NCBI GenBank assembly: GCA_963806495.1
Contig: CAWDYA010000007.1
Span: forward strand, 371,945-435,944
DNA from: an uncultured Acidobacteriota bacterium
GTDB taxonomy: Bacteria > Acidobacteriota > Polarisedimenticolia > JACPZX01 > DASXTC01
Length of the DNA: 64,000 bases
Direction of reading: 5' to 3'
Shown here: piece after piece, positions 1 through 64,000 of the stretch
How positions within the stretch are numbered: position 1 is the stretch's first letter
How the letters are laid out: every line of letters begins with the position of its first letter
Notes under the pieces: model-generated
Database searches by the model: none
Seen by the model: only the letters and a program-made list of their open reading frames with translations
What the model was told of the DNA's origin: nothing
Position numbers and translations under genes: made by a program

Positions 1-1127
1 TGTACCGCGCGAGACCCGATTCGGCCGACACGTCGGTGAAGTCGCGCCCGGTGTTGCGATACATCGAGGAGAAGGCGTTGTCGGAGACCAGGATATCGGT
101 CCGGCCGTCCCCGTCCGCATCGCCGAAGTCGACTGCCATGCTCGCCGTCTGGTCTCCCATGCCGTTGAAGGCCACGCCGAGCAGCGCCGCCACGTCCTCG
201 AACTTCGCGCCGGCCAGATTGTGCCAGAGGAAGTTCTCGGTGGCGTCGTTGGTCACGTAGATGTCGTCGTATCCGTCACCGTCGTAGTCCGACGAGGTGA
301 CGCTCATGGCGCGGCCGGTCTTGCCCATCCCGAGCGCGCCGGTGACGTCCTCGAATCGTCCCCCTCCCAGGTTGTGGTACAGGGCGTCCTTCTCCGGCTC
401 GTAGGCGAGAGGTCCGGGGAAGCCGTCGGGAGAGTAGAACGTCTTGTACTTGGGATCGAACCGGATGTAGTTGCCGACGTAGAGATCCAGCCGCGCGTCG
501 TGGTCGTAGTCCAGCCAGACGGCGGCGGCCGAGTCGCCGGTGTTGCCGACGCCGGCCTTGCCGGTGACGTCCTCGAAGGTGCCGTCGCCGCGGTTCCTGA
601 ACAGCACGTTAGCCCCGAAGTTCGCGACATAGATGTCGGGCCGGCCGTCGTTGTCGAAGTCGCCCACGGCCGCGCCGGCCGAGAAGCATCCCGGGCAGGC
701 CACGCCGGCCTTGCCGGTGACATCCTCGAAGGTGCCGTCACCGCGGTTCCTGAAGAGCCTGTTGTGGGGTGGCGAGGCGGGCCGCTCGCCCGAGCTGACG
801 CCCTCGTGCCAGGTTCCCGTCAGCAGATAGAGATCGATCCAGCCGTCGCCGTCATAGTCGAGCCAGACGGCCCCCGAACCCACCGCCTCGATGAGGTTGC
901 TGAAATCGGCGTCGCCGAATGACTGGACGAAGTCGATCCCGGCGGCGGCGGAGACATCGGTGAAGACCACGGCGGGAGCGGGGCCGGTGGCGGCCGGTGG
1001 CTGGGGGAGGGCGGGCGCGGCGCACAGCAGCGCCATCACCGGCGCGGCGAGGCTGGCTGCGAGCCGCCGCCTCGGAACGGGACCTGATGCCGCGGGTGAT
1101 GGGCTCCTTCGAATCGCTCGGTTCACC
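1..1127 (-). CDS. FG-GAP / ASPIC-UnbV repeat protein (partial; C-terminus lies beyond window start)
   Basis: Not in ORF track because no stop lies inside the window. Minus-strand frame reads continuously from about 1127 to position 1 with repeated 'LFRNRGDGTFEDVTGKAG' and Asp-rich 'DxDxDG' units. GTG at about 1127 would give an RRR-containing signal-like N-terminus; ATG at 1036 is the alternative start. Confidence 0.6.
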
Positions 1128-1514
1128 GTGATGCCGACCTCAGAGCTGTCTGAGCGATGAATCGTCCTCGAGGTCGGTTCGCAACCCGGCTCGAACCTTC
1201 CCCCCCCATGACGCTCGTCTCCCCCACGTGGGCATGGAACACCCCTTGCGGAGGGAGCGCTGCTCGATTGAATCGGTCATATCCGTGCAAACCACGCGCC
1301 ATCCGGACCGCCCACAAAGGGGGAGCCGAAACGTCACCACTCGCACCTGCGGGAGGCGCATTTGCCGTTAGATCCGCCTGGGTCGCCGATGCTGCCATGT
1401 CATAACACCCACCGATCGCGTGATATCGCGCAGCCGCCGGGCAGGAGGGGCGCCGGCTTGACTACGGCGGCCCCGGATGATGTCCTTTGAGCGGCATCGG
1501 GCCCGGAGGGGAAG

Positions 1515-3329
1515 ATGGCATACAAGCCGATCGAGAGTTACGGCGTCATCGGGGATCTGCACAGCGTTGCCCTCGTGGGAAACGACGGCTCCATCGACAT
1601 GATGTGCTTTCCCAAGTTCGACTCACCGTCGATCTTCGCCGCCCTGCTGGACGACGAAAACGGGGGATGCTTCCGGATCGCCCCGGTCAGCGAGGAGGGG
1701 CAGCGCAAGCAGATCTACCTGCCCGACAGCAACGTGCTGCTCACCCGGTTCCTCCAGGACGAGGGGGTCTCGGAGGTGTCGGACTTCATGCCGATCGAGC
1801 GCGAGGAGAACCTGCACAATCTCGTGCGCCGGGCCAAGACGATCCGCGGCGAGGTACGCTTCCGGATGACCTGCGCGCCCCGGTTCGACTACGCGCGCGC
1901 GGAGCACCGGGTCGAGAAGAAAGGCAGGGAGGTGCTGTTCGTCTCGCGTGGCGACGACAGGACGGCGCTGAGGCTCGTCTGTTCGGTCCCGGTCCGTATC
2001 GTCAACGGCGCCGCCGTGGCCGAGTTCACGCTGCGCGGCAGCGAGACCGCCTCGTTCGTCCTGGAAGAGGCGCGCGAGGACATCGAGTCTCCCGCCGGGT
2101 CCGCGGAGTTCGTCTCCGAGGCGTTCAAGGACACGGTGAACTTCTGGAGGCGCTGGATAGGAAAGAGCAGCTATGCGGGCCGCTGGCGCGGGATGGTGAA
2201 CCGCTCCGCCCTCACGCTCAAGCTGCTCACCTCGGCCGAGCACGGCTCGATGGTGGCGGCGCCGTCGTTCGGCCTGCCCGAGGAAGTGGGCGGCTCGCGC
2301 AACTGGGATTACCGGTACACCTGGATACGCGACGCGTCGTTCACGCTCTACGCCCTGATCCGTCTCGGGTACACGGACGAGGCGGCCTCGTTCATGAGGT
2401 GGATCGAGGCGCGGTGCGGCGAGCTCGAGCCGGACGGCTCGCTGCAGATCATGTACGGGCTCGACGGGCGGCACGATCTGTCGGAGCAGACGCTGCCGCA
2501 CCTGAAGGGTTACCGCGGCTCGTCCCCCGTACGCATCGGCAACGAGGCGTTCCGGCAGCTCCAGCTCGACATCTACGGCGAGCTCCTCGATTCGGTCTAC
2601 CTGTACAACAAGTTCGGCGAGCCGATCTCCCACGACCTGTGGGACAACCTCGTGAGGCTGATCGACTGGGTGTGCGCCAACTGGCGACGGGAGGACGCCG
2701 GGATCTGGGAGATGCGCGGAGCGACCCGGCAGTTCCTCTACTCCCGGCTGATGTGCTGGGTGGCGGTGGATCGCGGCATCCGCCTGGCGTCGAAACGCTC
2801 CTTCCCCGCTCCGCTCGACCGCTGGTACGGCGTGCGCGACTCCATCTACCGGGACATCTTCACCAGCTTCTGGGATCCAAAGCGCAAGGCGTTCGTCCAG
2901 TACGAGGGCTCCGGCGTGATGGACGCGGCGAACCTGCTGATGCCCCTCGTCCGGTTCATAGGCCCCACGGATCCCCGCTGGCTCACGACCCTCGCGGCGA
3001 TCGATGAGGACCTTGCCTACGACTCGCTGCTGTTCCGCTACAAGATCGAGGACGAGCGATCCGACGGGCTGGCCGGCCGCGAGGGGACCTTCAACCTGTG
3101 CTCCTTCTGGTACGTGGAGAACCTGTCACGCTCGGGTGACGTGGAGAAGGCCCGCTTCTATCTGGAGAAGATGCTCGGCTACGCCAACCACCTCGGCCTG
3201 TACTCCGAGGAGATCGGGCCGCGGGGCGAGCACCTCGGCAACTTCCCCCAGGCGTTCACCCATCTGGCGCTGATCAGCGCGGCGCATCACGTCGATCGGA
3301 GCCTCACGCAGGCGGGCGGAGCGCCTTGA
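1515..3329 (+). CDS. Glycoside hydrolase family 15 (glucoamylase/glucodextranase/trehalase-like)
   Basis: 604-aa ORF starting '[20 protein letters not shown]', full-length GH15-like N-terminal and catalytic-domain motifs, protein-like composition throughout. Confidence 0.85.
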
Positions 3330-3353
3330 GGCGGGTGCCGGCCGGAGCCGGCG

Positions 3354-4160
3354 TCAGCGGTCCAGGCCGACCGGCCGGGCGGCGGGCCGCTTCGCGCTCA
3401 CGGCGGCCCCGGCACGGGCGGTATCGAGCACGCGGGGCAGCGACGCCCCCGGCCCCGCCATGAGCTTTCTCCGGCCGAGGCGGTGCACGAGCGTCTCGTG
3501 ACGGGTCCTGAGCCCGAGCCTCACGCGGAGCCAGGCGAGGGTGCCGAGCGAGACGTTGATGATGCCGTCGGGCACCTTGGTCCCGGCCCGGTAGTACGGC
3601 ACCTCGACGGTCCAGGAGTTTTCGATCCGGTACCCAAGGCTGCCGGCGATGATCCCCAGCTCCTGCTCGCACGAGTACTTGTAGCCGTTGTAGTAGCTGA
3701 GCAGCTCCGGCACCTTGCCCACCCGGATCACCCGCAGCCCGCACTCGACATCCGCGTAGCGGTAGCCGCTCAGCAGGGAGGCGAACAGCGAGAGACCCCA
3801 GTTGCCGATCTTCTTGAAGCGCGGGTAGTGCGAGAAGTCGCGCCGCGTGAGGAGCATGTCGAGATCCTTCGAGACGGTGGTCTCCGCCAGGCTGTCGATC
3901 GAGTCGACCGTGTGCTGCCCGTCGGCGTCGAACGTATAGAGGAGATCGTCCGGTCTGAGTTCGCCGTCCTCGAGAAGCAGCGCCACGAGCGCGAGCCCGT
4001 CCTTGAGCGCGGAGGCCTTCCCCTTGTTGACCGGGTTGTCGATGACGTAGGAGCGCGGATGCCCCTGGCTCCACCTGGCCAGGATTTCGGGCGAGGCGTC
4101 CCGCGAGCCGTCGTTGACCGCGATCGTGAGGTCCATCCGGGCGCTGAACGTCGCGAGCAC
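3354..4160 (-). CDS. Glycosyltransferase family 2 (polyprenol-phosphate sugar transferase-like)
   Basis: ORF from a GTG start. The conserved GT2 N-terminus 'SEIAVVPVYNEAQNLER' continues in frame upstream to about 4211 with no ATG/GTG/TTG; an ATG at 4213-4215 is one base out of frame, so the true start is probably about 4215 with an indel just after it. 'DADGQH' motif present. Confidence 0.8.
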   Translation of the reverse strand: MLATFSARMDLTIAVNDGSRDASPEILARWSQGHPRSYVIDNPVNKGKASALKDGLALVALLLEDGELRPDDLLYTFDADGQHTVDSIDSLAETTVSKDLDMLLTRRDFSHYPRFKKIGNWGLSLFASLLSGYRYADVECGLRVIRVGKVPELLSYYNGYKYSCEQELGIIAGSLGYRIENSWTVEVPYYRAGTKVPDGIINVSLGTLAWLRVRLGLRTRHETLVHRLGRRKLMAGPGASLPRVLDTARAGAAVSAKRPAARPVGLDR

Positions 4161-4229
4161 CCGCTCGAGGTTCTGCGCCTCGTTGTAGACCGGAACGACG
4201 GCGATCTCTGATCATCGGGGCTCCATGCC

Positions 4230-5240
4230 TCATACCCAGCGCAGGATGTTCTTTACCGACTTGATGTTGAGATCGCCGAGGTAGTTGATCTCGATCGCCG
4301 AGTTGCAGCAGCACTCCGGGCACCGCGCGTAGGTCATGTCCGGCAGCGACTCGAACGCCTTCTTCACCCCGTCCCGCACGCAGTTGCCCCCCTTCGTCTT
4401 GGGGAGCCCCCGCATGTCGAAGCAGGAGTAGCAGTCGCCGTTCGTGTCGATGTAGCAGAACAGCTTGCCGGAGTAGCAGCGGGGGAACTTGTCGTACGTC
4501 CCGTTGAGCCGGTACGTGTCCCGGACGAACTCGAGCGTCGCCTCGGACGCGCCGATGTGCTTGTTGCGCTTCTTCTCCTCGATCAGCCACTCGACCGTGC
4601 GGCGGTGCTCGTCCTTGTCGGGATAGAGCGGATCGAGCCGGTCGCCGGCGAGATAGTGGTCCGACAGGTTTCCGAAATCGCAGTAAAAATCGAGCTCCTC
4701 GGCCTTTCGCACCACCCACTCGACGTAGTCGAGATCGCCCTTGGTGAGGGGCGTGAAGGTCCAGACCTTGATCCCGATCTCACGGAACACCTTGATCGCC
4801 TCGAGGGCTTTCTCCCAGGCGTCCTTCATGTTGCGCTGGCGGTCGTGGACCTCCTTCGGGCCGTCCAGGCTGATGAACACCAGATCGAGCTTGCGCAATT
4901 CCTCGATCTTCCGTCTCGCCAGCAGTCCATTGGAGTTCATGCTGGTGAAGATGCCGTGGCCTTTGGCCGTGTCGATCAGAGTGCCGATGTCGGCGCGCAG
5001 CGACGCCTCGCCGCCGGTCATCACCACGCGCTCGCATCCGAGCTCGCCCAGCTCATCGATGATCCCGACGAGCTGCGGGGTGCTCAGGTCGCGCATGTTC
5101 CTCAGGGGTATGTCGCAATACTCGCACCGCTGGTTGCAGCGGTCCGTAACGGACAAGGAGACGGCGAGAGGGCGTTTGGTGCCCAGAAAATGCGTCTGGG
5201 CGATCTTGGCCCCGGTCGTGATCTCCTGAAGGAGCTTCAT
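4230..5240 (-). CDS. Radical SAM enzyme with C-terminal Cys-rich SPASM/twitch-like domain (MoaA/PqqE-like)
   Basis: 336 aa; 'SVTDRCNQRCEYC' CxxxCxxC motif near the N-terminus; C-terminal region with 9 Cys ('CYSGKLFCYIDTNGDCYSC ... CPECCC'); AGGTG Shine-Dalgarno 6 nt upstream. Confidence 0.85.
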   Translation of the reverse strand: MKLLQEITTGAKIAQTHFLGTKRPLAVSLSVTDRCNQRCEYCDIPLRNMRDLSTPQLVGIIDELGELGCERVVMTGGEASLRADIGTLIDTAKGHGIFTSMNSNGLLARRKIEELRKLDLVFISLDGPKEVHDRQRNMKDAWEKALEAIKVFREIGIKVWTFTPLTKGDLDYVEWVVRKAEELDFYCDFGNLSDHYLAGDRLDPLYPDKDEHRRTVEWLIEEKKRNKHIGASEATLEFVRDTYRLNGTYDKFPRCYSGKLFCYIDTNGDCYSCFDMRGLPKTKGGNCVRDGVKKAFESLPDMTYARCPECCCNSAIEINYLGDLNIKSVKNILRWV

Positions 5241-5342
5241 CGAGACACCTCATATCCGGAAAGCTCATCCGACGCGCCGGGGGATACACGTACCCGCTCG
5301 GGGTGGCGCCGGGATGTGCCGCAGGGGTAGGCAGTGAGTTGT

Positions 5343-5371
5343 CTTATACCCGGTAAGAGTATAACTGTCAA
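5343..5371 (-). promoter_or_regulatory. Candidate sigma70-type promoter for the radical SAM / GT2 pair
   Basis: Minus strand reads TTGACA, 17-nt spacer, TATAAG in the 140-bp gap between the upstream GT2 stop and the radical SAM start. The -35 is consensus; the -10 has G at position 6. Confidence 0.4.
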
Positions 5372-5382
5372 GGAGTTTCGCG

Positions 5383-6123
5383 CTATTGTCCGTTTTTGTT
5401 CGTATTGTCCCTGGCCCCGGGGCCACCCGGCAGCCCGGGGGGCCGCCAGAGGAAGGCGACCTTCAGGATCGTCAGCAGTATCCGGGTCCCGTGCCTGACT
5501 CTTCTGAACTTCCGGATCCCACCGAGCCGACGCTCGCGGGTCACCGGCACCTCGATGATCACCAGACCGGCCCTGGCCGCCTTGAGGATCATCTCCGACT
5601 CCACCTCGAATTCACAGAACTCCCAGCGCAGGCCGCGCACCGCCTCCCGCCGGATGACCCGGTACGACGCGTTGATGTCGCTGATCTGGGTGCCGCACAG
5701 GAGGTTGGCGAGCCCCGTCAGGACGCTGTTGGCGCGCCTGTCGATCGGGCTGATCCCTCGGTCCCGGAAGACGCCCAGGAAGCGTGAGCCGTTGAGGAAG
5801 TCGGCGCCGGTGTTCCTGAAGGCGGCCAGGAGGGACGGCAGCTCCGCCGGGACGTCCTGGCCGTCGGAATCCATCAGGACGAGCGTCTCGCCCGCAGCCT
5901 CCGCCAGGCCCGCGCGCACCGCCAGGCCCTTCCCCTCGTGGCGCCGTTTCAGCACGCGTGCGCCGGCGAGCCGCGCCTGACGGGCGGTGGCGTCCGTCGA
6001 GCCGTCGTCCACGACGATCACCTCTCCGGTCTCCCCGATGGAGCCGAGAGCGCCGAGGACGCCCCGCACCACGTCACCCACGGTCAGTTCCTCGTTGAGG
6101 GCCGGGATGATGACGGAGATCAC
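5383..6123 (-). CDS. Glycosyltransferase family 2, DPM1/ArnC-like (polyprenol-phosphate sugar synthase-like)
   Basis: 246-aa C-terminal part of ORF 5383..7644: 'ISVIIPALNEE', 'VVDDGSTD', 'MDSDGQD'. GTG start at 6123 overlaps the deacetylase stop. The N-terminal 500 aa of the track ORF is low-complexity read-through and is excluded. Confidence 0.8.
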   Translation of the reverse strand: MISVIIPALNEELTVGDVVRGVLGALGSIGETGEVIVVDDGSTDATARQARLAGARVLKRRHEGKGLAVRAGLAEAAGETLVLMDSDGQDVPAELPSLLAAFRNTGADFLNGSRFLGVFRDRGISPIDRRANSVLTGLANLLCGTQISDINASYRVIRREAVRGLRWEFCEFEVESEMILKAARAGLVIIEVPVTRERRLGGIRKFRRVRHGTRILLTILKVAFLWRPPGLPGGPGARDNTNKNGQ

Positions 6124-6968
6124 GATCCATCCCTGGCCGCGTGATGCTCGCGGATCGAGCAGAAGCGGAACTCGCGCAGGAGCCGGGAGTACTTGGCCAG
6201 CGCGCCGCGCAGACCCCAGTAGTGATACCAGGTGTGCCGCGCGGGCAGGCCCGGCACGCGCGGCTGGTCGGCATCCAGCTCCCACGGGTGCATGTACACC
6301 ACGGCCGGTCGTCCCTTTCCGTTCATCCGCCGGAGCGCGGCGGCAGTGAGCGTGTAGGGCAGGAGCCGGAAGAAGATCCCACCCGCCACCGGGATCGTCA
6401 GTCCCCCGATCCTCACGGCCGCCGGCGGGTACTCGGTCAGGCCGTCCTGGATCGGGTGGATGTCGAGACGCGCGTTCTTGACACCGTACATCCAGGTGCG
6501 CAGCGGGAAGATGCTCGAGTCCACCCGGTAGCCGCTTCGGCTCAGCGCCGGCAGGGCCCAGGGGCACCGCTCCGTGATCGACCACGAGGGCGCCCTGAAT
6601 GCCACCACCGGCTCGCCCGCGAGCTCGGACAGCACTCCCGCCGAATCCCGAAGCTGAGTCTCGAACGCCTCCGGCGTGAGGGAGTAGACGAGATCGTGGT
6701 AGTAGCTGTGGCTCGCGATCTCGTGGCCTCCTTCGCGGATGCGGCGGATCAGTCCGGGGTGCGCGGCCGCAACGCAGCCCAGGGTGAAGAAGGTCGCCGT
6801 CGAGCCGTTTTCGGCGAGCAGCGCGAGCAGGCGGTCGGTCTGCGCCTCCACACGGCTCTCCAGAGCGGACCACCGCTCGCGCGGCAGGTCGAAATCGTTG
6901 CCGTGGAACCACTCCTCGACGTCGATGGTGAGTATGTTGCGCATGCTGGCCATCCTCAGGATGGGCAT
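6120..6968 (-). CDS. Polysaccharide deacetylase (NodB-like; resembles the EPS/PEP-CTERM-locus subfamily)
   Basis: Real part of ORF 6120..7715: 'MRNILTIDVEEWFHGND', 'HEIASHSYYH'. Start could be ATG at 6968, 6953 or 6944; upstream part of the track ORF is artefact. Confidence 0.8.
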   Translation of the reverse strand: MPILRMASMRNILTIDVEEWFHGNDFDLPRERWSALESRVEAQTDRLLALLAENGSTATFFTLGCVAAAHPGLIRRIREGGHEIASHSYYHDLVYSLTPEAFETQLRDSAGVLSELAGEPVVAFRAPSWSITERCPWALPALSRSGYRVDSSIFPLRTWMYGVKNARLDIHPIQDGLTEYPPAAVRIGGLTIPVAGGIFFRLLPYTLTAAALRRMNGKGRPAVVYMHPWELDADQPRVPGLPARHTWYHYWGLRGALAKYSRLLREFRFCSIREHHAARDGS

Positions 6969-6972
6969 TATA

Positions 6973-9207
6973 ATGCCGCGACCTGACTTGCCGAGCGAGC
7001 GGAGGACGTCTGCCTTGGGATCCGAAACAACCGTAACGCCCGCAGTGTCCGGAGCGGGACCCCGGCTCCGGGTCGCACTGGCCACGGGCCTGTCCACGGG
7101 CATCCTGCTGGCGCTGATGGAGACGGCGGGCGTGCTCGCAAGCGCCGGCGCCCCCGGGGCCGCGCCCCTGGACATCCTTGTCCTCGCGACCTGGCTGGCC
7201 GTGCCGTATGTGGCGGCCCTGGGCGCGCTCGCGGCGGTCCTCGCGCTGCTCGTCCGCCCCCCGGAGGCCGCCCGGGCCCTGACGGTGGGGCTGGCCGTCG
7301 CCGTCGCTCTCGCGATGTGGCTTCGTACCCTGCTGCGGCTTGGCGAGGGGACCGCGGCGTACCCGGTGCTGGAGCTGCTCCTGGCGGGAGCGGCCTGCGC
7401 CGCCGGGGCCGCCTTCGGAATGCTGGCCGGTCGGGCCCGGCCGGGCGGGTTCCGGCGGGGGCCCTTGCTCTGGGGAGGCCTCGCCGCCCTGGCCGCGCTG
7501 GTGGCGCAGAGCGGCAACGTATCGGGCGCGTTCGGCGCGCCGGGGACACCGGCGCCGCTCGCCTGGCGGGTGGGTCTGGCCGTCGCCGTGGGTCTGGCGG
7601 TGGCGGCGGCGAGGCGCTTCCTGCCAAGGCTCGGGTCTCTGCATCCGGCGGCCGGCCGGATGGCTCGCATCGCCGGATTCGTGGCGGCGGCCGGCTGGGT
7701 CGTCTTCTGCGGCAACGGTGTTGCCCGGATGCTGTCGGTGCCGGAGGTCGCGTGGACATCGTCGCTTCAGGGGGAGGGCTCCGCATCGAGGCCCAACGTC
7801 ATCCTGATCTCAATCGACACCTTGCGGGCGGATCATGTTTCCAGCTACGGCTACAGGCGGCGCACCACGCCGGGGATCGATCAGCTCGCCGCCTCGGGGG
7901 TCCTCTTCGCGCACGCCGTCTCCACGGCGAGCTTCACGACACCGGCGCATGCCTCCATGATGACCGGCCTTTTCCCCACCAGCCACGGGGCGCAGTACCA
8001 GAGCGAGAACCCCGATGCGTTCGTCATCGCTCCGATCGCGCCTTCCGTGCCGACCCTCGCGGAGATCCTCGAGGATCAGGGGTACGACACCGCGGGGTTC
8101 GTCGCCTCGCCCATGGTGGGGCGGCAGTTCGGCTTCTCGCGCGGCTTCCGGGTTTTCGACGACCACTATGATCGCCTCAGCTCGGTGCGCGGGCAGATGT
8201 TCGCGCGCACCACCCCGTTCCGACTGCTCCGGCGGGCCGGCATGTTCGACGCGCGGGATCTCGACGCCGAGCGCAAGGCGGACGAGGTGAACGCCGCGGT
8301 CGTGCGCTGGATCGAGGCCCGACGCGGCGCGCCCGCGCCGTTTTTCCTGTTCGTGCACTACTACGACCCGCACGCGCCGTACGCCGCGCCCGGGCGTCCG
8401 ATCGAGACGGACCCTGCCCCCCGTCACGTCGCGTACGATCTCGATCTGCTGCTGCGCGGCCAGTACACGCTTTCAGTCGGCGCTCGCGACGTGGTGGTCG
8501 CGCGCTACGACGAGGAGATCGCATACACGGATCGCGCGCTGTCGCGCCTGCTCGACGCGCTCGGCCGTTCGGTTCTCGACAACAGCCTGGTCATCGTCAC
8601 CTCGGACCACGGGGAGAGCTTCGGGGAGCACGGCCACTGGGGCCACAACATCCTCCTGTACGAGGATCTCCTCGACGTGCCGTTCATCGTCCGCCCCCCC
8701 GGCGGCGCGGCTGCAGGGCGCGTCATCGACGATGTCATCGTGCAGCCGACCGACATCCTGCCGACGGTTCTCTCGTGGCTCGGCATCCGTGCTCCCGCGG
8801 GGACGCAGGGCAGGGATCTCGCCGGCCTCATCCGCGGGGACGGCGGCGACGCGGCCGGCGAGCATGCCCCCGATCCTCACGTCCGGCAGCTCGCGTTCTC
8901 CGAGCTGGCCCGCAACGTCGGCTGGGTCCGTCGCTGGGGCCCCGCGCTCGACCGCGACCTGCTTGCGGCGCGGGCCGGGCGGTGGAAGTACATCCGTTCG
9001 TCGGCGGGGGCGGAGGAGCTCTACGATCTGCAGGCGGACGCCGCCGAGTCGATCAATCTGGCTTCGGCGGACCCGGTTGCCCTGGACTCGATGCGACAGT
9101 TGATGGACGCTTGGCGGCTCACCCAGACGCGGCATCTCGAAAACGAGAACACTCCCCTCGACGAGGGGCTGCTCGAGAACCTCAGGAGCCTCGGCTATGT
9201 CCAGTAG
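6973..9207 (+). CDS. Membrane-anchored sulfatase-like hydrolase/transferase, Thr-nucleophile type (LtaS/EptA-like), paralog 1
   Basis: Real part of ORF 6739..9207. Hydrophobic multi-helix N-terminus, then 'PNVILISIDTLRADH'. The sulfatase C-x-P-x-R position reads 'FTTPAHASMMTG'. Ends 'DEGLLENLRSLGYVQ'. Confidence 0.75.
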   Translation: MPRPDLPSERRTSALGSETTVTPAVSGAGPRLRVALATGLSTGILLALMETAGVLASAGAPGAAPLDILVLATWLAVPYVAALGALAAVLALLVRPPEAARALTVGLAVAVALAMWLRTLLRLGEGTAAYPVLELLLAGAACAAGAAFGMLAGRARPGGFRRGPLLWGGLAALAALVAQSGNVSGAFGAPGTPAPLAWRVGLAVAVGLAVAAARRFLPRLGSLHPAAGRMARIAGFVAAAGWVVFCGNGVARMLSVPEVAWTSSLQGEGSASRPNVILISIDTLRADHVSSYGYRRRTTPGIDQLAASGVLFAHAVSTASFTTPAHASMMTGLFPTSHGAQYQSENPDAFVIAPIAPSVPTLAEILEDQGYDTAGFVASPMVGRQFGFSRGFRVFDDHYDRLSSVRGQMFARTTPFRLLRRAGMFDARDLDAERKADEVNAAVVRWIEARRGAPAPFFLFVHYYDPHAPYAAPGRPIETDPAPRHVAYDLDLLLRGQYTLSVGARDVVVARYDEEIAYTDRALSRLLDALGRSVLDNSLVIVTSDHGESFGEHGHWGHNILLYEDLLDVPFIVRPPGGAAAGRVIDDVIVQPTDILPTVLSWLGIRAPAGTQGRDLAGLIRGDGGDAAGEHAPDPHVRQLAFSELARNVGWVRRWGPALDRDLLAARAGRWKYIRSSAGAEELYDLQADAAESINLASADPVALDSMRQLMDAWRLTQTRHLENENTPLDEGLLENLRSLGYVQ

Positions 9208-9360
9208 AAACTGCCCGACCATGGTGCGCCTGGCCGGACGGGGCGACCAGTGTGGAAGGCCCGGCCGGCGCGTTGGAAGGCCGCCGGCCGCCGGGGCAGG
9301 CGCATGCCGGCCGGGGCCGGCGCCCGGGGCATCCCGAGGTCTTCGCCGGGCGGCGCCAAG

Positions 9361-11583
9361 ATGAACGAAGTCAAGGGGTTGTCGGATAGCATGGAGCGCG
9401 GCGAGCGCACGGTCGTCGGGCAGTTTCAGCGAGTCACTTCCGGGTTGGTGGTGGCCACCGCCTCGGGTCTGCTCCTCGGTCTGATGGAGACGGCCGGGAT
9501 CCTCTCGCAGCACGGCGCTCCATCGGGATCGTCGATCGACATCCTCGTGACCGCCACCTGGCTGGCGTTGCCGTATGCCGCGACGATCGCGATGGCCGCC
9601 CTGATGGTCGCTTTCGCGGTTCCGGCGCCCGGTCTGTCGCGGGGGCTGGCGGCCGGGATCGGGGGCGGGGTGGTCCTGCTGCTCTGGATCAGGACGCTGG
9701 CGAACCTGGGAGAGGGGAGCGCGGCGTATCCCGTCCTGGAGCTGCTCGTCGTCGGCGTGGCCTGCGCCGGTGGCATGGCGGCCGGGATGCTGGCGGCGAG
9801 ACCGGCCCCGGGGGGAGGCCGGACGCTGATGATCGGGGCCGGTATGGCGGGGCTGGCGGCCCTGGTGGCGTCGAGCCGGAACATCCCCGGTCCTTTCGGC
9901 CGACCCGGGCCGCCCGCAGGCTTCGGCGGCCGGCTGCTCTGGGCGGTGATCGTTGCGGCGGCTGTGGCAGCCGTGATCGTGATGGCACGCGCCCTCGCCT
10001 CACGCGGGGAGGGCGCCCGGTGGCTCGTGCGGGGCCTTGCGGCCGCGAGCGCGGTCGGGTGGGTCATCTACTGCGGATCAGGTTTCGTCCACATGCTGGG
10101 TTGGTCGGGGTCCGAGCCTCGTCTGCCGGAGGCCGGCGCCGTCGAGCCGGGACGGCCCAACGTCATCCTGATATCGATCGATACCCTGCGTGCCGACCAT
10201 CTGTCGTGCTACGGCTACGGGCGGCCGACCACGCCCGGCATCGACGGGTTCGCGGCGTCCGCCGTGCTGTACCGCAACGCCTCGTCCACCGCGAGCTTCA
10301 CCCTCCCCGCGCACGCGTCCATGATGACCGGACAGTTCCCCTCGAGCCACGGCGCGACGTATCAGAACCGAGATCCGGGAAGCTTCACGCTGCGGGGCAT
10401 CCGTCCCGGCTCGCCGATGCTGGCGGAGATCCTGCGCGAGCGCGGATACGACACGGCCGCCTTCGTCAGCGGGCCGCTGCTGAGCCGGCACTTCGGCTTC
10501 GACAGGGGGTTCCGCATCTACGATGATCGGTACGACCGACTCCAGAGCGCGCGCGAGCGACTGTTCGCGCGGTCCTTCCTGTTCCGGGTCCTCTACCGCC
10601 TCGGCGTGTTCTCGGACCGCGATCTCGACGCGCAGCGCACGGCGGGGGAGGTGAACCCGCTCATGGACGACTGGCTCGCAAAGCGCCGGGGATCCACGAG
10701 ACCGTTCTTCCTCTTCGTCCACTACTGGGATCCCCACGGGCCGTACGCCCCGCCGGCCCCGCTCGACGAGCGGCCGGACGGGACTCCTATCCGGGTCGAC
10801 TACGACATGGACCGGCTGCTGATCGGCGACTACACGTACACGCCGGAGGCGCTTGCGGATCTGATCACGCTCTACGACGGCGAGATCCAGTGGGTCGATC
10901 GGCATGTCGCCGCGCTGCTCGACCGGCTGCGCGCCAACAGGCTGCTCGACGGCGCCCTGGTGATCCTGACCGCAGACCATGGCGAGAGCTTCGGTGAGCA
11001 CGATCACTGGGAGCACAGCCGGGTGCTGTACGAGGATGTGCTGCACGTGCCGTTCATCATGAAGCTGCCCGGGGAACGTGACGGCGGCCGCGTGGTCGAG
11101 GACGTCGTCGCGCAGCCCACGGACATCCTTCCCACGGTGCTCGCCGAGGCGGGGATTCAGACGCCGCCAGAGGTCGAGGGGCGGAACCTGCTCGCCTTCC
11201 TCGAGCCGGACGGTGACGCAGGTGCGTCCGGGCAGGCCGAGTCGCACGTCCGGGGGCGCGGGCTGGCGTTTGCGGAGCTCGATCGCAACGTGGACTGGCC
11301 CGAGCGATGGGGCGCCCGGTTCGACCGGGACCTGGTCTCGGCGCGGACCCTCCGTTACAAGTACATCCACTCCTCCACCGGCGAGGAGGAGCTGTACGAT
11401 CTGCGGACGGATCCGGGCGAGCTGACCAATCTGGCGTCCGTGGATCCGTCGGCGGCGTCAGCGATGCGACAGCTCGTCGAGGCATGGCGCAAGGCACTCT
11501 CGATCGCGTCGCCGGATGAGCGACAGGAGCAGATCGATGAAGGGTTGCTGGAGAATCTCAGGAGCCTCGGCTATGTCCAGTGA
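9361..11583 (+). CDS. Membrane-anchored sulfatase-like hydrolase/transferase, Thr-nucleophile type (LtaS/EptA-like), paralog 2
   Basis: Real part of ORF 9250..11583, start 'MNEVKG'. Same architecture as paralog 1 ('PNVILISIDTLRADH', 'FTLPAHASMMTG') and identical C-terminal tail 'DEGLLENLRSLGYVQ'. Confidence 0.75.
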   Translation: MNEVKGLSDSMERGERTVVGQFQRVTSGLVVATASGLLLGLMETAGILSQHGAPSGSSIDILVTATWLALPYAATIAMAALMVAFAVPAPGLSRGLAAGIGGGVVLLLWIRTLANLGEGSAAYPVLELLVVGVACAGGMAAGMLAARPAPGGGRTLMIGAGMAGLAALVASSRNIPGPFGRPGPPAGFGGRLLWAVIVAAAVAAVIVMARALASRGEGARWLVRGLAAASAVGWVIYCGSGFVHMLGWSGSEPRLPEAGAVEPGRPNVILISIDTLRADHLSCYGYGRPTTPGIDGFAASAVLYRNASSTASFTLPAHASMMTGQFPSSHGATYQNRDPGSFTLRGIRPGSPMLAEILRERGYDTAAFVSGPLLSRHFGFDRGFRIYDDRYDRLQSARERLFARSFLFRVLYRLGVFSDRDLDAQRTAGEVNPLMDDWLAKRRGSTRPFFLFVHYWDPHGPYAPPAPLDERPDGTPIRVDYDMDRLLIGDYTYTPEALADLITLYDGEIQWVDRHVAALLDRLRANRLLDGALVILTADHGESFGEHDHWEHSRVLYEDVLHVPFIMKLPGERDGGRVVEDVVAQPTDILPTVLAEAGIQTPPEVEGRNLLAFLEPDGDAGASGQAESHVRGRGLAFAELDRNVDWPERWGARFDRDLVSARTLRYKYIHSSTGEEELYDLRTDPGELTNLASVDPSAASAMRQLVEAWRKALSIASPDERQEQIDEGLLENLRSLGYVQ

Positions 11584-11589
11584 GACGCC

Positions 11590-12754
11590 GTGGGCCATCT
11601 GAAGCGGTTCGCGCTCAACGTCGCGGTGCTGGGCGCCGCCAGCCTCGTGGCCCTGCTCTTCGCGGAAGGGGTGCTCCGGTTCGCCGCCCACAAGGTGCTG
11701 CACGGGGGGGAGTGGGCGACCGCGGGCCAGATCTTCCGCAAGATCGACCCACCGGTCGGTTTCAGTCTTCAGCCGGGCTCCACCCAGATCCTCGTGACCG
11801 GAGGCGCCTACACGTCGCGTGCCACCATCAACTCAGCCGGCATGCGGGATGTCGAGCATGCGCTCGAGCCGGCCCCCGGCGTCAAGCGGATCCTCGTGCT
11901 CGGCGACTCGTTCATGTTCGGGCAGGGTGTCGAGATGGAAGACACTCTGCCGCGCCGGCTGGCGGGGCTCCTGCCGGGGGTGGAGGTGATCAACACCGGG
12001 ACGCCCGGCTACGATCTGGGCCAGTACTACCTGCTGTACGAGGACAGGGCCTACCGGTACAAACCCGACCTGGTGCTCGTCGGCTTCTTCATCAACGATC
12101 TGGCTCGTGCGCGTGAGCTCGACGTGACGTACGGCGAGGACGGGTTGCCCGTCTCGTACCAGCGGAGCGAGGAGATGATAGCGAAGGATCTACGCCGGGG
12201 CCCCGCGCGGGCTCACCGGGGCGGTCTCGTCGTGGTTCAGGGATCATTCGCTGCTCTACGTCCTGGTGCGCAAGCGGCTGGACAATCTGATGGCGGGCCG
12301 GCGCCGCCCCGCAGCGGAATCAACGGACGATCGCGCGGCCGACACGCCGTATCTGTCGGTGTTTCGCAAGCCCGATGCGGACGGGGGAGGGGCCGCGGAC
12401 TGGGCCCGGGCCTGGCGGATCCTCGACGCGCTCAAGCGCAGCGTCGAGACACACGGGGCGCGTTTTGCCGTCATCATGGTCCCCGCTCCGTTTCAGACAT
12501 CGGACGCGGCGTTCGGTACGTGGGTCGAGTGGGCGGGTGCCGAAGGGGAGGACCTGTCACGCAGCGAGCCGCAGGAGATGATGAAGTCCTGGTGCGCGCG
12601 CTCCGGCACGCCCTGCCTGGATCTGCTTCCCGTCTTCGAGAAGGGGGATCGCGACACGCTCTACTTCCCGTACGACATGCACTGGACCGCCAGGGGGCAC
12701 GCAATGGCGGCACGCGCCGTTGCGTCCTTTCTCGAGGCGCGCGGTCTGCCGTGA
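11590..12754 (+). CDS. SGNH/GDSL-family hydrolase (frameshifted)
   Basis: N-terminal part in ORF 11590..12765 ('LGDSFMFGQGV' block I); C-terminal part in ORF 12266..12754 ('YDMHWTARGH' block V). The frames switch between about 12182 and 12240 in a GC-rich run. Confidence 0.65.
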
Positions 12755-14737
12755 TCAGAAGGTGATCGTGTATCGCGCGTGGTACGAGAAGTGCAGCCGG
12801 CTCTGCGGCACCGTGGCGGCCGGCGCGGGCGAGAGCATCCGGATGTCGAAGCTGCCGGGCGTGACCACGAACTCGCGTCGTTTCTTTCCCTCGACGTAGC
12901 AGAACTGCCCGTCGTCGAAGACCAGGCCGACCCCCTGATCGCCGGTGTTGTCGATGACGAGTCGCGGCAGTCCGAGTCCCGGGACGACGACGCGGGAGAT
13001 CTCCGGCAGGGGCGGCGGTGGCTCGGGCGCCCTGGCCTTCTTTTTCTTCTTTCCCTTGGCCGGTGGCGCGGGGGGAGCCGCGAGCGGATCGATCGGCTTG
13101 ATCACGCGATCCGTCAGGCGCAGGCGTCCGCCGTCGTCTACCATGAGCGAGACGATCCGGACGCCATCGGGGACCTGCTGGTGAAGGATCGCCTTGCCGG
13201 CCCGCCGCAGCATCGAGACGGCGTCGGCGAGATGATCCTGTCTGACGCCCAGGGCTGCGGCGAAACCGGGAGCGGCCGCCGGGTCGGTCAGGTAGGACAG
13301 CTCGGGCGCATCGACATAGCTTTCGAACGGGTGGTCCGTGGGCAGACCCTTCACGCTCGCCTGATCGAGCGGGTCCCCCTCGGCCGGGATGAACAGGCCG
13401 ATGACGAGCCGCGATTCCCCCGCGTTCTTGCGCAACGGGTAGACCTTTGTCGTCTCGGTCACCTGCGCGTCCTCGACCCGCATGAGCTGAAGCGTCTCCG
13501 AGTCGAACAGATACGGGGGCAGGCCGTCGAAGGCCATGCCGATGGCGGAGCGCGGCTGCTCACGCTCGACGGGATACGTATCGACGCGCCCGCTGACGCT
13601 CCCCGGCAGACAGCAGTGTGCAGGGTCGAACGTCAGGCTCGCGTTGTCCAGCACCGTGAGCGTGTCCGGCAAATCGTGCACCGTCCGCCAGGCCGGCAGG
13701 AGGGCGTCATCGAAGGCGTCCGCGTCCTTTTCGATGAGGACGTTGTAGGCGCCCGGATCGAGCTCCACTTCGAGGGGTGTCTGACCGATGTAGTAGTCGT
13801 ACTCGGTCGCCTCGCGAAGCTGGGTGGCCGCCGGTGAGACGTAGACCGAGCAGCCCTCGGGCACCGAGGTCACCCAGACCCGATCGCGCGCCGGGTCGGT
13901 CGGCCGCGCCGGCGGACCCTCCACCTGGGACAGAGGCACGGCGACGACGTCCTCCGCCACGAGCGGCGCGACGGGCGCCACCGATGCGGCCTGGTTCACG
14001 GCGCTGATCACCTCATCGGTGGCCCCCGCTTCGCGAAGCGCGAGCGCCTCCTCGAGTGTCAGCGGCGCTGCCATGCCGCGCGTGGCGACGGTCGTCGCCA
14101 CCTCGGACGGCTCCTCCCCGGACTCCAGCATCCCGATCACCTCGTCGGCGGTCATCGGCTCGTGCGGCGTGCCGGTGGCCCCGGGCGCCACGGTCGCGCC
14201 GCCACGTGCGAGTGCGAGCACGATTTCGTCGGGCAACCCCTTCTCTCTCTGGGCCAGGAGAGTGTCGATGTCGGGGACCTCGTCGAGCCCCTCGCCGGCC
14301 ACCCGTGCCACAATCTCTTCCACGGGGGTCCCCTTGCGGTGCATCCTCAGCACCTGCTTCACCGACAGTGCTCCGGTGGCGGTCTCCGACCCCGTCTCCG
14401 CCTCCGGTGGCGGCGCGGGCGGTGCGGCCGCGGGCTCCATCGTCCCGGCCATCCGCACGATGAGCTCGTTGGAGGCTCCCACCTTCTTCAGCCGGATCAG
14501 CTCGTCCACCGTCAGATCGAATGTGGCGCCAGTCCGCTTGATGCGGGAGATCAGCACGGACGAGGAGACCCCCTCGCGAAGCATCTGGATCACCTGGGGG
14601 AGCGTCAGGGAGATCTCTCCTTCGGGAGCGGCCTTGGGCAGGCCCTGCGGTCCCGCGACCAGGGCGCAGGGAGCCAGCAGGAGGATCGCCAGCATGGATG
14701 CGAAGAGAACCTGCGTGCGGGGAATCCGTGCCGCCAT
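12755..14737 (-). CDS. Secreted PEGA-domain protein with N-terminal tandem helical repeats
   Basis: Real part of ORF 12755..15646: signal-like 'MAARIPRTQVLFASMLAILLLAPCALVAG', three ~45-aa repeats of the 'LTVDELIRLKKVGASNELI' type, PEGA-like 'VWVTSVPEGCSVYVSP...GQTPLEV', poly-Lys 'KGKKKKKARAP'; GAGGAGG Shine-Dalgarno upstream. Confidence 0.6.
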   Translation of the reverse strand: MAARIPRTQVLFASMLAILLLAPCALVAGPQGLPKAAPEGEISLTLPQVIQMLREGVSSSVLISRIKRTGATFDLTVDELIRLKKVGASNELIVRMAGTMEPAAAPPAPPPEAETGSETATGALSVKQVLRMHRKGTPVEEIVARVAGEGLDEVPDIDTLLAQREKGLPDEIVLALARGGATVAPGATGTPHEPMTADEVIGMLESGEEPSEVATTVATRGMAAPLTLEEALALREAGATDEVISAVNQAASVAPVAPLVAEDVVAVPLSQVEGPPARPTDPARDRVWVTSVPEGCSVYVSPAATQLREATEYDYYIGQTPLEVELDPGAYNVLIEKDADAFDDALLPAWRTVHDLPDTLTVLDNASLTFDPAHCCLPGSVSGRVDTYPVEREQPRSAIGMAFDGLPPYLFDSETLQLMRVEDAQVTETTKVYPLRKNAGESRLVIGLFIPAEGDPLDQASVKGLPTDHPFESYVDAPELSYLTDPAAAPGFAAALGVRQDHLADAVSMLRRAGKAILHQQVPDGVRIVSLMVDDGGRLRLTDRVIKPIDPLAAPPAPPAKGKKKKKARAPEPPPPLPEISRVVVPGLGLPRLVIDNTGDQGVGLVFDDGQFCYVEGKKRREFVVTPGSFDIRMLSPAPAATVPQSRLHFSYHARYTITF

Positions 14738-14820
14738 CGAACGCCTCCTCGGTGTGTCCCCGTGAACGGCCGGATCGCCGCTGCGGGCCGGTGCATTATA
14801 AAGGATGCCGTGCCCGCCGG

Positions 14821-16074
14821 CTAATCGATCTCCATCAGCCGCTCGCTGGGGTCGGACCGGTGCATCTCGGGGATGACGGCCGCCGCGGCAGGCCGGGGCG
14901 CCGGGGCGGGCGGGGAAGGCCGATTCGTCACCGCCGGAGCAGCCGCCGTCTGCCGGGCCCCCGCCAGAAAACGGCGGACCTCGGGAGCGAGGTCGGGCGG
15001 CTCGGGCCCGTTGAGGGTGATCCAGAGCCGCAGCAATGGATCGGCGAACAGATAGCCGCGGCCCTCGCGCTGGATCAACCCCACCTCCAGCAGCCACGAG
15101 AGATAGTCGATCGCCGTGGGCAGCGAGATGCCGAGGTGACGCGCGACACGCGAGAGATTCGCCCCCTCTTCGGAGGCGAGGAGCTGCAGGATGCTGCGCA
15201 CCGCGGCATGGCCCCGGCTGCGTTCCACCAGATGGTGGTAGTCGAAGCGGCACTCCTGATGCAGCGCGCCGTACGGCGGGCTCAGCTCGGCGGCGAGCGC
15301 TCCGGGCAGATCGCTTCCAGTCGCGACACGCCGGGCCAGGATCTCGAGATATGCCGGATGGCCGTGGGTGGCCTTCAGCCAGAGGTCGATCCCGTCCCCC
15401 GTACCGGCCGGCGCGACGCCGAACCGATCGAGGAGGGCTGCGATCTCGAGCGCGTCGAGCGGCGGCAGCGCGACTCTCATCAGGCCCCGGCCCGCCTCGG
15501 CGGCCCGCGCGCCGATCTCGTCGATGAGGGGCGCCGGCCGCGAGGCGGGGCCCGCCGTGGCCACGATCGCCAGATGAGCGCTCCCGGCGAGCCGTCGCCC
15601 CAGGATCGAGGGCCACTGCTTCAGCCCGGCGTGACGTGACAGGCATCCTGCCTCGCCCAGGTCGTCGACGAGCAGGATGAGCCGCTCGCCGGCTTCGTCT
15701 GCCGCCGCACCGGGGTACGACATGGCGAGATCGAGCAGCAGGGATGGATTCGGCTTCCGGCGGGCCCGTTCCGTCTCGATGGCGTGGAGCAGGTCGCGGG
15801 CCGGTGGCTCGGAGGGCATGGACCCATCACCGGACGGCGCAAGCGCGCGCGCCACGATCGGGGGCAGATGACGGGCCACCGACACAGGTCCGGCGCACAG
15901 CCTGTCCATCTCGACGAGCGCGCAGCGCGAGCCCGCTGCGGCGAGACGCCGCTGCATCGCCCTCAGGAGGGTGCTCTTGCCCGCGCCGCGGGGCGCCTCC
16001 ACGACCTGCACCGGCGGTGTGTCGTCGAGCGCCGCGGCGAGAAGCTCCTCCTCGAGGAGCGTGCGCGTCGTCAC
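14821..16074 (-). CDS. AAA-type ATPase with C-terminal winged-HTH (archaeal-ATPase/DUF234-like)
   Basis: 417 aa; Walker A 'APRGAGKST', Walker B-like '[10 protein letters not shown]', C-terminal '[28 protein letters not shown]'. Start ATG overlaps the hutU stop (ATGA). Confidence 0.7.
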
Positions 16075-17759
16075 GGACGGTCCCGCTCCGGTGGCGGCAT
16101 CATCGGTATCCTCACGCCGCGTTCACGAGCGGCCTGGATCGCCTCCGGGTAGCCGGCGTCGACGTGACGCATCACTCCGGTTCCCGGATCCGTTGTCAGC
16201 ACCCGCTGCAGCCGCGCCCGTGCGGTGTCGGTGCCGTCGGCGACGGTCACCATCCCGGCGTGGATCGACAGGCCGATGCCGACACCGCCACCGTGATGCA
16301 CGGAGACCCAGCTCGCACCGGCCGCGGTGTTCAGCAGCGCGTTGAGTATCGGCCAGTCGGCGACCGCGTCGGTGCCGTCCCGCATGCCTTCGGTCTCGCG
16401 GTTCGGGGAGGCGACGGAGCCGGAGTCGAGATGGTCCCGGCCGATCACGATGGGGGCCTTGATCTCGCCTTTCGCGACCAGGTCGTTGATGATCAGGCCG
16501 AACCGGGCGCGCTCACCGTATCCGAGCCAGCAGATCCGGGACGGGAGACCCTGGAAGGCGACACGCTCGCGCGCCAGACGGATCCACCGGCAGAGCTGCG
16601 CGTCCTGCGGGAACGCCTCGAGGATCGCGTCATCCGTGCGGTGGATGTCGCCGGGATCCCCGGAGAGAGCGGCCCAACGGAACGGTCCCTTCCCCTCGCA
16701 GAACAGGGGACGGATGTAGGCGGGCACGAACCCGGGAAAGTCGAACGCGTCCGCGACCCCCGCAGTCTTCGCCTGACCGCGCAGGTTGTTGCCGTAGTCG
16801 AACACCACGGAGCCGGCCTTCTGCATCGCCAGCATGGCGCGTACCTGCGAAGCCATCGCGCCCATCGCCCGCTCGATGTACTCTGGCGGATCGGAAGCCC
16901 TCAGTCGCAGCGCCTCCTCGTAGCTCATCCCGTTGGGGACGTAGCCGTTGAGATTGTCGTGCGCGCTGGTCTGGTCGGTGACCATGTCGGGAGCGATGCC
17001 CCTCCTGACGATCTCGGGGTAGACATCGGCGGCGTTTCCCAGCAGTCCAATCGAGATCGGCTCGCCGCGCTCCCGGTGCCGTGTGGCCGTCTCGAGCGCC
17101 TTGTCGAGATCCGTTTCCATCAGGTCGCAGTACCGGGTGGACAGACGCCGCTCGATACGATCCCGGTCGACCTCGACGGCCAGCACCACCGCCTCGTTCA
17201 TGGTCCCGGCGAGCGGCTGCGCGCCGCCCATGCCGCCGAGACCCGCGGTCAGCAGGAGCCTGCCCTTGAGCGACCCGCCGAAATGCCGGCGAGCAGCGGC
17301 GGCGAACGTCTCGTACGTCCCCTGCAGGATCCCCTGGGTGCCGATGTAGATCCAGGAGCCGGCCGTCATCTGGCCGTACATCATGAGCCCTTCGCGCTCC
17401 AGATCGCGGAAGTGCTCCCAGGTGGCCCAGGCCGGCACCAGCATGGCGTTGGAGATGAGGACGCGGGGAGCGCCCGGGTGCGTCGTGAAGATCCCCACGG
17501 GCTTTCCCGACTGCACGAGCAGCGTCTCGTCGTTTCCCAGCTCCTTGAGCGAACGGACGATCGCATCGAAGCACTCCCAGTTGCGCGCCGCCTTGCCGGA
17601 GCCTCCATAGACGATCAGCTCGTCCGGCTTCTCGGCCACCTCCGGGTCGAGATTGTTCATCAGCATGCGCATCGCGGCTTCCTGCTCCCACCCTTTGCAC
17701 GCGAGCGTCGTACCGCGCGGCGCGCGAATCGTCCTTTTCATGGTCGTCTTCTCCATCAT
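16071..17759 (-). CDS. hutU: Urocanate hydratase
   Basis: 562 aa, full-length urocanase-like sequence ('[10 protein letters not shown]', '[16 protein letters not shown]'). Confidence 0.9.
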
Positions 17760-19285
17760 CCCAGCGGTCCTGTGATCGATTCCGCGGCGCGGCGCAGCGT
17801 CCCGTCGCGCAGCATCGAGCCTATCGCCGCGATGTCGGTCGAGAGCACGCGGTCACGCTGAAGCGCCGGGACGCGCTGCCGCAACGCGGCGTGAACCGCC
17901 TCGAGAGCCGGCGAGCTCCTCAGGGGCCGGCGCAGCTCGATCGCCTGTGCGGCGACCATCATCTCGATCGCCAGGATCGACTCGTGGTGCTCGACGATGG
18001 TGGCGGCCGAATGGGCCGCGGCTACGCCCATCGAAACGTGGTCCTCCTTGCCCGCCCCCGTGGGGATGGAATCGACGCTGGAGGGGTGGGCGAGCTTCTT
18101 GTTCTCGGAAACGAGTGCCGCCGCGGTCACCTGCGCCATCATGAAGCCCGACTCGAGACCGGGGCTCGGCGCGAGAAACGCGGGCAGGCCGCTCAGGGCG
18201 GGGTTGACCATCCGCTCGGTGCGCCGCTCCGAGATCGAGCCGGCATCGGCGACGGCGATGCCGAGCAGGTCCATCGCCTGCGAGACCGGCTGTCCGTGGA
18301 AGTTTCCTCCCGGCAGCGCCTCGGCCCCTTCGGCGAAGAAGAGCGGGTTGTCGGTGACGGCGTTGATCTCGATCCCGAGAACACGGCGGACGTAGGAAAG
18401 CGCGTCACGCGCGGCGCCATGCACCTGCGGCATGCATCGCAGCGAGTAGGCGTCCTGCACCCGCCCGCATGTCCGGTGCGAGTCCATGATCCCGCTCCCC
18501 TCGAGCAGGAGCCTGATGTTGGACGCCACGATTGCATGGCCGGGATGGGGCCGCAGCGCGGCGATCCGCTCGTCGAACGGCCGAGCGCTGCCGAGCAGCC
18601 CTTCGAGCGTCATGGCTCCCGCGATGTCGGCGCCGATCATGAGCAGCCCGGCGGCGTCCAGCGCCCTGGCGCCGATCGCGGTCATCGCCTGCGTCCCGTT
18701 GACGAGAGCGAGGCCTTCCCGGCTCGCGAGCCGGACCGGCTTCAGGCCGGCGCCCGCCAGCGCATCGGCCGCGGCGGTTCGTCGGCCCCGATGTATCGCT
18801 TCGCCGTCGCCCATCAGGCCGAGTGCGAGATGTGCCAGCGGCGCGAGGTCGCCGCTCGCGCCCACCGAGCCCCGGGAGGGGATGACCGGCATGACATCCG
18901 CGTTGAACATCGCCAGCAGCGATTCGAGCAGATCCACCCGCACCGCCGAATGTCCACGCGCGAGAACGTTGGCCCGCAGAAGCATCATCACGCGTACGGT
19001 TTCCACCGGGAGCGGCTCGCCCACGCCGGCGCAGTGGCTCCGTATCAGATTCTCCTGGAGCCGGTCCACGTCGGCGTCGTCGATCCTCACCTCGCTCAGC
19101 AGACCGAAGCCGGTGTTGAACCCGTAGACGGCGCTTCCGCTGCGTGTCAGCGATTCGAGCGCCTCCCGGCATGCCGTCACGCGCTCGCGCGCCGCGGGGG
19201 CGAGCCGGAGGCGCAGGGACCCGCACGCGGCGTCCGCGAGGTCTTCGAACGTGAGATGCTCACCGTCGAGATCGATGGTTCTCAT
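17756..19285 (-). CDS. hutH: Histidine ammonia-lyase
   Basis: ORF 17756..19336 with start chosen at 'MRTIDLDG'; MIO-forming '[12 protein letters not shown]' motif; stop overlaps hutU start. Confidence 0.9.
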
Positions 19286-19528
19286 GTGGCAGGGCAGGGC
19301 TCCCGGGGAAACGATACGCGCGGGATGCGCGCGCACGCGAGAATGCTAACACAGCGCCACGACGCCGCCCAACGGATAGTGCGGCAAACCCTGTGATATA
19401 CTCGACGCCGTTCTGGAGGCCCGATGCCGAGCCCCCGGACCGCAGTCCCACCGGTCCGCGGCCCGCCGTCGCTTGTCATCAACCGGTCGAACCGGACCAC
19501 CTCGACATCACGGGAGCAGGCTGATCTC

Positions 19529-20827
19529 ATGGCGAATATCGTCCTGATCGGCGGGCAGTGGGGCGACGAAGGGAAGGGGAAGGTCGTCGACCTGCTCACG
19601 CCGCACTTCGACATCGTGGCCCGATACTCCGGCGGGCCGAACGCCGGGCACACCGTGAGACGGGGGGAGACGAAGTACGCGCTGCGTCACATTCCGTCGG
19701 GGATCCTGGCGCCGCACGTCACCTGCGTCATCGGCAACGGGGTGGTGATCGACCCCGCGTCGCTGCTCGAGGAGATCGACAAGCTGCGCGAATCGGGCGT
19801 GCGGGCCGACGGCCGTCTTTTCATCAGCAACCGGGCGCACGTCATCCTGCCGGGCTACGTGGAGTGGGAGAAGCGCCGCGAGGACGGCGTGACCGATCAG
19901 AAGATCGGGACGACCCGCCGCGGTGTCGGGCCGGCCTACACCGCCAAGATCGCTCGCACCGGCCTGCGGATCGCCGACCTGTTCGACCGGGCCGCGCTTC
20001 CGGCGAAGCTGGCCGCCGCCATGGCGTTCTTCGGCGAGTCGTCCGCGGTTCCTCCCGGGGACGACACGATCGAGCTGTGCGCGCGCCATGCCGACGCTCT
20101 CGCCCCGTATGTGACCGACACGGGAAGCATGATCGACCGGATGATCAAGGCGGGCTCGCGGGTCCTGTTCGAAGGGGCGCAGGGGACGATGCTGGACATC
20201 GATCACGGCACGTATCCGTTCGTCACTTCCTCCAACTCGACCGCGGGGGGCGCGTGCACCGGCATTGGCATTGGCCCGACCGCCATCGACGGGGTGCTGG
20301 GGATCTTCAAGGCCTACGGCACGCGGGTGGGCGAAGGGCCGTTTCCCACCGAGGAGCTCGGCCCGATGGGCGACAGGATCCGGGAGCGCGGACGCGAGTA
20401 TGGCACCGTGACGGGACGTCCGCGGCGTTGCGGCTGGTTCGACGCCGTGGCCGCGCGGTACGCCGTTCGGGTGAGCGGCATGGACAGCGCGGCGCTGACG
20501 CTGCTCGACGTGCTGGATGCGTTCGACGAGATCCGGGTCTGCACCGGGTACCGCCACAAGGGGTCCGTGCTGAAGGAGATCCCGGCGGAGTGGCCGATCC
20601 TGCAGTCGTGCGAGCCGGACTACGTCACGCTGAAGGGATGGAAGCAGGAGACCACCGGCTGCCGGTCGTGGGACGACCTGCCGGCCGCGGCGCAGGACTA
20701 TGTGAGGACGCTGGAGGATCTGCTCGAGACCGATATCGACCTGGTATCGGTCGGGGCGACACCGGAGTGCAGCGTGCTGCGCGATGTCTCGAAGCTGTCC
20801 GCCTGGCTCTCCGCTCAGGAGGCCTGA
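19529..20827 (+). CDS. purA: Adenylosuccinate synthetase
   Basis: ORF 19424..20827 with start chosen at 'MANIVLIGGQWGDEGKGK' (P-loop at N-terminus), typical PurA length. Confidence 0.9.
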   Translation: MANIVLIGGQWGDEGKGKVVDLLTPHFDIVARYSGGPNAGHTVRRGETKYALRHIPSGILAPHVTCVIGNGVVIDPASLLEEIDKLRESGVRADGRLFISNRAHVILPGYVEWEKRREDGVTDQKIGTTRRGVGPAYTAKIARTGLRIADLFDRAALPAKLAAAMAFFGESSAVPPGDDTIELCARHADALAPYVTDTGSMIDRMIKAGSRVLFEGAQGTMLDIDHGTYPFVTSSNSTAGGACTGIGIGPTAIDGVLGIFKAYGTRVGEGPFPTEELGPMGDRIRERGREYGTVTGRPRRCGWFDAVAARYAVRVSGMDSAALTLLDVLDAFDEIRVCTGYRHKGSVLKEIPAEWPILQSCEPDYVTLKGWKQETTGCRSWDDLPAAAQDYVRTLEDLLETDIDLVSVGATPECSVLRDVSKLSAWLSAQEA

Positions 20828-20841
20828 CCGGGGGCGCCGCC

Positions 20842-21939
20842 TCAGCGAGCGCCGCCATGCATGCGGATGGCCCTTCGCAGAAGCTCTTCGAGGCGATCCA
20901 TGTTGGCCGAAAGGTCGCCTTCCTTCTCCACGAGCGTGCGGTTCACGGGTGCCGCTGCCTTGCGCAACGCGCGATCCTCGATCGCTCGCTCGAGGGCCAC
21001 GCTGAGCGAGACGGCGTCTCCCGGCTCGAAGAACAGCCCCGTCTCGCCCTCACGGATCCATCCCCGGTTGGCCCGGATCCGGCTCACGACGGGAAACAGG
21101 CCGCAGGCCATCGCCTCGAGAAGCGAGGAACTGGTCCCGTCGCTCAGCGAGGCGGAGACGTAAACGTGAGCCGACCGGAGCAAAGCACGCAGGGTGTCGT
21201 GGTCGACCTCTCCGGCGAACGTGACCGACTCGCCCAAGCCGAGTGAGGCGGCCTGCGACCGCCGGCGCTCCAGGTCCGGTCCGCCGCCTACCAGTGTGCA
21301 GCGCAGCGGCGGGCCCGCCCCTTTCAGCCTGGCCAGCGCCGCGACGAGCGTCTCGTTGCCGTAGACCGGCTCCTGCCGGCGGGTACAGACGATGTGGATG
21401 GGCCCGTCTGCCTCGTCTTCGGCCGCTGCGGGAGCGAAGAAGGATGTGTCGACGCCCACGGGGAAGCAGGCGATCTTCTCGGGGGTCACGCCGCAGGCCA
21501 CCAGCTTCTCGACGAGTTCCTCGGAGACGGCGTGCACGAGCCGCGCCCGCCCGCACACGTATCGCATCATCGGCCCATGCAGACGTCCTCCCGGCAGATA
21601 GCCCGCCTGTTCCAGCACGTCGCCACCGCGTGCCGAGACCACCAGCGGCCCCCTCCAGGCGAGGGCGGCCGTCATCCCGTTGGAGCTCAGATAGGTGGCG
21701 AGGACGACATCGGGGGCGAAGCCGGAAAGCAGTCGGCGGACGCGTGGCACCCTGGCGAGGAACCGGAGCGGGCCCGGCATCTCGAAACGGACGGGCCGAT
21801 CGAGGTGGACGACACGGACACCCTCCAGCGGGTTGGGGCTGAACGAGAGCACGAGGACCTGATGGCCGCGTTGCAGGAGCTGGCGGGCGTAGTGTCTGGT
21901 CCAGACAGCGTTGGTATGCGCCACCAGCGCGACCTTCAT
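20842..21939 (-). CDS. Glycosyltransferase family 4 (GT-B, group 1)
   Basis: 365 aa with the C-terminal GT4 'E.GxxxxE' region ('GWIREGETGLFFEP'); immediately downstream of the AsnB-family gene. Confidence 0.8.
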   Translation of the reverse strand: MKVALVAHTNAVWTRHYARQLLQRGHQVLVLSFSPNPLEGVRVVHLDRPVRFEMPGPLRFLARVPRVRRLLSGFAPDVVLATYLSSNGMTAALAWRGPLVVSARGGDVLEQAGYLPGGRLHGPMMRYVCGRARLVHAVSEELVEKLVACGVTPEKIACFPVGVDTSFFAPAAAEDEADGPIHIVCTRRQEPVYGNETLVAALARLKGAGPPLRCTLVGGGPDLERRRSQAASLGLGESVTFAGEVDHDTLRALLRSAHVYVSASLSDGTSSSLLEAMACGLFPVVSRIRANRGWIREGETGLFFEPGDAVSLSVALERAIEDRALRKAAAPVNRTLVEKEGDLSANMDRLEELLRRAIRMHGGAR

Positions 21940-21964
21940 CTCGCGTCACCTCTATGCAGGCCTG

Positions 21965-23881
21965 TCAGCTGAACCTCCGGCCTTCTCCATCGAGGTAGAG
22001 GCGCATCCACAACTCGAGGAAGAAAACCTGCGAAAGCGTGGTCGTGAGATCGCGGTGATTCTCGTAGAATTGATGTTTGAGCCATTCAGTGAACCCAACG
22101 TCGAAGACTCCACGCGAGCGGACACGCGCGGGAGCCAGGGCATCGTACACCTGCTCCTGCAGCGCCCCCCTGAGCCAGGTCTCCAAAGGTGACGCGAAGC
22201 CCTTTTTCTCACGATAGATGCAGTGTCTGGGGATGTACCGTTCCGCAAGCTTCTTGAGGACACACTTCAGACGAGGTCCTTGAATGTGCATGGAAGCGGG
22301 GATCGTCGCCGCCAGCTCCACCAGGCGATGATCGAGGAAGGGGACTCTTGCTTCCAGGGATACGGCCATGCTCATCTTGTCCTGCAGCAGAAGAAGAGTG
22401 TCGACAAGCGTCATGTGAGTGTCCATGTACATAGCCTGATCGACAGGATCGTCCAAGTCCGCAATCCGGCTCCAGTAGCCTTCGAAGGTGTCATCCTGAA
22501 AGGTCGCACGCGTCAGGTCGCAAAATCCAGCGGCGAAAAACGAGCCTGGATAGTCCTGCGGCAGATAGGATGTGGCATTCGCCCAGGAGCGCCTAATGTC
22601 CCCGTGAGCGGTCCTGACGAATCTCTTGGCGATGCGCATCGTATTGGTCACTCGGCTGGTGTGTCGCTCGGGCAGCATCGCAATAAGCGGCTCGATCAGG
22701 CTGGAGCGCACCAAAGAAGGGATCCTCAGGTATCGGCCGTGATATTTTGCGGCGAGATATCGACGATATCCGCCGAACAACTCGTCGCCGCCGAGTCCGG
22801 AAAGCGTGACAGTGACTTGTTTCCTGGCGAACTCGCTCACGGCGAGAGTGAGGAAAGCGGCGTTGTCGCCACACGGCTCGTCGAGATGCCAGACGACCCG
22901 CTCCACGTCTCTCAGCAGATCCTCGGATTTCAGGATCATCTGATGGTGTTTCATCCCATATTGCCGAGCGACTTCCCCGGAATACTGCAGCTCGTTCATA
23001 TAGGCTCCCTCCTCGCCGAAGCCGATGGAGAAGGCCTCGACGGGCTGAGAGCTGAACCGGCACATCATCGCGGCGACGAGTGACGAGTCCACACCCCCGG
23101 ACAGGAAGACGCCGATCGGTACGTCGCTCACCATCCGGATCCGCACCGACTCCTGCAGCATCTCATCCAGGGCGTCCAGAAGTTCCCGCTCCTCCCAATC
23201 TCGCTTGCGATCGAAATGGACGTCCCAGTATCTCCGATCCGCGAAGCCATTCCGATCGAACGTCGCGACATGACCCGCCTCGAGCCTCCGGATTTCCTTG
23301 AAGGTGGAACGCGGCGCCGGCACGGTGGAGAAGTTCATGTAGGCCGCGATCGCATGCGGCTCCAGGCTCAGATCGAGACCGGGTACCCCGAGCAGCGCCT
23401 TGGTCTCCGAGGCGAACAGGAGGCGATTCGGCTGGCAGGCGTAGTAGAGCGGCTTGATCCCGAGACGGTCTCGCGCGAGAACGAGACGCTCCTGCCGCGT
23501 GTCCCACAGAGCTATGGCGAACATCCCGTTGAGGTGATCCACGAAATCGAGCCCGTGATCCTCGTACAGGTGCAGGATGGTCTCACCGTCGCCGCCCGTC
23601 TTGAATACGTGTCCCCTGGAGACAAGCTCCTCCCGGAGCGCGCGATAGTTGTAGATCTCTCCGTTGAAGACGAGCCAGATCGAGTCGTCCTCGTTCGACA
23701 TCGGCTGGGGGCTGCCGGCCAGGTCGATGATGCTCAGTCGCCGGAAGCCGAGCGCCGCTGGCCCGCTGGTGTGAAGGCCGTCGTCATCGGGGCCGCGGTG
23801 CCTGAGCGCCGCGGTCATCCCGCTCACGACCTCGCGCTCGGGCGGGCCGGCAAAGTCGACGATTCCGCAGATGCCGCACAT
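21965..23881 (-). CDS. Asparagine synthase (glutamine-hydrolysing) family amidotransferase
   Basis: 638 aa; N-terminal 'MCGICGI' Ntn glutaminase motif, 'SGGVDSS' PP-loop; the class that commonly accompanies polysaccharide loci. Confidence 0.85.
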   Translation of the reverse strand: MCGICGIVDFAGPPEREVVSGMTAALRHRGPDDDGLHTSGPAALGFRRLSIIDLAGSPQPMSNEDDSIWLVFNGEIYNYRALREELVSRGHVFKTGGDGETILHLYEDHGLDFVDHLNGMFAIALWDTRQERLVLARDRLGIKPLYYACQPNRLLFASETKALLGVPGLDLSLEPHAIAAYMNFSTVPAPRSTFKEIRRLEAGHVATFDRNGFADRRYWDVHFDRKRDWEERELLDALDEMLQESVRIRMVSDVPIGVFLSGGVDSSLVAAMMCRFSSQPVEAFSIGFGEEGAYMNELQYSGEVARQYGMKHHQMILKSEDLLRDVERVVWHLDEPCGDNAAFLTLAVSEFARKQVTVTLSGLGGDELFGGYRRYLAAKYHGRYLRIPSLVRSSLIEPLIAMLPERHTSRVTNTMRIAKRFVRTAHGDIRRSWANATSYLPQDYPGSFFAAGFCDLTRATFQDDTFEGYWSRIADLDDPVDQAMYMDTHMTLVDTLLLLQDKMSMAVSLEARVPFLDHRLVELAATIPASMHIQGPRLKCVLKKLAERYIPRHCIYREKKGFASPLETWLRGALQEQVYDALAPARVRSRGVFDVGFTEWLKHQFYENHRDLTTTLSQVFFLELWMRLYLDGEGRRFS

Positions 23882-23977
23882 GGTCGCGGGTCAGGCCTCC
23901 GCTGGAGGGTTTCAAGGAAGGCATCAATATAGCGTCCCCCGGAACGGGCGCGCCAATGGATAAAGGCCGGTGCCGCC

Positions 23978-24793
23978 TCAGCGTGTGTGTTGTTCGAGGA
24001 AGGCGATGGTCTTCGGCCAGGCGGCTTCGGCCGCCCTCTTGTTGGCGCCGTCACGGCCCGACTGCGCCCGCAGAAAGCCGTGCCCCGCCCCCTCGTAGGA
24101 GAAATGCTCGTAGCTCCTTCCGGCGGCCTTCATCGCCGCGACGGTGGGCTCGATGGTGGCTCCCACCCGGGCGTCGTCGCCGCCGTACAGTCCCAGCACG
24201 GGGGCCTTGATCGCCTCGATGGCCGAGGCCTCCGTCGGCGCGGTGCCGTAGTAGACGACGGCCGCGTCGAGGCCGGGCTGGCTCGCGGCGTAGGCGAAGC
24301 TGCGCGAGCCGCCCCAGCAGAACCCGATCACGGCGCTGTGGCCGTCGGCCGCCGGCAGGCCGAGTCCGTACCGGCGGACGGCATCGAGACGCTTCGTCAC
24401 CTCGTCCTGATCCAGGGCCGCGACCAGCTTGACCCGGTCGTCGCGACTCGCCACCGACTCGCTTCCGCCCCCGGAGGGCCCCTTGCCCGACAGCAGGTCG
24501 GGCGCCAGCGCGATGAACCCCTCGGCGGCTAGCGAGTCGGCCACGCTGCGCACCCAGTCGCTCAACCCGAAGATCTCGTGGATCACGATCACCACCGGCG
24601 CCTTGTCCTTCCGCTCCGGGTAGACCACCCAGGTCTTCACCCCCTCGACATCCACCCATTCGCCGTGGCGCGGCGAGCTGTCGAGCGCGGTCCTGGCGGT
24701 CTCCTCGGCGGGGGGGAGGTTCGGCTTGTCGGTCGCGGCGGCCGTCAGGACGACGGTCAGGCCGAGAGTCAGGATGGTCGCTACCGGTCTCAT
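23978..24793 (-). CDS. Dienelactone hydrolase family protein (secreted)
   Basis: Real part of ORF 23978..25135 from 'MRPVATILTLGLTVVLTAAA' (signal peptide, GGAGGA Shine-Dalgarno upstream); 'VVIVIHEIFGL', 'GFCWGG'. The upstream part of the track ORF is the C-terminus of the neighbouring sulfatase-like gene in the same frame. Confidence 0.75.
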   Translation of the reverse strand: MRPVATILTLGLTVVLTAAATDKPNLPPAEETARTALDSSPRHGEWVDVEGVKTWVVYPERKDKAPVVIVIHEIFGLSDWVRSVADSLAAEGFIALAPDLLSGKGPSGGGSESVASRDDRVKLVAALDQDEVTKRLDAVRRYGLGLPAADGHSAVIGFCWGGSRSFAYAASQPGLDAAVVYYGTAPTEASAIEAIKAPVLGLYGGDDARVGATIEPTVAAMKAAGRSYEHFSYEGAGHGFLRAQSGRDGANKRAAEAAWPKTIAFLEQHTR

Positions 24794-24816
24794 GTTTCCT
24801 CCTTCCTTTCGTGGCG

Positions 24817-26861
24817 TCATTCGATGTAGCCGAGCGACTTCAGGGTGTCGAGAAGTTCCTCGTCCTTCTTGTCCCGATCGCTCGATGCGGTTCCGAGCGA
24901 ATTCACCAGGAAAGTCGTCGAGCCGGCCTGCGAGAAGCCTCAGCAGCTCGGGCTCGGCCGCGGACAAATCCCTCGTCTCGCCCGGATCCTCCTCGAGATC
25001 GTACAACTCGTACGCGTCGGGCGCCGAGGGGCCGAGAACCGTCCTCTCTCTGAAGCCCAGCAGTTCACTCGTCTTGATGTCGTCGGCCCCGAGAGCCGGA
25101 TCGATGCGCGTGGCCCTGGCATGGTCGTGGGGCACCAGGATCAGCTTGTACCGCCCGAGCCGGATCGAGCGCAGCTTGCCCGCCTCGCCCGGGATCGTGG
25201 GAAGGGGGTTCTGCGACAGATAGGACAGGTCCGACTCGCTGAAGATCTCGCGGTTGCCTATGTCACGGGAGGGCGTGCTCGCCTCCCGGAGAGAGCACCG
25301 CCGCGAGGCTCATTCCGTCGCGCTCCGACGCATATCCGATATCGAACATGTCGAGCAACGTCGGCGTGACGTCGATGAGGCTAACGGGCTCATCTATCTT
25401 GCGCCCGTCGGTCTGGCCCGGCAGATGGAACATCAGGGGGATATGCAGACTCTGCTGGTAGACACGGTCGCCGTGGGAGAAGAAGTACCCGTGCTCTCCG
25501 AGGCTCTCTCCGTGATCGGCCGTGACCACGAGAACTGTTCGCCCGCCGGCAGGCCCGTCGGTCGCGGCATCGACCAACCGTTTCACCTGATCGTCGAGAA
25601 AACGCACTTCCCCCGCGTACAGGGAGTCGAGGCGCTCCACCTCCTCGGCGGGCATCGTGTTGTGATGAATCACGTCGCCTATCGTGAGCTTCCCAGATTC
25701 GATCTCGTCGTAAACCGTGAGCGGCTGTCGGGGCGACGGGTCGACCTCATCGCGGTACGGCTCGGGCGGCTCATAGGTCCAGTGCGGGTCCAAGTAGTGG
25801 ACCCAGAGAAAGAACGGCCGGCCCTCGACCGCGTGAAGCATCTCGATCGCGCGGTCGGTGGTGACGTCGGCGACCTCGGACTGCGGGCGGGTGGTGTCAA
25901 AGCGATTGAGAAAGAAGGTCACGGCACGGGGGTGGAGCCTGGCGAGCAGGTCGAGAAGCACCAGGTGCTTGACCTGGCCGCGCAGGCCCAGCCTCCCCTG
26001 GTAGGTGTCGAAGCCCTGCGAGATGCCGCTGCCGCGATCGATGAGGCCGTTTGTCAGGACGGCCGCCGTGACCCACCCACGGCTCCGGAACTCCTCGGCC
26101 AGCGTCCGGTTCGACCAGGCGAGTGTCGAGAACAGGCTCTCGAAACCGTGACGATAAGTGTAGTCACCGGTCATCAGGGAGGAGATCGCCTGAGGCGTCT
26201 TGGGGATCGGCGTGGACGTGTCGAGGAACGCGAACGAACGAGAGGCCAGGGCGTCGAGGCCGGGCGTGCGCGATTTCTCGAGCCCGGGCGGGAGCTCGCC
26301 CTGCCCCCTGAAAGCGCCCAGGGCGTCGGCGCGCAGCGTATCGATCGTGATCAGCAGCACGCTGCGGGCCCCCTCGGGAGGCGTCGGCGCGCCGAGCGCC
26401 ATCCGCGCGCTCAGAAAGGCGGGCACCGAGATCGTCACGACGATCAGCAGTGAGGCGGCGACCCAGGAGATCCGAAGAGGAGCGGTACGCCGGGGCGCGA
26501 GCGCCGCGGTCGCGAGCAGGACGAGCGTCACCACGCCGAGCATCGTCCAGGTCGCTCCCGGGATCCCGAGAACCGGCTGGAGCGCCCGCGATCCTCCCCA
26601 CGCGAGCAACAGCGCCATCAGCGGGATCAGGGCGGTCGGGCCGACACCGAGGCGGCGGGCGAGCAGGGTCCCAGCGAGGAAACCGGCGACGGCGCCGTAC
26701 ACGGCGGCCAGGGCGATCCCCCACCAGGCGAACGTCAGCGAGTCGGCGCGGCTGTCATACAGCACGGGCGACCATCTGGCGAGCCAGATCGCCGCTTCGA
26801 CCGCGCCGAACGCGGCCATGACGAGGCAGGCCGCGGCCGCCGTGAGAAGGGGACGCTTCAC
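24817..26861 (-). CDS. Membrane-anchored sulfatase-like hydrolase/transferase, paralog 3 (two frameshifts)
   Basis: N-terminal 532 aa in ORF 25263..26861 ('LLITIDTLRADALG', 'HYLDPH', 'VTADHGE'). Continues in the frame of ORF 23978..25135 ('RYKLILVP...YELYDLEEDPGE'), then a third frame ending 'DTLKSLGYIE'. Frame changes near 25266 and 24905. Confidence 0.6.
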
Positions 26862-29000
26862 TCGAGTGACTCGACCGCGCGGGCAGCCGCCTCGAGCATC
26901 GGCTGCGCCGAAAGAGGCTCACCCACGGCCTGTCGCATCCAGACGTCGGGTGTGATCGAGCCCAGCCTGCAGATCCGCTCGAACTCGGGCCCGAGGGCGG
27001 GACTCTGCCTGAAGTGGCTCTCGATCTGGAAGGCGATCAGGTGCCCGAGCGGATAGTCGGGCAGATACAGCCCCGCGTCGATCATGTGCGAGTAGACGGC
27101 CAGTATCGGCACGTCCTTCACGCCGAACATCGCGGCGAAATGCCGGTTCCATACGTCCTGGGCGATGGACACGACGGCCTCGCGGAACCGTGCCGGGGAG
27201 GCGTCCGGGTGCTCGTATAGCCAGCGCCATGCCCCCATGTCGACGAGCGCCACGGCGGCGATCTCGCGGGTGGCCCAGAAGGTCTCCAGGGCCTCGAGAT
27301 TCTGCGAGTCGGCGTCCGGCCCGGAGAGGCCCAGAAGCTGCAGATCGCGCGACTGGAAGACGAAGGCGAGCGCCTCCGTGAACGCGGTGTTGGGGACGCC
27401 CTGGAGCAGGGTGTGATCGATCGACGTCACCGAGAAGACCTGTTCGACGTTGTGCCCCATTTCGTGCACGGCGATGTTGTAACCCTTGTAATCCATCCCC
27501 CCTGGTCCGACGCGGGTCCTCAGATGGGCGTCGTCGTCACGGCGGGTGGCTCCGAGCGCGTGGCCCGCGCCGCGCGACGGATCGACCGTGATGTGTTCGG
27601 CGAGGAATGCCGCCTGTTTCACGGTGAAGCCGAGCTCGCGGAACATCCGCGGCATATCGGCGGCATACGCCTCGGCGGTCGGGTACCGCTCGCGCGTGCG
27701 GGCGTCGAGCTCCGACTCGGAGTAGCGGCCCCGCGGCTTGAACCCGACGTACCATATGTCGAACGGCTCGAGAGGTCTGCCGAGCCGTCGCGCGATGAGC
27801 GCCGCGACGCGAGTGCCGAGCGGTGAGGAGAGCACCGACTCGAAGAGCTTCTCGACCTGCTTTTCCGGGATCTCGCGGTCGACGTTGAACCGGCGATCGA
27901 TGAAGGTCGGGTTGTCCGGGTGATACGGGATCCTCTCTACGCACCGCCTCGAACACCGCGATCCAGCGTCGGTAGCGCTCGTCCGGCTCGCGCGCCGTGT
28001 CCGCCACGGCACGTCGTCCCTCCGGCGCGGGCGTGTCCGGGATGGGCGACACCGCCACCGTGTTGGCGTAGGGATCCCAGTCCACGAGGGGGTTGTCGAT
28101 GGCCACGGCCGGTATCTCCTGCCGGACGATGCGTTCCATCACCTTCTGGATCATGCGCTGGCGGGCCAGGCCGTCAGGGTCGGCGTAGCGCGCCTTCAGC
28201 TCGTCGCGCAGCCCCCAGTGAGTGATGAGGCGGAGGCCTTCAGGGAACAGCCGCTGTCCGGAGTCGTCCAGCAGGTGATGCATGAAGATGTTGTACCCGC
28301 TGATGTACGTGTCCGCCGCCGCGAACGCCTCGGCGATCCGCTGGTTCACGTCGGCGGGAACGCGCGAGGAGAATTGCGCGGCGAGCCGTGTCTCGGCCCA
28401 GGCGCGGCGGCTCCAGGAGGCCCCATCGGTCATCCGCTGGTCCAGCGTGGTGAGAGGGAAGTTGAGCAGCACCACGAACGCCAGCTTGTTGCCGAACAGA
28501 TCCTCGGTGACATGGGCGCGAGGGGAGTAGGCGGCGAGGATGCGGTCCACCGGCAGGATCGGCCCGATGTCGAGATCCACGCCGCGGCGCAGGTCACGCT
28601 CCATCGAGGTGAGGTAGCCGCCAATCCGCTCGAAAGAGAACTCGAGCCGGTCGAAGGTGGCGTCGTACAGTTCGCCGCGGGGGATGAACTCGTCCTGGAG
28701 GAACCCGCGAAGCGCCTCCGCATCCCCGTCCGAGGGCCGCCACGCCCTGAGCACCTGCGCGACGCCCTGGTCGATCCGCGCCGCTTCCGCGGGGCCCGCC
28801 GTGTCATGAGCCGCGTGGAGCCGGCGCGCCGCCTGCTCCGCGGCCGCACTCCACGCGGCGCGGTCCTCATCGGGTGCGTCGGTCCTGCCGAATGACCACG
28901 AGGCCCCGGCGAGAAGCAGCCCCGAGGCGAGAGCGAGACGAATCGCTCCGCTGAGGAGCGGCGGAAGGACTGTTCCGAAGACGAGATGGTCGTGGTTCAT
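26858..29000 (-). CDS. Secreted zinc metallopeptidase (HEMGH motif; family unresolved, possibly M2-like) (frameshifted)
   Basis: N-terminal part in ORF 27537..29000 (signal-like start 'MNHDHLVFGTVLPPLL'); C-terminal part in ORF 26858..28012 with 'YNIAVHEMGHNVEQ'. Frames join near 27935-27942. Confidence 0.6.
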
Positions 29001-31648
29001 GGCAGCGTGGCCTCCTGCAGACCGGGAAGGTACAGGGCGTTGAACAGCAGCTTGAACGTCCGGTGAGTCTGCGCACGATGCTGGGCGCGCAGCCCGATGA
29101 GCACCACGCGGCCCTTGCCCACCGTCAGGTCGACGACGGCGGCCCGACGGCGCAGCCGGTCGGCCCCTTTCAGATAGCCGCTCACGAGGATCTGGTCGTC
29201 GTACTCGGGATACCTCGCAACCACGCGCCGCTCGAACCGCGCGTCGGGAAGCCGGGTCTGGAAGGCGGGGGACGTGGCGAAATAGCCGGCATCATCCGGG
29301 AGCATCCCGTATCCGATCGGGTTGTCGGTGTCGACGAGGATCCTCAGCATCGAACCGGGACAGTTGAACTGATCGCGGGTGACCTTCTGCAGGACGTTGG
29401 TCACGGGAAGGTCGAGAAGCTCGATCAGATAGTCGGCCGATGAGTCGAGCGCGACCACCGTGCCTCCCTGCTCGGTCACCCATTTCCTGATGGAGGCGCT
29501 GCCGTCCGGGTCGAGCCCGCCTGCGTATTCGGGCGGAAGGGGAGAGAAGGAGGCGCGCGCCGGTTCGGGCGGCTTGCCTTCCTTGATGATCTCCTTGTCC
29601 AGGTCCGGAAGCAGCAGGACGTCGATCCTGCCCGTGAACGCACCCGCGCGGATCTCCTCGTTCGAGAGGTTGACGTACGTGAACCCGTACTGCTCCAGCA
29701 GCCAGCGGGTCCATCCTTCGTCCATGCTCGCCATCCACGGCTTGTACAGGCCGACACGGACCGGCCGCACGGAGAAGGCCCGGCCGGAGGGGGCCCGGTC
29801 GAGCGGGCGGACCGGAAGATGCAGCTCCGCCGAGAGGCGGCCCAGCTCGGCCCCGCTCGCAGCCCCGGCAGCGATGTAGATGTCACCGGGCGTCGCGCCG
29901 TCGCGCAGCCAGTACACCCTTCGCTTTTCGGCCAGCAGGCGGTTGAGCGCCGTGTAGACACTGTCGGCCGCGTGCGGGATCATCCATCCGCCCGGCGCCT
30001 GCGTGACCGGCCCGCCCGGCCAGGCGGGCGCACGGATCGGCTCGAGACCCGCATCGGGCACCGGGCGCTGTAGCGGGACGACATCGACACCCATCGAGAT
30101 CGGCAGCGACCAGGAGGTCACGTCGTACGGCGGCAGGATGTCGCCGCCCGGCGCGCCCGACACCTCGGGGTAGCGCTGCGGCTCCAGCATGGTCAGGATG
30201 AACTGACGGAACGGCTGCGCCGCCGGTATCACGTAGGAGCCGGCCGGGTAAAGCGTGCGGGTCGCGACGCCGTCCGGGTCGGCCCGGCCCTCCTCCACGG
30301 ACAGCGGTGACGCGGCGATATCCACGCGAACGCCGTGACGCAGCAGCAGCTCAATCATCCCGGCCGCGGCCACCGGGTCGTGCTGGCCGGCCGGCACCAC
30401 GAAGCCGTACGGCGGCTCCGATCGGCCGCGCCGGATCGCCTTCGCTCCCAGGTCATGGAAGCTCTTCAGCAGATCGCTGCGGTACCGGGAGCAGGTCTCC
30501 AGGAGCGCGCGCGTGGCGATCAGCTCGTAGTCGATGATGTCACGCAGCCGCCACCATCCTCCCTCCCAGGGGGTGAGATAGTTGGCGCGGCGGGCGTACT
30601 CGGGCAGCCCCTTGACGCCGCCGCGCAGCTCTCCCGGCTCGATGTAGACCGGCGAGGCGATCCGCACGCTGGCGACCTCGGTCAGCAGCCCCACGATGTT
30701 CTTCCACCATGCGGTGTTGCGTGTTCCGCCTGGCCAGTAGCTGTCATAGATCATGTTGCTGCCCACCCCAGCCTTGCCGGCCTCCTCGAGGCGAAGCGCC
30801 ATCGTCGTGCCGATCAGGTCGGCGTGCCTCAGCACCATCGAATCGATTCCGGGGTCGACGGGGTCGGTCTGCGGCGGGACGAACATCCGCACGCTGCTGC
30901 CGCCCATCTGGTGCTCGTCGAGGAACACCTGCGGGTGCCAGTCGTGATACAGCACGTCGTTGACGACCCGGGTCTCCTTCTGCGTGAGCATGTAGAAGTC
31001 GCGGTTGTCGTCATGACCGACGTAGGGGTGATACAGCCACGGCATCGGCCCCCCCTCGTAGGGCGTGCCGAGATACCTGTCGTACCAGTCCACGACCATC
31101 ACCTGCCCGTCGGGATTGATGGAGGGCATGACGAGCAGGATGACGTCGTCGAGCCAGCGTTTCATGGACGGGTCGTCGGTCGTGGCCACCTGATACGCGA
31201 GCTCCATCGCCATCTGGGTCGAGCCGACCTCGGTCGAATGGATGCTGCAGGTGACGAGGACAATCACCTTCCCCTCGTCGATCAGACGGCTCGCCTCGCC
31301 GTCGGACAGACCCGCCGGATCCGCCAGGCGCGCCGCGATCCGTCTGTAGTGGTCGAGGTCCGCCTGGTTGCTCCGGGATGTCAGAACCACGAGCAGCATG
31401 TCGTTGCCGAGGGTCGACTTGCCCGCGAGCCGCACCGACACCCTGTCCGAGGCGTCGGCGAGCGCGTGCAGATAGGCCACCACCTTCGGGTAGGGAGCGA
31501 GATAACGGTCGGCGCCCACCTTTGCGTGGAGGAAGTCGTCCGGCGAAGGGATCCCGGCCGCCCACGCGTGCGGGGCGCCGAGCAGCAGGGCGGCCAGGAT
31601 CAGGCAGCGCGCCGTGCGCGTCAGCACGTGCCCGCCGGGCCGAGACAT
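28997..31648 (-). CDS. Peptidase M14 (zinc carboxypeptidase-like) family protein, secreted
   Basis: 883-aa C-terminal part of the 1823-aa track ORF, from 'MSRPGGHVLTRTARCLILAALLLGAPHAWA'; 'CSIHSTEVGS' HxxE-type motif. The upstream 940 aa of the track ORF is read-through and is excluded. Confidence 0.7.
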   Translation of the reverse strand: MSRPGGHVLTRTARCLILAALLLGAPHAWAAGIPSPDDFLHAKVGADRYLAPYPKVVAYLHALADASDRVSVRLAGKSTLGNDMLLVVLTSRSNQADLDHYRRIAARLADPAGLSDGEASRLIDEGKVIVLVTCSIHSTEVGSTQMAMELAYQVATTDDPSMKRWLDDVILLVMPSINPDGQVMVVDWYDRYLGTPYEGGPMPWLYHPYVGHDDNRDFYMLTQKETRVVNDVLYHDWHPQVFLDEHQMGGSSVRMFVPPQTDPVDPGIDSMVLRHADLIGTTMALRLEEAGKAGVGSNMIYDSYWPGGTRNTAWWKNIVGLLTEVASVRIASPVYIEPGELRGGVKGLPEYARRANYLTPWEGGWWRLRDIIDYELIATRALLETCSRYRSDLLKSFHDLGAKAIRRGRSEPPYGFVVPAGQHDPVAAAGMIELLLRHGVRVDIAASPLSVEEGRADPDGVATRTLYPAGSYVIPAAQPFRQFILTMLEPQRYPEVSGAPGGDILPPYDVTSWSLPISMGVDVVPLQRPVPDAGLEPIRAPAWPGGPVTQAPGGWMIPHAADSVYTALNRLLAEKRRVYWLRDGATPGDIYIAAGAASGAELGRLSAELHLPVRPLDRAPSGRAFSVRPVRVGLYKPWMASMDEGWTRWLLEQYGFTYVNLSNEEIRAGAFTGRIDVLLLPDLDKEIIKEGKPPEPARASFSPLPPEYAGGLDPDGSASIRKWVTEQGGTVVALDSSADYLIELLDLPVTNVLQKVTRDQFNCPGSMLRILVDTDNPIGYGMLPDDAGYFATSPAFQTRLPDARFERRVVARYPEYDDQILVSGYLKGADRLRRRAAVVDLTVGKGRVVLIGLRAQHRAQTHRTFKLLFNALYLPGLQEATLP

Positions 31649-32691
31649 CCCGCGAGCAGCCGGTGGAACTGGTGCACGCCGGCTTCCCGGGCGGGGGAGA
31701 ACCGACCGCGATCGTAGGTGCGGGAGGCCAGGCCCTTCTGCACCGCCTCGCAGATGGCGATGTCCTCGAGCTGGATGCCGTGGCTCGCCGCTACCGTGTG
31801 CTCGATCGAGGCACGCGCCTCGGGCGTGCCGGTCTCGAGGAAGTACCACTCGAAGATCGTCAACGTGCGATCGTGGCCGAGCGGCAGGATCAGGTTGGTG
31901 GAGAAGTTGTCCGGGTAGACGTTCAGCATCAGGTTCGGGAAGACCCAGAAGTAGAGCGCGCGGTCGTCGCCCTCGCGAAGCGGCGCGACCTGTACCGAGC
32001 CGAGGCCGAACGTCTCGGTCCGGTAGGCGTCGTAGTCGAGCCATCGGAACAGCTTCGGATGCACCACCGGGATGTGGTACCCCTCGAGGTAGTTGTCGAC
32101 GTATACCTTCCAGTTGCAGCGGATCTCGTAGTCGCGACGGCGTACCGGCTGCATACGGTCGAACGGCGTGTCCGGAGCGCGCTCCGCGACCGCATGCATC
32201 GTCTCTTCGAGAGGCCGGGCTGCCGGATCGAGGTTCACGAACACCAGCGGGCCCCAGACATCGGCCGCCGCAGGCGGAAGACGCACGCTCTTCGGGTCGA
32301 ACCGCTCGACCCCTTCGAACTCCGGGGTCCTGAGCAAGGCCCCGTCGAGGCCGTAGGTCCAGCCGTGATACCCGCACTGATGCGAGCGTCTGTTGCCGGA
32401 GCCGCAGGCCACCGGCCCGGCGCGGTGGCGGCAGACGTTCGACATCGCGCGAAGGCTCCCCCCGGCGTCGCGCAGCAGGAGCATCGGCTCGCCGGCGACC
32501 TCGGTGGTGAGATAGTCGCCGGCGGTCGAGAGGCTCCCGGCGTGGGCGGCGAGCTGCCAGCTGCGTCCGAACACGCGTTCCCGCTCGGCGGCCAGCGCCG
32601 AAGGATCGGTGTACCAGGTCGATGGGAGCGTCCGAGCCGCGGCGAGCCGGGGCTCGATCTCGGGCGGATCGGGCGGCTGATGGGGTGTCAT
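31621..32691 (-). CDS. Rieske [2Fe-2S] non-haem iron oxygenase alpha-subunit-like protein
   Basis: Start chosen at 'MTPHQPP'; Rieske motif 'CRHRAGP...CGYHGW'. Confidence 0.75.
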   Translation of the reverse strand: MTPHQPPDPPEIEPRLAAARTLPSTWYTDPSALAAERERVFGRSWQLAAHAGSLSTAGDYLTTEVAGEPMLLLRDAGGSLRAMSNVCRHRAGPVACGSGNRRSHQCGYHGWTYGLDGALLRTPEFEGVERFDPKSVRLPPAAADVWGPLVFVNLDPAARPLEETMHAVAERAPDTPFDRMQPVRRRDYEIRCNWKVYVDNYLEGYHIPVVHPKLFRWLDYDAYRTETFGLGSVQVAPLREGDDRALYFWVFPNLMLNVYPDNFSTNLILPLGHDRTLTIFEWYFLETGTPEARASIEHTVAASHGIQLEDIAICEAVQKGLASRTYDRGRFSPAREAGVHQFHRLLAGCLGPAGTC

Positions 32692-32782
32692 GGCGGCGGG
32701 ATTGTACCACGCGGGAGCGCACGTCTCGCCTATACTGCGACGGTCGAGCCCGGCACGGCCCGGTACCGGAAAAGGGGGTTCC

Positions 32783-34072
32783 ATGAGGCATGCCATCCGA
32801 CGTTCGGCCGCGGCGATGCTCCTGATGCTGCCAACGTGCGCCGCCGTGCTCGCGGCCGAAAGCGCCGTCGACCATTACAGAAAGGCCGTAGCCGCCTACA
32901 AGGCGGGCGACTTCGAGGGGTATCGCGCGTCGATCGCCGAGGCAGTGCGACTCGCGCCGGATCATCCGGCCTACGTGTTCGATCTCGCCGGGGCCGACGC
33001 TCTGACCGGGCGACCCGTCGAGTCGATCGCGGCCCTGCGGCGTCTGGTGGAGATGAAGGTCTGGCAGGACGTGGAGGTCGAGCACGACCTCGATCCGATC
33101 CGTGGCACGCCGGAGTTCCGCGACGTCGCGGCCGATCTGGCTGCGCTGAAGAGGCCGATCGGTACGAGCGTGAAGGCGTTCCGCCTGCGCGAGAGAGACT
33201 TCATCCCCGAAGGGATCGCCTACGACCCGGACACCCGTTCGTTCTTCGTGGGAAGCGTGCATCTCGGCAGGATCGTGAGAGTGGATCGCAAAGGCCGGGA
33301 GACCGGCTTCACGCGGGACGGTGAGGCGGGCGTCTGGTCGATCCTGGGGATGGCCGTGGACACACCTCGCAAGCTCCTGTGGGCTTGCACGAGCGGCATG
33401 GCGGAGACGGCGAACCTGGCGGCGCCCGACAAGGGAAGGGCCTCTCTGCTGAAGCTGGATCTCGCCACGGGAAAGCTCCTCGCACGCTATCCGCTCGCGG
33501 GCGGGCAGCCGGAGCACAACTGCAACGATCTGGCCATCGGGCCCAAAGGCGACGTGTATGTCTCGGACGCCATCTCTGGGCAGATCCTGCGTCTGGCCCC
33601 CGGTGGCGCGGGGCTGACGGAGTTCGTGCCCGCCGGGCGGCTGCGCTCGCCCCAGGGGCTGGCCTTCTCCGCCGACGGCCGGTATCTGTTCGTCGCGGAC
33701 TACGCGAGCGGCCTGCACCGGCTCGCACCGCCGGATGCGGAGCCGCTGAGGCTGGAACAGCCTGCCGGCATGTCGGGTCGTGGCATCGACGGGCTTTTGT
33801 TCTTCGAGGGCTCCTTGATCGCCATCCAGAACGGCGTGCGTCCGCACCGTGTGGTGCGCCTGCATCTCGACGCCGGCATGGCGCGGATCGAGCGGGCGGA
33901 GATCCTGGAGATGAACAACCCGCACTTCGATGAGCCGACGCTCGGCGTGATCGTGGGCCGGGATTTCTTCTACGTGGCCAACAGCCAGTGGAGCCGGTTC
34001 GAGCCCGATGGCACGATCTTCCCGATGGACCGGCTCGAGCGGCCGGTCGTGCTGAAGCTGCGGCTGGACTGA
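32783..34072 (+). CDS. Secreted beta-propeller protein (SMP-30/gluconolactonase/strictosidine-synthase-like) with N-terminal TPR-like region
   Basis: Start chosen at 'MRHAIRRSAAAMLLMLPTCAAVLA' (signal peptide); repeated 'GIAYDPD', 'NDLAIGPKGDVYVSD', 'GLAFSADGRYLFVAD' blade motifs. Confidence 0.6.
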   Translation: MRHAIRRSAAAMLLMLPTCAAVLAAESAVDHYRKAVAAYKAGDFEGYRASIAEAVRLAPDHPAYVFDLAGADALTGRPVESIAALRRLVEMKVWQDVEVEHDLDPIRGTPEFRDVAADLAALKRPIGTSVKAFRLRERDFIPEGIAYDPDTRSFFVGSVHLGRIVRVDRKGRETGFTRDGEAGVWSILGMAVDTPRKLLWACTSGMAETANLAAPDKGRASLLKLDLATGKLLARYPLAGGQPEHNCNDLAIGPKGDVYVSDAISGQILRLAPGGAGLTEFVPAGRLRSPQGLAFSADGRYLFVADYASGLHRLAPPDAEPLRLEQPAGMSGRGIDGLLFFEGSLIAIQNGVRPHRVVRLHLDAGMARIERAEILEMNNPHFDEPTLGVIVGRDFFYVANSQWSRFEPDGTIFPMDRLERPVVLKLRLD

Positions 34073-34085
34073 GCGGGCCGGCGTC

Positions 34086-35054
34086 TCACATCGCGGGATA
34101 GCGCTCGTACAGGGAGCCGGGCAGGTCGGAGTAGCGCACCATTCCCGGTGTGGTGAGGACGTCACCTCCCTCGGTGATGAGCACCCCCTCGACGCCGACC
34201 CGCTCGAGATGCTCCATGCCTTTCTCGGGGCCGAGCAGGAACGAGGCGGTGGCGGCGAGCCCGGCCCGGAACGCGTCCGGGGCCAGAGTCGTGCTCGCGG
34301 CCACGCCCCGTGCGGGCCAGCCGGTGCGGGCATCGAGCAGATGGTGGTACCGGACGCCGTCACGGAGAAAGAATCGCTCGTAGTCGCCGGAGGACGCGAC
34401 CCCGCCATCCCACACCATCCGGACGGAGAATCGGCATCGGGTGCGGATGCGAGGGTCGAGCACGCCAATTCGCCAGGGCTTGCCGTCGCCGCGCGCGCCC
34501 ATGGTTCGGATGTCGCCCGCGAGGTTCACCACCGCCGACTCGACCCCCTCCTGCCGGAGACGGTCGGCCACACGATCGGCCGCGTACTCCTTGCCCACGC
34601 CGCCGAGATCCAGCTCCATCCCCTCGCGTCTCAGGAAAACCGTCCCGTTGCGTACCGACACCTGACGGTAGTCGACCAGGGGCAGGAGCGCGTCGACCTC
34701 GGCGGGGGAGGGGACGCGCTGGTGCCTGAAGTCCCAGACCCGCCGCAGCACCCCGACCGTCGGGTCGAAGGCGCCGCCGGTGTCGGCGGCAAGGGCGAGC
34801 GCCTGCCCGACCAGCGCCACGGTCTCTTCGTCGACCGCCACGGGGGTGCGGCCGGCGTTGATGTTGATCCGGCCGATGACGCTCGATGCGATGTAGCGGG
34901 AGAACTTGCGCTCGATCCGGTCCGCCTCGTTCATCGCCGCGGTCGCCACGGCCTCGGCGTGCCGCTCGCCGCGATCGTCGACGAAGCGAAGCAGGCCCCA
35001 GCTCCCCATCGCCCGGAACCACTTGTTGTACAGAGCGCGGTCGGCGGCGGCCAT
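34086..35054 (-). CDS. FAD:protein FMN transferase (ApbE family)
   Basis: 322 aa; ApbE-like throughout ('FDPTVGVLRRVWDF', 'LGGVGKEYAADR'). Confidence 0.8.
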   Translation of the reverse strand: MAAADRALYNKWFRAMGSWGLLRFVDDRGERHAEAVATAAMNEADRIERKFSRYIASSVIGRININAGRTPVAVDEETVALVGQALALAADTGGAFDPTVGVLRRVWDFRHQRVPSPAEVDALLPLVDYRQVSVRNGTVFLRREGMELDLGGVGKEYAADRVADRLRQEGVESAVVNLAGDIRTMGARGDGKPWRIGVLDPRIRTRCRFSVRMVWDGGVASSGDYERFFLRDGVRYHHLLDARTGWPARGVAASTTLAPDAFRAGLAATASFLLGPEKGMEHLERVGVEGVLITEGGDVLTTPGMVRYSDLPGSLYERYPAM

Positions 35055-35055
35055 A

Positions 35056-36270
35056 TCAGAACTTGAACCTGAGGCCGACAGTGGCGGTCAGCGTCTGCAG
35101 GTCGGCCGGAGAGACGCTGCTCGAGCCGCCCCCTTCGTTCTCGTTTTCGTTCTCCAGGGACGTGACCGGAGGCTTGAGCAGCAGCGTGGGCGTGCCGAGC
35201 GGGCGCACCCGGTCCAGCCCGGTCTGGTCGGCGTAGGTGGCCTCGAACATGACCGACACCCGGTCGCTCACCTCCACCGTGAGCCCGATACCGGCCAGCC
35301 AGCTCCAGAACGAGGACAGCCGGTAGTCGCCGCTCATGTACGGCTGCGGGGTGGAGAACTCGTAGCCGAAGAACTCCGCAGCGCTCTGTCTGTAGTAGCG
35401 CAGCCGGGGCGTGACGATCACCTTGTCGCCGACCCGCTGATCGAAGGTGAGGTCGATGGTGTGGGCGCGGATCGACCAGTCGTCCCAGTAGTAGCGGTAG
35501 CTGGTCTTGAGCGCGCCGCGTGTCGTGAAGTAGTGACCGAACTTGATCACCGCGCTCTTGCGGCTGCGCGTGTCGGGGCGCACCTCGGGGACGCTCGTGT
35601 TCGGGTCGAGGGTCACCCGCTTGTACGGGTCCGTGAGATACCCGTTGAGCTTGTCGAGCCCGAAGGAGAAGTCGACGAGGTCCCTGGGGCCGAGGATCTG
35701 GGTCCATCCGATCGAGTACGAGTCGCTGCTCTTGGTGAAGCTGTCGTTGGTGCCGACCGGGTCGATCTGGTCGCGCGTGATACCGATCCCCCCGTGCAGG
35801 GTCGAGCGCCCGCCGAACAGATCCAGTGAATCCACCAGTGACACGCCGCGCGACAGGTAGTCCGACTCGTGCGAGTAGCTCAGCGTGATCGATGGAAGCT
35901 GGGAGCCGAACCGCTTCGAGTACGAGCCGGTGATCGCCTGGCGCGTGTCGGTGTACTGGGCCTTGGGGATGCTGCTCGACGAGGACGACGAGGCGCTCGC
36001 CGTGGCGTCCATCGTCGGCATCTCGCCGGTGGGCGATGCGCCCGAGATCGAGTCATAGGAGAGGAGCAGGCCGAACTGTCCCTTCTCCCCGAAGTCCTGG
36101 AGCATGTAGATCTCGGGGTTGCTGACCTGGGTCCGGCCGTCGCCTTCCTTGTAATGCAGGAAGCGGAAGTCCACGGTGGTATCGGCGCGGGCCGTCGAGC
36201 CGGCCAGGGCCCCGATGCCGGCGGCGAGCAGCCCGAGATTGCGTCCCGCCTTGCCGTCAGTTGCAGCCAC
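35056..36270 (-). CDS. DUF3570-like outer-membrane beta-barrel protein
   Basis: 404 aa; signal-like N-terminus, Ser/Thr/Tyr-rich alternating pattern, C-terminal 'LRFKF'. Its position between a DUF4266-like gene and ApbE matches a neighbourhood I recall for DUF3570. Confidence 0.6.
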   Translation of the reverse strand: MAATDGKAGRNLGLLAAGIGALAGSTARADTTVDFRFLHYKEGDGRTQVSNPEIYMLQDFGEKGQFGLLLSYDSISGASPTGEMPTMDATASASSSSSSSIPKAQYTDTRQAITGSYSKRFGSQLPSITLSYSHESDYLSRGVSLVDSLDLFGGRSTLHGGIGITRDQIDPVGTNDSFTKSSDSYSIGWTQILGPRDLVDFSFGLDKLNGYLTDPYKRVTLDPNTSVPEVRPDTRSRKSAVIKFGHYFTTRGALKTSYRYYWDDWSIRAHTIDLTFDQRVGDKVIVTPRLRYYRQSAAEFFGYEFSTPQPYMSGDYRLSSFWSWLAGIGLTVEVSDRVSVMFEATYADQTGLDRVRPLGTPTLLLKPPVTSLENENENEGGGSSSVSPADLQTLTATVGLRFKF

Positions 36271-37012
36271 AGCCGCCCCCCGAGACGCCTCCGTTGCCCG
36301 CGGCGCCCTCCTTGCTCGCGTGGATGTGCTCGCGCATCGAGCGGGTCAGCATGTCACCGTCCAGGCTCATGATCGGGTCGGCCAGATAGCCGCGCTGCCA
36401 CGCCCGGAGGTTCCCGTTCGGCCCCTTGCGCTTGCCACCGGCCTCGGAGGCGGAGGCGGGGAGCACGTCGCCGTGCAGATAGGCATCGAGCGCCTCCTCC
36501 GTCTGCCCGTGAACCGTCTCGGTGCCTCCCTCGAACCGGGCGATCTCGCGCCCGTCGGGACCGAGCAGCACCGATGTGGGCATCGCCGCGACCGCGAACA
36601 CCTCGCCGCCTTTTCCTGACGGGTCGCGCCCCACGAGGAAGGTGGTGGGCGGAAACGAGGTGATGAAGTCGTACACAGCGTCATCGTCGGTCTCGAGCGA
36701 CACCGCGATGACCTGCAGCCCTTCGGGGTGGTATCGGGCGGCGAGCGTATCGAGCCACGGGAATCCCTTGCGGCAGGGGATGCACCAGGAGGCCCAGAAC
36801 TCCAGCAGGACGGGCTTGCCGCGAAACTCGGCCAGCGTGTGGGTCCCGCCCCTCATGTCCGTGAAGCTGAAGTCGGCAGGGAGAGCAGGCTCGGTGTCGG
36901 CCGTTGCGGAAAGGGCCGGCGCCGGGGAAGGGGGCGTCGCGGGAGCGGCGCCGAGCAGCGAGAGCATGCACAGGAGCGCCGGGTAGAGACGTCGTCGTGA
37001 GCCGGATGTCAT
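36257..37012 (-). CDS. TlpA-like thioredoxin fused to a C-terminal DUF4266-like module
   Basis: 251-aa C-terminal part of ORF 36257..37975: signal 'MTSGSRRRLYPALLCMLSLLGAAPA', thioredoxin 'EFWASWCIPCR', then a ~70-aa tail ending 'GNGGVSGGGCGCN'. The N-terminal 320 aa of the track ORF is artefact. Confidence 0.65.
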   Translation of the reverse strand: MTSGSRRRLYPALLCMLSLLGAAPATPPSPAPALSATADTEPALPADFSFTDMRGGTHTLAEFRGKPVLLEFWASWCIPCRKGFPWLDTLAARYHPEGLQVIAVSLETDDDAVYDFITSFPPTTFLVGRDPSGKGGEVFAVAAMPTSVLLGPDGREIARFEGGTETVHGQTEEALDAYLHGDVLPASASEAGGKRKGPNGNLRAWQRGYLADPIMSLDGDMLTRSMREHIHASKEGAAGNGGVSGGGCGCN

Positions 37013-37216
37013 CGGGTTCCCTCGAAGGTTGGGCGGGGTATCATCGTCGCTCATCAGCCAGGTCACGACCGTCAGACACCCGGCGGGGCCGGTTTCCTTC
37101 GCGCGACAGGCAGAAGATGTTTGGCCGGGATTCGGGGGCGGCGGGACGGCGCCTCCGCCCGGCGCCGGCGCGGGGCCGCACGCAGGAAGCCGGAACCCGC
37201 GTGCTAGAATCCCGGC

Positions 37217-40189
37217 ATGTCGAGGCTCCGTATCCTGCTGATGGTGGCGGTCTTGGCGACCGCCGCCTACCTCGTTTCGAGCGTCACGCGGGTCCCTTCC
37301 GATCAGATCGCGGTGCGGGAGAGCCTGCTGTCCGGCGGGCCGCCGACCGTGGTGGGGGCGGGATGGCGGTTCGTGCCCCGGGGGCTCTACCGCCTCACGC
37401 GATATCCGGCGGGGCCGGCGTCGTTCGCGTTCGGGCAGGACGAGCCGTTCCAGCTCGTCACGCCCCAGGGTGCGAAGGTCGTCGGGGCCGGGACGCTGAG
37501 CTACCGGGTCGAGCCGGAGGATGCGGCGGCCCTGCACGCGCGCTGTGGCGGCCGTCTCGAGACCTGGCTCCTGGATCGCGTCCGCGCGGCGCTCACCGAG
37601 GTGCTGTCGCGGCCCGGGCTCTCTCCGCTTACGGCGTCGAAGATCCCGGACGTGGAGGCCGCAGGCCTGAAGATCCTCGAGGACTCGGCGGGCGGCGACG
37701 GGCTGCGGATCGACGGGATGCGTCTGGACCGACTCGGCTACGAAGGGGCCGCGGTCGCCGCCGCCCCGCGCGCCACCGTGCGGCGCAGGATGATCTGGTT
37801 CGCTGTCGACTCGTTCGACTGGAAGATCGCACGCCCTCTCATCGAGGCGGGCCGGATGCCGAACCTCAAGCGACTGATGGACGAGGGGGCCTGGGGAAAT
37901 CTGCGGACGATCGTGCCGATCCTCTCGCCCGTGGTCTGGACCTCGGCGGCCACCGGCAAGCGACCGGAGAAGCACGGCATCATCGACTTCGTCGCCAGCG
38001 ATCCGAAGACCGGGGCGCTGGTGCCCGTCACCAGCTCGCTGCGAAAGGCGCGCGCGTTCTGGAACATCCTCAGCGACGGCGGCGTCTCGGTGGGCGTGGT
38101 GGCGTGGTGGGCGAGCTTTCCGGCGGAGAAGGTGGACGGATTCATCGCAACCGACCGGATTCGTACCAGCTGTTCAAGAACCAGGTCACGAAGGAGGAGT
38201 CGTCCGACGACCCGTTCAAGACGTATCCGGCCGATCTGTACCCGACGATCTCCCCGCTGATCACGGCGCCGGCCTCGATCACCGAGAAAGACCTCTCACG
38301 TTTCATCGACATGAAGCGCTACGCCTCGCGATTCTCGGCCGACGACGAGGACCGCGTGCACGAGTTCGCCACCGCGGTGGCGGCATCGAGGACCTACACA
38401 GCCATCGCCAAGAAGCTGTTCGAACAGCGTCCGACCGACCTCAGGGTGGTCTATTTCGAGGGGCCGGACGAGGCCTCGCACCTGTTCATGCCGTTCGTCC
38501 CGCCGCCCGTCAGCACCGTCGATGCGAGCAAGGCCGCGTGGTTCGGGGGCGTCGTGGACGCGTACTACGTCTACCAGGACGAGCTGATCGGTCAGCTGCT
38601 CGACGCGTTCGCCGACGACGACACCACGATCCTCGTCTCCTCCGATCACGGTTTCAAGATTCGGAGACGACCGGCCGCAGACCGAGTCCCGCATCAGCCA
38701 CGGCAAGGCCGCCGACTGGCACTCTCCCGACGGGATGATCGTTCTCGCCGGCAGGGACATCAAGAAGGGCACCCGCATCCTCAACGCCAACGTGCTCGAC
38801 ATCGTCCCGACGCTTCTCTACCTGTACGGGATGCCGGTCGCCGAGGACATGGACGGCAAACCGTTGACGATGGCGCTGACCGAGGACTTTCTCGCGGCTC
38901 ACGAGCCCTCGCAGGTGGCGACGTATGAAACCGGCGAGGCGGAACCGGCGCCGGAGCTCGACTACGCCTCGGAGGAGGGTAAGGAGGCGATCGAGAAGCT
39001 GCGCTCGCTCGGCTACATCGAGCAGGATCAGCCCTCGGCGCATCTCAACCAGGGCGCCGTCTACATGCAGACCGGCGAGTACGACAAGGCGATCGAGGGG
39101 TTCAGGACGGCGCTGCAGAAGATGGACGACCCGGACGTGCGCCTCGCCCTCGCCCGCGCGTACCGGCTGAGCCACAAGCCCGAGCAGGCCGCCGAGCAGC
39201 TCGACATCCTGATGAAGCGCGGCTGGAAGGAGGCGCGGGTGTACAACGAGATGTCGCTGCTGCGGCGGGATCTGAGGGACTACAAGGGAGCCGAGGCCCT
39301 GCTGAAGCGCGCGCTTTCGTCCGACCCGAAGTACGACGAGGCGCAGCTCAACATCGGCCGGTTGTACGCCGAGGAGTCGCGGTGGGACGACGCGCTGGCC
39401 GCCTTCCAGCGCGCCCTGGAGCTGGACCCCAGCTCGGGCGAGACCTACAACCAGATCGGCGTCGTGCTCAAGAAGCTGGGCCGGACCGATGAGGCGATCG
39501 CCTCGCTGGAGAAGGCGATCAAGGTCGCGCCCGATATCACGGGGCCCTACAACAACCTCGGCATCATCTACCGGGAGACCGGGCGGATGGACAAGGCACT
39601 CGAAGTGCTCGAGCTCGGCACGACGATGGCCCCCAAGAATGCGATGCTTCGCAACAGCCTGGCCTCGCTTTACTACGCTCAGGGCGACGTGGACAAGGCG
39701 GTCGCGCAGCTCGAAGCCGCCGTGCAGGGCGAGCCGGACCACATCGGCTCGCTGTCCAACCTGGTCAGTATCAACATGGCCAGGCACAACCCGGCCGACG
39801 CGGAGAAGTACCTGCGGCGCCTGCTGGAGTTGCAGCCGGGAAACGACCAGCTGCAGCTCTCGCTTGCGCTGGTGCTCTCGGACCAGAAGAAGTTCGACGA
39901 GTCGCGGCGGATGCTCAACGTCCTGCTCGCGAAGAACGCGCGCGACCCCGCGGCGCTGATGATCCTCGGGGAGGTGGAGCTCGCAAGCGGCAACCCCGCC
40001 GAGGGGGCGAAACGGTTCGAGCAGTCGAGCGCGATCGACACGAAGAACCCGCGCGTATGGAACGGCCTGGCGAAGTGCTACCTGGCGCTGGGGCGCAAGG
40101 ACGACGCCCGGCAGGCGATGCGGCGGTCGCTCCAGGCGGACCCGAAGCAGCCCGAGGTGGGGAGGAAGCTCGCCGAGCTCGGGGGCTAG
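37217..40189 (+). CDS. Alkaline-phosphatase-superfamily (type I phosphodiesterase-like) protein fused to C-terminal TPR repeats (two frameshifts)
   Basis: Three track ORFs: 37217..38260 ('WFAVDSFDW', 'PNLKRLMDEGAWGNL'), the middle of 36904..38928 ('ILVSSDHGF') and 38735..40189 (TPR repeats). Frame changes near 38155 and 38660; the first and last segments share a frame. 'LRSLGYIEQ' sits at the catalytic/TPR boundary. Confidence 0.6.
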
Positions 40190-40209
40190 GGCCGGCGGAA
40201 CCCCGTGGC

Positions 40210-41392
40210 TCAGGCCGTCGATGGCCGGTCCGGCCGTAGCGACCAGAGCGGAAGCAACGCCCGCGCGGTCTCATCTTCCGGCTCGCCGCCGGTCAGCATC
40301 TGGGTCACCATCAGGCCGATCAACGGGAGCCCACTTGAACATGTGGCCGCTGCCGGCGCCGAGCACGATCCCACGCCGCGAGTCGTCGAGCCAGTCGAGG
40401 ATGAACCGGTCGTCCCGACCGCACGTGTACATGCACCGCTCGGTGCCGAGCAGCTCCACCCCGGTCACGTTCAGATGGGAGCGCACGAAGTCGACGAGGC
40501 GGTCCGCTTCGGCGGGATCCGCGTCGGCATCGTCGGGCTCGGGATCGGTTGCGGGTCCCTCCGTGACGTGCCTCGCTACCTTGAGGCCCTGCGGCGCGAA
40601 GGCGGGCAGCCCGTAGTGGATCGGATTCGCCCCGTCTCCCACGTGCGCCCAGGGCGGGAACGCGCCGACCGCGGTCCCGGTGGGCAGGCCGGAGACTCGC
40701 ACGTACGCCACCGTCTGACGGATCGGCGTGATGCGGCCGGCAGGGCAGGGGACGAGCCCGCCCGTCCAGGGGCCGGCCGCCACGACGAGCCGGTGTGCGC
40801 GCAGCGCCCCACCATCTGTGTGCACCCGGTAGCCACCGGACTCCCGTTCGATTTCGAGTACTTGCGTGTCGTAGCGTAACTCGACGCGAGCCCGCGCGAG
40901 GGTCTCGGCCAGCCGGCGGATGATCTCCGAGGCGAACAGGATGCCGGCGGTTCGGTCCTCGAGGACGATCGCGTCGTCGTCGAATGCGAACTGGGGAAAG
41001 AGACGACGAGCGCCGCATGCATCGATCCGCCGGATGGCCGGATTGGTGGTCCCGGCGTGGACCTTTTCGATGGCGGCGGCGTAATCGGCGATGACGCCCG
41101 ACGGCGCGCCGTACAGACACATGGGGCTGAGTCGGATGAGCGGACCGCCGATATCCTGCTCGAGCCGACGCCACTCGAGGAAACAGCGTCGCATCGCGCT
41201 CGTCTCGAGGATCGTCGGGTAGGCGCTGCGGATGATGCGGAGAAGGCCATGCGAGCTCCCGCGCGCCGGCGCCGGTCCGGCGAACCGTTCGAGAACCGCG
41301 ATCCGTGACGCGGCATCCCGCCGCCGCAGGCCGTGAGCGACGGCCAGCCCGGCGATGCCCGCGCCGATCACGATGACGTCGTACCGTGACAT
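40210..41392 (-). CDS. FAD-dependent oxidoreductase (sarcosine/glycine-oxidase-like) (frameshift near C-terminus)
   Basis: ORF 40271..41464 with start chosen at 'MSRYDVIVIGAGIAGLAVA' (GxGxxG). After 'GHMFKWAP' the protein-like sequence continues in another frame ('IGLMVTQMLTGGEPEDE') to a stop near 40210. Confidence 0.7.
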
Positions 41393-41495
41393 GGCCCCAT
41401 CGTCGCAGGATGCCGGGTCGCCCGCAACTCGGCGTCGTGGCGGTGTCGCTGACCGGTGCCACAACCGCCGATGGTGTAGTAGGATCGGCGCCGGT

Positions 41496-41571
41496 GGGCC
41501 GTTAGCTCAGTCGGTAGAGCATCTGCCTTTTAAGCAGAGGGTCGCTGGTTCGAGTCCAGCACGGCTCACCA
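41496..41571 (+). tRNA. tRNA-Lys (anticodon TTT)
   Basis: 76 nt with encoded CCA; cloverleaf with 7-bp acceptor stem GGGCCGT/ACGGCTC (one G-T pair), anticodon stem TCTGC/GCAGA and loop CTTTTAA, T-loop GGTTCGAGTCC. Confidence 0.85.
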
Positions 41572-41574
41572 ACC

Positions 41575-42780
41575 TCAGCCCGCCTCTGCCACGGGCACGC
41601 ACGCCAGCGCCTGCTCGAGGTCGTCCCGCAGGTCCTCGACTGCCTCGCAGCCGACCGCCAGGCGGATCAGGTCGTCGCGGATGCCGGCGGCTTCACGCTC
41701 CTCACGCGGCAACGAGGCGTGCGTCATCGACGCCGGATGCTCGACGAGCGTCTCTACCCCGCCCAGCGAGACGGCGAGCGTGGCCAGCCGGAGCGCGTTG
41801 ATGACGGATCGCGACGCCTCGAAGCCTCCCTCCACGCCGAAGGTGATCATCGAGCCGAACCCGCTCATCTGGCGACGGGCGAGCTCGAACTGGGGGTGCG
41901 TGGGAAGCCCGGGGTAGGAGACCCACGCCACGGCCGGATGCTCCGAGAGCCAGGAGGCCAGGTGCGCCGCGTTCTCCTGCGCCCGCTGCACGCGCAGCGA
42001 CAGCGTCCGGATGCCACGCAGCACCAGCCACGCCTGATGCGGATCGATCGTCCCGCCGAGCCCGCGCAGCATCGAGGAGAGTCCGGCGTAAGCGGCCTCG
42101 TCGTTCGCCACGATGACACCCGCCACGACGTCGCTGTGGCCGTTGAGATACTTGGTCATGCTGTGCACGACGATGTCGGCTCCATGCCGGAACGGCTGCT
42201 GCACCAGGGGAGAGGAGAAGGTGTTGTCCACCACGAGCAGCGCGCCGGTGTCGTGCGCGAGCCGGGCGCAGGCCTCGATGTCCGTCAGCTTGAGCGTCGG
42301 ATTGGCCGGTGTCTCGATGAACAGCAGCTTCGTCTCGGGACGCATCGCCGCACGCACGGCGTCGATGTCCTCGGTCGGGACCCAGCTCGAGAGGATCCCG
42401 AACCGCGCGAGCTGCTTCTCGAGCAGCACCCGCGTGGGCCCGTAGACAGCGTCCGTCCCCACCACGTGATCGCCCGCCGCGAGCGTCGCGAGGAACACGG
42501 TCGAGATCGCCGCCATCCCGGACGCCGTGGCCAGCGCATCGTACCCGCCCTCCAGCTCCGCCACGCACCGCTCGAGCGCGCGGGTGGTCGGGTTGCCGAG
42601 CCGGGTGTACTTGAAGCCCGGGTCCCGGCCGGCGAAGCGGGCGGCGCCCTCGTCGGTGTCCCTGAACGAGAAGGTGGATGACTGGTAGATCGGCACGGAC
42701 ACGGCGCCGTACTGCGGGTCGGGCTCGGGGCCGCCGTGAATGGCCAGGGTGTCGGGACGTCGGGAACGGTGCTCCGGCAT
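41575..42780 (-). CDS. PLP-dependent Cys/Met-metabolism enzyme (methionine gamma-lyase / cystathionine gamma-synthase family)
   Basis: 401 aa; 'HSMTKYLNGHSDVVAG' with the PLP-binding lysine, full-length family match. Confidence 0.85.
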   Translation of the reverse strand: MPEHRSRRPDTLAIHGGPEPDPQYGAVSVPIYQSSTFSFRDTDEGAARFAGRDPGFKYTRLGNPTTRALERCVAELEGGYDALATASGMAAISTVFLATLAAGDHVVGTDAVYGPTRVLLEKQLARFGILSSWVPTEDIDAVRAAMRPETKLLFIETPANPTLKLTDIEACARLAHDTGALLVVDNTFSSPLVQQPFRHGADIVVHSMTKYLNGHSDVVAGVIVANDEAAYAGLSSMLRGLGGTIDPHQAWLVLRGIRTLSLRVQRAQENAAHLASWLSEHPAVAWVSYPGLPTHPQFELARRQMSGFGSMITFGVEGGFEASRSVINALRLATLAVSLGGVETLVEHPASMTHASLPREEREAAGIRDDLIRLAVGCEAVEDLRDDLEQALACVPVAEAG

Positions 42781-42836
42781 GACGTGTCTCCTATTTATTC
42801 CATTCTACCCGATCGATCGAACAGGCATGAGGAACC

Positions 42837-43865
42837 TCACAGACCCACGGCCATCATCCCTGCCCCGAGCGCGAGCCCCGCCATCGTGTTGACCGCCTTG
42901 ACCCGGAGGAACTCGCGACGCGACTCGGCCAGCAGCGGCAGCATGCCGTGGCCGTCCTGCACCACGCACGAGGCGGCCAGCACCGAGAAGGGGATCGCTC
43001 CCTGCGCGAACAGGGTCACGAAGATCATGTGCGGACCCGATTCGGGAATGATGCCGACGACGGTGGCGGCCAGCAGCGCCCACACCTTCCGATGCTCGAC
43101 GAATGCGGCGAGAGGAATCTCGGCCCACTCGAGCCAGGCCAGGACGAGCAGGATCCCGAGCACCCAGAGGAAAACGCGGGGGAGATGCTTCCTTGCGACA
43201 TGCCTGTACAGATGCTCCTGGAGGAAATGCTCCGGGGCGATGAGAACCACCACGAGTCCCGCGGTGGCGACGAGCACCACCGAGATGCGGATCCAGCTCC
43301 AGTCCGGCGGCCCCAGCCAGCCGACGACGAGCGCGAGAAGGAGCATCATCAGGCCCGTGGCGAGAGTGGCCCGGGCGAGGCTCCAGTCGACGAGTGAGGT
43401 CACCGACAATCGCGCGCGGACCAGCTCCTGCTGCTCACCGTGAAGGGCGATGCCATCCGGACAGGGCTCGCAGTCGTAGAACCGCGGCTTTGTGGTGCGT
43501 TGCACGAGAAGCGCGACGAGGATGCCGTAGGCGAGCAGCAGCAGAAACAGCAGGAGCGCCTGTCTGGGGAAGAGAGCCAGCATCACGAACGCCTCGTCGC
43601 CGCTCGAGGCGATCATGGCTCCCGTCAGGGTGCCGAACGGGATCATCCGGTGCGTGTAGAGGGTGACGTTGGTGAAGGCGCCGAGACAGCCCGGGACGGT
43701 TCCGACCAGCGCGGCGGCCGCCGTGGCCGTCACGCCGCCACGTTGCAGCCAGCGGCCGAGGAATCCCGCCGTCACGACCTGGGCGTACTCGACGAGGATC
43801 ATCATGACGAAGACGAACCCCGTCACCATGATCGCCTCGGCGAGAACATCGCCGGCCCGGTCCAT
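42837..43865 (-). CDS. Polytopic membrane permease (two-repeat architecture; possibly ArsP_2/DUF2899-like)
   Basis: ORF 42837..43928 with start chosen at 'MDRAGDVLAEAIMVTGFVFV' (GGAGGAGGA Shine-Dalgarno); about 8-10 hydrophobic helices, Cys motifs 'GTVPGCLGAF' and 'DCEPCPDG'. Family assignment is tentative. Confidence 0.6.
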   Translation of the reverse strand: MDRAGDVLAEAIMVTGFVFVMMILVEYAQVVTAGFLGRWLQRGGVTATAAAALVGTVPGCLGAFTNVTLYTHRMIPFGTLTGAMIASSGDEAFVMLALFPRQALLLFLLLLAYGILVALLVQRTTKPRFYDCEPCPDGIALHGEQQELVRARLSVTSLVDWSLARATLATGLMMLLLALVVGWLGPPDWSWIRISVVLVATAGLVVVLIAPEHFLQEHLYRHVARKHLPRVFLWVLGILLVLAWLEWAEIPLAAFVEHRKVWALLAATVVGIIPESGPHMIFVTLFAQGAIPFSVLAASCVVQDGHGMLPLLAESRREFLRVKAVNTMAGLALGAGMMAVGL

Positions 43866-44212
43866 CACGCCTGCTCCCTCTCCTCCTCCGGCGCGTGTCG
43901 CCGGCCGCGACGCCGATTGCCGGCCCACGCCACCGAGCCGCCCGCGATGCGGATCGCCTTACCGCTCACCAGCGCCTCGGCGATCTTGCGCCGCGCGGCC
44001 GCGACGATCCGTCCGAAGGTGGCGCGCGATACACGCATCCGCTCGGCCGCCGCGTCCTGATAGAGACCCTCGAGATCAGCGAGACGGACGGCCTCGAGCT
44101 CGTCGATCCCGAGGGCGACCTCCTCGAGACGTTTGAGGGGAACCCCCCGCGGCTTGAAATAATCGTATCCGGGAGGGCCGGCCACACGGCGGCAACAGGG
44201 GCGACGAGGCAC
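43865..44212 (-). CDS. DUF134/UPF0251-family predicted DNA-binding protein
   Basis: Real part of ORF 43865..44278. A GTG start gives 'PRRPCCRRVAGPPGYDYFKPRGVP', matching the family N-terminus as I recall it, and avoids a 65-nt overlap with the upstream gene; helix-turn-helix-like 'RVSRATFGRIVAAARRK'. Confidence 0.6.
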   Translation of the reverse strand: MPRRPCCRRVAGPPGYDYFKPRGVPLKRLEEVALGIDELEAVRLADLEGLYQDAAAERMRVSRATFGRIVAAARRKIAEALVSGKAIRIAGGSVAWAGNRRRGRRHAPEEEREQA

Positions 44213-44213
44213 C

Positions 44214-44618
44214 TCAGGACCCTCCACACCCGCCGCGGTGCCGATGACCCGCCGGCTCGCCCAGGACGTGTCGTCCATCGCAGGCGTCCTTCGCGTCGAG
44301 CACGGTCGTCAGACCATGGCTGAAATCGCTGACGGCCTCGCTCGCCCGCGTCGCCCCGGTGACGAGCACGCGGATGCCGGCCTTGTTGAGGGCACCGACC
44401 GCCCGCTTGCCGGCGCCCCGGCAGACCACGGCCTCCACGCCTCGTCCCGCAAGAGGCTTCGCGGGCGCGCACGTGGCCTCGCCGTGCGGGAGGTTGGGCA
44501 GGACGGTCACCTCCCCGGTGCTGGTGTCGAACAGGGTGAGGAAACGGGCACGTCCGATGTGGTCCGAGACGACGGCCTCGAGTCCCCGGTTGGTCTCCGT
44601 GGGAACGCAGATCCTCAT
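44214..44618 (-). CDS. NifX/NifB-type dinitrogenase FeMo-cofactor-binding domain protein
   Basis: 134 aa; 'MRICVPTETNRGLEAVVSDHIGRARFLTLFD' and 'GVEAVVCRGAGKRAVGALNKAGIRVL'; GAGGAGGA Shine-Dalgarno 7 nt upstream. Confidence 0.65.
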   Translation of the reverse strand: MRICVPTETNRGLEAVVSDHIGRARFLTLFDTSTGEVTVLPNLPHGEATCAPAKPLAGRGVEAVVCRGAGKRAVGALNKAGIRVLVTGATRASEAVSDFSHGLTTVLDAKDACDGRHVLGEPAGHRHRGGCGGS

Positions 44619-44666
44619 GACGGGTCCTCCTCTCTATTTCGCGCTGCGGCACGCTCTTCCATATTA

Positions 44667-44680
44667 TGAGCATATGCTCA
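44667..44680. promoter_or_regulatory. Perfect 14-bp palindrome TGAGCATATGCTCA (candidate operator)
   Basis: Sits in an AT-rich stretch about 50 nt upstream of the NifX-like start codon, inside the likely promoter region. Confidence 0.35.
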
Positions 44681-44852
44681 AAAAGATTCAAGAGGGAGGG
44701 CGAGCCTCGCCGGATCTGTCGTCATCGGAAGTGATCCGGGCCGCCCCCGCAGCCGATGAAGCGCCGTCACCGGATCGGGCCAGGGGCGGCGGCCACTTGA
44801 GGCGCCACGCCGGGGTGGTGTACCCTACGCCCCCGCTTGTCCCGGGACGCGC

Positions 44853-44930
44853 GTCCCCATCGTCTAGCCAGGCCTAGGACACAGCCCTTTCAAGGCTGCA
44901 ACACGGGTTCGAATCCCGTTGGGGACGCCA
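44853..44930 (+). tRNA. tRNA-Glu (anticodon TTC)
   Basis: 78 nt with encoded CCA; acceptor GTCCCCA/TGGGGAC, anticodon loop CTTTCAA; very close to the canonical bacterial tRNA-Glu sequence. Confidence 0.85.
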
Positions 44931-45004
44931 AGCCGGCCCCGCCGCTACCGGCGCGTCTGAGGTTCTCTCGCCGAGGTGACACCGCCAGCGGGCCAAGAAC
45001 AATG

Positions 45005-45160
45005 GGAAAATGCCCCCCACTCGTGTGAAGAAACACCGATCAAGTTGAATTATTTGAGCAGGTTGCAGTCGCTCCCGGCTTGCCGGCGCCTGCCCCCGGT
45101 GAACGGCACGGTGGAGGCGGCTCGTGCTGCGCACCTTCACACCAGTGGGGGGCATTTTCC
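45005..45160. repeat. Long inverted-repeat element (MITE-like), 26-bp arms flanking about 104 bp
   Basis: Left arm 45005-45030 (GGAAAATGCCCCCCACTCGTGTGAAG) pairs with the reverse complement of 45135-45160 at 25 of 26 positions. The interior includes an AT-rich stretch ('caagttgaattatttgag'). About 75 bp downstream of tRNA-Glu. Confidence 0.45.
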
Positions 45161-45260
45161 AAAATAATTCGACCATCCCGGCATCCCGCCCGTAGTTATG
45201 ATTACAGCGTCCCGCGGCCCCCGCGGGGCACAAAGGCCATTCGACTCAGGAGGGTCGCCC

Positions 45261-46430
45261 ATGTCGGAGAAAACCCCCAGGACAAGGTATTTCAGGCACC
45301 TCGCCGTCGTGGCGATCGCAGCGGCCGCCGGAGTGGCGCTTCTGGTCGCCGCCGCCCCGGCTCCCGCGGCCCTCGCGGCGCACCCGGCCGACACCATCGC
45401 GGCCGCCGCACCGCCGGCCCCGCCGGCGCCTCCAGCCTCCCCGGCGGCCCCCGCGCCACCGGCTCCCCGCGAGCGCGATCACCGCGGCTGGCTGGGCGTC
45501 GTGCTGAGCGATCAGGGCGATGGCGTGGTCATCCGCTCGGTCGTCGGCGACAGCCCCGCGGACGAGGCGGGACTCAAGCGCGGCGACAGGATCGTCGAGT
45601 TCGAGGGGCGCCGCATCGACGAGTCCGATGACCTGATGGACGTGATGCGGGGCCTGAGACCGGGCGATCGGGTGAAGATCAAGGTCGATCGGGACGGCTC
45701 GCAGGAGACCCTCAGCGCCACGCTGGGCGAGTCGAAGCGCCGGATGGTTCAGCGCTTCGAGTGGAAGGGCGAGGGGGACGACGATATGGACGGCCCCAAC
45801 GTCATCTTCAACGACGAGGGTGGCCATGGCCACCATCAGTTCATGGTGCTCACCTCCGGGCCGATGCTGGGTGTGGAGATCCTCCCGATGAGCGAGGATC
45901 TGAGGGCCCACTTCCGCGCACCGAAGGACTCGGGTCTGCTGGTCAACCGCGTGGTAAAGGATTCACCCGCGGATCGCGGCGGCGTGCGTGCGGGCGACGT
46001 GATCCTGGAAGTGGACGGGCAGGAGATCTCCGACTCGGGCGACATCCGTGACGCGCTGTCCGACCACAAGGCGGGCGACCGCGTGCCGGTGAAGGTGGTG
46101 CGCGACGGCAACGACGTGACGCTGGACGTGACACTCGACGAGGAGCACTCGTTCGGTCATCCGCGTCACGGCGCCTTCTACGTTGGTCCGGATGCAATCG
46201 GGATCGGCGAGGGCGTCGTCTCGGTCGACGAAGAGGAGATTCAGCGGGCGGTCGAGGAGGCCCAGCGCGCGCTGAAAGAAGCCATGGAGGAGATGCACCT
46301 CCAGATGAAGGAGCAGCACGAGAAGCAGAAGGAGATGGAGCAGGAGATCCGGGAGAAGCTCGAAGAACTCGATCACGACCAGCAGGAGACGGTCACGCGC
46401 GTCCACCGGGTCGTCACCTACGACATCTGA
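45261..46430 (+). CDS. Secreted tandem-PDZ-domain protein with Pro/Ala-rich linker and acidic C-terminal coiled-coil
   Basis: ORF 45198..46430 with start chosen at 'MSEKTPRTRYFRHLAVVAIAAAAGVALLVAAA'; two PDZ-like units ('GLKRGDRIVEFEGRRI', 'GVRAGDVILEVDGQEI'); Glu/Lys/Gln-rich C-terminus. Confidence 0.7.
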   Translation: MSEKTPRTRYFRHLAVVAIAAAAGVALLVAAAPAPAALAAHPADTIAAAAPPAPPAPPASPAAPAPPAPRERDHRGWLGVVLSDQGDGVVIRSVVGDSPADEAGLKRGDRIVEFEGRRIDESDDLMDVMRGLRPGDRVKIKVDRDGSQETLSATLGESKRRMVQRFEWKGEGDDDMDGPNVIFNDEGGHGHHQFMVLTSGPMLGVEILPMSEDLRAHFRAPKDSGLLVNRVVKDSPADRGGVRAGDVILEVDGQEISDSGDIRDALSDHKAGDRVPVKVVRDGNDVTLDVTLDEEHSFGHPRHGAFYVGPDAIGIGEGVVSVDEEEIQRAVEEAQRALKEAMEEMHLQMKEQHEKQKEMEQEIREKLEELDHDQQETVTRVHRVVTYDI

Positions 46431-46482
46431 TCCATCGCCACGCCCGCGGCGGGAGGCAGCGCCTTTCGCCGCGGCGCCCCCC

Positions 46483-46686
46483 TCATCCTCTCCGAAGGAG
46501 CAGCCCCTCCAGCGTCTCGCACGCCTCGCGCGTGCGCGCCAGATTGTCGGTCATCGTGGCGACGAAGGCGTCCGGCTCGACTTTCCCGGTCGCCCAGGCG
46601 GTATAGCTCCGGCGGCGCTGCTGGCACAGGTCGTCGAGAGTGCCGAACAGCGTTCGCAGCCTCTCGAATCTCTCCTGCTCGTCCAT
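46483..46686 (-). CDS. Small hypothetical protein (67 aa)
   Basis: Protein-like composition; lies 19 bp downstream of the SGNH hydrolase gene on the same strand. No recognisable motif. Confidence 0.35.
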   Translation of the reverse strand: MDEQERFERLRTLFGTLDDLCQQRRRSYTAWATGKVEPDAFVATMTDNLARTREACETLEGLLLRRG

Positions 46687-46704
46687 GCGCTCCTCCCGCT
46701 CCGC

Positions 46705-47832
46705 TCAGGGCGCGGCCGGAGCCGATGCGGGCAGGGACTCCGGCGCCTGCGTGTCCCGCGCGATCATCGGCTCGAATGTGCCCGCCAGCACTCCCGCCGC
46801 ACACCGGTATCCGCGTGCCGAAGGATGGTGATCCAGCGGCATGTGGAAGAACTTGCGCCCGGTGGGATCCTGCCGCTTGTACTCGGGCAGGAGATCCACC
46901 ACAGGGATGTCGAGTCCCTCGGCCATCTCGGTGAGACGTCGTTGAGCCTCCGCCGGGGCGTCGCGGCTGATCTGCTCCCAGTAGGGGAAGATGACGAACA
47001 CGAGACGGATATGGCGCTCGTCGAGGATCCGCTTCATCTCGGCGAGGTAGCCGCGGTACTCGTCGAACAGATCCAGCGTGGTCTGATCGTACGGCAGGCG
47101 GATCAGATGGCGGATGTCGATCTTCTGGATGGTGTCGTCCTCGCCGGTGGCTTTACGCGCGTAGGCCTTCAGCAGAAACAGCGCGTTGTAGATCGCCGTC
47201 TGCCGCAGATGAACCTTGAGCGGGCCGAGCAGGTCCCGCGCGTTCTCCTCCACAGAGAGCTTGAGGACCTCGCGGGACGACCTGCCACGGGTCAGGTCCG
47301 CGAGATCGTTGAGCACGAACGCCACCACGACGGCATCCGGCCTCAGGTCGAGCCCGTGCTCTTTCAGGAAGCCCAGCTCGTCGACGATCGTGAAGCCGCT
47401 GATGCCGGCGTTGATGACCTCGAGCGGCCGGCCGGGCAGGTCCTCCCGCAGACGTGTCTCGAGCTGAAACGGCCAGGTCTGCTCGTCGTTCACGTAGGCG
47501 CCGAAGGTGTATGAATCGCCGAGACAGAGAATACGATAGGTGCCGGCCGGCTTGCTGACGGTCACGTCCGGGCCCCGGAACCCGATGTTGCTGACGGAGA
47601 TCCGGTAGGGCAGCCCCATCTTGAACCGGTCGGTGAAGCTCTGCCCGGGCAGGAGCGGCCCGGGAGTGGAATTCCACTGCTCCGGTGACACATATTCCAG
47701 CGTGTGCGCCGGGACCACCTCCGTGACCCGGAGCACCATCTCGATGAGGAACAGCATGAGGCCGGTGGATACGACCGACAGCAGGATGTTCTTCGCCAGG
47801 GGCGCGCTCAGGATTTTCAACCGGGCCTCCAT
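46705..47832 (-). CDS. SGNH/GDSL-family hydrolase, membrane-anchored
   Basis: ORF 46705..48069 with start chosen at 'MEARLKILSAPLAKNILLSVVSTGLMLFLI' (N-terminal helix); 'YRILCLGDSYTFG' block I and 'HMPLDHHPSARGY' block V. Confidence 0.7.
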   Translation of the reverse strand: MEARLKILSAPLAKNILLSVVSTGLMLFLIEMVLRVTEVVPAHTLEYVSPEQWNSTPGPLLPGQSFTDRFKMGLPYRISVSNIGFRGPDVTVSKPAGTYRILCLGDSYTFGAYVNDEQTWPFQLETRLREDLPGRPLEVINAGISGFTIVDELGFLKEHGLDLRPDAVVVAFVLNDLADLTRGRSSREVLKLSVEENARDLLGPLKVHLRQTAIYNALFLLKAYARKATGEDDTIQKIDIRHLIRLPYDQTTLDLFDEYRGYLAEMKRILDERHIRLVFVIFPYWEQISRDAPAEAQRRLTEMAEGLDIPVVDLLPEYKRQDPTGRKFFHMPLDHHPSARGYRCAAGVLAGTFEPMIARDTQAPESLPASAPAAP

Positions 47833-47857
47833 TCTTTTCAGCGCGGAAGTATGGCAG

Positions 47858-49975
47858 ATGTTCCGCCGCGTGGAAAGCGCCGTCCCGGCGGCGATGGTCG
47901 CGCTCGCGCTGCTGGCCGCCGCGCCGCCCGCCGTGGCGACCGCGCCGGCCCGCGACCTGGCGCTGCAGGGACGGCGGCACCTCGACGCCGGCGAGATTCC
48001 CGAGGCCCGCGCGGCCATGCACGCGGCGGCCGAGGCGTTCGTCGCGGACGCGGGCGGCCGCAGCCGCACGCCGGATCCGGAGCTGGCCGATTACCTCGGG
48101 CTGGGGCTGTACAACCTCGGCGTTCGGCTCAACAACGCCGGCGACGCGCCAGGCGCCCTGGACTGTTTCGCCGACGCGCTCGACGTGATGCGGCTGACTC
48201 CGCGGATGCGTGACGAGGCGTTCCGCTCCCGTCTCGCCGACTCCTCGCTGTCGGTAGCCGGATTCATCGTCTCGACCGGATCGATCGACCGGCCGATCGA
48301 GGTGTACGGACTGCTGGGGGACCTGTTTCCGGAAGATCCCCGCCCGTTCATCGGTCTGGGGGAGGCGCGGCTGTCGACGGGCGACCTGCCGGGCGCCGAA
48401 GCCGCGTTCGATCACGCCTGGGCCGCCCGGCCCGGAAGCGCCGAGGCGCTCGCGGGCAAGGGACGCGTGGCGCTCCGGATCGCCCTCTCGGGACCTCCGG
48501 CGGACGCGGCTCCCGGGGAGGCTGCCGCTGAGACCGCCCGCGCGGTGACGGCGGCCGTGGATCTCCTGAGCAAGGCGCGGGACCTGGATCCCTCTGCGGC
48601 AAGGGAGCGCGAGCTGGCCGCGGCCCTGCAGAAGGCGGCACCTGTTCTGGGCCGCGCCGGGCTGGCCGCCGAGGCGGCGGAGAGGCTGAAGGAGGCGGAG
48701 TCCTCGCTCCGCAGGGCCGTGGCGGTCGATCCGGGCTCGCCCTGGGCGCGGATGGATCTCGCCACCTTCGTATTCAGGGCGAGACGGTACGAGGAGGCGG
48801 CCTCGCTGTTCGCGCAGGCCGGGGCGGCGTTCCACCGGATGGGGCAGGCGCGACCGGAAGATCGCAACGCGGCGGTCTGGGCGTCGGCCGAGGCGTCGTG
48901 CCGGGAGAACCGTGCCACGGCGATGTACAACCTGGCGGTGGATGCGCTCAACCGCGCCGAGTTCGCCCGGATCGAGGGCTACCTGGCGGAGGTCTGCCCC
49001 GTCAGCCCCCGCTGGGAGAGCACCTGCGAGGCTTTTCGGGGCGCCGCGGCCGTGAGGCAGCGCTTCTTCGAGAAAGCGGTGGCCGCTCACGAGGAGGCTC
49101 TCGCCGCCGAGCCAGGCCGTGCGGCTGATCTGCTGGCCCTCGGCGATCTGTACGCGGATGTCGGCGCCTGGGAGAAAGCCCGCACGTACTACATGAGGCT
49201 GCGAGCGATGCATTCCGACGTGCCGGGACTGGCCGATCGGCTCGCGTCCGTGGCCGCTCCGAAGCAGGCCGCGGTTTCCACGCGGGTGGTCGAGGTGTCC
49301 CGCGGACGGGTGCAGGTGAGCTATGCGGGCGAGGACCCGGGCCCGGGATTCGACACCGCGGTGAAGGCAGCCTGGCTCCGCGTGGAGACCGCGCTCGGGC
49401 GTGACGCGCTCAACGGCGATCTGCCGATCCTGGTCTATCCGAACGCGCGCTCGTTTCGCGAGGAGGCGGGTTACCGGGTCGGCTCGCGGGTGAAGGGGTA
49501 CTATGGCGGCGGGCGGATCAGCGTCTTCATCACTCCATCGACCACCACCGTCGAGTGGGTCTCGATCCTGACGCACGAGATGGCCCATCATGCGATCGAA
49601 CGTCTGTCGGACGGCGCCGCTCCCTGGTGGCTGGCCGAGGGGCTCGCACGGTACATCGAAGGGGATGCGGCGATCGTGGATCGACCCCGTCTGAAGCACC
49701 GCCTCGAGGCAGGCGCGCTCGGCCCGCTGTCGGGTCTCGACGATCGGATGGACAAGGCATGGAACGATCCGGAGGTCTACACGGACGCGCGAGACATGGC
49801 GTTGCTGGCGGTCGAGGAGATGTCCCGCCGAGGCGGGATCGACGCCATTCGATCCCTGCTGGCCGCCCTGGCCGCGGCCGATCCGGCGGCGCCGATCGAC
49901 GCGCCGGTGCGGCGCGTGTTCGGCGCCTCGCTCGGGGATATCGACGCCGCATGGCGCGCCGCGCTCGAGTCCTGA
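47858..49975 (+). CDS. Secreted TPR-like repeat protein with C-terminal peptidase-MA-like HExxH domain
   Basis: ORF 47621..49975 with start chosen at 'MFRRVESAVPAAMVALALLAAAPPAVA'; Ala-rich helical repeats; C-terminal 'SILTHEMAHHAIE'. Confidence 0.65.
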   Translation: MFRRVESAVPAAMVALALLAAAPPAVATAPARDLALQGRRHLDAGEIPEARAAMHAAAEAFVADAGGRSRTPDPELADYLGLGLYNLGVRLNNAGDAPGALDCFADALDVMRLTPRMRDEAFRSRLADSSLSVAGFIVSTGSIDRPIEVYGLLGDLFPEDPRPFIGLGEARLSTGDLPGAEAAFDHAWAARPGSAEALAGKGRVALRIALSGPPADAAPGEAAAETARAVTAAVDLLSKARDLDPSAARERELAAALQKAAPVLGRAGLAAEAAERLKEAESSLRRAVAVDPGSPWARMDLATFVFRARRYEEAASLFAQAGAAFHRMGQARPEDRNAAVWASAEASCRENRATAMYNLAVDALNRAEFARIEGYLAEVCPVSPRWESTCEAFRGAAAVRQRFFEKAVAAHEEALAAEPGRAADLLALGDLYADVGAWEKARTYYMRLRAMHSDVPGLADRLASVAAPKQAAVSTRVVEVSRGRVQVSYAGEDPGPGFDTAVKAAWLRVETALGRDALNGDLPILVYPNARSFREEAGYRVGSRVKGYYGGGRISVFITPSTTTVEWVSILTHEMAHHAIERLSDGAAPWWLAEGLARYIEGDAAIVDRPRLKHRLEAGALGPLSGLDDRMDKAWNDPEVYTDARDMALLAVEEMSRRGGIDAIRSLLAALAAADPAAPIDAPVRRVFGASLGDIDAAWRAALES

Positions 49976-49978
49976 CCG

Positions 49979-51607
49979 ATGGATGAGCGGCGGCGCGCGC
50001 CCGAGCTGATCGCCGCGGTTGCGATCGTGCTCGTCGCTGGGCTGTTGCGATTCTGGGCGCCCGGCTCTGTCGGCATCGAGCACTACGACGAAGGTGTCTA
50101 CGTGATCAGCGCCTTCGATCTGTCCGAGCCAGGGATGGGACACCGGCTCTATCCCGATCAGATGTTCTTCTCGCCTCCGTTGTACGTCGCGCTCGTCGCT
50201 CTGGCGCACGCGATGGTCGGCGGCTCCCTCGACCGGGTCGCCGTGCTGGTGAGCGCGCTGTTCGGGACGCTCACCGTCGGGCTCCTCTGGTGGATCGGTC
50301 GGAGCTGGTTCGGGTCGGCCGCAGGGCTGGCGGCCGCGGCAATGCTGGCGCTGAGCGACTTTCACATCGCACTGTCCCGCGCGGCGCTGACCGATGTCAC
50401 GTTCGCGTTCTTCCTGCTCGCGGCGGTCGCGCTGATCGTCGGCGCCTTCGACCGCGACAGCCTTCTTCTCGCGGCTCTGGCGGGTCTGTGTACGGGGCTC
50501 GCCTGGAACACGAAGTACCACGGCTGGCTGGCGGTGGCGTTGGGCCTGGTCGCCTGGGCAGGTTTCGTCCTGTGGCGCAGACAGCCGGTCGGGTGGCGGA
50601 GGGCGGCCGCGGCCTGGGGGATCATCGGTGGCATCGCGCTGGTGTCGTACCTCCCCTGGGCGGTATGGGTGCAGCGCCAGCCGGGAGGCTACGCGGCGCT
50701 CACCGCCTGGCAGGGGGCGTTTCTCGACTTCCGCTGGAGCGCGAACCTCCTGCGGCACGCGCGCGAGCAGATCTTCCTCGACGGGCGGCTCACCGATGTC
50801 TCGGTGATGATCGCGGCCGGCTTGGCTTTCGTGGCCATGCCGGGGCGCCGGCCCGGCTACAGGACGGCGTCGATTCTCGGTGCGATCGCGCTGCTGAGCT
50901 GGCTGGCAGGAGGCTGGGTCGCCATGCTCGCGGCCGGGGCGGCGGGGGCGGTGGCGCTCGCGGCGCGACCGGACCATCTGTCCTCCTGGCTTGCCGGGGC
51001 GTGGCTGGTCGTCTTCGCGGCCCTGACGCCGCTCTACTTTCCGTATGCCCGGCTGTTCCTGCCGATCACCGTCATCGGATGTCTGCTTTCAGGGCTGGCG
51101 CTCTCGGTACTCGCGGCGAGCGGTCAGGCGCGACCCTCGGGGGCACGCGCTGCGGCCTCCGGCTGTATTGCTGTTGCGATCGTGGTCGGACTGCTCCCGC
51201 GGCCGTCGGGGCCGGCCCGCGATCCTCTCCGACCCGCGCGCGGAGCGGCCGAGGCCGCGTCGCTGATGTCTCATCTGATACCGCTCGGCAGTCGCGTGAA
51301 GGTGATCGAGGAGCCGCCCGTCGCCTGGTACCTCTACGGGCTGGGATTCGATACGCTGCGCGACGTTCAGGACAAGGTGATCCCCGCGGGGGAGACCGAG
51401 CCGGTCTACGTGGTGACCGGTTTCTACGGTGACGCAGGCCTCGAGAGGCTCGGAGGACGGGTGCGGCTGCTGGGGCGGTTTCCCTTCCGTCCGAAGGACC
51501 TGCGTCTGCTCGACGACCTCAGGCCGCCGTTTCCAGAGGACGCCGTGGTCGCCGAGCCGGGCCGGCACGACCTGATGCTGTACGAGCTTGCCCCGGCCGT
51601 GCCTTAG
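49979..51607 (+). CDS. GT39/GT83-like (ArnT/PMT-type) integral-membrane glycosyltransferase
   Basis: 542 aa; about 11 hydrophobic helices, 'HYDEGVYVISAFDL' first loop with DE motif, 'WNTKYHGW'; periplasmic C-terminal domain. Confidence 0.75.
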   Translation: MDERRRAPELIAAVAIVLVAGLLRFWAPGSVGIEHYDEGVYVISAFDLSEPGMGHRLYPDQMFFSPPLYVALVALAHAMVGGSLDRVAVLVSALFGTLTVGLLWWIGRSWFGSAAGLAAAAMLALSDFHIALSRAALTDVTFAFFLLAAVALIVGAFDRDSLLLAALAGLCTGLAWNTKYHGWLAVALGLVAWAGFVLWRRQPVGWRRAAAAWGIIGGIALVSYLPWAVWVQRQPGGYAALTAWQGAFLDFRWSANLLRHAREQIFLDGRLTDVSVMIAAGLAFVAMPGRRPGYRTASILGAIALLSWLAGGWVAMLAAGAAGAVALAARPDHLSSWLAGAWLVVFAALTPLYFPYARLFLPITVIGCLLSGLALSVLAASGQARPSGARAAASGCIAVAIVVGLLPRPSGPARDPLRPARGAAEAASLMSHLIPLGSRVKVIEEPPVAWYLYGLGFDTLRDVQDKVIPAGETEPVYVVTGFYGDAGLERLGGRVRLLGRFPFRPKDLRLLDDLRPPFPEDAVVAEPGRHDLMLYELAPAVP

Positions 51608-51608
51608 C

Positions 51609-52776
51609 CTACAACGACCTCAGCCGCCGGCAGGCCTCCGCGAGATCGTGCTCCGTCTTGGCGAAGCAGAACCTCACCTGGTTGCGGCCGTCCTGGGGAT
51701 CGGCGTAGAAGGAGGAGCCCGGCACCGAGCTCACCCCCGCGCGCGACAGCAGCAGGGCCGCTGCCTCCGCGTCCGAGGCGCATCCCAGCCGCGAGACGTC
51801 CGCCAGCAGGTAGTACGACCCCTGGGGGCGGATGACCCCCAGACCGGCCGCCTCGCAGGCGCCCGACAGGGCGTCGAGCTTGGCGGCGTACGACCGGCCC
51901 AGCTCGCGGTAGTAGGAGTCGGGCAGCCCGAAGGCCGCCACGACAGCGTGCTGCAGCGGTGTGGGCGCGCAGATGTACAGCAGGTCGTTCAGGACTCCCA
52001 TACGCGCGGTGAGCTCGCGCCGGGCCACGGCGTAGCCGAGCCGCCAGCCGGTCATGCTGAAGGTCTTGGAGAACCCCGAGAGGGTAATGGTGGAGATCCT
52101 CCATTCCCGGCAGTGAGGCGAGGCTGACGTGGCGGTTGCCGTCGTACAGGATGTACTCGTAGATCTCGTCCGTGAGGGCGATAACGCCCCACTTGTGGCA
52201 CAGCCCGCCGATCCGCTCCAGCTCCGACTTCGTGAACACCTTGCCGGAGGGGTTCGATGGCGTGTTGACCACCACCATCCGGGTGCGGGGGCCGAACGCC
52301 GCCTCGAGCTCCGCTTCGTCGAACCCCCACTGCGGCGGCCGCGTTCTGACGAACCGCGGCTCAGCCCCGCACATCTTCAGGATGTTCACATGGTAGGAGT
52401 AGAACGGGGAGAAGATCACCGCCTCGTCGCCCGGGTCGAGCAGGGCGAGACAGGCGATGGCGAAGCCCCCGGTGGAACCGACGGTGACGAGCACTTCGGT
52501 GTCCGGGTCGCAGGCGATCCCGTTGTACGACTTCATCTTGTCCGCGACGGCACGGCGCAGGTCGTCGACACCCTCGAACTTGGAGTAGATGTTCCGGTCG
52601 GAGCGGATCGCCTCCATCGCGGCGTCCTTGACCGGATCGGGAGTGGGCTGGTCGCAAATCCCCTGGCCGAGATTGATGCCGCCGGCCTTCTCGCACTCGC
52701 GGGACATGCGGCGTATGTCCGACTGGACGAGACCCTCGGCGCGGCGGGCGAACCTGATGCGGGGCGTGTCGGTCAT
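51609..52776 (-). CDS. Class I/II PLP-dependent aminotransferase (frameshifted)
   Basis: N-terminal part in ORF 51604..52776 ('VNTPSNPSGKV', 'DEIYEYI'); C-terminal part in ORF 51609..52055 ('ITLSGFSKTFSMTGWRLGY', 'VRFCFAK'). Frames join near 52050. Confidence 0.75.
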
Positions 52777-52953
52777 CGCACGACTATACTACATCGACCT
52801 CGGGGCACCTCTGGTTGGCGATGGCTACAAGACCCTGGCCGTGAGGGTTGCCGGCGCATGGCTACAGCCTCAACCTGACGGGTGGCCGTCGGGCTCGGCG
52901 CGGACTACGTCCGCACCGTCGCCAGCCGCAGGGTACCGTGCGGAGGACATGCT

Positions 52954-53154
52954 ATGAGCAATCGGCGCAACCCTGTCCTGACCTTCTTGGTCATAGGGTT
53001 CATGGGAGTCGTGGCCATCTCCAACATCGCCGGCAAACCCCGGTTCGAGACGTTTCACACGACGGACGTTCTGCAATTGGTTGGCGCCGGCATGTGCTTC
53101 GGTGTCGCCCTCGTTGCGCTGGTCAATGTCGTCCGCGGCCCGCGTTCGAGCTGA
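52954..53154 (+). CDS. Small two-helix membrane protein (66 aa)
   Basis: Part of ORF 52882..53154 from 'MSNRRNPVLTFLVIGFMGVVAISNIAG' with GGAGGA Shine-Dalgarno; two hydrophobic segments. Confidence 0.4.
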   Translation: MSNRRNPVLTFLVIGFMGVVAISNIAGKPRFETFHTTDVLQLVGAGMCFGVALVALVNVVRGPRSS

Positions 53155-53712
53155 CCCCGAATCCGATCCCTGTGCAATCAGGATACGCCCTGTGATGTGA
53201 GATGGGAGGCGGCTTGCGGGGAGTCCCCGAGCGCACGATGCAGCCCAAAACGCGAATGGAGCCGACGCGCCAAGCGAGCCTGTGGCGCGCGGCTCGTTTG
53301 CTAGGGGGGGCCGAAGACCGACAACGCCCCCCCCAGCGCGAGGTGCCCCTGCCGCCTCGCCGGATGGAGATCCCCCCTCGGCCTGCCCGAGCGAGCGACC
53401 AGGAAGGCAGGGAGACGCAGGCCTGGAACGGCCTGCCATGTTGGCCAACGGGGCCTTGGACAGGCGCACCTGAAGACTGCACGGGAGGCGAGCGAGGGTA
53501 GGGGGGCGGTGGCAGGTCCGTCCAGGTGCCTATTTCCGAAGGTCAGCGGAAGCGGTGGTCAACTACTTCTTGTCACCACCTGCTACCAGTTTGCTACCGA
53601 CTCGGCGTGAACGGGGGGCGGTTGGCCTCAACGTCGCGGCTCGGCGGATGGTGCCCTTCCTTCTGGCGAATGGCCCCGAGTCCGGCGGGGTCGGCCCCCC
53701 GACCAGACCACG

Positions 53713-53740
53713 TTGACAGGGGTCGACTCCGGGCTATAAT
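53713..53740 (+). promoter_or_regulatory. Consensus sigma70 promoter (TTGACA, 16-nt spacer, TATAAT)
   Basis: Both hexamers match consensus exactly; about 60 nt upstream of the outer-membrane protein start, which has a GAGGAG Shine-Dalgarno. Confidence 0.6.
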
Positions 53741-53801
53741 GCGACCTTTCCCGACACACTTTCGATGGACGTGCCCGCACGTAGCCACGAGGAGACATTA
53801 A

Positions 53802-54368
53802 ATGAGGAAGGCGCCCCTCTTCCTGACCTTGATAGCAAGCGTCATGTTCCTTCCTGCGGCCAACGCCAAGAACCGGGACCACTCCTACGAGTTCGGGCTG
53901 GGCTTTGCCCATGTGGACGCGGACAGCCATGAGGGGATCGACAACTCCACAGGCCCCACCATCCGTTTCGGCTACCACTTCTCCGCCAAGATCGAGGCGG
54001 AGGTCCATGCGGGCTGGAGCAGCACGCAGGTCTACGGCCATGATGCCGACTTCCTCCGGACGGCCGCCCTCATCACCGGCAACTTCCTCACCGACCGCGA
54101 GACCAATACGATCCCCTACGTTTCCGCCGGGCTGGGAGTCATCAACGAGACCATCAAGTCCTACAAGGACTCCAACGGTAACCAGGTCCTCGAATCGTTC
54201 GATTCCGCCGCCCTGCTCACCCTGGGCGTGGGCGCCCGCACCTTCTTCACCGATAACTGGGCCATCCGCTACGAGGGCCGGTACAACCACCATAACACCT
54301 TCGACATGAACCAGGACGAATACGTCGTCTCGGTGGCGGTGACCTGGATCGTCGGGGGAGAGAAGTAA
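53802..54368 (+). CDS. Small outer-membrane beta-barrel protein (OmpA-N/OmpW-like)
   Basis: 188 aa; signal peptide 'MRKAPLFLTLIASVMFLPAANA'; alternating aromatic/Gly strands ('FGLGFAHVD', 'IRFGYHF'); C-terminal 'VAVTWIVGG'. Confidence 0.75.
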   Translation: MRKAPLFLTLIASVMFLPAANAKNRDHSYEFGLGFAHVDADSHEGIDNSTGPTIRFGYHFSAKIEAEVHAGWSSTQVYGHDADFLRTAALITGNFLTDRETNTIPYVSAGLGVINETIKSYKDSNGNQVLESFDSAALLTLGVGARTFFTDNWAIRYEGRYNHHNTFDMNQDEYVVSVAVTWIVGGEK

Positions 54369-54817
54369 ATCACCCGAAGGTCTTGACAATCCCGCCACGG
54401 TCGGCGTAGAGTTCGCCCAACGCCACTGATCGTTTCGTACATGGACGAGAAACGGGGTCCCTGATCCTCCGTTCGAGTCACCTCAGACCGAACATTCGGT
54501 CGGGGAGGGGCACGATCGAAGGGTGGGGACGGATCCACATTGACTGCGCTGCAGAGACGGGGTATATAGCCGGAAGCCGCTGGTCAATTTCGAAGCGAAC
54601 CAACCCTGCCAGAGCTTCGACTATCAGTAACTGAGGATGACGATCGAGGGGGGCGTGTATCCCCCTCGTGAGAGAGTTCAGGTAAACCGTAACAACCATA
54701 GCTGCCGACGCGCTTTTTGCGGCGGCGGATGCTGACGTCCAGACCGGTGTCCGGACGCCCCGGAGTCGGGTCGAGCGGGGGTATGTCCCCCTCCGCCGGC
54801 GGGTCTCCGCAGAAGGA

Positions 54818-56716
54818 GTGGTCCAGGTGACGTTGGACAGAAAAGCCCACGCGCTTCTGATCCTCGACATCCTCGCGGTGTTCGGCACGGCCCTGGGCGC
54901 GAATTACCTGCGTTTCGACCAGGTCTATCCCGCGGAGTTCACCCACTTCAGCAAGTGGCTGCTCCTCGACATCGTCATCACACCGATCGTCTTCTATGCC
55001 ATGGGGCTGTACCGCAGCGTCTGGCGCTATGCGAGCATCGCCGACCTCAAGCTGATCACATACGCGGTGGGCACCCGCACGATCGTGCTCATCTCCCTCT
55101 TCATCTTCCTCGGATACGATCGCGGCGTGCCGCGCTCGACCACGATCCTCCAGGCGATACTCCTGCTCGGCGCGGTGGGCGGGATCCGGCTCTTCACGCG
55201 CGTCCAGCGTGAGAGGACCCAGCAGAAGAGCCTGAGGAAGAAGACACCGGTGCTGATCGTCGGCGCCGGCGACGCGGGTGAGATCATTCTCAGGGAGCTC
55301 AAGGGGAACACGACGCTGCCCTACAATCCAGTGGGCTTCGTCGATGACGACCCCAGCAAGTGGGGCGTCCGGATCCACGGCGTGCCGGTGCTTGGCGGCA
55401 CGAAGGACATCCCGATGATCGCGCCGCAACGGCATGTCAGCGCGGCGATCATCGCCATCCCCTCTGCTACCGGGCAGGAGCTCACCAGCATCTACCAGGC
55501 GTGTCGCGCGGCCGGCGTGCGAACCAAGACCGTGCCCCCGGTGAGCCAGCTTTTCGAGGGACGGCTGAGCCTGAGCCAGATCCGCAACGTCGAGCTCGAG
55601 GACCTGCTCGGGCGGGATCCGGTGAACGTCGAGATGGATGCGATCCGGACGACCCTCGGCGGCAAGCGCGTGCTGATCACCGGCGGCGCCGGCTCGATCG
55701 GACGCGAGCTGGCGAGGCAGGTGGCCGAGCTCGGTCCGGAGCGTCTGGTCGTTTACGATCGCAACGAGAACTCGATGTACTTCACCGAGATGGAGCTGCG
55801 CAAGCGGTTCCCCGCGGTCGCGATCGACTGTATCGTCGGCGACATCCTGGATCGCCCGAGGCTGGGCGAGGTGATGGAGAGCGCCGCGCCGCACGTCGTG
55901 TTCCATGCCGCCGCGTTCAAGCACGTGCCGATGATGGAGGTCAACGCCACCGAGGCCTTCAAGAACAACGTCTTCGGCACGCGCAACGTCGCGGAGAAGG
56001 CCGCCGAGCTGGGGGTGGAACGGTTCGTGCTCATCTCGACGGACAAGGCGGTCAACCCGATCAGCGTCATGGGCGGCACCAAGCGTCTCGCGGAGCTGGT
56101 GCTCCAGGAGATCCCGGGGACGACACGGTTCGTCTCGGTGCGGTTCGGCAACGTGCTCGGCAGCGACGGCTCGGTGATCCCCCTGTTCAAGAAGCAGATT
56201 GCCGAGGGGGGGCCGGTCACCGTCACCCACCCGGAGGTGTCGCGCTACTTCATGACCATCACCGAGGCGGTGCAGCTCGTGCTGCAGGCCGTGACGATGG
56301 GCACCGGCTCGGAGGTCTTCCTTCTCGACATGGGCAAGCCGATCAAGATCGTCGACCTGGCGAGAAACCTGATCGAGCTGTCCGGCTTCCGGCCGCACGA
56401 GGACATCGAGATCGTGTTCACCGGGCTGCGGCTTGGCGAGAAGCTCCACGAGGAGTTGTACTACCGCGGCGAGGCATGGCTCGACACGACGCACAAGAAG
56501 ATCCTCAAGTTCGGCAACGGGCATCATGCGCCGGCAGGCGTCCTCGCCAGGCTCAAGCTGATGGAGCACGCGCTGCTCAACTCTCCCGCCTCCGAGATGG
56601 ACGGTGTGGTGAGACGCGCTCTCGACGAGTTGATCCCCGAGTTCAAGGGTCCCAAGCCCAAGGACACCCGGGAGCCTCTGCCGGGTCGGCCTTCCGTTCG
56701 CGCCGCGTATATCTAG
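54818..56716 (+). CDS. Membrane-anchored NDP-sugar 4,6-dehydratase/epimerase (CapD/WbpM/PglF-like)
   Basis: 632 aa; N-terminal helices, Rossmann 'VLITGGAGSIGREL', 'FHAAAFKHVPMME', 'STDKAVNP'. The GTG at 54827 may be the real start (better spacing from the AAGGAG Shine-Dalgarno). Confidence 0.85.
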   Translation: MVQVTLDRKAHALLILDILAVFGTALGANYLRFDQVYPAEFTHFSKWLLLDIVITPIVFYAMGLYRSVWRYASIADLKLITYAVGTRTIVLISLFIFLGYDRGVPRSTTILQAILLLGAVGGIRLFTRVQRERTQQKSLRKKTPVLIVGAGDAGEIILRELKGNTTLPYNPVGFVDDDPSKWGVRIHGVPVLGGTKDIPMIAPQRHVSAAIIAIPSATGQELTSIYQACRAAGVRTKTVPPVSQLFEGRLSLSQIRNVELEDLLGRDPVNVEMDAIRTTLGGKRVLITGGAGSIGRELARQVAELGPERLVVYDRNENSMYFTEMELRKRFPAVAIDCIVGDILDRPRLGEVMESAAPHVVFHAAAFKHVPMMEVNATEAFKNNVFGTRNVAEKAAELGVERFVLISTDKAVNPISVMGGTKRLAELVLQEIPGTTRFVSVRFGNVLGSDGSVIPLFKKQIAEGGPVTVTHPEVSRYFMTITEAVQLVLQAVTMGTGSEVFLLDMGKPIKIVDLARNLIELSGFRPHEDIEIVFTGLRLGEKLHEELYYRGEAWLDTTHKKILKFGNGHHAPAGVLARLKLMEHALLNSPASEMDGVVRRALDELIPEFKGPKPKDTREPLPGRPSVRAAYI

Positions 56717-56766
56717 GGGAAAATTTTTTGGGTTCGATTGTTCATTTTCGTTCATTCTTCCTTGAC

Positions 56767-57459
56767 ATGAGGCGTTACGTGCCGTACATGACCGGTCCAT
56801 TCCATATCGATGCGAGGGGAGGGCTTCCGGCCGTGCTCTGTGCCGCCATGGTGCTGCTCGCGCCGCCGTCATGGACGGGTCTTCTCGCGGCTGCCCAGGA
56901 TGATGACCAGCAGGCGCAGGCCGTCGAGGGCGTCCCCGGGGCGACGCCGCCGAACGTGCTCGCGGCCGAGGCTGCATCCGACTATGTCATCGGGGTGGAG
57001 GATGTCCTCTACATCTCGGTGTGGAAGAACCCGGATCTGTCGCGCGAGGTGCCCGTGAGACCGGACGGCAAGATCACGCTGCCGCTCATCGACGACGTGG
57101 ACGCCGTCGGGCTGACGCCGTTGCAGCTCAAGGAGGAGCTGACGAAGCGGTGGAAGTCGTTCATCACGGCGCCCGAGGTCTCGGTCATCGTGACCCAGGT
57201 GAACAGCCTGAAGGTCTACATGGTGGGGGAGATCGCCAAGCCGGGGATCCTGGTGCTCAAGGGCAAGACGCGCCTGCTGCAGGCGATCTCGCTGGCCGGG
57301 GGCTTCACCAATTTCGCCGATCGTTCCAAGATCATCGTGCTGAGAGCCACGGGTAACAACGAGAAGCGGATGGAATTCAACTACAAGAAGATCGTGTCGG
57401 GCAGCCGGCCTGAGGACAACATCGTCCTCCTGCCGGGCGACACGGTCATCGTGCCGTGA
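56767..57459 (+). CDS. Polysaccharide export protein (Wza-like)
   Basis: 230-aa C-terminal part of ORF 55360..57459 from 'MRRYVPYM'; 'YVIGVEDVLYISVWKNPDLS' and SLBB-like 'VYMVGEIAKPGILVLKGKTRLLQAISLAGG'. The upstream 470 aa of the track ORF is artefact. Confidence 0.75.
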   Translation: MRRYVPYMTGPFHIDARGGLPAVLCAAMVLLAPPSWTGLLAAAQDDDQQAQAVEGVPGATPPNVLAAEAASDYVIGVEDVLYISVWKNPDLSREVPVRPDGKITLPLIDDVDAVGLTPLQLKEELTKRWKSFITAPEVSVIVTQVNSLKVYMVGEIAKPGILVLKGKTRLLQAISLAGGFTNFADRSKIIVLRATGNNEKRMEFNYKKIVSGSRPEDNIVLLPGDTVIVP

Positions 57460-57466
57460 GCGCGGC

Positions 57467-58761
57467 GTGCGCCCCGTGCGGATCGGCAAGGCATTCGGAG
57501 GGATCCTGATCGTGACCGCCGTCGTGGTGGCATCGGGCACAGGAGACCCGGCACGCGCGGACGTGTGGGATTTCCACGGCGGCGTGGGGCTCAATCTGGG
57601 CTACACCGAAAACCCCGGCTTCGTCAGCAAGACGAATCCCAACTACGATCCGAACTCGCCGGTCTGCAACCCCAGCGACCCCCTGTACGATCCGGGCGCG
57701 TCCGCCTGCCAGCAGACCACCCCGAGCGAGGCGCGGCGCGGCACGAGAAGCGGATCCCTGAGCTCTGAACGGGGGCCTGTCGGGCGCCTGGGCCACGACG
57801 TCGTTCGACGTGACCTACTCGCCGAGCCTGAACTACTACAAGCGGTTCTCGGGTCTGGACAATGCCAGCCACCGGCTCACCTCGAACTGGCGTCATGACT
57901 ATTCGCCGCGCGCCAGGTTGAGTCTCAGCGAACTGGTCACCTATACGCCGGAGCAGGACGTTGATCCGAACCGACTGAGCTCGAACACGGTTATCGTGCA
58001 GCGCACGACGACCACCATCAGCAACTTCCGCGGCGCGCTGGTGTTCGAAAAGAGTCACAAGACGACGCTCAACTGGACCTTCAGGTCCAACGAGCGTGCC
58101 TTCAGCTCCGACAACTACATCGACACCGGCGAGCAGGAGGCCGGCATGGAGTATCGTCGGATGCTCGGGCGCTTCAGCTCCTTCAACACCGGATATGACT
58201 TCGGCCTGTTCAACTACAAGGGACGGTACCCCGGGGCGGATCACCACAACGTCCACGTGGGGTACGGCTCTGGCCTTCGGCCCCGCCTTCCACGCCGGCG
58301 CCTGGGAGTCGGCTACAACGTGCTGGTGCCCGACGACCCTAACCAGAAGAACTCCGATGGTCTGTTCACCAATGCCACGGTCGGCTTCCACTCGGGTCCG
58401 ACTCGCGGGAACCTGGGATACTCACGGGGGATCCGTCAGGGGGGCGGCGTCTTCGCAGCGTCCCGGGCCGCAAACAGCTTCGGCAACATCCGCTGGGACA
58501 TGACTCCGCACCATCTATGCCGAGATGATGGCCACCTACAACGTCAACGAGCGGATCGCCGGCTCGACGGGCACCGCCCAGGCGAATGACACGGTCAGGA
58601 CCTTCAACGGACGGACCTCCCTCAGCTACCAGCTGGCGCAGGACTGGCGCCTCACTGCCTCGTTCACGCACTACAGGCAGAGCCGTCCTCCGAGTGTCTC
58701 GACCGCGCCCGACGTGAGGAGCAACCGGTACTGGCTCGGTGTCTCATGGAGCTATCGCTGA
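57467..58761 (+). CDS. Putative outer-membrane beta-barrel protein of the EPS export block (two or more frameshifts)
   Basis: Spread over ORFs 57467..57898, 57810..58589 and 58525..58761: signal-like 'MRPVRIGKAFGGILIVTAVVVASG', strand-like 'VTYSPSLNYYKRF', C-terminal 'RYWLGVSWSYR'. Stop overlaps the next start (TGATG). Confidence 0.5.
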
Positions 58762-60269
58762 TGGAGAACCTGATCAACATCCCGGCGTTGCTCAACAGCC
58801 TCAAGCGGCTCTGGTGGGTGCCCGATCCTGACGCTTGCTCGCCGGGATCGGGTTCTCCATCGACTTCGGCCGTAAGTTGCCGAAGATCTACCAGGCGAAC
58901 ACGCTGATCCTGGTCGAGCCGCAGAAGATCCCCACAAACTACGTCAAGCCGATCGTCACCACACCGATCGAGAACAGGCTGAAGACAATCCAGCAGCAGG
59001 TGACGAGCCGCAGCCGCATCGAGACGATCATCGAGTCGGAGAATCTGTACGCCAACCTGCGCGACAGGGTTCCGATGGAGGATCTGGTCGCACGCGTCAA
59101 CCGTGGTATCCGCCTGGAGGTGCGGGGGACGAGCACGTTCCGCATCTACTACGAGGATCGGGATCCCCTGGTCGCGGCGCGCGTTGCCAACGCCCTCGCG
59201 GAGCTGTTCATCAGCGAAAACGTCAACTCGCGCAAGGCCGAGGCCAAGAGCACGACCAGCTTCCTCGAGCAGCAGCTCGGCGAGAGCAAGACGAGCGCTC
59301 GAGCACCAGGAGAAGCTGATCACGGAGTTCAAGAAGACACATCTTGCCGAGCTGCCGACACAGCGGGACGTCAACTTCAGGATGCTGGAGGGGTTCCGCG
59401 CACGCCTGCAGACGACCATGGACGCCATCAGCAAGGAGGAGGACCGGAAGATCCTTCTCCAGTCCCAGCTCGCCGACCTGCCGCAAAGCGGCGCCACCAG
59501 CAAGCAGACGCTCGCCACGCAGCTCGAGGATCTCCGCAAGAAGCTGGTTGAGCTGCGCGGGATCTACACCGAGCAGCATCCCGAGGTCACGCTGGTCAAG
59601 CGGCAGATCGCGCAGCTCGAGCAGGATCTGACGGCCCAGCAGGCCGAGAAGGACCCGAACGCGGCTGCGCCCGCCGCGCCGTCTCTGCGCGAGCAGCAGC
59701 TCACGCAGCAGATCGCGGAAAGCGACCTGCGCCTCAAGGATCTGAAGCGCGACGCAGGCCGGCTGCAGAACGACATCCAGGACTACGAGAACCGGCTGGC
59801 CAACGCCCCGAAGAACGAGCAGGAGCTCCTGACGCTGCAACGCGACTACGACATCATGCAGCAGAGCTACCTCGAGCTGCTGCGCAACAAGACGCAGGCG
59901 GAGATGGCCGAGTCTCTCGAGCAGGAGAGGCAGGGCGAGCAGTTCGTCGTGCTCGACAAGGCGGTGCCTCCGGCGCGTCCCTACAAGCCCAACCTGACGC
60001 AGATCGTCGGGATCGGCTCCGCGATCGGATTCCTTGGCGGCATCGGCATCGCCTTCCTGTTCGACCTCCTGCGTCCGCGGTTCCGCACCGAGGACGAGCT
60101 GACGGCCGCCTACGGGATCCCGGTGCTGGTGAGCATCCCGTCGATTGTGGCCGATCGGCCGAGAAATGTGACGACGTGGAGCCGCAGGCTGCTGCTCGGG
60201 ACAGGGATCCTCGTCGCATTGATCACCGCCGTGGCCGTGATCGGTTTGATGACGGGGTGGGGCCGATGA
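58761..60269 (+). CDS. Polysaccharide chain-length determinant (Wzz/GumC-like) (frameshifted)
   Basis: ATG at 58761 ('MENLINIPALLNSLKRLWW'), continued in ORF 58835..59551 ('LAGIGFSIDF...KIYQANTLILVEPQ') and ORF 59103..60269 (coiled-coil region, C-terminal helix 'GIGSAIGFLGGIGIAFLF'). Frame changes near 58824-58837 and 59293-59298. Confidence 0.65.
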
Positions 60270-60985
60270 GTACCGCAGCCTGGCGGCGCGACCCGGTCCT
60301 CGTCAGCCTGTTCGACGCCACCGGTGTGGCTGGAGAGCAGTTCCGCAAGCTTCAGGTCAAGCTGCGGGCGCTCAAGAACGCCACCGGCGGCAAGATGACC
60401 TCCGTCGTGGTGACCAGCCCGCTCATGGGCGAGGGGAAAACGTCCTGCGCGACCAATCTCGCGCTAGCCATGGCGAACGAACCGCAGCGCCGGGTGCTGT
60501 TGATCGACTGCGATGTCAGGAAGCCGCGGATCCAGGACCACATCGACATCGCCCCGAGGCTTGGCGTCGTCGAGATTCTCGAAGGGAAGGCTACGGTGGA
60601 GGAGGCCACCGTGACCATGCCCGGGGGCAACCTCGATCTGGTGGCGCTGTGCGGCGCCCAGCGCAGCAACGGCAGCCGTCCGACCTCCCTGCCGATGGAG
60701 CGGCTGAAGGACCACTTCCAGGCCCTGGCCGGCCGCTACGAGTTCATCGTCTGCGATGCACCCCCGCTGCTGCCGACGGCCGACGCCGGGGCGCTCGTCG
60801 ATATCTGCGACGGCACGATCATGGTCGTCCGGGCCGGTATCACACCCCGGCCCGCAGTGGCGAAGGCGCTGGCCTCAATCGACAAGAAGAAGTTGATCGG
60901 TTTCCTGCTCAACGGCGTCACCGAGAGCCGCATGGGCAAGTACTACTACCAGTACTACGCCGGTACGTCGAAGGGGGATAAATGA
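60266..60985 (+). CDS. BY-kinase-type P-loop ATPase (CpsD/Wze-like)
   Basis: ORF 60176..60985 with start chosen at 'MSTAAW' (ATGA overlap with the Wzz-like stop); Walker A 'SPLMGEGKTS', Walker A-prime 'LLIDCDVRKP', Walker B 'FIVCDAPP'. Confidence 0.75.
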   Translation: MSTAAWRRDPVLVSLFDATGVAGEQFRKLQVKLRALKNATGGKMTSVVVTSPLMGEGKTSCATNLALAMANEPQRRVLLIDCDVRKPRIQDHIDIAPRLGVVEILEGKATVEEATVTMPGGNLDLVALCGAQRSNGSRPTSLPMERLKDHFQALAGRYEFIVCDAPPLLPTADAGALVDICDGTIMVVRAGITPRPAVAKALASIDKKKLIGFLLNGVTESRMGKYYYQYYAGTSKGDK

Positions 60986-61025
60986 AGCGCCCGGCGATCG
61001 CCGGTGGTGGGGCCGATGGTACGTC

Positions 61026-61515
61026 GTGAGCACTCGGCCGCGCCGGGAGGAGTTCGCCCGTGTGATGCTGGAGCAGCAGGGGCTGGAGGCGTTCCTTCCA
61101 ATGGTCCTCGAGTGGTCCACGGGAAGAGGCCGGATGCGCGAGCAGGTCAGGCACCTCTTCCCCGGTTACCTCTTCGTACGGATGGCCGGGCCCCGGGATT
61201 ATCCGAAGGTGCAATGGACTCCGGGTGTGCGCCGTCTGCTCGGAGCCGGCGAGGAGCCGGAGCCCGTGGACGACGCTCTCGTCGTCGGGATCGCGGGTCG
61301 GATGGGGCACCGCGGATATCTTGTGCAGCGGCCCGAGCTGCATGCCGGAGATCCCGTCGAGGTGCGGTACGGGCCGCTTCTCCGGTCTGTTCGGGGTGGT
61401 GGAGTCACCGAGCACGGCTCGGGAGCGGGTGAGGGTCCTGCTGAGCTTGTTCGACCGTTCGACCTGCGTGGAGCTGGAGGTGAAGGACCTCATCCGATTA
61501 GGGCACCGCTGCTGA
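61026..61515 (+). CDS. NusG-paralog transcription antiterminator (UpxY/LoaP/RfaH-like) (frameshifted)
   Basis: NGN-domain motifs 'WYVVSTRPRREEF' and 'LFPGYLFVR' in ORF 61026..61595; KOW-like end 'FSGLFGVVESP...RVRVLLSLFDRSTCVELE' in ORF 61225..61515. Frames join at 61376-61378. Start uncertain: 'WYV' lies in frame upstream of the GTG. Confidence 0.6.
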
Positions 61516-61575
61516 AAGCCGACGGTGGAGGACGTGAGAGCACCATGGGAGGGGAGATCATGAGAATGGTGGCAC

Positions 61576-61782
61576 ATGGACAGAGACGGCGATGAGATCC
61601 TGACGAGCCGGGAGGCACAGAAGCTTCTCAAGATAGGCAGAACGAAGCTCTGGGCGCTGACGAAGAACGGACATCTTCCGGCTTACAGGATCGGGGACGG
61701 GAAAACCTCCGCCCTTCGATACAAGAGGGTGGAGTTGATGAAGTGGCTCGATCGGAACCGCATCGTCTTCAAAAAGGACTGA
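61576..61782 (+). CDS. Excisionase/AlpA-type helix-turn-helix DNA-binding protein
   Basis: 68 aa; 'LTSREAQKLLKIGRTKLWALTKNGHLPAYRIG' resembles the Xis/HTH_17 family. Confidence 0.6.
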   Translation: MDRDGDEILTSREAQKLLKIGRTKLWALTKNGHLPAYRIGDGKTSALRYKRVELMKWLDRNRIVFKKD

Positions 61783-61802
61783 GGTGGGGGGCCGTCCTGC
61801 GC

Positions 61803-63184
61803 GTGCTGGCGGGAGCCGGCGCGGCGCTGCTGACGGGTGTCGCCCTGTACGCCGTTGCGGTGGAGCCCTGGACCGTGATCGAGACCGATGTCTCGATCCC
61901 GCTGACCGGCCTGCCCGGTCCGCTGGCCGGTTACAGGATCCTTCTCCTATCGGACTTCGAGGCGGACGCTCCCGGAACGCGCGAGCGTCAGGTGGCGGCG
62001 ATCGCCGCGCGCGCGCGTCCCGATCTGATCCTGGTGGCGGGGGACCTCGTGGACAAGGGTATCCATGGCAAGCCGAGGGTTCGGGCATACGGGAAGATGG
62101 CGGCGTACCTCGGCGGCCTGCCGGCGCCCGACGGCGTCTGGTTCGCGCAGGGGCACGGAGAGAGCGCCTCGAGGATCGACGAGGAGGATCTGCTGCGCGC
62201 TCTGGAGGCGGGCGGCGTGCATCCGCTCCTCAACGAGGTGGCCTTCATTCAAAGAGAGGGCGCCTCGCTCGCGCTGATCGGCGTACGGATCCACGACTAC
62301 GCGGGGAAGGGGAAGTGGACGGTGGGACACGACGGCGTCATCACGGAGGGCCCGGGCAACCGGGAGTCCTACGTGGAGTACCGCGAGCCGGGGTGCGCGG
62401 CGTGGAGAGACTATGAGCTCAGCGGCAGGATGCGTTTCGGGAGCCCCCACGACTGGGCCGGCTTCCTGGTGCACAGCCGGCTGGGAAAGCGGGAGGACCG
62501 TTTCTACTTCGGTGTCCGTCGTGACTATCTGCCCTACCTCGGGGTCTCGGCGCACGGCACCGTCTACACCAGCGGCACCTTCACGCGGGCCGAGCAGATG
62601 AGCGCCGGCGTCTGGCACCGTTTCCACGCGAAGGTGGAGACCACCAACGCGGGCGTCCGTTTCCGGGCGCGGGCGTGGCGGGAGACCGAGAGCGAGCCCG
62701 AAGGGTGGGATTTCGACTATCTCGACGCCACCGACACCCGGATCGAGTCGGGCACCGTCGGCCTGTACGGCGAGGGGCCCGGAGTCAAGACCTTCTCCGA
62801 CCTGAGGATCACGGCGGGGGACGGGACCGGGCGCTGGGAGGAGCCGAAGGGCGCGGACTTCCTCATGGGCCTGCTCTCCCGGGTGCCCGAGGGGACACCG
62901 GCGATCGTGCTTTCCCACACGCCCGATATCTACGAGGACGCGGCCGAGCTGGACGTGCCGCTGACGCTTGCGGGCCACACACGGGGGGGCAGATCCGACT
63001 GCCGTTCTTCGGCCCGATCGTCGTCGACACGAGCGTGGGGCGCGACAGGGCTTCAGGGCTCTCCGGTCGCAACGGGCGTTTCCTCTATGTGACCCGGGGT
63101 ATCGGCACCAGCCGGCTGCCTGCGCGTTTCCTCGCGCCGCCCGAGGCCACGGTCATCACGCTGACGGGCGACCGCGATGACTAG
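61803..63184 (+). CDS. Membrane-anchored metallophosphoesterase (calcineurin-like) (frameshift at a G7 run)
   Basis: ORF 61743..63092 holds 'ILLLSDFEAD', 'LILVAGDLVDKG', 'LAGHT'; ORF 62675..63184 holds the continuation 'GGQIRLPFFGPIV'. The join is a run of seven G at about 62953-62959; one more G restores 'LAGHTRGGQIRLPFFGP'. Start GTG at 61803 is tentative. Confidence 0.6.
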
Positions 63185-64000
63185 CCTGCTCTACATCGCG
63201 ATGACCGTGGTCGCCATGGCGCTGCTCCTGCGCGGGGCACGATGGGGGATTGCAGCACTGGCGTTTCTGATCCCGCTCTCCGCGCGTCTGCCCAGTCTGC
63301 CGATCCCGACGCTCAACATGCAGAACTTCCTGGTGCTGGCCGGTTTCGCCTGGCTGCTGGCCACTTCGGCCAAACAGGGGAGGGTGGGGCGCCTGAAGCT
63401 CGCCGTCCCGATCGGCATGTTCATCTTCCTCGTGACGGCGGCCTACCTCACCACGAAGTTCTTCTGGATCCCCAACGAGTGGGCGAGGCGCTACGATCCG
63501 TACCAGGTTACCCTGGCGTACAAGTGCCTGCTGACGTGTTTTCTGCTCTACGCTCTCGGCTGTCTCGTTGCGCGCCGCGCCGAGGACGTCCGGCTCGCCG
63601 TCATGGGACTGCTGGCAGGCACCGCGTTCGAAGGGCTTTTCGTGTGCCTCGAGGTGGTGCTGCACGGGCCTGCGCGCGCCAACGGCCATCTCGCGGAGCC
63701 GAACAGCGCGGGGGCGTATCTCGCCTGGGCCGTGGCTCTCGGCTTCGGGGTGCTGCTCGCTCTCGGGCTCTCGGGATGGGCCGGCCGTCTGGCGATCGGC
63801 ACGGTCGGGTTCTGCGCGGTGGGTCTCATATTCACGCTGTCGCGGGGCAACTGGCTGGCGGCGGTCGCGGGAGCGTCGTTCGTCGCCGTGCTCAGGGATC
63901 GACGCGTCCTGATCCTCATTATCATCGCCCTCGTGACTCACGATCTCTGGCTGCCGAACAAGGCGCAGAACCGTCTCGACGAAACGCTCGATCACGTGGA
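63177..64000 (+). CDS. O-antigen ligase/polymerase-like (Wzy_C-type) membrane protein (partial; runs off window end)
   Basis: Not in the track (no stop in window). Plus-strand frame from ATG 63177 reads 'MTSLLYIAMTVVAMALLL...' with multiple helices and 'FTLSRGNWLA', the hallmark of the Wzy_C/O-antigen ligase family. The antisense track ORF 63156..63995 has garbage composition. Confidence 0.55.
   Translation, partial: MTSLLYIAMTVVAMALLLRGARWGIAALAFLIPLSARLPSLPIPTLNMQNFLVLAGFAWLLATSAKQGRVGRLKLAVPIGMFIFLVTAAYLTTKFFWIPNEWARRYDPYQVTLAYKCLLTCFLLYALGCLVARRAEDVRLAVMGLLAGTAFEGLFVCLEVVLHGPARANGHLAEPNSAGAYLAWAVALGFGVLLALGLSGWAGRLAIGTVGFCAVGLIFTLSRGNWLAAVAGASFVAVLRDRRVLILIIIALVTHDLWLPNKAQNRLDETLDHV

Follow-up and report, generated by a model that had tools for sequence, protein, structure and literature searches.

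The window, that is, the whole 64-kb stretch of DNA analysed, carries an operon with the gene order deacetylase, GT2 glycosyltransferase (GT2-A), radical SAM enzyme, second GT2 glycosyltransferase (GT2-B), all on the minus strand, and with roughly even confidence we read it as a glycan or glycolipid module for the radical tailoring of a carrier-linked amino sugar, the substrate being a sugar and not a peptide. This is the best reading by analogy to ArnC/ArnD, HpnI/K/J and BtrM/D/N, and among the roles raised in an earlier note on this DNA, gene context favours radical chemistry on a lipid-linked sugar. The family of the radical SAM enzyme is large and has no characterised member.

Table 1. Features of the operon and of the divergent sulfatase-fold genes, in positions of the window
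Feature	Position	Strand	Description
Deacetylase ORF	6120..6968	-	CE4/NodB-type with C-terminal DUF3473; start ATG 6968, 6953 or 6944
GT2-A	5383..6123	-	Short 246-aa Dpm1/AglJ/ArnC-type glycosyltransferase, TM-less
Promoter-like element	5343..5379	-	Sigma-70-like, internal to the operon
Radical SAM gene	4230..5240	-	336 aa, predicted Twitch-type
GT2-B	3354..4215 (ORF 3354..4160)	-	DPMS/ArnC-like GT-A glycosyltransferase; frameshifted in the window
Sulfatase-fold paralogue 1	6739..9207 (start uncertain)	+	PF00884 at 7e-50
Sulfatase-fold paralogue 2	9250..11583	+	PF00884 at 2e-42

The layout given in the earlier note is borne out: each of its four co-directional genes lies at its place in the sequence, the GTG start of GT2-A overlaps the deacetylase stop (GTGA), the gap of about 140 bp between GT2-A and the radical SAM gene measures 142 nt, and the radical SAM protein has the length and the CNQRCEYC motif described, with a PF04055 match at 4.5e-28. 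Its claim of an operon likewise holds, the genes being syntenic in five independent relatives with 82-88% identity in the radical SAM protein, of which one carries the label Ca. Polarisedimenticolia (Acidobacteriota); the full cassette is found in three (L001, L011 and L012), and L172 and L174 carry it as far as their short contigs extend. Because of this synteny, and because their GC3 (0.91-0.94) is the same as that of the remaining window, the cassette genes are considered real. None of the four proteins has a TM segment or signal-like hydrophobic stretch, and they are therefore expected to act on the cytoplasmic side. Within the operon there is no flippase, GT-C or NDP-sugar gene, and the nearest PMT_2-like gene lies 45 kb away.

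The TTGACA-17nt-TATAAG element noticed earlier in the gap is present and also phylogenetically conserved. Its -35 box occupies 5371-5366 and is directly preceded by GAAACTCC at 5379-5372, whereas the -10 box lies at 5348-5343; the pattern TTGACA-N17-TATAA occurs a single time in the window and in none of 100 shuffles. In the window and the same five relatives the AAAnnCCTTGACA block, the GGTATAA block and the 17-nt spacing are invariant, whereas the remainder of the gap (140-180 nt) has diverged. No Rfam match was found in the gap, and no small ORF is conserved across the gaps of these six.

Both glycosyltransferases show the features of a GT-A fold with DxD motif, DPMS and ArnC being nearest, and match PF00535 (GT2-A at 2e-23, GT2-B at 4.9e-10). 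The GTG start of GT2-A is confirmed by an identical 246-aa product in the gene call of a public collection. Among NCBIfam models GT2-A scores 119 bits with AglJ, 82 with dolichyl-P hexose transferase, 55 with PpgS and 47 with ArnC, and exceeds no curated equivalog cutoff (AglJ 325, PpgS 370, ArnC 529); its nearest solved sequences are P. furiosus DPMS (5mlz, 1.7e-15) and ArnC (2e-13). By sequence, both proteins are most similar to the polyprenyl-phosphate glycosyltransferases DPMS and ArnC, and use of such an acceptor is predicted. The ORF of GT2-B lacks the invariant N-terminal strand IAVVPVYNE, since a 1-nt (+1) frameshift separates the conserved ATG (4215-4213) from the gene body, whose frame is open from 4211 and has an in-frame TGA at 4214-4212. 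This frameshift may mean either that the module is defective here or that the assembly is wrong; GT2-B is intact in all five relatives. Homologues of GT2-B at about 45% identity exist without any radical SAM neighbour, and one (44%) lies just before two DUF2298 genes, which we take to encode GT-C-like membrane proteins.

The deacetylase matches PF01522 (3.3e-18) and DUF3473 (PF11959, 1e-36) in Pfam, and at 271.5 bits falls short of the 276.2-bit cutoff of TIGR03006, ‘XrtA system polysaccharide deacetylase’; the ArnD model is absent from its NCBIfam matches at E<=0.01. Judged from its sequence, it is a cytoplasmic CE4/NodB-type enzyme without a hydrophobic segment. Its counterparts in the relatives have 274-279 aa, and translation may actually begin at ATG 6953 or 6944 instead of 6968.

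In the radical SAM protein, C35-x3-C39-x2-C42 is invariant and a GGE motif is conserved. The nine C-terminal cysteines of the earlier note are indeed present, within residues 255-312, but conservation in the family is limited to four of them (C255, C273, C307 and C310), found in 97-100% of 158 sequences; C262 is found in 70%, C312 in 49%, C287 in 32%, and C270 and C311 in 5% or less, C262 and C270 being already gone at 82% identity. The proposed SPASM assignment (PF13186/TIGR04085), which calls for seven or more cysteines, is not supported, and no SPASM model matches. A Pfam scan at E<=0.01 gives PF04055 alone, PF13186 is also missing from the precomputed Pfam annotation of close homologues, and the two-cluster pattern CX9-15GX4C ... 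CX2CX5CX3C ... C was ruled out by the four conserved cysteines. These argue instead for a Twitch-type protein, with a truncated SPASM fold (beta-hairpin plus helix) and the ligands of a single cluster: C35, C39 and C42 are predicted to hold the SAM cluster, and C255, C273, C307 and C310 one auxiliary [4Fe-4S] cluster. The family spacing C-x17-C...C-x2-C matches that of BtrN, the Twitch 2-deoxy-scyllo-inosamine dehydrogenase of butirosin biosynthesis, in which cysteines so spaced are presumably the four ligands of a single, fully ligated auxiliary cluster.

The earlier note could assign the protein no role. By HMM placement it falls into no characterised family and reaches no peptide-maturase or cofactor family at cutoff. 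The best NCBIfam match is TIGR03961, ‘PTO1314 family radical SAM protein’, aligned over its full length (residues 21-318 against 19-306 of the 332 model positions); with 88 (87.8) bits, the protein falls short of the cutoff of 306 and lies outside that family. TIGR03961 is a hypothetical equivalog, itself uncharacterised, and no literature mention of it or of the PTO1314 family was found. The family is not rare: at E<=1e-30 it comprises more than 4,000 representatives of clusters made at 50% identity.

The conservation of the GT2 neighbourhood, which the earlier note had proposed to look for, extends beyond close relatives, linkage to Dpm1/ArnC-type GT2 genes recurring at 36-39% identity. L004 (38%) has GT2-rSAM-GT2 with 4-nt overlaps, adjoined by three PMT_2 GT-C genes, DUF6541 and NDP-sugar enzymes, L091 (36%) has the order GT2-rSAM-DUF6541, and in L179 (39%) the GT2 gene is divergent from the radical SAM gene, with PMT_2, DegT and YdjC also present. 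Of 66 family loci, 23 have a GT2, DegT or GT-C gene within 300 nt, compared with 4 of 89 unrelated radical SAM loci (Fisher p 8.5e-7, or 1.5e-5 when the window clade is counted once), and the same classes lie within 8 kb in 32/66 and 6/89, counts made with HMMs built from genes in the family loci, so that detection is favoured there. Deacetylases of three folds occur near the family: CE4 in the window, YdjC (presumably the HpnK fold) in L009 and L179, and PIG-L in L007. GT2 adjacency is not family-wide, as in many clades the partner is a DegT aminotransferase, a carbamoyltransferase or a second radical SAM gene, and no glycan gene is adjacent in one clade, made up of Fermentibacteria and neighbouring MAGs (several unclassified).

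Precedent for a glycosyltransferase, a deacetylase and a radical SAM enzyme acting in turn on a lipid-linked sugar comes from HpnI-HpnK-HpnJ of the hopanoid cyclitol ether and from calditol synthase (Cds), systems in which the glycosyltransferase puts an (N-acetyl)hexose on a lipid, the deacetylase unmasks the amine and the radical SAM enzyme rearranges the ring (PMC13459092). The same three classes are encoded together in the window, L001, L011, L012 and L172, although the likeness to HpnI-HpnK-HpnJ is only a functional analogy and these proteins are not orthologous. HpnJ is a radical SAM protein with a B12-binding domain, whereas the window protein lacks PF02310; HpnJ (TIGR03471) is not among the best 25 of 73 NCBIfam matches, and HpnH scores 52 bits. 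The deacetylase is of CE4 and not YdjC type, and no hopanoid or GDGT genes are nearby. Another parallel is ArnC-ArnD, the undecaprenyl-phosphate-Ara4FN synthase and deformylase, since here too a GT2 and a CE4-family deacylase are coupled in translation, and other members of the family are surrounded by ArnB-like DegT and ArnT-like PMT_2 genes. However, the operon lacks ArnA, ArnB, ArnT and ArnE/F, its GT2s lack the C-terminal TM helices of ArnC, its deacetylase matches the XrtA-type TIGR03006, and the Arn pathway includes nothing comparable to the radical SAM enzyme.

The principal alternative, which we regard as possible though not probable, is that the radical SAM enzyme acts earlier, on a soluble nucleotide sugar such as a UDP-hexuronate or UDP-HexNAc, the GT2s then transferring the resulting donor and the lipid carrier never serving as substrate. 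BlsE and DesII, the two nearest sugar-acting structures, act on sugars linked to a nucleoside or nucleotide, membrane segments are absent from the protein, 13 family loci have a directly adjoining DegT-type aminotransferase, a class that acts on NDP-keto-sugars or inososes, and L004 encodes a nucleotidyltransferase and three SDR epimerase/dehydratases. BlsE itself (cytosylglucuronate C5-decarboxylase of blasticidin S, PDB 7VOB) is 19% identical, with an HMM alignment spanning the N-terminal core only, and belongs to a nucleoside-antibiotic cluster with a cytosine glycoside as substrate, whereas no sign of a uronic acid substrate is seen here. Against this alternative, NDP-sugar enzymes are missing from the window-clade operon, the deacetylase and GT2-A precede the radical SAM gene, and this gene shows translational coupling to a GT2 in L004 and L091; moreover, ArnD, HpnK and BtrD, deacetylases that follow a glycosyltransferase, act on the transferred sugar, which argues for tailoring after transfer. 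None of these points is decisive. An improbable variant without a lipid carrier has the operon build a soluble pseudo-oligosaccharide or glycoside (an aminocyclitol, compatible solute or thiol-cofactor-like metabolite), following the logic of aminoglycoside pathways, in which BtrM (glycosyltransferase), BtrD (N-deacetylase), BtrN (Twitch dehydrogenase) and BtrS (DegT aminotransferase) cooperate; the classes of BtrM, BtrD and BtrS also surround the family.

Divergently transcribed from the operon are two tandem sulfatase-fold paralogues, each with 5-6 N-terminal TM segments and an alkaline-phosphatase/sulfatase-fold domain; a third paralogue lies 20 kb off. In L001 a sulfatase-fold gene is likewise divergent from the deacetylase, an arrangement seen in close relatives only, and the genes are regarded as context of the operon, their membership being putative and unproven. 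Their position directly upstream on the opposite strand, in the window and L001, and the presence of SkfB, anSME, CteB, SuiB and PqqE among the top sequence and fold matches are what would speak for a maturase, either anSME-like and acting on these divergent sulfatase-fold proteins or a RiPP maturase for an unannotated peptide. A peptide or sulfatase maturase role is nevertheless unlikely, and we give it very little credence. The nucleophile position is Thr in both proteins (T-T-P-A-H-ASM-M-T-G and T-L-P-A-H-ASM-M-T-G), so that T-[TL]-P-A-H stands where formylglycine sulfatases have C/S-x-P-x-R and no formylglycine is possible; their TM segments resemble those of LtaS/EptA-type transferases, the third paralogue is remote, and distant relatives retain glycan genes, not sulfatases. 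anSME (PDB 4K36) has two auxiliary clusters with eight Cys ligands, against the one cluster predicted from four conserved Cys here, and no anSME model is among the best 25 of 73 NCBIfam matches, all of those listed being far under their cutoffs (PqqE 67 bits against 381, MftC 61 against 265). The RRE-bearing SkfB, CteB and SuiB align from residue 100-117, but such an N-terminal extension is missing here, the protein beginning about 25 residues ahead of its cluster motif. No adjacent precursor peptide or PqqD-like RRE was found, the small-ORF check covering the gap in all six, and the vicinity has neither a protease nor an ABC exporter. That the enzyme matures a neighbouring protein, as the earlier note had also suggested, is therefore disfavoured by the lack of a conserved gap ORF, the lack of an RRE-like extension and the Thr of the sulfatase folds. 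A lipid-tail or cofactor modifier (Tes/GDGT-MAS-, HpnH-, MoaA- or NirJ/Ahb-like) next to the GT2s by chance is the least credible reading, as scores fall far under the 225-650 bits that these families require, the neighbourhood is free of haem, molybdopterin, hopanoid and ether-lipid genes, and both the cassette order and the recurrent GT2 linkage oppose it.

For the tailoring of a carrier-linked sugar, we infer the step order, acceptor and chemistry as follows. GT2-A, as a peripheral enzyme, would use a nucleotide sugar to place an N-acetyl-hexosamine on a phosphorylated acceptor, for which polyprenyl phosphate is the likeliest candidate, and the translationally coupled deacetylase would take off the N-acyl group, the step that ArnD performs after ArnC and HpnK performs after HpnI. 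The radical SAM enzyme would then abstract a ring hydrogen via the 5'-deoxyadenosyl radical and go on to oxidise, decarboxylate, epimerise or ring-contract the sugar, electrons being accepted or relayed by its fully Cys-ligated auxiliary cluster. GT2-B would add or load a second sugar, and the product would be flipped and used by a GT-C or other envelope transferase encoded elsewhere. The operon most likely builds a radically modified envelope sugar.

The earlier note had described a minus-strand operon of four genes with a GTG start overlapping the preceding stop, an intergenic gap and a TTGACA-17-TATAAG motif within it, and each of these was accurate and can be found in the sequence; the operon and its features thereby stand, and the interpretation placed on it is backed in part, with the SPASM part of the radical SAM/SPASM label rejected. 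The genes encode, in order, a deacetylase, a first GT2 (GT2-A), a radical SAM protein and a second GT2 (GT2-B). Third-position G+C lies at 0.91-0.94 in all four, as elsewhere in the window (G+C about 68%), and they are thus considered native coding genes. No hydrophobic segment was found in any of the four proteins, and no intrinsic terminator is predicted across 3000-7800. With 271.5 bits, the deacetylase falls just short of the 276.2-bit cutoff of the NCBIfam model TIGR03006 ('XrtA system polysaccharide deacetylase').

Features of the window discussed in the text (window coordinates)
Feature	Position	Strand	Remarks
GT2-B	3354 to about 4215	-	
Radical SAM gene	4230..5240	-	336 aa
Gap between GT2-A and radical SAM gene			142 nt
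-10 element	5348-5343	-	TATAAG
-35 element	5371-5366	-	TTGACA; 17-nt spacer to -10
Block GAAACTCC	5372-5379	-	8 nt
GT2-A	5383..6123	-	246 aa; GTG start overlaps deacetylase TGA as GTGA
CE4/NodB deacetylase, DUF3473 tail	6120..6968	-	cytoplasmic; PF01522 3e-18, PF11959 1e-36 (Pfam)
Promoter-like match, ATTATAAT core	6947-6994	-	TCGGCA-16-TATAAT
Promoter-like match, ATTATAAT core	6947-6994	+	TGGCCA-16-TATAAT
Membrane sulfatase-fold gene 1	6739-9207	+	5-6 N-terminal TM segments
Membrane sulfatase-fold gene 2	9250-11583	+	5-6 N-terminal TM segments
SGNH/AlgX-like gene	11590-12765	+	seemingly split near 12200
ORF with AlgX match	12182..12754		
963-aa ORF	12755-15646	-	
Candidate ORF, AAA/HTH regulator-like	14821-16122		
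EPS-type genes	20845-23890	-	XrtA/PEP-CTERM-type, sub-cutoff
Membrane sulfatase-fold gene 3	25266-26918	-	5-6 N-terminal TM segments
PMT_2/Agl23-like GT-C	49976-51604	+	
EPS-type genes	54686-56713	+	XrtA/PEP-CTERM-type, sub-cutoff
EPS-type genes	59004-60266	+	XrtA/PEP-CTERM-type, sub-cutoff

Across the 64 kb there is a single TTGACA-N17-TATAA, and 100 shuffles yielded none; a consensus scanner skipped the site solely because it demands T at the final -10 position. In five close relatives carrying the cassette (L001, L011, L012, L172 and L174, with radical SAM proteins 82-88% identical), the gap upstream of the radical SAM gene measures 140-180 nt and is mostly diverged, but the AAAnnCCTTGACA and GGTATAA blocks and the 17-nt spacing are invariant. 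The conservation of these blocks within a diverged gap argues that the consensus-like promoter of the earlier note is a real internal promoter, driving the radical SAM gene and GT2-B. The GAAACTCC block, abutting the -35 hexamer upstream and nearly invariant in six relatives, could be a UP-like element or a regulator site. The 142-nt gap gave no Rfam match at E<=1 (neither riboswitch nor leader RNA was found), and no conserved small ORF for a precursor peptide is present in it across the relatives compared. Further promoter-like matches, one on each strand, share a ATTATAAT core in the interval that separates the deacetylase from the first sulfatase-fold gene; since this core overlaps the ATG at 6968, the probable start of the deacetylase is 6953 or 6944.

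The radical SAM protein has PF04055 as its sole Pfam match, which speaks against the SPASM assignment. The nine cysteines on which that assignment drew are indeed present (residues 255-312), but conservation is limited to four: among 158 family sequences, C255 is retained in 100%, C273 in 99%, and C307 and C310 in 97% each, as against 70% for C262, 49% for C312, 32% for C287 and at most 5% for C270 and C311, with C262 and C270 already substituted in a relative 82% identical. The spacing of the four conserved residues, C-x17-C...C-x2-C, matches the ligand pattern of BtrN, a Twitch enzyme with one fully ligated auxiliary cluster. Among the best 25 of 73 NCBIfam matches, the top-scoring and only full-length one is to TIGR03961 ('PTO1314'), an uncharacterised family for which the protein reaches 88 bits where 306 are required; the PqqE, MftC, MoaA, NirJ/Ahb and HpnH models all fall far under threshold, and no curated NCBIfam family reached its cutoff. 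A word-indexed search gave 23 hits and suggested rarity, a picture overturned by an exhaustive profile search, which recovered 4,024 cluster representatives (50% identity) at E<=1e-30, the best 150 of them all full-length (316-381 aa) and above 300 bits. Where the source supplies a name, it is only 'radical SAM protein' or 'MoaA/NifB/PqqE/SkfB family', and a literature search found no published study on the family. Its hosts, mostly uncultured bacteria and archaea, include Omnitrophota, DPANN archaea, Elusimicrobiota, Planctomycetota and Deltaproteobacteria, among others; to our knowledge, their envelopes are chemically uncharted.

The company kept by these genes points to glycans. The complete cassette recurs among close relatives at 82-88% radical SAM identity, and L001 also has the divergent membrane 'sulfatase' gene seen in the window. 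Another close relative, L011 (DASROJ010000090.1), is a 4.9-kb contig with the cassette at 85% identity under the label 'Patescibacteria group'; it is probably mis-binned, its close relative L012 being labelled Ca. Polarisedimenticolia. Linkage to a GT2, already proposed as a check on the operon, persists in three distant loci at 36-39% identity. L004 has GT2-rSAM-GT2 with 4-nt overlaps followed by DUF6541, amid three PMT_2 (GT-C) genes, one sugar-1-phosphate nucleotidyltransferase and three SDR epimerase/dehydratase genes; L091 has the order GT2-rSAM-DUF6541; and in L179 the radical SAM gene and the GT2 are divergent, within a cluster holding PMT_2, GT1/GT4, a second GT2, DegT, YdjC and five further radical SAM genes. 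The deacetylases that go with the family are of three unrelated folds, namely CE4 in the window, YdjC in L009 and L179, and PIG-L in L007. In other clades the partners are a DegT aminotransferase, a carbamoyltransferase with GH57, or a second radical SAM paralogue, and one clade (Fermentibacteria and neighbouring MAGs, several unclassified) has no glycan neighbour.

When a glycan gene is defined as GT2, DegT, GT-C or deacetylase, one lies within 300 nt in 23/66 family loci and 4/89 controls (Fisher p 8.5e-7, or 1.5e-5 after collapsing the window clade) and within 8 kb in 32/66 and 6/89, respectively (p 2.3e-9), although the HMMs used derive from family-locus genes and detection is somewhat biased towards family loci. 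The family is about ten-fold enriched beside glycan genes. Controls were unrelated radical SAM genes of the same scans. The matches listed from the metagenome scan, whose patterns were unspecific, were mostly distant radical SAM genes; those under 120 bits against the family profile were used as controls, and seven of at least 200 bits were entered as family loci. L007 (1-21038, from a groundwater metagenome), L009 (1-20987), L013 and L179 (1-16987) belong to very large glycan clusters, in which four to six radical SAM genes (Twitch, SPASM, B12-binding and Tes/TrsS-like) are joined by PMT_2, GT2, DegT, YdjC or PIG-L, U32 peptidase, and POR/TPP or FAD oxidase genes. Such clusters may be responsible for glycans or lipids with extensive radical tailoring, in Omnitrophota as in further uncultured lineages. 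In L010 (10001-11784), a UbiA-family prenyltransferase directly follows the radical SAM gene, an order reminiscent of the decaprenyl-phosphate ribose and arabinose pathways, and a GT2 lies 4 kb downstream.

Among solved structures, GT2-A is nearest to Pyrococcus dolichyl-phosphate mannose synthase (DPMS; 1.7e-15) and ArnC (2e-13), and among curated families to AglJ, dolichyl-phosphate hexose transferase, PpgS and ArnC, all under cutoff. In contrast to DPMS and ArnC, neither GT2-A nor GT2-B has C-terminal TM helices. Homologues of GT2-B at 44-45% identity have no member of this radical SAM family as a neighbour and sit in a pel-like locus or upstream of DUF2298 genes (in one case two of these, which encode GT-C-like membrane proteins). 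The idea that GT2-B and the radical SAM gene travel together in other lineages was therefore discarded. All 5/5 relatives begin GT2-B with M-x-x-(K/R/H)-I-A-V-V-P-x-Y-N-E, in which P6, N9 and E10 are family invariants. These five are intact, whereas in the window (4205-4215) a +1 offset separates the conserved ATG (4215) from the frame of the gene body, which reads TGA-S-E-I-A-V-V-P-V-Y-N-E (in-frame TGA at 4214-4212). With a start at the first canonical in-frame codon, GTG 4160, or with the even shorter source gene call (260 aa), GT2-B would lose the first strand of its fold. This defect may reflect an assembly error or recent inactivation; as a second apparent frameshift lies within 10 kb, in the SGNH/AlgX-like gene, assembly error is a likely cause of both. 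In that gene, the GDSL match lies in the first half of a 391-aa ORF and the AlgX match falls in a separate ORF.

The operon resembles three known schemes of sugar transfer, N-deacylation and rework. ArnC followed by ArnD performs sugar transfer and N-deacylation on undecaprenyl phosphate, and in aminoglycoside pathways the corresponding set is BtrM, BtrD and BtrN, the last a Twitch enzyme, alongside a DegT aminotransferase. HpnI, HpnK and then the radical SAM enzyme HpnJ rework the sugar on a hopanoid, calditol synthase being related (PMC13459092). Because enzyme classes and order match those of the window operon, a four-step scheme can be proposed. What was observed is the fold class of each protein, the conserved cysteines, the synteny and the enriched neighbourhood, whereas acceptor, step order and chemistry are inferred. 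GT2-A would attach a HexNAc to a phosphorylated carrier, for which polyprenyl phosphate is the likeliest candidate, and the coupled deacetylase would unmask its amine; the radical SAM enzyme would then abstract a ring hydrogen, with the predicted, fully ligated auxiliary cluster taking the electron, so that the sugar is oxidised, decarboxylated, epimerised or contracted, and GT2-B would finally add or load a second sugar. Carbohydrate tailoring inside this GT2/deacetylase module, broadly understood, is given an even chance, which includes the more tentative possibility of action on the lipid-linked sugar itself. Radical SAM sugar tailoring is established in antibiotic pathways (BtrN, BlsE, DesII, AprD4) and, for lipid head groups, in two cases, HpnJ and Cds; we know of no earlier description of it inside a Dpm1/ArnC-type carrier-lipid glycosylation module, which is where the window operon would place Twitch-type tailoring.

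Somewhat doubtful, yet in agreement with BlsE and DesII, is action on a nucleotide sugar ahead of transfer, which also agrees with the frequent DegT partners (DegT directly adjoins the radical SAM gene in 13 family loci); plain nucleotide-sugar dehydrogenation or epimerisation would be a useful, if unsurprising, result. GpgS-like fold scores and the lack of membrane segments in the operon proteins fit a module making a soluble pseudo-oligosaccharide or glycoside, which we regard as improbable. That the enzyme is a peptide or protein maturase, a role which the earlier note had raised for a neighbouring protein, is very improbable. The protein has no RRE-like extension, and the gap holds no conserved precursor ORF. 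Sulfatase maturation was rejected as well: in the two tandem sulfatase-fold neighbours, T-[TL]-P-A-H-x3-M-T-G replaces the C/S-x-P-x-R of formylglycine sulfatases, with Thr in the Cys/Ser position. This motif indicates a Thr nucleophile and, like their TM segments, the architecture of an LtaS/EptA-type transferase and not of a true sulfatase. Their third paralogue is found 20 kb away. Lipid-tail or cofactor chemistry, unsupported by family scores or neighbour genes, is the least probable reading.

As for the wider surroundings, a convergent GH15 trehalase-like gene lies 24 nt from the operon end. The sulfatase-fold pair is followed by the SGNH/AlgX-like gene, a 963-aa ORF, hut genes and purA; the C-terminal 681 residues of that ORF (12758-14800) have no Pfam or NCBIfam match, and its upstream end (14821-15646) overlaps the regulator-like candidate ORF. 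Scattered EPS-type genes score below curated cutoffs (amidotransferase 578 vs 817, chain-length determinant 185 vs 279), as do a GT4 and a PglF-like dehydratase. Together with the PMT_2/Agl23-like GT-C they may form a dispersed exopolysaccharide system, too distant for assignment to the operon.

Being compact, with four genes and a promoter to itself, the operon offers an unusually tractable entry into a large uncharacterised radical SAM family, and its product could assign the reaction family-wide and bring a new envelope sugar to light. If the carrier-level scheme holds, which is possible rather than probable, this would be the first radical SAM enzyme to tailor a monosaccharide on its polyprenyl-phosphate carrier, acting between two Dpm1-like synthases after carrier-level de-N-acetylation, as an oxygen-independent counterpart of DprE1/E2-, ArnA- or HpnJ-type chemistry. 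The product would then be a keto-, amino-pentose- or carbocyclic-type envelope sugar, and the family would drive an unexplored class of radically modified glycans in uncultured lineages whose clusters hold four to six radical SAM genes next to GT2 and GT-C enzymes, namely Omnitrophota, DPANN archaea and Acidobacteriota.

Follow-up and report, generated by a model that had tools for sequence, protein, structure and literature searches.

Single-base frame breaks in an Acidobacteriota contig are probably consensus errors of a metagenome assembly

Sixteen single-base length changes interrupt 11 of the approximately 47 protein genes in the window, by which we mean the whole 64-kb stretch of DNA that was analysed. 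They are probably consensus errors in a long-read metagenome assembly, and not features of the organism. An earlier note on this DNA had listed 15 sites where recognisable genes change frame, and all 15 proved to be real reading-frame breaks when tested by tblastn with orthologues encoded by one uninterrupted ORF elsewhere, in other assemblies: at each site, the orthologue alignment runs in one frame before the break and in another after it. That these are mostly assembly errors, as the same note had supposed, is also the reading best supported by the lesion spectrum, the insertion bias, the conserved flanks and the exact restoration of protein lengths, and we regard it as likely to be correct.

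Indel positions were refined by an edit scan, in which each possible single-base edit was scored against orthologues. Four related loci (L001, L003, L081 and L082) were compared, and none of their corresponding genes is broken. The orthologues on contigs with k141_ names (L001, L082), which are MEGAHIT-style names and probably denote short-read assemblies, are all intact and serve as a control. A frame-HMM, run over the window as an independent detector of frame changes, together with orthologue alignment revealed no frameshifts in the window beyond the sites listed earlier; 14 additional changes called by the HMM were rejected as ordinary gene boundaries. The events occur at a density of 0.27 per kb of coding sequence, or about one per 3.8 kb, and four genes are hit more than once. 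In 14 cases the window carries one surplus base ("extra" below) and in two a base is missing. All 16 are corrected by a one-base edit, which yields a full-length protein collinear with its orthologues and brings three proteins to exact orthologue lengths: 286 aa for the GT2 glycosyltransferase (P0392), 713 aa for the peptidase (P0001, 80% identity over 100% of its length) and 990 aa for the phosphodiesterase-TPR protein (P0121, 77% identity, 100% coverage). Corrected models were made for every gene in the following list, in which coordinates are window positions.

3354-4215, minus strand, GT2 glycosyltransferase gene: extra base at 4207-4210, in codons 3-4, putting the start codon out of frame.
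11590-12754, plus strand, SGNH/GDSL hydrolase gene: extra base at 12195-12206, inside CCGGGGCCCCGC (alignment and edit scan).
24817-26861, minus strand, sulfatase-like paralog 3 gene, first frameshift: extra base at 25275-25278 (L081 alignment, edit scan).
The same gene, minus strand, second frameshift: extra base at 24915-24916 (L081 alignment, edit scan).
26858-29000, minus strand, HEMGH M3-like peptidase gene: extra base at 27926-27930 (GATCCCG, expected GATCCG).
37217-40189, plus strand, phosphodiesterase-TPR gene: missing base at 38158-38164 (P0121 alignment, edit scan).
The same gene, plus strand: extra base at 38656-38662 (AAGATTCGG, expected K-I-G).
40234-41383, minus strand, FAD-dependent (DAO family) oxidoreductase gene: extra base at 40324-40327, near the 3´ end.
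51609-52788, minus strand, class I/II aminotransferase gene: extra C at 52092 (CTCC ACC, expected CTC ACC).
57467-58761, plus strand, outer-membrane barrel gene, first frameshift: extra base at 57759-57770 (L001 alignment, edit scan).
The same gene, plus strand, second frameshift: extra base at 58505-58516 (L001 alignment, edit scan).
About 58700-60269, plus strand, Wzz/GNVR chain-length-regulator gene: two extra bases, at 58820-58825 and 58833-58840, about 13 nt apart.
The same gene, plus strand, further frameshift: extra base at 59286-59297 (L001/L003 alignment, edit scan).
61004-61515, plus strand, NusG-paralog gene: extra base at 61376-61377 (CCG C TTC; L001 alignment, edit scan).
61743-63172, plus strand, calcineurin-like phosphoesterase gene: one G missing from a G7 run at 62983-62989.

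The GT2 gene starts ATG ATC AGA G ATC GCC GTC, where orthologues begin M-[IL]-K-IAVVPVYNE, and the public gene call (P0391) is a 260-aa truncation that begins MDLTIAV. For the SGNH hydrolase, the 385-aa L082 orthologue aligns in frame 1 over residues 8-203 (ending at 12204) and in frame 2 over residues 202-385 (starting at 12200), and the Pfam Lipase_GDSL_2 match is divided over two frames (1-95 and 124-177). The 680-aa L081 orthologue of sulfatase-like paralog 3 passes through three frames: -3 for residues 1-528 (ending at 25278), -1 for residues 530-650 (25273 to 24911) and -2 for residues 649-680 (starting at 24915). The peptidase, which has more than 100 full-length homologues, aligns with its 713-aa orthologues (L081/P0001) over residues 1-366 in frame -3 and 358-713 in frame -1; the junction reads E/A-D-P-Y-H-P in orthologues.

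At the first break in the phosphodiesterase-TPR gene, the segment matching P0121 ends with ATDRI at 38161, which is also where the following residues start (AYQLF in P0121, SYQLF in the window), such that one base is common to two codons. At the second, the frame 1 alignments with P0121, P0122 and P0123 end at 38658-38694 and those of frame 2 begin at 38657-38663. The frameshift in the FAD oxidoreductase gene swaps the last approximately 30 residues: most of the best 150 homologues cease aligning at about query residue 381 with some 25-30 of their own residues left, and the C-terminus of one relative (P0241, residues 355-384) is found in the next frame at 40326-40237.

Further breaks fall between 51.6 and 63.2 kb, where the polysaccharide-export cluster lies. 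The aminotransferase orthologues of L001 and L003 are divided between frames -2 and -3 at 52096/52091, the Pfam Aminotran_1_2 match is in two pieces (3-201 and 209-361), and a closer relative (P0527, 85-93% identity) reads GMEDL|TITLSGF over the junction; the break is real but lies about 45 nt from the position near 52050 originally given. The 436-aa L001 orthologue of the outer-membrane barrel aligns in frame 2 over residues 12-106, in frame 3 over 97-338 and in frame 1 over 320-436, and the second barrel site is bounded by a TGA immediately upstream (about 58502-58504) in the downstream reading frame. Near 58830 in the Wzz-like gene a single event had been listed, and the frame break there is real, but two insertions fit better than one missing base (291 versus 242 in edit scoring): WWVP, ILTL and LAGI lie in three consecutive frames of the window, where L001 reads WWVPVLTLLAGT. 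Further on, L001 and L003 align in frame 2 over residues 70-221 (ending at 59290) and in frame 3 over residues 224-543 (starting at 59298), leaving 7 nt for 2 residues. The NusG-paralog break sits after the NGN domain and before the C-terminal part, with the L001 match ending in EVRGGPF in frame 3 to 61379 and resuming at GPFAGLMGLVE in frame 1 from 61372; the Pfam NusG match (2-89/93) is in the first frame only. For the phosphoesterase, frame 3 is aligned to 62990 and frame 2 from 62978. One G is indeed missing, as the earlier note had it, though the G7 run lies 30 nt from the 62953-62959 reported; G8 would restore HT-R-GGQIRLP, where L001 and L003 read LAGHTQGGQ(I/V)RLP.

The kinds of lesion bear on their origin. 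Among the broken genes, comparison of the window with orthologues showed neither nonsense codons nor IS elements nor larger deletions, and same-frame ORF breaks within genes are absent from the window; if nonsense changes made up as little as 25% of real disrupting lesions, a set of 16 would lack them with a probability of 0.01. The excess of extra over missing bases is significant (two-sided binomial P = 0.004), and most events are at non-repeat sites. Spontaneous slippage indels do not usually show such a pattern. The corrected frames contain no stops, and identity to orthologues downstream of the breaks is equal to or above that upstream, in a comparison of low power for very recent events (by segment, peptidase 73% and 87%; phosphodiesterase-TPR 75%, 77% and 77%; aminotransferase 73% and 73%).

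We infer a technical cause. The source contig belongs to an uncultured, Polarisedimenticolia-like member of the Acidobacteriota, and a length of 456,094 nt for such a high-GC soil/sediment-type bacterium points to long reads as the data behind it. Where read depth or agreement was poor, consensus calling or polishing would have kept a spurious base 14 times and lost a base twice, and gene callers working on that sequence would cut genes short, split them or fuse them falsely. The two same-direction insertions 13 nt apart, together with five events inside 1.6 kb (57.7-59.3 kb), look like a patch of poor consensus, and local depth or strain mixing may lie behind this denser stretch. There is good documentation that long-read assemblies, above all those of low depth, retain indels that cause frameshifts (PMC9262707; bioRxiv 10.1101/2021.08.23.457338). 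The pattern seen here nonetheless departs from the classic nanopore one, in that frame breaks are rare in homopolymers: only one of the 16 events lies in a long run (the G7), no more than two lie in runs of four or more bases even if a G4C4 site is counted, and 33 of the 34 runs of six or more bases carry no break. The homopolymer signature of indel error to which the earlier note pointed therefore holds at the G7 site but not as a general pattern.

The errors could instead be systematic, arising in base calling at methylated GATC (Dam-type) sites and not at random under low depth, which we consider unlikely. GATC lies within 3 nt of 7 of 15 indel intervals against 2.4 expected (nominal P = 0.005) and ranks first among 4-mers for closeness to indels before correction. 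In the GT2, peptidase, aminotransferase and Wzz genes extra bases adjoin it, and at 38656-38662 the window has GATTC where the K-I-G of orthologues most simply implies AAG ATC GGA. However, the association is not significant once corrected for 129 4-mers (approximately 0.6), and the motif is very common in the window, with one copy in every 97 nt or so; its total of 660 is fully accounted for by trinucleotide content (671 expected). For five or six events there is no GATC inside 20 nt. Published methylation-linked nanopore errors are, moreover, mostly substitutions.

Alternatively, the indels could be real and very recent mutations in a lineage or population that is losing genes, particularly in the export cluster, with relaxed selection or a mutator background as the cause. 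Half of the events (8/16) fall in that cluster, which holds 18% of coding sequence (about 4-fold enrichment, P = 0.004) and has a lower GC content (0.635-0.64); such enrichment would be equally expected from relaxed selection there, and the repeated hits in four genes could be read in the same way. The intact purA, hutU, hutH, asnB and Cys/Met PLP enzyme genes would also fit. It was correctly observed earlier that housekeeping genes are intact, in that six clearly housekeeping genes are unbroken, but this carries little weight, since their 8.6 kb would be expected to receive 2.3 events and would escape with none at a probability of 0.10, which is not significant; an aminotransferase and an FAD oxidoreductase are, besides, among the genes hit. 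Against real mutation stand the ratio of frameshifts to other lesion types (16:0), the strong bias to insertions at mostly non-repeat sites, the paired insertions 13 nt apart, and the lack of decay or stops behind the breaks. The functional classes are mixed (aminotransferase, FAD oxidoreductase and peptidase as well as envelope genes), with metabolic and peptidase genes distant from the cluster also hit, and the number of distinct genes affected is compatible with random placement (11 observed, 12.6 expected, P = 0.19). We therefore find this reading quite improbable, and more doubtful still its specific form, 16 real recent frameshifts, half in the export cluster, from insertion-biased mutation or ongoing loss of capsule/EPS export. 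Were the indels real, they would be a record of several genes inactivated very recently in a lineage of environmental Acidobacteriota.

It is extremely improbable that some sites serve programmed ribosomal frameshifting, transcriptional slippage or G-run phase variation: the G7/G8 tract is a repeat type capable of phase variation, but it lies in the last approximately 13% of the phosphoesterase gene (about residue 415 of 476) and not close to the 5´ end, neither a slippery heptamer nor a homopolymer accompanies any of the other 15 events and the sites share no motif, the 11 affected genes are unrelated, and the single-frame orthologues of each (from one locus to more than 100 homologues) largely refute recoding.

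Taken as consensus errors, the breaks are chiefly an issue of data quality, since about a quarter of the contig's genes yield truncated, split or falsely fused products. The warning that ORF calling would fragment and fuse genes here was borne out. No fewer than seven pieces of broken genes from the window, truncated or out of frame, already stand as separate public "proteins", all from the one 456,094-nt NCBI/ENA contig: the 260-aa GT2, a 384-aa peptidase, 347-aa and 484-aa pieces of phosphodiesterase-TPR, a 449-aa phosphoesterase, a 148-aa aminotransferase and a 259-aa barrel. In addition, an ORF at 23978-25135/25309 falsely links a sulfatase segment to a dienelactone hydrolase gene. If the frames are left uncorrected, annotation, pathway calls, pseudogene counts and selection analyses on this genome would be distorted. 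The proteins of the source contig are catalogued without names.

Several known systems offer a comparison. Decaying genomes, such as those of host-restricted pathogens, carry frameshifted pseudogenes, and the window resembles them in that 23% of its genes are frameshift-interrupted, some several times. It differs from them in lacking nonsense mutations, IS elements, deletions and decay behind the breaks, in that its indels are mostly non-repeat insertions, and in its source organism, a free-living-type, large-genome, 68% GC Acidobacteriota relative whose own relatives keep the genes intact. Several indels touch GATC, as in consensus errors at methylation motifs in nanopore data, but those are mainly substitutions and the association here is lost after multiple-test correction. 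Usual nanopore errors are described as errors of homopolymer length, whereas the events in the window are mostly outside homopolymers and favour insertions over deletions by 14:2. This ratio resembles the raw-read error profile quoted for PacBio CLR; for PacBio raw reads, approximately 8% insertions and 3% deletions are given (bioRxiv 10.1101/2021.08.23.457338). The IDEEL test, proovframe and Kastor all deal with residual indels that truncate predicted proteins in long-read (Nanopore, PacBio CLR) assemblies (PMC9262707; bioRxiv 10.1101/2021.08.23.457338; PMC12007338). As in those assemblies, single-base indels break conserved genes here at one per few kb, orthologue-guided one-base edits restore the genes exactly, and the fragmented products of a large contig from an uncultured organism have spread to databases.

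Because long ORFs arise in many frames at the window's GC content of 68%, changes of coding frame were located with a seven-state frame HMM built on a codon-usage model trained on the window, and each same-strand change was then checked against Pfam and against orthologues (tblastn of orthologue proteins against the window). The nearest relatives, metagenome-assembled genomes, carry the label Candidatus Polarisedimenticolia / Acidobacteriota. The Polysacc_synt_2 gene (54818-56713) encodes a protein 78%, 69% and 65% identical to those of the related loci L001 (DASXTC010000045.1), L002 and L003, respectively. Gene order is kept in L001 and L003 over 45.6-64 kb, in the related locus L081 over 24.4-32.7 kb, and partly in L082; L082 and L001 belong to the same MAG. 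Of two metagenome scans for a same-species relative, one gave no match and the other a single short contig, 63% identical. Protein identity to the best relatives is 77-95%, so that they offer no near-identical independent assembly for comparison.

An earlier note had reported a high density of single-nucleotide frameshifts in otherwise intact genes. This was confirmed, although some coordinates were slightly off and one site is better explained by two events. In each gene listed below, the orthologue can be followed in one frame as far as a defined place, and then in another (tblastn):

Aminotransferase: frame split against L001 and L003, with the Pfam Aminotran_1_2 match split into 3-201 and 209-361
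Outer-membrane barrel: orthologue spread over three frames
Wzz/GNVR protein: orthologue spread over three frames
NusG paralog: frame split in the orthologue alignment
Phosphoesterase: frame split in the orthologue alignment
Sulfatase-like 3: three frames against a 680-aa L081 protein
HEMGH (M3-like) peptidase: frame split in the orthologue alignment
SGNH hydrolase: frame split in the orthologue alignment and in Pfam
Phosphodiesterase-TPR: three segments against the homologues P0121-P0123

The FAD oxidoreductase first passed as intact (Pfam DAO, 1-344 of 353), a reading overturned by a C-terminal shift in an exhaustive homologue search. With most of the 150 best homologues the alignment ends at about residue 381, leaving 25-30 of their residues over, and the C-terminus of the best homologue resumes in the next frame at 40326-40237. 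The GT2 gene has no usable start codon; the window reads ATG ATC AGA G ATC GCC GTC..., and orthologues start M-[IL]-K-IAVVPVYNE. Joining the frames gives proteins of 713 aa for the peptidase (best match P0001, 713 aa, 80% identity, full coverage), 990 aa for the phosphodiesterase-TPR (P0121, 990 aa, 77% identity) and 286 aa for GT2 (P0392, 286 aa, 84% identity). The corresponding genes in L001, L003, L081, L082 and the best database homologues are all unbroken. The frame HMM, Pfam and orthologue alignments revealed no frameshifts in the window beyond the sites already noted; 14 further HMM transitions (6133, 16111, 17780, 26859, 29001, 31649, 35056, 36257, 43866, 44280, 57455, 60242, 60978 and 61777) were ordinary gene boundaries on checking.

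To define the edits, all single-base deletions and insertions over a region of about 120 nt per site were scanned, and the translations scored against orthologues. One base had to be removed at twelve sites and, at first sight, added at three. At about 58830 in the Wzz gene, a single missing base was rejected, since two separate extra bases fit better (score 291 against 242); WWVP, ILTL and LAGI lie in three successive frames of the window, against WWVPVLTLLAGT in L001. The total of 16 events comprises 14 extra bases and 2 missing ones (two-sided binomial P=0.004). They affect 11 of about 47 protein genes, a density of one per 3.8 kb of coding DNA. The aminotransferase event is a single extra C at 52092 (CTC-C-ACC), fixed by a closer relative, P0527 (85-93% identity). 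The phosphoesterase is one G short in a G7 run at 62983-62989, for which the coordinates first reported were 30 nt too low. Apart from this event and possibly that in the SGNH gene (G4C4), none lies in a run of four or more; most events are insertions at non-repeat sites. Of the 34 homopolymers of at least six bases in the window, 33 carry no frame break.

We consider it likely, from sequence comparison, that the frame breaks are consensus errors, in keeping with the earlier attribution of most of them to assembly. The lesions form one uniform class of single-base length changes, including two same-direction insertions 13 nt apart; in-frame stops, IS elements and larger deletions are all absent. 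Similarity to orthologues past each break equals that before it, and the corrected frames contain no stops. Genes of mixed classes are affected (aminotransferase, FAD oxidoreductase and peptidase, plus envelope and polysaccharide genes), and the number of distinct genes hit is compatible with random placement (P=0.19). The source is a 456,094-nt contig in NCBI and ENA with unnamed proteins; such a length, for an uncultured high-GC bacterium, points to a long-read metagenome assembly. Frameshifting residual indels are known from such assemblies, above all where depth is modest or strains are mixed (PMC9262707; bioRxiv 10.1101/2021.08.23.457338), and one large Nanopore-only MAG catalogue used a single Medaka polishing round (PMC12313526).

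Real, recent pseudogenisation is one alternative. The one observation in its favour is that the polysaccharide-export cluster (51.6-63.2 kb), which is also lower in GC, holds 8 of the 16 events on 18% of the coding sequence, an enrichment of about 4-fold (P=0.004). The densest run, five indels within 1.6 kb, falls in 54000-60000, where GC is 0.635-0.64 against 0.66-0.72 in the remaining window. Lower depth or strain heterogeneity at a variable surface-polysaccharide locus would produce the same enrichment. The claim that housekeeping genes are intact held for six clear ones, with zero events, but is weak, as these span 8.6 kb with 2.3 events expected and a 0.10 chance of zero. Methylation-linked errors at GATC, a second possibility, have nominal support: 7 of 15 indel intervals lie within 3 nt of a GATC, against 2.4 expected (P=0.005), an enrichment lost after correction for 129 4-mers. 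A strong link, which seemed to follow while GATC was taken to be rare from base composition, was set aside: with the real count the nominal P is about 0.005-0.02, which is not significant over all 4-mers. The 660 GATC copies in the window exceed the mononucleotide expectation (190) 3.5-fold and match the trinucleotide expectation of 671; this abundance is fully explained by trinucleotide and codon content, and thus alone carries no information on Dam methylation or restriction avoidance. The single-frame orthologues and the lack of a slippery motif rule out programmed frameshifting or phase variation everywhere except at the G-run.

Repeated families and tRNA genes in the window are as follows:

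7043-9207, 9250-11583 and 24817-26861: three sulfatase-like paralogs, including a tandem pair
11590-12754 and 46705-47830: SGNH/GDSL hydrolase paralogs
41496-41571: tRNA-Lys (TTT), well over the Rfam threshold
44853-44930: tRNA-Glu (TTC), well over the Rfam threshold

Each of the two protein families has a frameshift in only one copy, and no indel is evident in either tRNA gene, because both score well over the threshold.

The cluster itself encodes, within 54000-60000, a PglF-like dehydratase, a Wza-like protein, the barrel, Wzz/GNVR and a BY-kinase ATPase. The order BY-kinase ATPase, small HTH_17 (excisionase-type) gene, calcineurin-like phosphoesterase (60281-63172) is common to L001 and L003; the NusG paralog in the ATPase-HTH gap was matched only in L001. 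About 1 kb (52779-53801) separates the aminotransferase gene from the first gene of the cluster. A hidden shattered gene was rejected there, as six frames give no coding signal (GC1, GC2 and GC3 all about 0.65), and Rfam gave nothing convincing (one chance-level match, E=0.71). A predicted promoter with perfect sigma-70 consensus (TTGACA-16 nt-TATAAT, 53713-53740) closes this gene-free spacer, 62 nt upstream of the OMP_b-brl gene (53802). The L001 counterpart appears far shorter, as estimated from alignments. The spacer may serve as a long leader, or as a regulatory region, for a cluster with its own NusG paralog.

The finding is of the artefact type; its biological interest is low and its value is practical, for users of the genome. 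The warning that ORF calling would fragment genes and create false fusions was borne out. Exact look-ups found the truncated or out-of-frame products in a public protein collection, all assigned to the 456-kb contig:

GT2: 260-aa product
Peptidase: 384-aa fragment
Phosphodiesterase-TPR: 347-aa and 484-aa fragments
Phosphoesterase: 449-aa product
Aminotransferase: 148-aa fragment
Barrel: 259-aa fragment

The stop-to-stop ORF at 23978-25135/25309 (minus strand, 443 aa) joins the out-of-frame middle of sulfatase-like 3 to a dienelactone hydrolase gene, whose orthologue has 284 aa; read from the alignments, ORF 23978-25309 is a false fusion produced by the frameshifts. In another assembly, the related contig L084 (ENA ERZ25039549 contig_44393) has three short adjoining gene calls at 20434-21750 (88, 91 and 153 aa), of which one matches SecDF_P1_head. 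They look like a fragmented SecDF gene, which hints at the same frameshift problem there; the contig bears a generic contig_NNN name of the kind that Flye gives.

The profile of the breaks, with insertions outside homopolymers, is unlike the textbook nanopore pattern; it is nearer to the raw error of PacBio CLR, which the proovframe preprint gives as rich in insertions (bioRxiv 10.1101/2021.08.23.457338).

Follow-up and report, generated by a model that had tools for sequence, protein, structure and literature searches.

Tandem membrane-anchored sulfatase-like proteins with a predicted threonine nucleophile and a widely conserved C-terminal LGY tail in an acidobacterial genome

Introduction

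The arylsulfatase/phosphonate monoester hydrolase (AS/PMH) scaffold serves as a model for studying catalytic promiscuity. The references taken for this clade were BT1596 (5G2T), RlPMH (2VQR), ArPMH (4UPH), choline sulfatase (6FNY) and EfAS (9KOQ). The S1 sulfatases of SulfAtlas have Cys (78.9%) or Ser (21.1%) as nucleophile, and the Arg of the same motif (Arg55) is 99% conserved (PMC5066984). The EfAS mutants R65A and K324A showed minimal residual activity (PMC12421950), and choline sulfatase, PMH and dimeric arylsulfatases oligomerise through C-terminal extensions (PMC5870055). Here, a pair of adjacent genes from an uncultured Acidobacteriota bacterium, both annotated as sulfatases, was compared with these enzymes, with the LtaS, EptA/MCR-1, EptC and OpgB proteins, with PbgA/YejM (LapC) and with NPPs.

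Results

Tandem sulfatase-like genes

The window, that is the whole stretch of 64,000 nucleotides analysed here, carries the pair with the following features.

6973 (ATG) to 9207, plus strand: gene 1, a 744-aa membrane-anchored Thr-type sulfatase-like protein, intact ORF
7045 to 7734, plus strand: gene 1 N-terminal domain with seven predicted membrane helices (aa 25–254), N-in/C-out, from the AF2 model
7780 to 9144, plus strand: gene 1 periplasmic catalytic domain (aa 270–724), sulfatase/PMH fold
7936 to 7938, plus strand: codon of gene 1 Thr322 in the motif T-T-P-A-H, placed at the formylglycine position by alignment with 5g2t, 3b5q and 7oz8 and predicted to act as the catalytic nucleophile
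9160 to 9204, plus strand: gene 1 tail module DEGLLENLRSLGYVQ (aa 730–744), a short helix (731–739) after a variable linker
9250 to 11583, plus strand: gene 2, a 777-aa paralog of gene 1, intact ORF
10300 to 10302, plus strand: codon of gene 2 Thr351
11536 to 11580, plus strand: gene 2 tail module, protein-identical to that of gene 1

The two genes had been described in an earlier note as tandem paralogs with a common architecture and an identical C-terminus, and this description held, both ORFs being intact and their products sharing 52% identity over 731 residues and the same last 15 residues. The public call of gene 2 (P0003) starts at 9304, comprises 759 aa and is identical to gene 2 over its length. 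Both products matched the Pfam family PF00884 (Sulfatase; gathering cut-off 25), with 168.9 bits (E 2e-49) for gene 1 and 145.7 bits (E 2e-42) for gene 2, and both also matched SGSH_C. The AF2 model of gene 1 had a mean pLDDT of 85 and a pTM of 0.84. By sequence and fold, the pair groups with formylglycine sulfatases and phosphonate monoester hydrolases, having the alpha/beta fold with a C-terminal subdomain and the Asp and Asp-(Asn/His) metal ligands of S1 sulfatases.

Active site

The nucleophile-region strings quoted in the earlier note, FTTPAHASMMTG and FTLPAHASMMTG, are both present in the sequence. HMMER alignments to solved sulfatases placed the Thr on the formylglycine Ser/Cys, the point at which that note had said its reading could fail, and the His (His326 in gene 1) on the motif Arg, again as it had proposed. 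Thr322 and Thr351 therefore stand where S1 sulfatases have the Cys or Ser of the C/S-x-P/A-x-R motif. Further along, the sulfate-binding Lys located 13 residues after the Asp-His pair is replaced by His558 in gene 1, and the second Lys motif, G-K-x-H, is absent after G-Y-x-T (GYDTAGFV), leaving gene 1 with neither the motif Arg nor the two sulfate-binding Lys. The metal ligands Asp282, Asp545 and His546 and the histidine of PH-x-P (His467) are kept. Among 58 divergent relatives, T322, D545, H546 and H467 were conserved in all 58, D282 and H558 in 57 and H326 in 46; among metagenome ORFs bearing the tail, just ~56% have His at the +4 position. Because Thr occupies the nucleophile position, the Arg and one Lys have become His and there is no second Lys motif, genes 1 and 2 would not be expected to act as sulfatases, a function that this residue pattern makes very unlikely (PMC5066984; PMC12421950), in agreement with the earlier note.

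Membrane anchor

Seven membrane helices are predicted in each of the two products. In gene 1, Arg and Lys residues are concentrated in the N-terminus and at the ends predicted to be cytoplasmic (segments 2–3, 4–5 and 6–7), and two of the three periplasmic loops are devoid of Arg/Lys, a distribution consistent with an N-in, C-out orientation. The domain gave no Pfam match at E up to 10, and an exhaustive phmmer search of 1.84 billion representative proteins returned only three other matches, all sulfatase-like and from the closer homolog set; it is therefore neither a known nor a widespread module. Anchors vary among the relatives, most of which have a lipobox or a single helix rather than seven helices. 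Conservation across the family is limited to the catalytic domain and the tail, behind an anchor that may be 7 TM, 1 TM or a lipoprotein. The named relatives are from Acidobacteriota and other MAGs.

The LGY tail

Two further genes of the window carry the tail.

24817 to 26861, minus strand: third, divergent paralog, ~671 aa when rebuilt, ~30% identical to gene 2, ending DTLKSLGYIE
37217 to 40189, plus strand: fourth tail-bearing protein, ~992 aa when rebuilt, with Band_7, an NPP-like PF01663 domain, LRSLGY (nt 38999–39016) and TPR repeats

The third paralog reads K-T-P-Q-A-I in the nucleophile region, retaining the Thr and the tail with Ile at the +4 position. The tails of both genes are present as the earlier note had read them, but neither gene forms a continuous ORF, two frameshifts being needed in each. 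A 347-aa piece of the fourth gene (P0128, carrying PF01145 and PF01663) is already truncated in the public protein collection, where it comes from one NCBI/ENA contig of 456,094 bp, a length that matches the contig of P0003, and the frameshift breaks therefore sit in the deposited assembly. A second candidate tail in the fourth protein, LDRLGY after Band_7, is conserved in P0121 and is more likely part of Band_7.

The tail consensus spans 15 residues, D-x-E-x-x-E-R-L-R-[SA]-L-G-Y-[VIL]-[EQ]. Genes 1 and 2 are also identical in DNA over the 25 nt that precede the stop, with synonymous differences just upstream and an overall nucleotide identity of ~69% (comparing the portions from the catalytic domain to the stop). 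In six-frame translation of the window, the strict motif L[RKEQ][SAGT]LGY occurred four times against 0.02 expected from Markov-1 random sequences, and all four occurrences end an alkaline-phosphatase-superfamily catalytic domain.

The claim that four proteins within 64 kb share this tail thus applied to all four, but the tail is not confined to them, being found in ~95% of 240 homologs (115/120 sulfatase-like and 115/120 NPP-like). It stands either two residues before the stop or before a flexible Gly/Ser/Ala-rich linker followed by TPR repeats. In an unbiased scan of metagenome DNA for the tail followed by a stop, 114 of the 120 matches belonged to the Thr-type sulfatase-like or the NPP-like clade and none was a Cys/Ser-x-Pro-x-Arg sulfatase. 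A CysD-like ORF in locus L058 that ends in KLRSLGYM presumably shows that family's own GY-type C-terminus, not the tail module. Far from being peculiar to the window, the tail is carried almost throughout two large uncharacterised clades with otherwise unrelated catalytic domains. The first of these, which is unnamed and is defined in the present analysis, combines a nucleophile-position Thr with a His that replaces the Lys following Asp-His and with an L-x-x-L-G-Y that closes the catalytic unit, all of which are found in genes 1 and 2.

The tail is better conserved than the catalytic domains bearing it. In the gene 1 model its pLDDT was moderate (62–77 over residues 721–740 and 61 for the last four residues); for tail and strap of the NPP-like model it was 86–92. 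Neither the tail alone nor segments comprising tail and linker matched any Pfam or NCBIfam family at E up to 10; a likeness of L-x-x-LGY to helix 1 of the PG_binding_1 domain was accordingly left unsupported. No model in these collections and no paper found describes the tail: literature searches on LGY-type tail motifs gave unrelated matches only, and those on Thr-nucleophile sulfatases with TPR and on PEP-CTERM with sulfatase gave nothing on the Thr-type LGY-tailed clade.

Gene neighbourhood

On either side of the pair lie the following genes.

3354 to 6965, minus strand: divergently transcribed block of GT2, radical SAM, GT2 and polysaccharide deacetylase with DUF3473 (Pfam, NCBIfam)
11590 to 12754, plus strand: SGNH/GDSL- and AlgX-like gene downstream of gene 2, with one frameshift near 12200

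The second GT2 of the divergent block is AglJ/dolichyl-P-hexose-transferase-like, and TIGR03006 scored 271.5 bits in the block against an NCBIfam cut-off of 276.2. The block adjoins close homologs of the pair, in identical order in locus L084 and with the deacetylase in L083, while L001 and L085 have related gene sets that include PMT_2 GT-C enzymes; in L001 a GDSL gene likewise follows the homolog. Across ~80 wider loci the neighbours were heterogeneous (TPR/GT-C-like proteins in 13 loci, GT2 in 7), and neighbour clustering revealed no universal partner gene. The neighbourhood links are strong only within the close clade. The radical SAM protein had its best NCBIfam matches in the PTO1314, AhbC and NirJ families and is unlikely to be a sulfatase maturase, none being among its best 25 matches. 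Those of L001 and L085 are of a different, B12-binding type, and radical SAM was not among the neighbour clusters recurring in at least two of the ~80 loci.

Discussion

Proposed function

With moderate confidence, genes 1 and 2 can be regarded as extracytoplasmic Thr-nucleophile metallo-phosphoesterases on an AS/PMH scaffold that are tied to a glycan-modification cluster. The enzymes would be anchored in the inner membrane with the catalytic domain on the periplasmic side, and the chemistry of the scaffold would be rewired by Thr in place of formylglycine and His in place of the Arg and Lys that hold sulfate. The metal would activate the Thr322 hydroxyl for attack on a phosphate (mono- or di-)ester, giving a covalent phospho-threonine intermediate to be resolved by water or, less probably, by an acceptor hydroxyl, with His326, His558 and His467 possibly positioning the substrate or protonating the leaving group. 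Since only the catalytic domain and the tail are conserved and the anchor is variable, we infer that the enzymes hydrolyse a phosphorylated glycan or glycoconjugate outside the cytoplasm, a reading favoured over a lipid-headgroup transferase of the LtaS/EptA type. The GT2/radical-SAM/GT2/deacetylase genes next to the pair probably make its substrate in this lineage.

The transferase reading holds that the 7-TM domain binds a membrane lipid donor and that Thr322 relays the donor's phospho-headgroup, be it phosphoglycerol, phosphoethanolamine or a polyprenyl-phosphate-linked sugar phosphate, to a glycan or lipid of the envelope, as in LtaS/EptA/OpgB. It is suggested by the combination of a polytopic membrane domain with a periplasmic PF00884 domain bearing a Thr nucleophile, by the clade-conserved E50, L75, Y79 and W116 near the predicted periplasmic ends of TM1–3, and by neighbours that include a polyprenyl-phosphate-sugar-synthase-like GT2 and a deacetylase, together with the PMT_2 GT-C enzymes of L001 and L085. 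The earlier note had likened the pair to LtaS or phosphoethanolamine transferases, and for the Thr and the membrane anchor the comparison stands; the resemblance ends there, with NCBIfam scores for EptA, MCR and LtaS far below the cut-offs (EptA, 54.7 against 561 bits; P_eth_NH2_trans, 40.9 against 500; LtaS, 15.8 against 970). A lipid-donor mechanism as the core of the family also fits poorly with a 7-TM domain present in only three other proteins, most relatives having a lipobox or a single helix, and we consider this transferase unlikely.

Less probable still is a PbgA/YejM-like binding or sensor protein, non-catalytic or weakly catalytic, whose alkaline-phosphatase-like domain would bind an envelope lipid or glycan and signal via partners, the tail or TPR repeats serving as protein–protein contacts. 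Against this, even distant relatives show no variation in the nucleophile or in any metal ligand, as would be expected if the enzyme is active; PbgA shares only 18–19% sequence identity, and the presence of several paralogs in tandem suits substrate diversification better than sensing. A true sulfatase, working via Thr directly or via Thr that the neighbouring radical SAM enzyme has oxidised to a keto residue (anSME-like), would draw on the radical SAM gene in the adjacent conserved block and on the retained scaffold and several sulfatase signature residues, but it is highly improbable given the missing Arg and both missing Lys, the maturase-free matches of the radical SAM and its absence from recurrent neighbours, and the fact that formylglycine cannot arise from Thr, which is not known to be modified in this way (PMC5066984).

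Role of the tail

The tail would consist of a variable strap and an amphipathic helix closing the catalytic unit. By analogy with choline sulfatase and PMHs, whose C-terminal extensions pack in the manner proposed here, it most likely packs on the catalytic core of its own or a neighbouring subunit. A purely intramolecular structural role explains poorly why one tail is common to two otherwise unrelated catalytic domains. A more speculative idea, which we rate as rather improbable, is that the tail is an autonomous, portable docking signal recruiting Thr-type sulfatase-like and NPP-like enzymes to a common partner in multi-enzyme envelope-modification assemblies. Such a partner would most plausibly be TPR arrays, acting in cis where fused and in trans via paralogs like the fourth protein, and the assemblies would occur in Acidobacteriota, Planctomycetota, Myxococcota and related phyla. 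A short, well-conserved tail in two distinct clades points to an element, not previously described, by which envelope enzymes are assembled or stabilised.

Implications

In Acidobacteriota, Planctomycetota, Myxococcota, Gemmatimonadota and other phyla, the Thr-type clade accounts for many of the proteins that carry the name "sulfatase" or "arylsulfatase A-like enzyme", and a true sulfatase function is very unlikely for them. They can be told from real sulfatases by a simple signature of Thr at the formylglycine position, His replacing the Lys that follows Asp-His, and the LGY tail, with consequences for the sulfatase counts behind ecological inference. The clade also represents a natural exchange of nucleophile, from formylglycine to Thr, accompanied by Arg/Lys to His changes within the arylsulfatase/PMH scaffold, and the GT2/radical-SAM/GT2/deacetylase neighbourhood offers a concrete starting place for a substrate search.

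Comparison with known systems

Compared with S1 sulfatases and PMHs, the pair has Thr for formylglycine and the clade more widely has His or another residue for the motif Arg; His also replaces the Lys that follows Asp-His, there is no G-K-x-H Lys motif, and membrane or lipid anchors and the LGY tail are added. Like LtaS, EptA, MCR-1, EptC and OpgB, genes 1 and 2 combine a Thr nucleophile and a single Asp/Asp-His metal site (D282/D545/H546) in a periplasmic domain with a predicted N-terminal polytopic membrane domain, although no homology of this domain to the five-helix membrane domain needed for the lipid donor was detected. PbgA/YejM (LapC), which gave 21.8–22 bits in NCBIfam where the cut-off is 825, is without the LGY tail and has a membrane domain of another kind. 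For the PF01663-type tail-bearing clade, the closest fold is that of NPPs (ENPP1/3/6 and Xanthomonas NPP; Foldseek E 2e-14), and its invariant residues D41, S80, D265, H269, D323 and H324 appear to resemble the NPP-type two-metal site. This clade differs from NPPs, with which it is 11–17% identical, in having Ser instead of Thr as nucleophile and in its lipoprotein or Band_7 N-terminus, its LGY tail and its TPR fusions.

Paired sulfatase-like genes and their tail

Two intact, adjacent genes for sulfatase-like paralogs with the same C-terminus, as claimed in the earlier note, were recovered from the window as unbroken ORFs whose proteins share 52% identity across 731 residues and both end in DEGLLENLRSLGYVQ. 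Both proteins exceed the Pfam threshold for PF00884 (Sulfatase), both also match SGSH_C, and the nucleophile motifs named earlier, FTTPAHASMMTG and FTLPAHASMMTG, were both found in the translations. From catalytic domain to stop, the portions compared have ~69% nucleotide identity; the final 25 nt 5' of the stop are the same DNA in both genes, with synonymous differences immediately 5' of this stretch. The features discussed here are as follows.

3354-6965 (-): GT2, radical SAM, GT2 and polysaccharide deacetylase with DUF3473, upstream of and divergent from gene 1
6973..9207 (+): gene 1, unbroken ORF, 744 aa
7936-7938 (+): Thr322 codon of gene 1
9250..11583 (+): gene 2, unbroken ORF, 777 aa, adjoining gene 1 (start at 9304 in the public call, P0003)
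10300-10302 (+): Thr351 codon of gene 2
11590-12754 (+): SGNH/AlgX-like gene, downstream of gene 2
16071-17852: urocanase
17756-19345: histidine ammonia-lyase
20842-23881 (-): GT4 and glutamine-dependent asparagine-synthase-like gene, beside a dienelactone hydrolase and the third paralog
24817..26861 (-): third paralog
37217..40189 (+): fourth tail-bearing gene

Distribution and specificity of the tail

The strict motif L[RKEQ][SAGT]LGY occurred four times in the six-frame translation of the window, against 0.02 expected from Markov-1 random sequences, and all four occurrences lie where the tail had first been placed, in the four tail-bearing proteins. The tail is not peculiar to the window but a family hallmark common to two clades. 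In the first, 115 of the top 120 gene 1 homologs had [LIVMF]-x-x-[LIVM]-G-Y, either 1-3 residues before the C-terminus or at a TPR-repeat junction. For the second, the fourth protein was rebuilt as Band_7, PF01663, LRSLGY and TPR, and its catalytic domain was used as query; among 120 homologs, the motif was terminal in 52 and preceded TPR repeats in 63. This PF01663-type domain has an NPP-like fold with invariant D41, S80, D265, H269, D323 and H324, which by our reading resemble the two-metal site of NPPs, with Ser as the nucleophile. Apart from the tail, an S-D-H-G region (E 5e-5) is all that it has in common with the sulfatase-like domain. Terminal and internal forms of both clades (four groups in all) share the consensus D-x-[EG]-x-x-E-[RK]-L-R-[SA]-L-G-Y-[VIL]-[EQ]. 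The stop falls exactly two residues past G-Y in 42/54 and 49/52 of the terminal forms of the two clades, and internal forms continue into a Gly/Ser/Ala-rich linker and then TPR repeats.

Across 1.25 Mb of related loci, the motif was found in 115 of 130 sulfatase-like ORFs, while only 5 of 4447 non-sulfatase-like six-frame ORFs ended in it. Metagenome contigs scanned at DNA level, in an unbiased way, for L-R-[SA]-L-G-Y-x-[EQ]-stop gave, among 120 matches listed, 88 sulfatase-like and 26 PF01663-type ORFs, with six unclassified (three of them contig-edge fragments). Every tail-bearing sulfatase-like ORF of this set with a readable motif had a Thr nucleophile, bar two for which the automatic pattern match was Ser or Asn; none had C/S-x-P-x-R, and the +4 residue was His in ~56%. 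Searches of the tail against Pfam and NCBIfam found no model covering it, and no mention of it was found in the literature searched.

A few similar strings occur elsewhere. At locus L195, a 95-aa ORF (~1160-1470, +), possibly a ribbon-helix-helix protein, ends in EEIAESLRALGYLE and is the sole complete match outside the alkaline phosphatase superfamily, among the 120 metagenome matches listed, that is not obviously spurious; its tail may be due to chance or mark a third tail carrier. A 293-aa ORF at locus L058 (6133-7012, -), which we take from its sequence to be CysD/PAPS-reductase-like, ends in '...MMQKLRSLGYM'; CysD proteins have a similar GY-aromatic motif at the C-terminus, so this likeness is probably a coincidence. 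The fourth protein holds a second L-x-R-L-G-Y string, 'MRLDRLGYEG' (aa 170-177, window ~37700-37750), conserved as 'LRFERLGYEG' in a 59%-identical homolog (P0121, aa 187-192). This string closes the Band_7 (SPFH) domain, directly ahead of the PDE domain, and is more likely part of Band_7 than a second tail module.

Possible role of the tail

In the AlphaFold2 model of gene 1, the tail forms a short helix (731-739) of moderate confidence (pLDDT 62-77 at 721-740, and 61 for the final four residues), and in the alignment the linker ahead of it varies in both sequence and length. For P0143, an NPP-like homolog with a deeper alignment, the model has an extended strap and helix at pLDDT 86-92 and suggests that these are docked on the core. 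In choline sulfatase, PMHs and dimeric arylsulfatases, the closest solved relatives, conserved C-terminal extensions build oligomers (PMC5870055), and we therefore favour a tail that would act as a strap-and-helix packed on the catalytic core, its own or a neighbor's. That the tail is common to two unrelated cores and always lies at the TPR-array boundary raises the possibility of a portable docking signal, which we regard as unlikely.

Membrane anchor and topology

Residues 25-254 of gene 1 form seven helices in the model. Arg and Lys are concentrated in the N-terminus and at the helix ends predicted to be cytoplasmic (segments 2-3, 4-5 and 6-7), and both are missing from two of three periplasmic loops, a distribution consistent with a predicted N-in, C-out orientation that would place the catalytic domain in the periplasm. 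The membrane domain drew no match from Pfam at a cut-off as loose as E 10, and of 1.84 billion representatives searched exhaustively with phmmer, only three other proteins, each sulfatase-like, were found to contain it. Among the 120 best homologs listed, those with a long N-terminal region are a minority, and a lipobox or one helix is present in many; with anchors so variable and the membrane domain so rare, the conserved unit is the catalytic domain plus tail and the anchor is interchangeable. The lipobox Cys25 is nearly invariant in short NPP-like tail-bearing proteins (P0143 and its relatives; alignment A3), and many TPR-fused sulfatase-like proteins (P0023, P0024, P0031, P0039) also contain a lipobox, so a large share of both clades are likely lipoproteins.

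Interrupted genes

The third and fourth genes carry the tails ascribed to them but not continuous ORFs, each requiring two frameshifts. The SGNH gene requires one, giving five apparent frameshifts in three genes over 64 kb. A truncated 347-aa fragment of the fourth gene (P0128) is already in the public collection, from one 456,094-bp NCBI/ENA contig, a length that matches the contig of P0003, so the breaks belong to the deposited assembly, a 456-kb MAG contig. The two frameshift sites examined had no obvious homopolymers, and the frameshifts may be assembly indel errors or mark true pseudogenes.

Genomic context

In the divergent block upstream of gene 1, AglJ, dolichyl-phosphate hexose transferase and PpgS are the nearest matches of the second GT2. 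On TIGR03006 (cut-off 276.2 bits), the deacetylase reaches 271.5 bits. The deacetylase is XrtA-type, and the radical SAM is SPASM-like, with the PTO1314 family as its top, sub-cut-off NCBIfam match. The related locus L084 has the same order of GT2, radical SAM, GT2, deacetylase and sulfatase-like gene (two copies), and L083 is syntenic with the window as far as the urocanase and histidine ammonia-lyase genes; the block (L084 1388-4918; L083 314-1138) and the sulfatase-like gene(s) are divergently oriented in every case. The third paralog adjoins the GT4 and the asparagine-synthase-like gene, paralogs of which are common in exopolysaccharide loci. In more distant homolog loci (L001, L085), the neighbors are PMT_2 GT-C enzymes, B12-type radical SAMs, GT2s, methyltransferases, a GDSL protein, more sulfatase-like paralogs and PF01663 proteins. 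Over ~80 wider loci, TPR proteins (13 loci) and GT2s (7 loci) were the commonest neighbors, the remaining context being heterogeneous. These neighbors favor a function in modifying envelope glycans or glycoconjugates, without singling out a substrate.

Downstream of the SGNH gene, 12755-14700 (-) encodes a ~640-aa protein with internal ~60-aa repeats (e.g. 'VLISRIKRTGATFDLTVDELIRLKKVGASNELIV') and a Lys-rich stretch ('KGKKKKKARAPEPPPP') that had no match in Pfam or NCBIfam; a 677-aa ORF in the same syntenic position of L083 likewise lacks a Pfam match. A STAND/AAA_16-type NTPase with a C-terminal IclR-like HTH (14821-16122, -), found in L083 too, separates the envelope cluster from the histidine-utilization genes. 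L001 has four sulfatase-like genes interleaved with methyltransferase and GDSL genes (10001-22160), and in L085 two PF01663 genes adjoin a sulfatase-like gene (13144-17303), so that paralog expansion appears to have occurred in several lineages beyond the window. The neighboring TPR-repeat proteins of the 13 loci (among them L030 13731-15242; L032 11449-18670; L023 15963-22343; L001 12168-14270) are 500-880 aa long, many with hydrophobic N-terminal regions, and some are suspected, by their N-terminal sequences, to be GT-C (PMT_2/TMTC-like) and TPR fusions; one representative gave only TPR repeats in Pfam.

Active site and place in the superfamily

In HMMER alignments to solved sulfatases (5g2t, 3b5q, 7oz8), the formylglycine Ser/Cys coincides with the leading Thr of T-T-P-A-H, in agreement with the earlier note, the sulfatase motif Arg with His326, and the Lys 13 residues past the Asp-His metal ligands with His558; AGFV follows G-Y-x-T, versus G-K-x-H in sulfatase signature II. 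In 58 divergent relatives, T322, D545, H546 and H467 were each kept in all 58, D282 and H558 each in 57, H338 in 54, H553 in 53 and H326 in 46. By analogy with those alkaline phosphatase superfamily members that use Thr or Ser, the kept metal site and the invariance of Thr point to a phosphoryl-transfer reaction. Among 4058 S1 sulfatases in SulfAtlas, the nucleophile is only Cys (78.9%) or Ser (21.1%), the motif position is Arg in 99%, and formylglycine is not obtainable from Thr (PMC5066984); R65A and K324A mutants of an Enterococcus arylsulfatase had minimal residual activity only (PMC12421950). With Thr as nucleophile and both Arg and Lys replaced, genes 1 and 2 are thus, in line with the note, very unlikely to encode sulfatases.

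The two genes are ordinary members of a large, widespread clade that is apparently undescribed so far. Less ordinary are the 15-residue tail held in common with an NPP-like clade and the rewiring of an arylsulfatase/PMH scaffold, with formylglycine replaced by Thr, and Arg and Lys by His. The analogy with LtaS and EptA drawn earlier was not supported, the EptA, MCR and LtaS models of NCBIfam giving 15-55 bits versus cut-offs of 500-1250; the top NCBIfam matches, all sub-threshold, were arylsulfatase, PehA and choline sulfatase. All PDB sequence matches were sulfatases or PMHs, and the gene 1 model (pLDDT 85, pTM 0.84) had PMHs, SpAS1, BT1596 and choline sulfatase as its best Foldseek matches. 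By sequence and fold, genes 1 and 2 are a Thr-bearing offshoot within the arylsulfatase/PMH clade rather than relatives of LtaS or EptA.

Follow-up and report, generated by a model that had tools for sequence, protein, structure and literature searches.

The window analyzed here is a 64,000-nucleotide stretch of DNA from an uncultured Acidobacteriota bacterium. Its minus strand carries, between positions 12755 and 19285, four co-oriented genes with overlapping or close boundaries, as a first-pass annotation had described: hutH, hutU, the gene of a 417-residue ATPase and the gene of a secreted protein (Table 1). HutH and HutU are equivalog-level matches, scoring above the cut-offs of TIGR01225 and TIGR01228, respectively; thiourocanate models remain below their cut-offs on HutU and are outscored by TIGR01228. 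Neither hutI nor hutG/hutF was found beside the cluster, and no hut gene was seen among the open reading frames within about 8 kb on each side. An Rfam search of positions 12000-21000 at E <= 1 returned no RNA element.

Table 1. Features of the hut locus and of the adjoining purA region (positions in the window)
Feature	Position	Strand	Description
Secreted PEGA protein gene	12755-14737	-	660 aa; ATG preceded by GAGGAGG
TATAAT box	14795-14800	-	Candidate separate promoter of the secreted-protein gene, in the 83-nt spacer
ATPase gene	14821-16074	-	417-aa P-loop NTPase with helical lid, winged helix and disordered tail
hutU	16071-17759	-	Urocanate hydratase; TIGR01228, 974 bits
hutH	17756-19285	-	Histidine ammonia-lyase; TIGR01225, 678 bits, and PF00221
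Divergent purA/hutH control region	19343-19402		Two extended -10-like boxes
Extended -10-like box CTGTGTTAGCAT	19354-19343	-	hutH side
Extended -10-like box TGTGATATACT	19392-19402	+	purA side
purA	19529-20827	+	Adenylosuccinate synthetase, divergent from hutH; PF00709, E 1.5e-165

The hutU ATG overlaps the hutH TGA as ATGA (gggATGAtgg), and the GTG start of the ATPase gene overlaps the hutU TGA by 4 bp, as GTGA (ccgtccGTGAcg). The first-pass annotation had rightly noticed that the ATPase start overlaps the hutU stop, but had read the overlap as ATGA, the sequence that sits at the hutH/hutU junction. Being joined by these two 4-bp stop/start overlaps, hutH, hutU and the ATPase gene are very probably a single operon. 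A promoter and terminator scan found no terminator-like site between the genes on the minus strand and no two-hexamer sigma-70 site. The hutH frame can be extended upstream to a GTG at 19336; the ATG at 19285 is the likelier start, as judged from where the conserved -10-like box lies (19354-19343) and from alignments of homologues. Alternative GTG starts of the ATPase gene, 63 and 72 nt downstream, were rejected, as they would remove a conserved and confidently modelled N-terminal helix.

The ATPase is predicted to be active as a P-loop NTPase: its Walker A motif (PRGAGKST, residues 28-35, within APRGAGKST) and Walker B motif (LLVDD, residues 134-138, within LILLVDD) conform to the patterns GxxxxGK[ST] and hhhhD[DE]. 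These motifs are followed by a GxP motif (HGHP, residues 237-240), a winged helix-turn-helix (wHTH, residues 289-354) and a tail (residues 378-417) that is disordered in the structural model and ends in LMEID. The C-terminal wHTH had been proposed in the first-pass annotation and is borne out by HTH_IclR (27.9 bits against a cut-off of 22) and HTH_24 (22.0 bits against 21.9), both matching at about residues 293-337. As a sequence type it thus falls among the winged-helix DNA-binding regulators (IclR/AsnC-type HTH), and it also resembles the wHTH of Csa3/CasR. The folded wHTH is not markedly basic, as judged by eye from the sequence rather than computed. No GntR, UTRA or HutP domain was matched in the protein by Pfam or NCBIfam.

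No family in Pfam, NCBIfam or PADLOC covers the ATPase. PF01637 (ATPase_2, COG1672) aligns with residues 10-244 over model positions 10-223 of 225, but at 16.2 bits (E 0.0094), below the gathering cut-off of 33.2, and PF03008 (DUF234) gives no match at E <= 0.1. AAA_16 and nSTAND matches are sub-threshold only. By sequence, the PDB returned nothing for it beyond spurious P-loop matches (RecA concatemers, for example), and a PDB profile search found no match to Orc1/Cdc6. The AF2 model (pLDDT 84), in which a helical insertion (residues 56-128) separates strands 2 and 3, has as its two best Foldseek matches the archaeal PF01637 ATPases PABY2304 (2qen, E 7.3e-10) and SSO1545 (2fna, E 3.9e-9), aligned at full length over 373-381 columns with TMt of 0.65-0.67. 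Third comes the DNA-bound Orc1/Cdc6 structure 2qby_A (E 2e-7, TMq 0.45, 12% identity); ORC subunits also follow, and the fold matches include the STAND proteins Avs3 and NLRs. The description of the protein as 'DUF234-type' is therefore only partly right: the fold is best matched by PF01637 structures, but the DUF234 domain is absent. The family profile recovers two relatives, P0043 (E 1.6e-41) and P0041 (E 1.5e-42), which score 46.6 and 35.6 bits on PF01637, above its cut-off, and so link the family transitively, at the sequence level, to bona fide PF01637 members.

With the archaeal proteins the window ATPase shares the succession of P-loop domain, lid and winged helix over its full length, as well as the GxP motif. 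It differs from them in its sequence (16-18% identity), in its disordered tail ending in EID, in having neither DUF234 nor any other PD-(D/E)XK domain, and in being bacterial and tied to hutU. According to PMC3424549, DUF234 belongs to the PD-(D/E)XK domains and occurs in DEXX-box AAA+ ATPases. A literature search found no paper on PABY2304.

The ATPase belongs to a previously unnamed, mostly acidobacterial family of proteins of about 360-470 aa, encoded at 572 or more metagenome loci and placed directly after hutU in most lineages. Its members combine a PF01637/Orc1-Cdc6-like P-loop domain with a helical lid, a winged helix and a disordered Pro/Arg-rich tail, and have in common a C-terminal [LIF][MIV]EID. 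The family thereby defines a distinct, nuclease-less branch of PF01637/COG1672 with a conserved C-terminal peptide. Conservation is strongest in the wHTH motifs RxRG[HY], [ST]xxDYLxWL and DPLLRLW, where it exceeds that of Walker A and B. In clade G2, Walker A is degenerate (K to R, GSGRT), and the sister clade has lost Walker B, so that not every member can work by an ATP-driven mechanism.

The conserved partner of the ATPase gene is hutU, not the secreted-protein gene, since the pairing holds across many soil Acidobacteriota. The stop/start overlap is present in all eight Polarisedimenticolia lineages, and four further clades, at 26-37% identity, likewise have the ATPase after hutU. This agrees with the translational coupling to hutU claimed by the first-pass annotation. 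Of the two findings that the annotation had named as counting against its reading, separation of the ATPase and PEGA genes in relatives holds for distant ones, whereas the overlap is not unique to this genome. Among distant relatives grouped into clusters at 90% identity, hutU lies directly upstream of the ATPase gene in 44 of the 58 informative metagenome clusters, and stop and start overlap at 40 of 48 loci with hutU immediately upstream. The sister clade has hutU immediately upstream with a 1-bp overlap at two of three loci, and keeps hutU beside the ATPase gene in loci that lack hutH; in the P0098-type clade hutU also precedes the ATPase gene immediately, with a gap of 34 nt. In all clades the hutU genes are TIGR01228 equivalogs. 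Conversely, purA directly adjoins an intact ATPase gene with no adjacent hutHU in 10 of the 58 clusters, and one locus (L100) has hutU without an ATPase gene after it, so the hut link is not obligatory in either direction. Genes downstream of the ATPase gene in other clades are unrelated and mostly convergent (rnc, thioredoxin, a small membrane protein, an AMP-binding (acyl-CoA) ligase, LDcluster4). Regional synteny reaches beyond the operon, for instance to DLH, CSD and purA. No other HTH protein was called in the hut neighborhoods examined, and a literature search found no paper combining hutU, hutH and Acidobacteria.

The secreted protein begins with a hydrophobic, signal-like segment (residues 1-29). 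It continues with three helical repeats (residues 43-252), each a four-helix unit of about 58 aa rather than the 45 aa first proposed, which align without gaps at 22-28% identity. A PEGA-like beta-sandwich follows at about residues 285-340; nine of ten family members match PF08308 (best E 1.8e-6), and the window protein itself scores 18.9 bits, just below the cut-off of 20.8. Next come a conserved beta-rich domain with an invariant CCLPG (about residues 359-546), a Lys/Pro linker conserved in the family (about residues 555-590) and a C-terminal beta-sandwich ending in YTITF. The KGKKKKKARAPEPPPP stretch reported earlier is indeed present. Fold matches are to transthyretin-like or carboxypeptidase regulatory sandwiches. 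The protein is like PEGA-domain envelope proteins in its PEGA-like sandwich and unlike them in the remainder, with no match in Pfam, NCBIfam or the PDB for the four-helix repeats, the CCLPG domain, the Lys/Pro linker or the C-terminal sandwich; a PDB search by sequence gave nothing meaningful. We rejected a reading as a lipoprotein, because the Cys of LLAPC follows a Pro and the family alignment shows no conservation of it.

As a neighbor, the secreted PEGA protein is specific to one lineage, and its gene has a conserved TATAAT box of its own. It follows the ATPase only in the Polarisedimenticolia clade, where, besides the window, all seven loci that extend far enough have the two genes adjacent and co-oriented, with gaps of 1-95 nt. 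TATAAT is found in six of the seven readable junctions between the two genes (the window, L001, L005, L007, L013 and L015), in spacers of 47-95 nt and in DNA of roughly 68% GC. Its conservation suggests a separate promoter for the secreted-protein gene; the sigma-70 scan, which needed both hexamers, did not call it. Elsewhere, the ATPase-less locus L100 has a homologue of the secreted protein 6 kb from hutU, and L018 a partial homologue about 8 kb from the ATPase gene.

On the other side of the operon, purA is the second conserved neighbor of the ATPase family. Its start (ATGGCGAATATC) aligns with purA starts at other loci, and both -10-like boxes of the control region are conserved across Polarisedimenticolia loci; other clades have analogous TGnTAnnnT boxes in the purA/hutH region. 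We searched for operators in 30 purA-hutH or purA-ATPase spacers by counting shared 6-8-mers against shuffled sequences. The enriched words correspond to the context of the purA start codon (ATGCCGAACATC) and to the -10-like boxes, and no operator-like palindrome shared across clades was found in these spacers. TGTGR direct repeats in some Polarisedimenticolia spacers were rejected as operators, being indistinguishable from promoter elements. Four purA-adjacent loci (L071, L074, L078 and L098) have a TTGACA/-10 pair in front of the ATPase gene, which is compatible with a trans-acting factor.

Most knowledge of how histidine utilization, a textbook regulated pathway, is controlled comes from Proteobacteria (HutC) and Bacillus (HutP). 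In Acidobacteriota, which rank among the most abundant bacteria of soils, gene regulation has been little studied. An ATPase linked to hutU in several acidobacterial classes is an obvious candidate for either the missing hut regulator or an unrecognized urocanase partner, and the link gives PF01637/COG1672 ATPases a first fixed metabolic context for functional study. Our tentative preference is for the former: the ATPase may be a DNA-binding regulator that works as a nucleotide switch and whose gene closes the hut operon. DNA would be bound by the winged helix, perhaps together with the basic helical insertion in the ATPase domain; the conformation or oligomeric state of the protein would depend on nucleotide binding, and the EID tail would dock a partner or the protein's own folded core. 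Such a regulator would act on its own operon and possibly on the divergent purA promoter, and would resemble HutC of Proteobacteria in its role and Sulfolobus Orc1-2, an Orc1/Cdc6-type regulator, in its working.

The AAA+/ISM/winged-helix protein Orc1-2 regulates transcription (PMC6061795, PMC9738581), a precedent indicating that an architecture of the ATPase type can serve in transcription control. The window ATPase shares with Orc1/Cdc6 proteins, including Orc1-2 of Sulfolobus/Saccharolobus, an AAA+ domain that contains a helical insertion, as well as a lid and a winged helix at the C-terminus. The likeness lies in the predicted fold (TM 0.45-0.50 at 12% identity), without membership at the sequence level, and the degenerate Walker motifs of two clades set the ATPase family apart. 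A regulator encoded inside the hut operon would be analogous to HutC, of the GntR family, or to HutP; the window ATPase is homologous to neither and contains a P-loop domain that both lack. Genes encoding HutC occur in the hut operons of Klebsiella and Pseudomonas, and hutP is the first gene of the operon in Bacillus subtilis. STAND regulators of the MalT, LAL and AfsR types (AAA_16) offer another comparison. The weak AAA_16/nSTAND matches, the GxP motif and the order of nucleotide-binding, helical and winged-helix domains are shared, suggesting a nucleotide-dependent switch, whereas the window protein is far smaller (417 aa) and has neither sensor repeats (TPR/SUPR) nor a separate LuxR/SARP DNA-binding domain. 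In STAND NTPases the winged helix belongs to the nucleotide switch and does not bind DNA. In favor of a regulator we counted the operon membership, the PF01637/Orc1-Cdc6-like fold, the wHTH with its strongly conserved motifs and the finding of no other HTH protein in the hut neighborhoods examined. We counted against a regulator the STAND fold matches, the modest charge of the wHTH and the want of a common operator palindrome, as well as the facultative hut link and the Walker motif decay in two clades.

The ATPase could instead serve HutU itself, as a P-loop chaperone, activase or assembly factor dedicated to urocanase, or as a scaffold docking on HutU by its EID tail, made together with HutU through translational coupling. 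This seems rather unlikely, even though the overlap concerns hutU specifically, not hutH, and persists down to 26% identity, the sister clade retains the pair without hutH, and the conserved C-terminal peptide behind its flexible linker resembles a docking motif. Dedicated P-loop partners such as MeaB, CbbX and diol dehydratase reactivase are encoded beside enzymes with tightly bound cofactors, and urocanase needs a firmly bound NAD+, which adduct formation can inactivate; a literature search on this inactivation gave nothing usable. To our knowledge, however, most bacterial urocanases need no such factor. The intact ATPase genes beside purA with no hutU nearby, hutU without an ATPase at L100, the degenerate Walker motifs in clades that still place the gene after hutU, and the fact that conservation peaks in a DNA-binding-type wHTH rather than in the ATPase motifs also argue against it. 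A hybrid of the two functions strikes us as improbable: the ATPase, made one-for-one with urocanase by translational coupling, would dock HutU or a TPR-type carboxylate-clamp partner through its hydrophobic-EID peptide, which resembles the MEEVD/IEEVD tails of Hsp90 and Hsp70, and would report the state of urocanase or the urocanate flux to DNA through its winged helix. If true, this would be a class of regulator not described for any catabolic operon. There is somewhat more, if still less than likely, room for a general regulatory or housekeeping factor unrelated to histidine catabolism, kept at the end of the operon by inherited gene order, purA-hutH-hutU-X being an old acidobacterial arrangement. 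Conservation of this neighborhood extends just as widely to purA, for which we know of no part in histidine degradation, the synteny extends past the operon, and the ATPase gene survives the loss of hutHU from the locus. Yet the genes downstream are freely exchanged from clade to clade, whereas the overlap at the hutU-ATPase junction persists and by itself implies that the two genes are co-transcribed and coupled in translation, and gene order is rarely kept at 26-35% protein identity without selection.

The first-pass annotation had suggested a two-gene module, in which the ATPase would cooperate with the secreted PEGA/poly-Lys protein. Both families are small and share the Polarisedimenticolia lineage, where the genes are consistently adjacent and co-oriented. 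Adjacency confined to this clade, other downstream genes elsewhere and the L100 case leave the module unsupported; the ATPase family is far wider than that of the secreted protein, the conserved TATAAT lies between the genes, the partial homologue of L018 stands apart from its ATPase gene, and no mechanism is evident that an exported beta-sandwich protein would share with a wHTH ATPase of the cytoplasm. The module, which we hold to be highly improbable, is already largely refuted by these comparative data, and the PEGA protein is thereby removed as a false lead to the ATPase partner. Equally little weight attaches to a remnant or variant of a defense-type STAND/PF01637 ATPase-nuclease, unrelated to metabolism, to which one might be drawn by the Avs3 and NLR fold matches and by longer relatives of about 550 aa that carry a C-terminal Mrr_cat PD-(D/E)XK nuclease. 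The window ATPase has no effector domain and no repeats of the STAND/Avs type, and its PADLOC matches are weak and partial, the best being PDC-S01 (29 bits over 35 residues). Its position beside housekeeping genes is, moreover, stable across classes, unlike that of defense islands.

Four minus-strand genes stand head to tail in this ~68% G+C window: hutH, hutU, a gene for a 417-aa P-loop/winged-helix protein (here the ATPase) and a gene for a 660-aa secreted protein with a PEGA-like domain. Model matches make the identity of the first two unambiguous (NCBIfam search: hutH, TIGR01225, 678 bits; hutU, TIGR01228, 974 bits). Models of the thiourocanate type score under their cut-offs. An ORF scan around the hutH-hutU cluster found none of hutI, hutG, hutF and hutC adjoining it, and an Rfam search of positions 12000-21000 gave no match.

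Coordinates of genes and candidate promoter elements in the window
Feature	Position	Strand	Remark
hutH	17756-19285	-	ORF extendable to GTG 19336
hutU	16071-17759	-	TIGR01228
ATPase gene	14821-16074	-	417 aa
Secreted-protein gene	12755-14737	-	660 aa
TATAAT hexamer, ATPase-to-secreted spacer	14795-14800	-	kept in 6/7 readable junctions
Divergent extended -10-like boxes, purA/hutH	19343-19402		purA box TGTGATATACT, hutH box CTGTGTTAGCAT

Both the hutH/hutU and the hutU/ATPase junctions are 4-bp overlaps. The first-pass annotation had described the ATPase start as overlapping the hutU stop in an ATGA; the overlap is real, but the ATGA belongs to the hutH/hutU junction (gggATGAtgg), while the hutU/ATPase junction reads ccgtccGTGAcg, with GGAG 11 nt upstream. 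The ATG of the secreted-protein gene, preceded by GAGGAGG, lies 83 nt past the ATPase stop. On the other side, purA is divergent and upstream of hutH, its true start being ATG 19529. The extended -10-like boxes of the two genes are kept within the Polarisedimenticolia clade, and analogous TGnTAnnnT boxes occur in other acidobacterial clades. Because of the position of its box, hutH is suggested to start at ATG 19285 rather than at GTG 19336. No operator common to the clades was found in the purA-hutH and purA-ATPase spacers. The purA-hutH spacer of one homologous locus, L083 (2466-2707), is full of short tandem repeats, GTCGTCAGTAGT-like and GACTATCGACTCT-like; other loci differ.

The ATPase gene overlaps hutU and is very probably a member of its operon, and this context is conserved across classes. 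In Polarisedimenticolia, where the ATPases of eight distinct lineages share 43-72% identity with that of the window, the order purA(-), hutH, hutU, ATPase holds wherever the contig extends upstream; the hutU stop overlaps the ATPase start in all eight (7 by 4 bp, 1 by 1 bp), and the secreted-protein gene follows in all seven loci that extend far enough. A sister clade (~31-35% identity in tblastn) also has the ATPase directly after hutU, with a 1-bp overlap in two of three loci and a 64-nt gap in the third, L018; the locus lacks hutH, and LDcluster4 lies downstream. Divergently upstream of hutU, these loci (L016-L018, ~2750-6200, minus strand) encode a conserved ~1,100-aa protein that has a Ser/Thr kinase domain with faint TPR matches besides, in the position held elsewhere by hutH and purA.

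Two further clades, 26-35% identical to the window protein, came from a scan of metagenome contigs with patterns taken from the ATPase alone, which yielded at least 572 loci, 80 of them analysed. After collapse at 90% identity, 58 clusters had usable upstream DNA. hutU is immediately upstream of the ATPase in 44 of these; purA is directly and divergently adjacent, without hutHU, in 10; hutH only is found in two, and other contexts in the last two. Loci with hutU upstream show the exact 4-bp overlap in 39 of 48 cases and a 1-bp overlap in one. A fifth, very divergent clade (P0098 type, with an LEEID tail) has the ATPase after hutU with a 34-nt gap, and hutU is the TIGR01228 equivalog in every clade tested. 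Genes downstream of the ATPase vary by clade, and most of them run convergently (RNase III, thioredoxin, a small membrane protein, an AMP-binding ligase, LDcluster4). Since the upstream neighbourhood is conserved while the downstream genes change, the conserved partner of the ATPase is hutU, with purA one step further off, and not the secreted protein.

Several individual loci depart from the common order. purA adjoins the ATPase gene directly and divergently, with no hutH or hutU between, in L062-L064, L071, L074, L078, L087, L089-L091 and L098; in L071, L074, L078 and L098 an A-rich stretch and a TTGACA/-10 pair lie upstream of the ATPase gene standing alone beside purA. In L092, L094 and L095 hutH is present and hutU is not. 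The purA-hutH-hutU-ATPase order also occurs in L012 (DASROJ010000165.1), labelled 'Patescibacteria group bacterium', with 70-85% identity to acidobacterial enzymes; this is probably a mis-binned contig.

The secreted protein has 10 homologues, all acidobacterial. A signal-like N-terminus is followed by three ~58-aa four-helix repeats, a PEGA-like sandwich, a conserved beta-rich domain carrying an invariant CCLPG, a conserved Lys/Pro linker and a C-terminal sandwich with an aromatic last residue. The TATAAT of the spacer, very unlikely to arise by chance in ~68% G+C DNA, is shared with L001, L005, L007, L013 and L015, and probably marks a separate promoter, for which it is a candidate; L008 has a gap of 1 nt without the hexamer. 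In L100, LDcluster4 directly follows hutU, there is no ATPase, and the secreted-protein homologue P0023 is found 6 kb from hutU; L018 has a partial homologue, separated from the ATPase by ~8 kb. Because of the spacer TATAAT and these two arrangements, the adjacency in Polarisedimenticolia has the look of regional synteny made closer as genes in between were lost, rather than of a functional pair. Within L100 (69-9104), LDcluster4 is followed by a DNA methyltransferase and a nucleotidyltransferase/HEPN pair, then GGACT, then P0023; the methyltransferase and the pair look like an insertion.

The ATPase combines a fold of the PF01637/Orc1-like kind with a winged HTH whose sequence is of a DNA-binding type and with a conserved peptide at the C-terminus. 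The C-terminal winged HTH proposed by the first-pass annotation is borne out by Pfam, with HTH_IclR (27.9 bits against a cut-off of 22) and HTH_24 (22.0 against 21.9) at residues 293-337. Matches of the ATPase domain all fall under their cut-offs (AAA_16, 26 bits; nSTAND5, 21 bits; PF01637, 16 bits). An AlphaFold2 model built with 13 homologues (pLDDT 84, pTM 0.81) is confident to residue ~375, with the last 40 residues disordered. Its best Foldseek matches in the PDB, full length at E ~1e-9, are the archaeal PF01637 structures 2qen (PABY2304) and 2fna (SSO1545), followed by DNA-bound Orc1/Cdc6 (2qby) and ORC subunits, then by Avs3 and NLR NOD modules. DUF234 is a nuclease-like domain of the PD-(D/E)XK type that is found on DEXX-box AAA+ ATPases (PMC3424549); the earlier label 'DUF234-type' therefore fits the fold neighbourhood but not the domain itself, as PF03008 has no match in a Pfam search of the protein.

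A word-indexed search found 13 close homologues of the ATPase, all from Acidobacteriota and mostly from Ca. Polarisedimenticolia, and 185,579 species genomes yielded only five loci. When 1.84 billion cluster representatives were searched with a profile, 622 matches passed E <= 1e-3 and 53 passed E <= 1e-30. Among the proteins retrieved, 59 of full length (>330 aa) have E[IL]D as their last residues, almost always as part of [LIF][MIV]EID at the very C-terminus past a disordered Pro/Arg-rich linker (for example, DRLMEID, DSLIEID, SGIIEID and DTLMEID). This tail (window 14821-14841; P0002-P0180 among homologues) is kept across dozens of 50%-identity clusters. It is reminiscent of the MEEVD/IEEVD tails bound by TPR carboxylate clamps. 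EID-tailed proteins form several clades, with named sources in Polarisedimenticolia, Vicinamibacteria and other Acidobacteriota. Relatives of ~550 aa have PF01637 above cut-off and, instead of the EID tail, end in an Mrr_cat PD-(D/E)XK nuclease; in P0041 and P0044 its catalytic Asp strand has the sequence GQ[IV]E[IL]D. The ...[MI]EID tail of the short proteins might be a vestige of that strand, a resemblance of four residues only, to which HMM alignment gives no support.

In the family alignment the best conserved part is not the ATPase motifs: the winged-helix region (RxRG[HY], [ST]xxDYLxWL, DPLLRLW) and the EID terminus are nearly invariant. Walker A and B (window residues 26-36 and 131-142; APRGAGKST and LILLVDD) are canonical in the Polarisedimenticolia clade and in clade G3; in clade G2 Walker A reads GSGRT, the lysine being replaced by arginine, and in the sister clade the acidic pair of Walker B is gone. 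Clades with degenerate and with canonical motifs are all still placed after hutU. The window protein also has a PASRP motif past strand 4 and HGHP as its GxP motif.

Tentatively, and with somewhat less than even confidence, we read the ATPase as a DNA-binding regulator that works as a nucleotide switch and whose gene closes the operon under its control. From the last gene of the hut operon it would regulate that operon, as an analogue of HutC in role and of Orc1/Cdc6-type regulators such as Orc1-2 (PMC6061795, PMC9738581) in mechanism. In favor of this, it is the sole HTH protein in all hut neighbourhoods examined, conservation in the family is highest in the recognition-helix region, and the lone purA-adjacent genes are preceded by the TTGACA/-10 pair. 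Against it, a shared operator was not found in the spacers, Walker motifs are degenerate in two clades, the link with hutU is obligatory in neither direction, and the winged helix might serve as a switch element of the STAND type, with no binding to DNA.

That the protein has nothing to do with hut, its place being held by inherited gene order, seems to us unlikely. We regard as a little less likely still an accessory or docking factor of HutU, which would suit an overlap specific for hutU and a tail that looks like a docking peptide; however, intact ATPase copies exist without adjacent hutU. The small module of ATPase and secreted protein proposed in the first-pass annotation is very improbable, given the clade-dependent downstream gene, the TATAAT between the two genes and the L100 homologue without an ATPase. 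A defence-type remnant is likewise hard to credit, PADLOC being negative.

While the fold and superfamily of the ATPase are already known, its nuclease-less, EID-tailed branch appears undescribed, as do the restriction of that branch to Acidobacteriota among sources with names and its persistent overlap with hutU. Pfam, NCBIfam and PADLOC all lack a model for the protein, its homologues are annotated at source as "hypothetical" or "ATP-binding protein", and literature searches on PABY2304 and on hutU/hutH in Acidobacteria found nothing. For a major soil phylum, the ATPase is a concrete candidate for a regulator of hut or a partner of urocanase.

Beyond the operon, a plus-strand gene for an SGNH/GDSL (AlgX-like) hydrolase (11590-12754) converges on the secreted-protein gene, their stops abutting at 12754 and 12755. 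It is split by a +1 frameshift near 12194-12207 and is a pseudogene unless the assembly is in error there; an intact 387-aa homologue is present in L016. Three sulfatase paralogues (PF00884 and SGSH_C) lie at 6739-11583 (plus strand) and 25263-26918 (minus strand), two of them in tandem with N-terminal extensions of ~300-350 aa without a Pfam match, and sulfatases are again found close to the ATPase locus in L007 and L016-L018.
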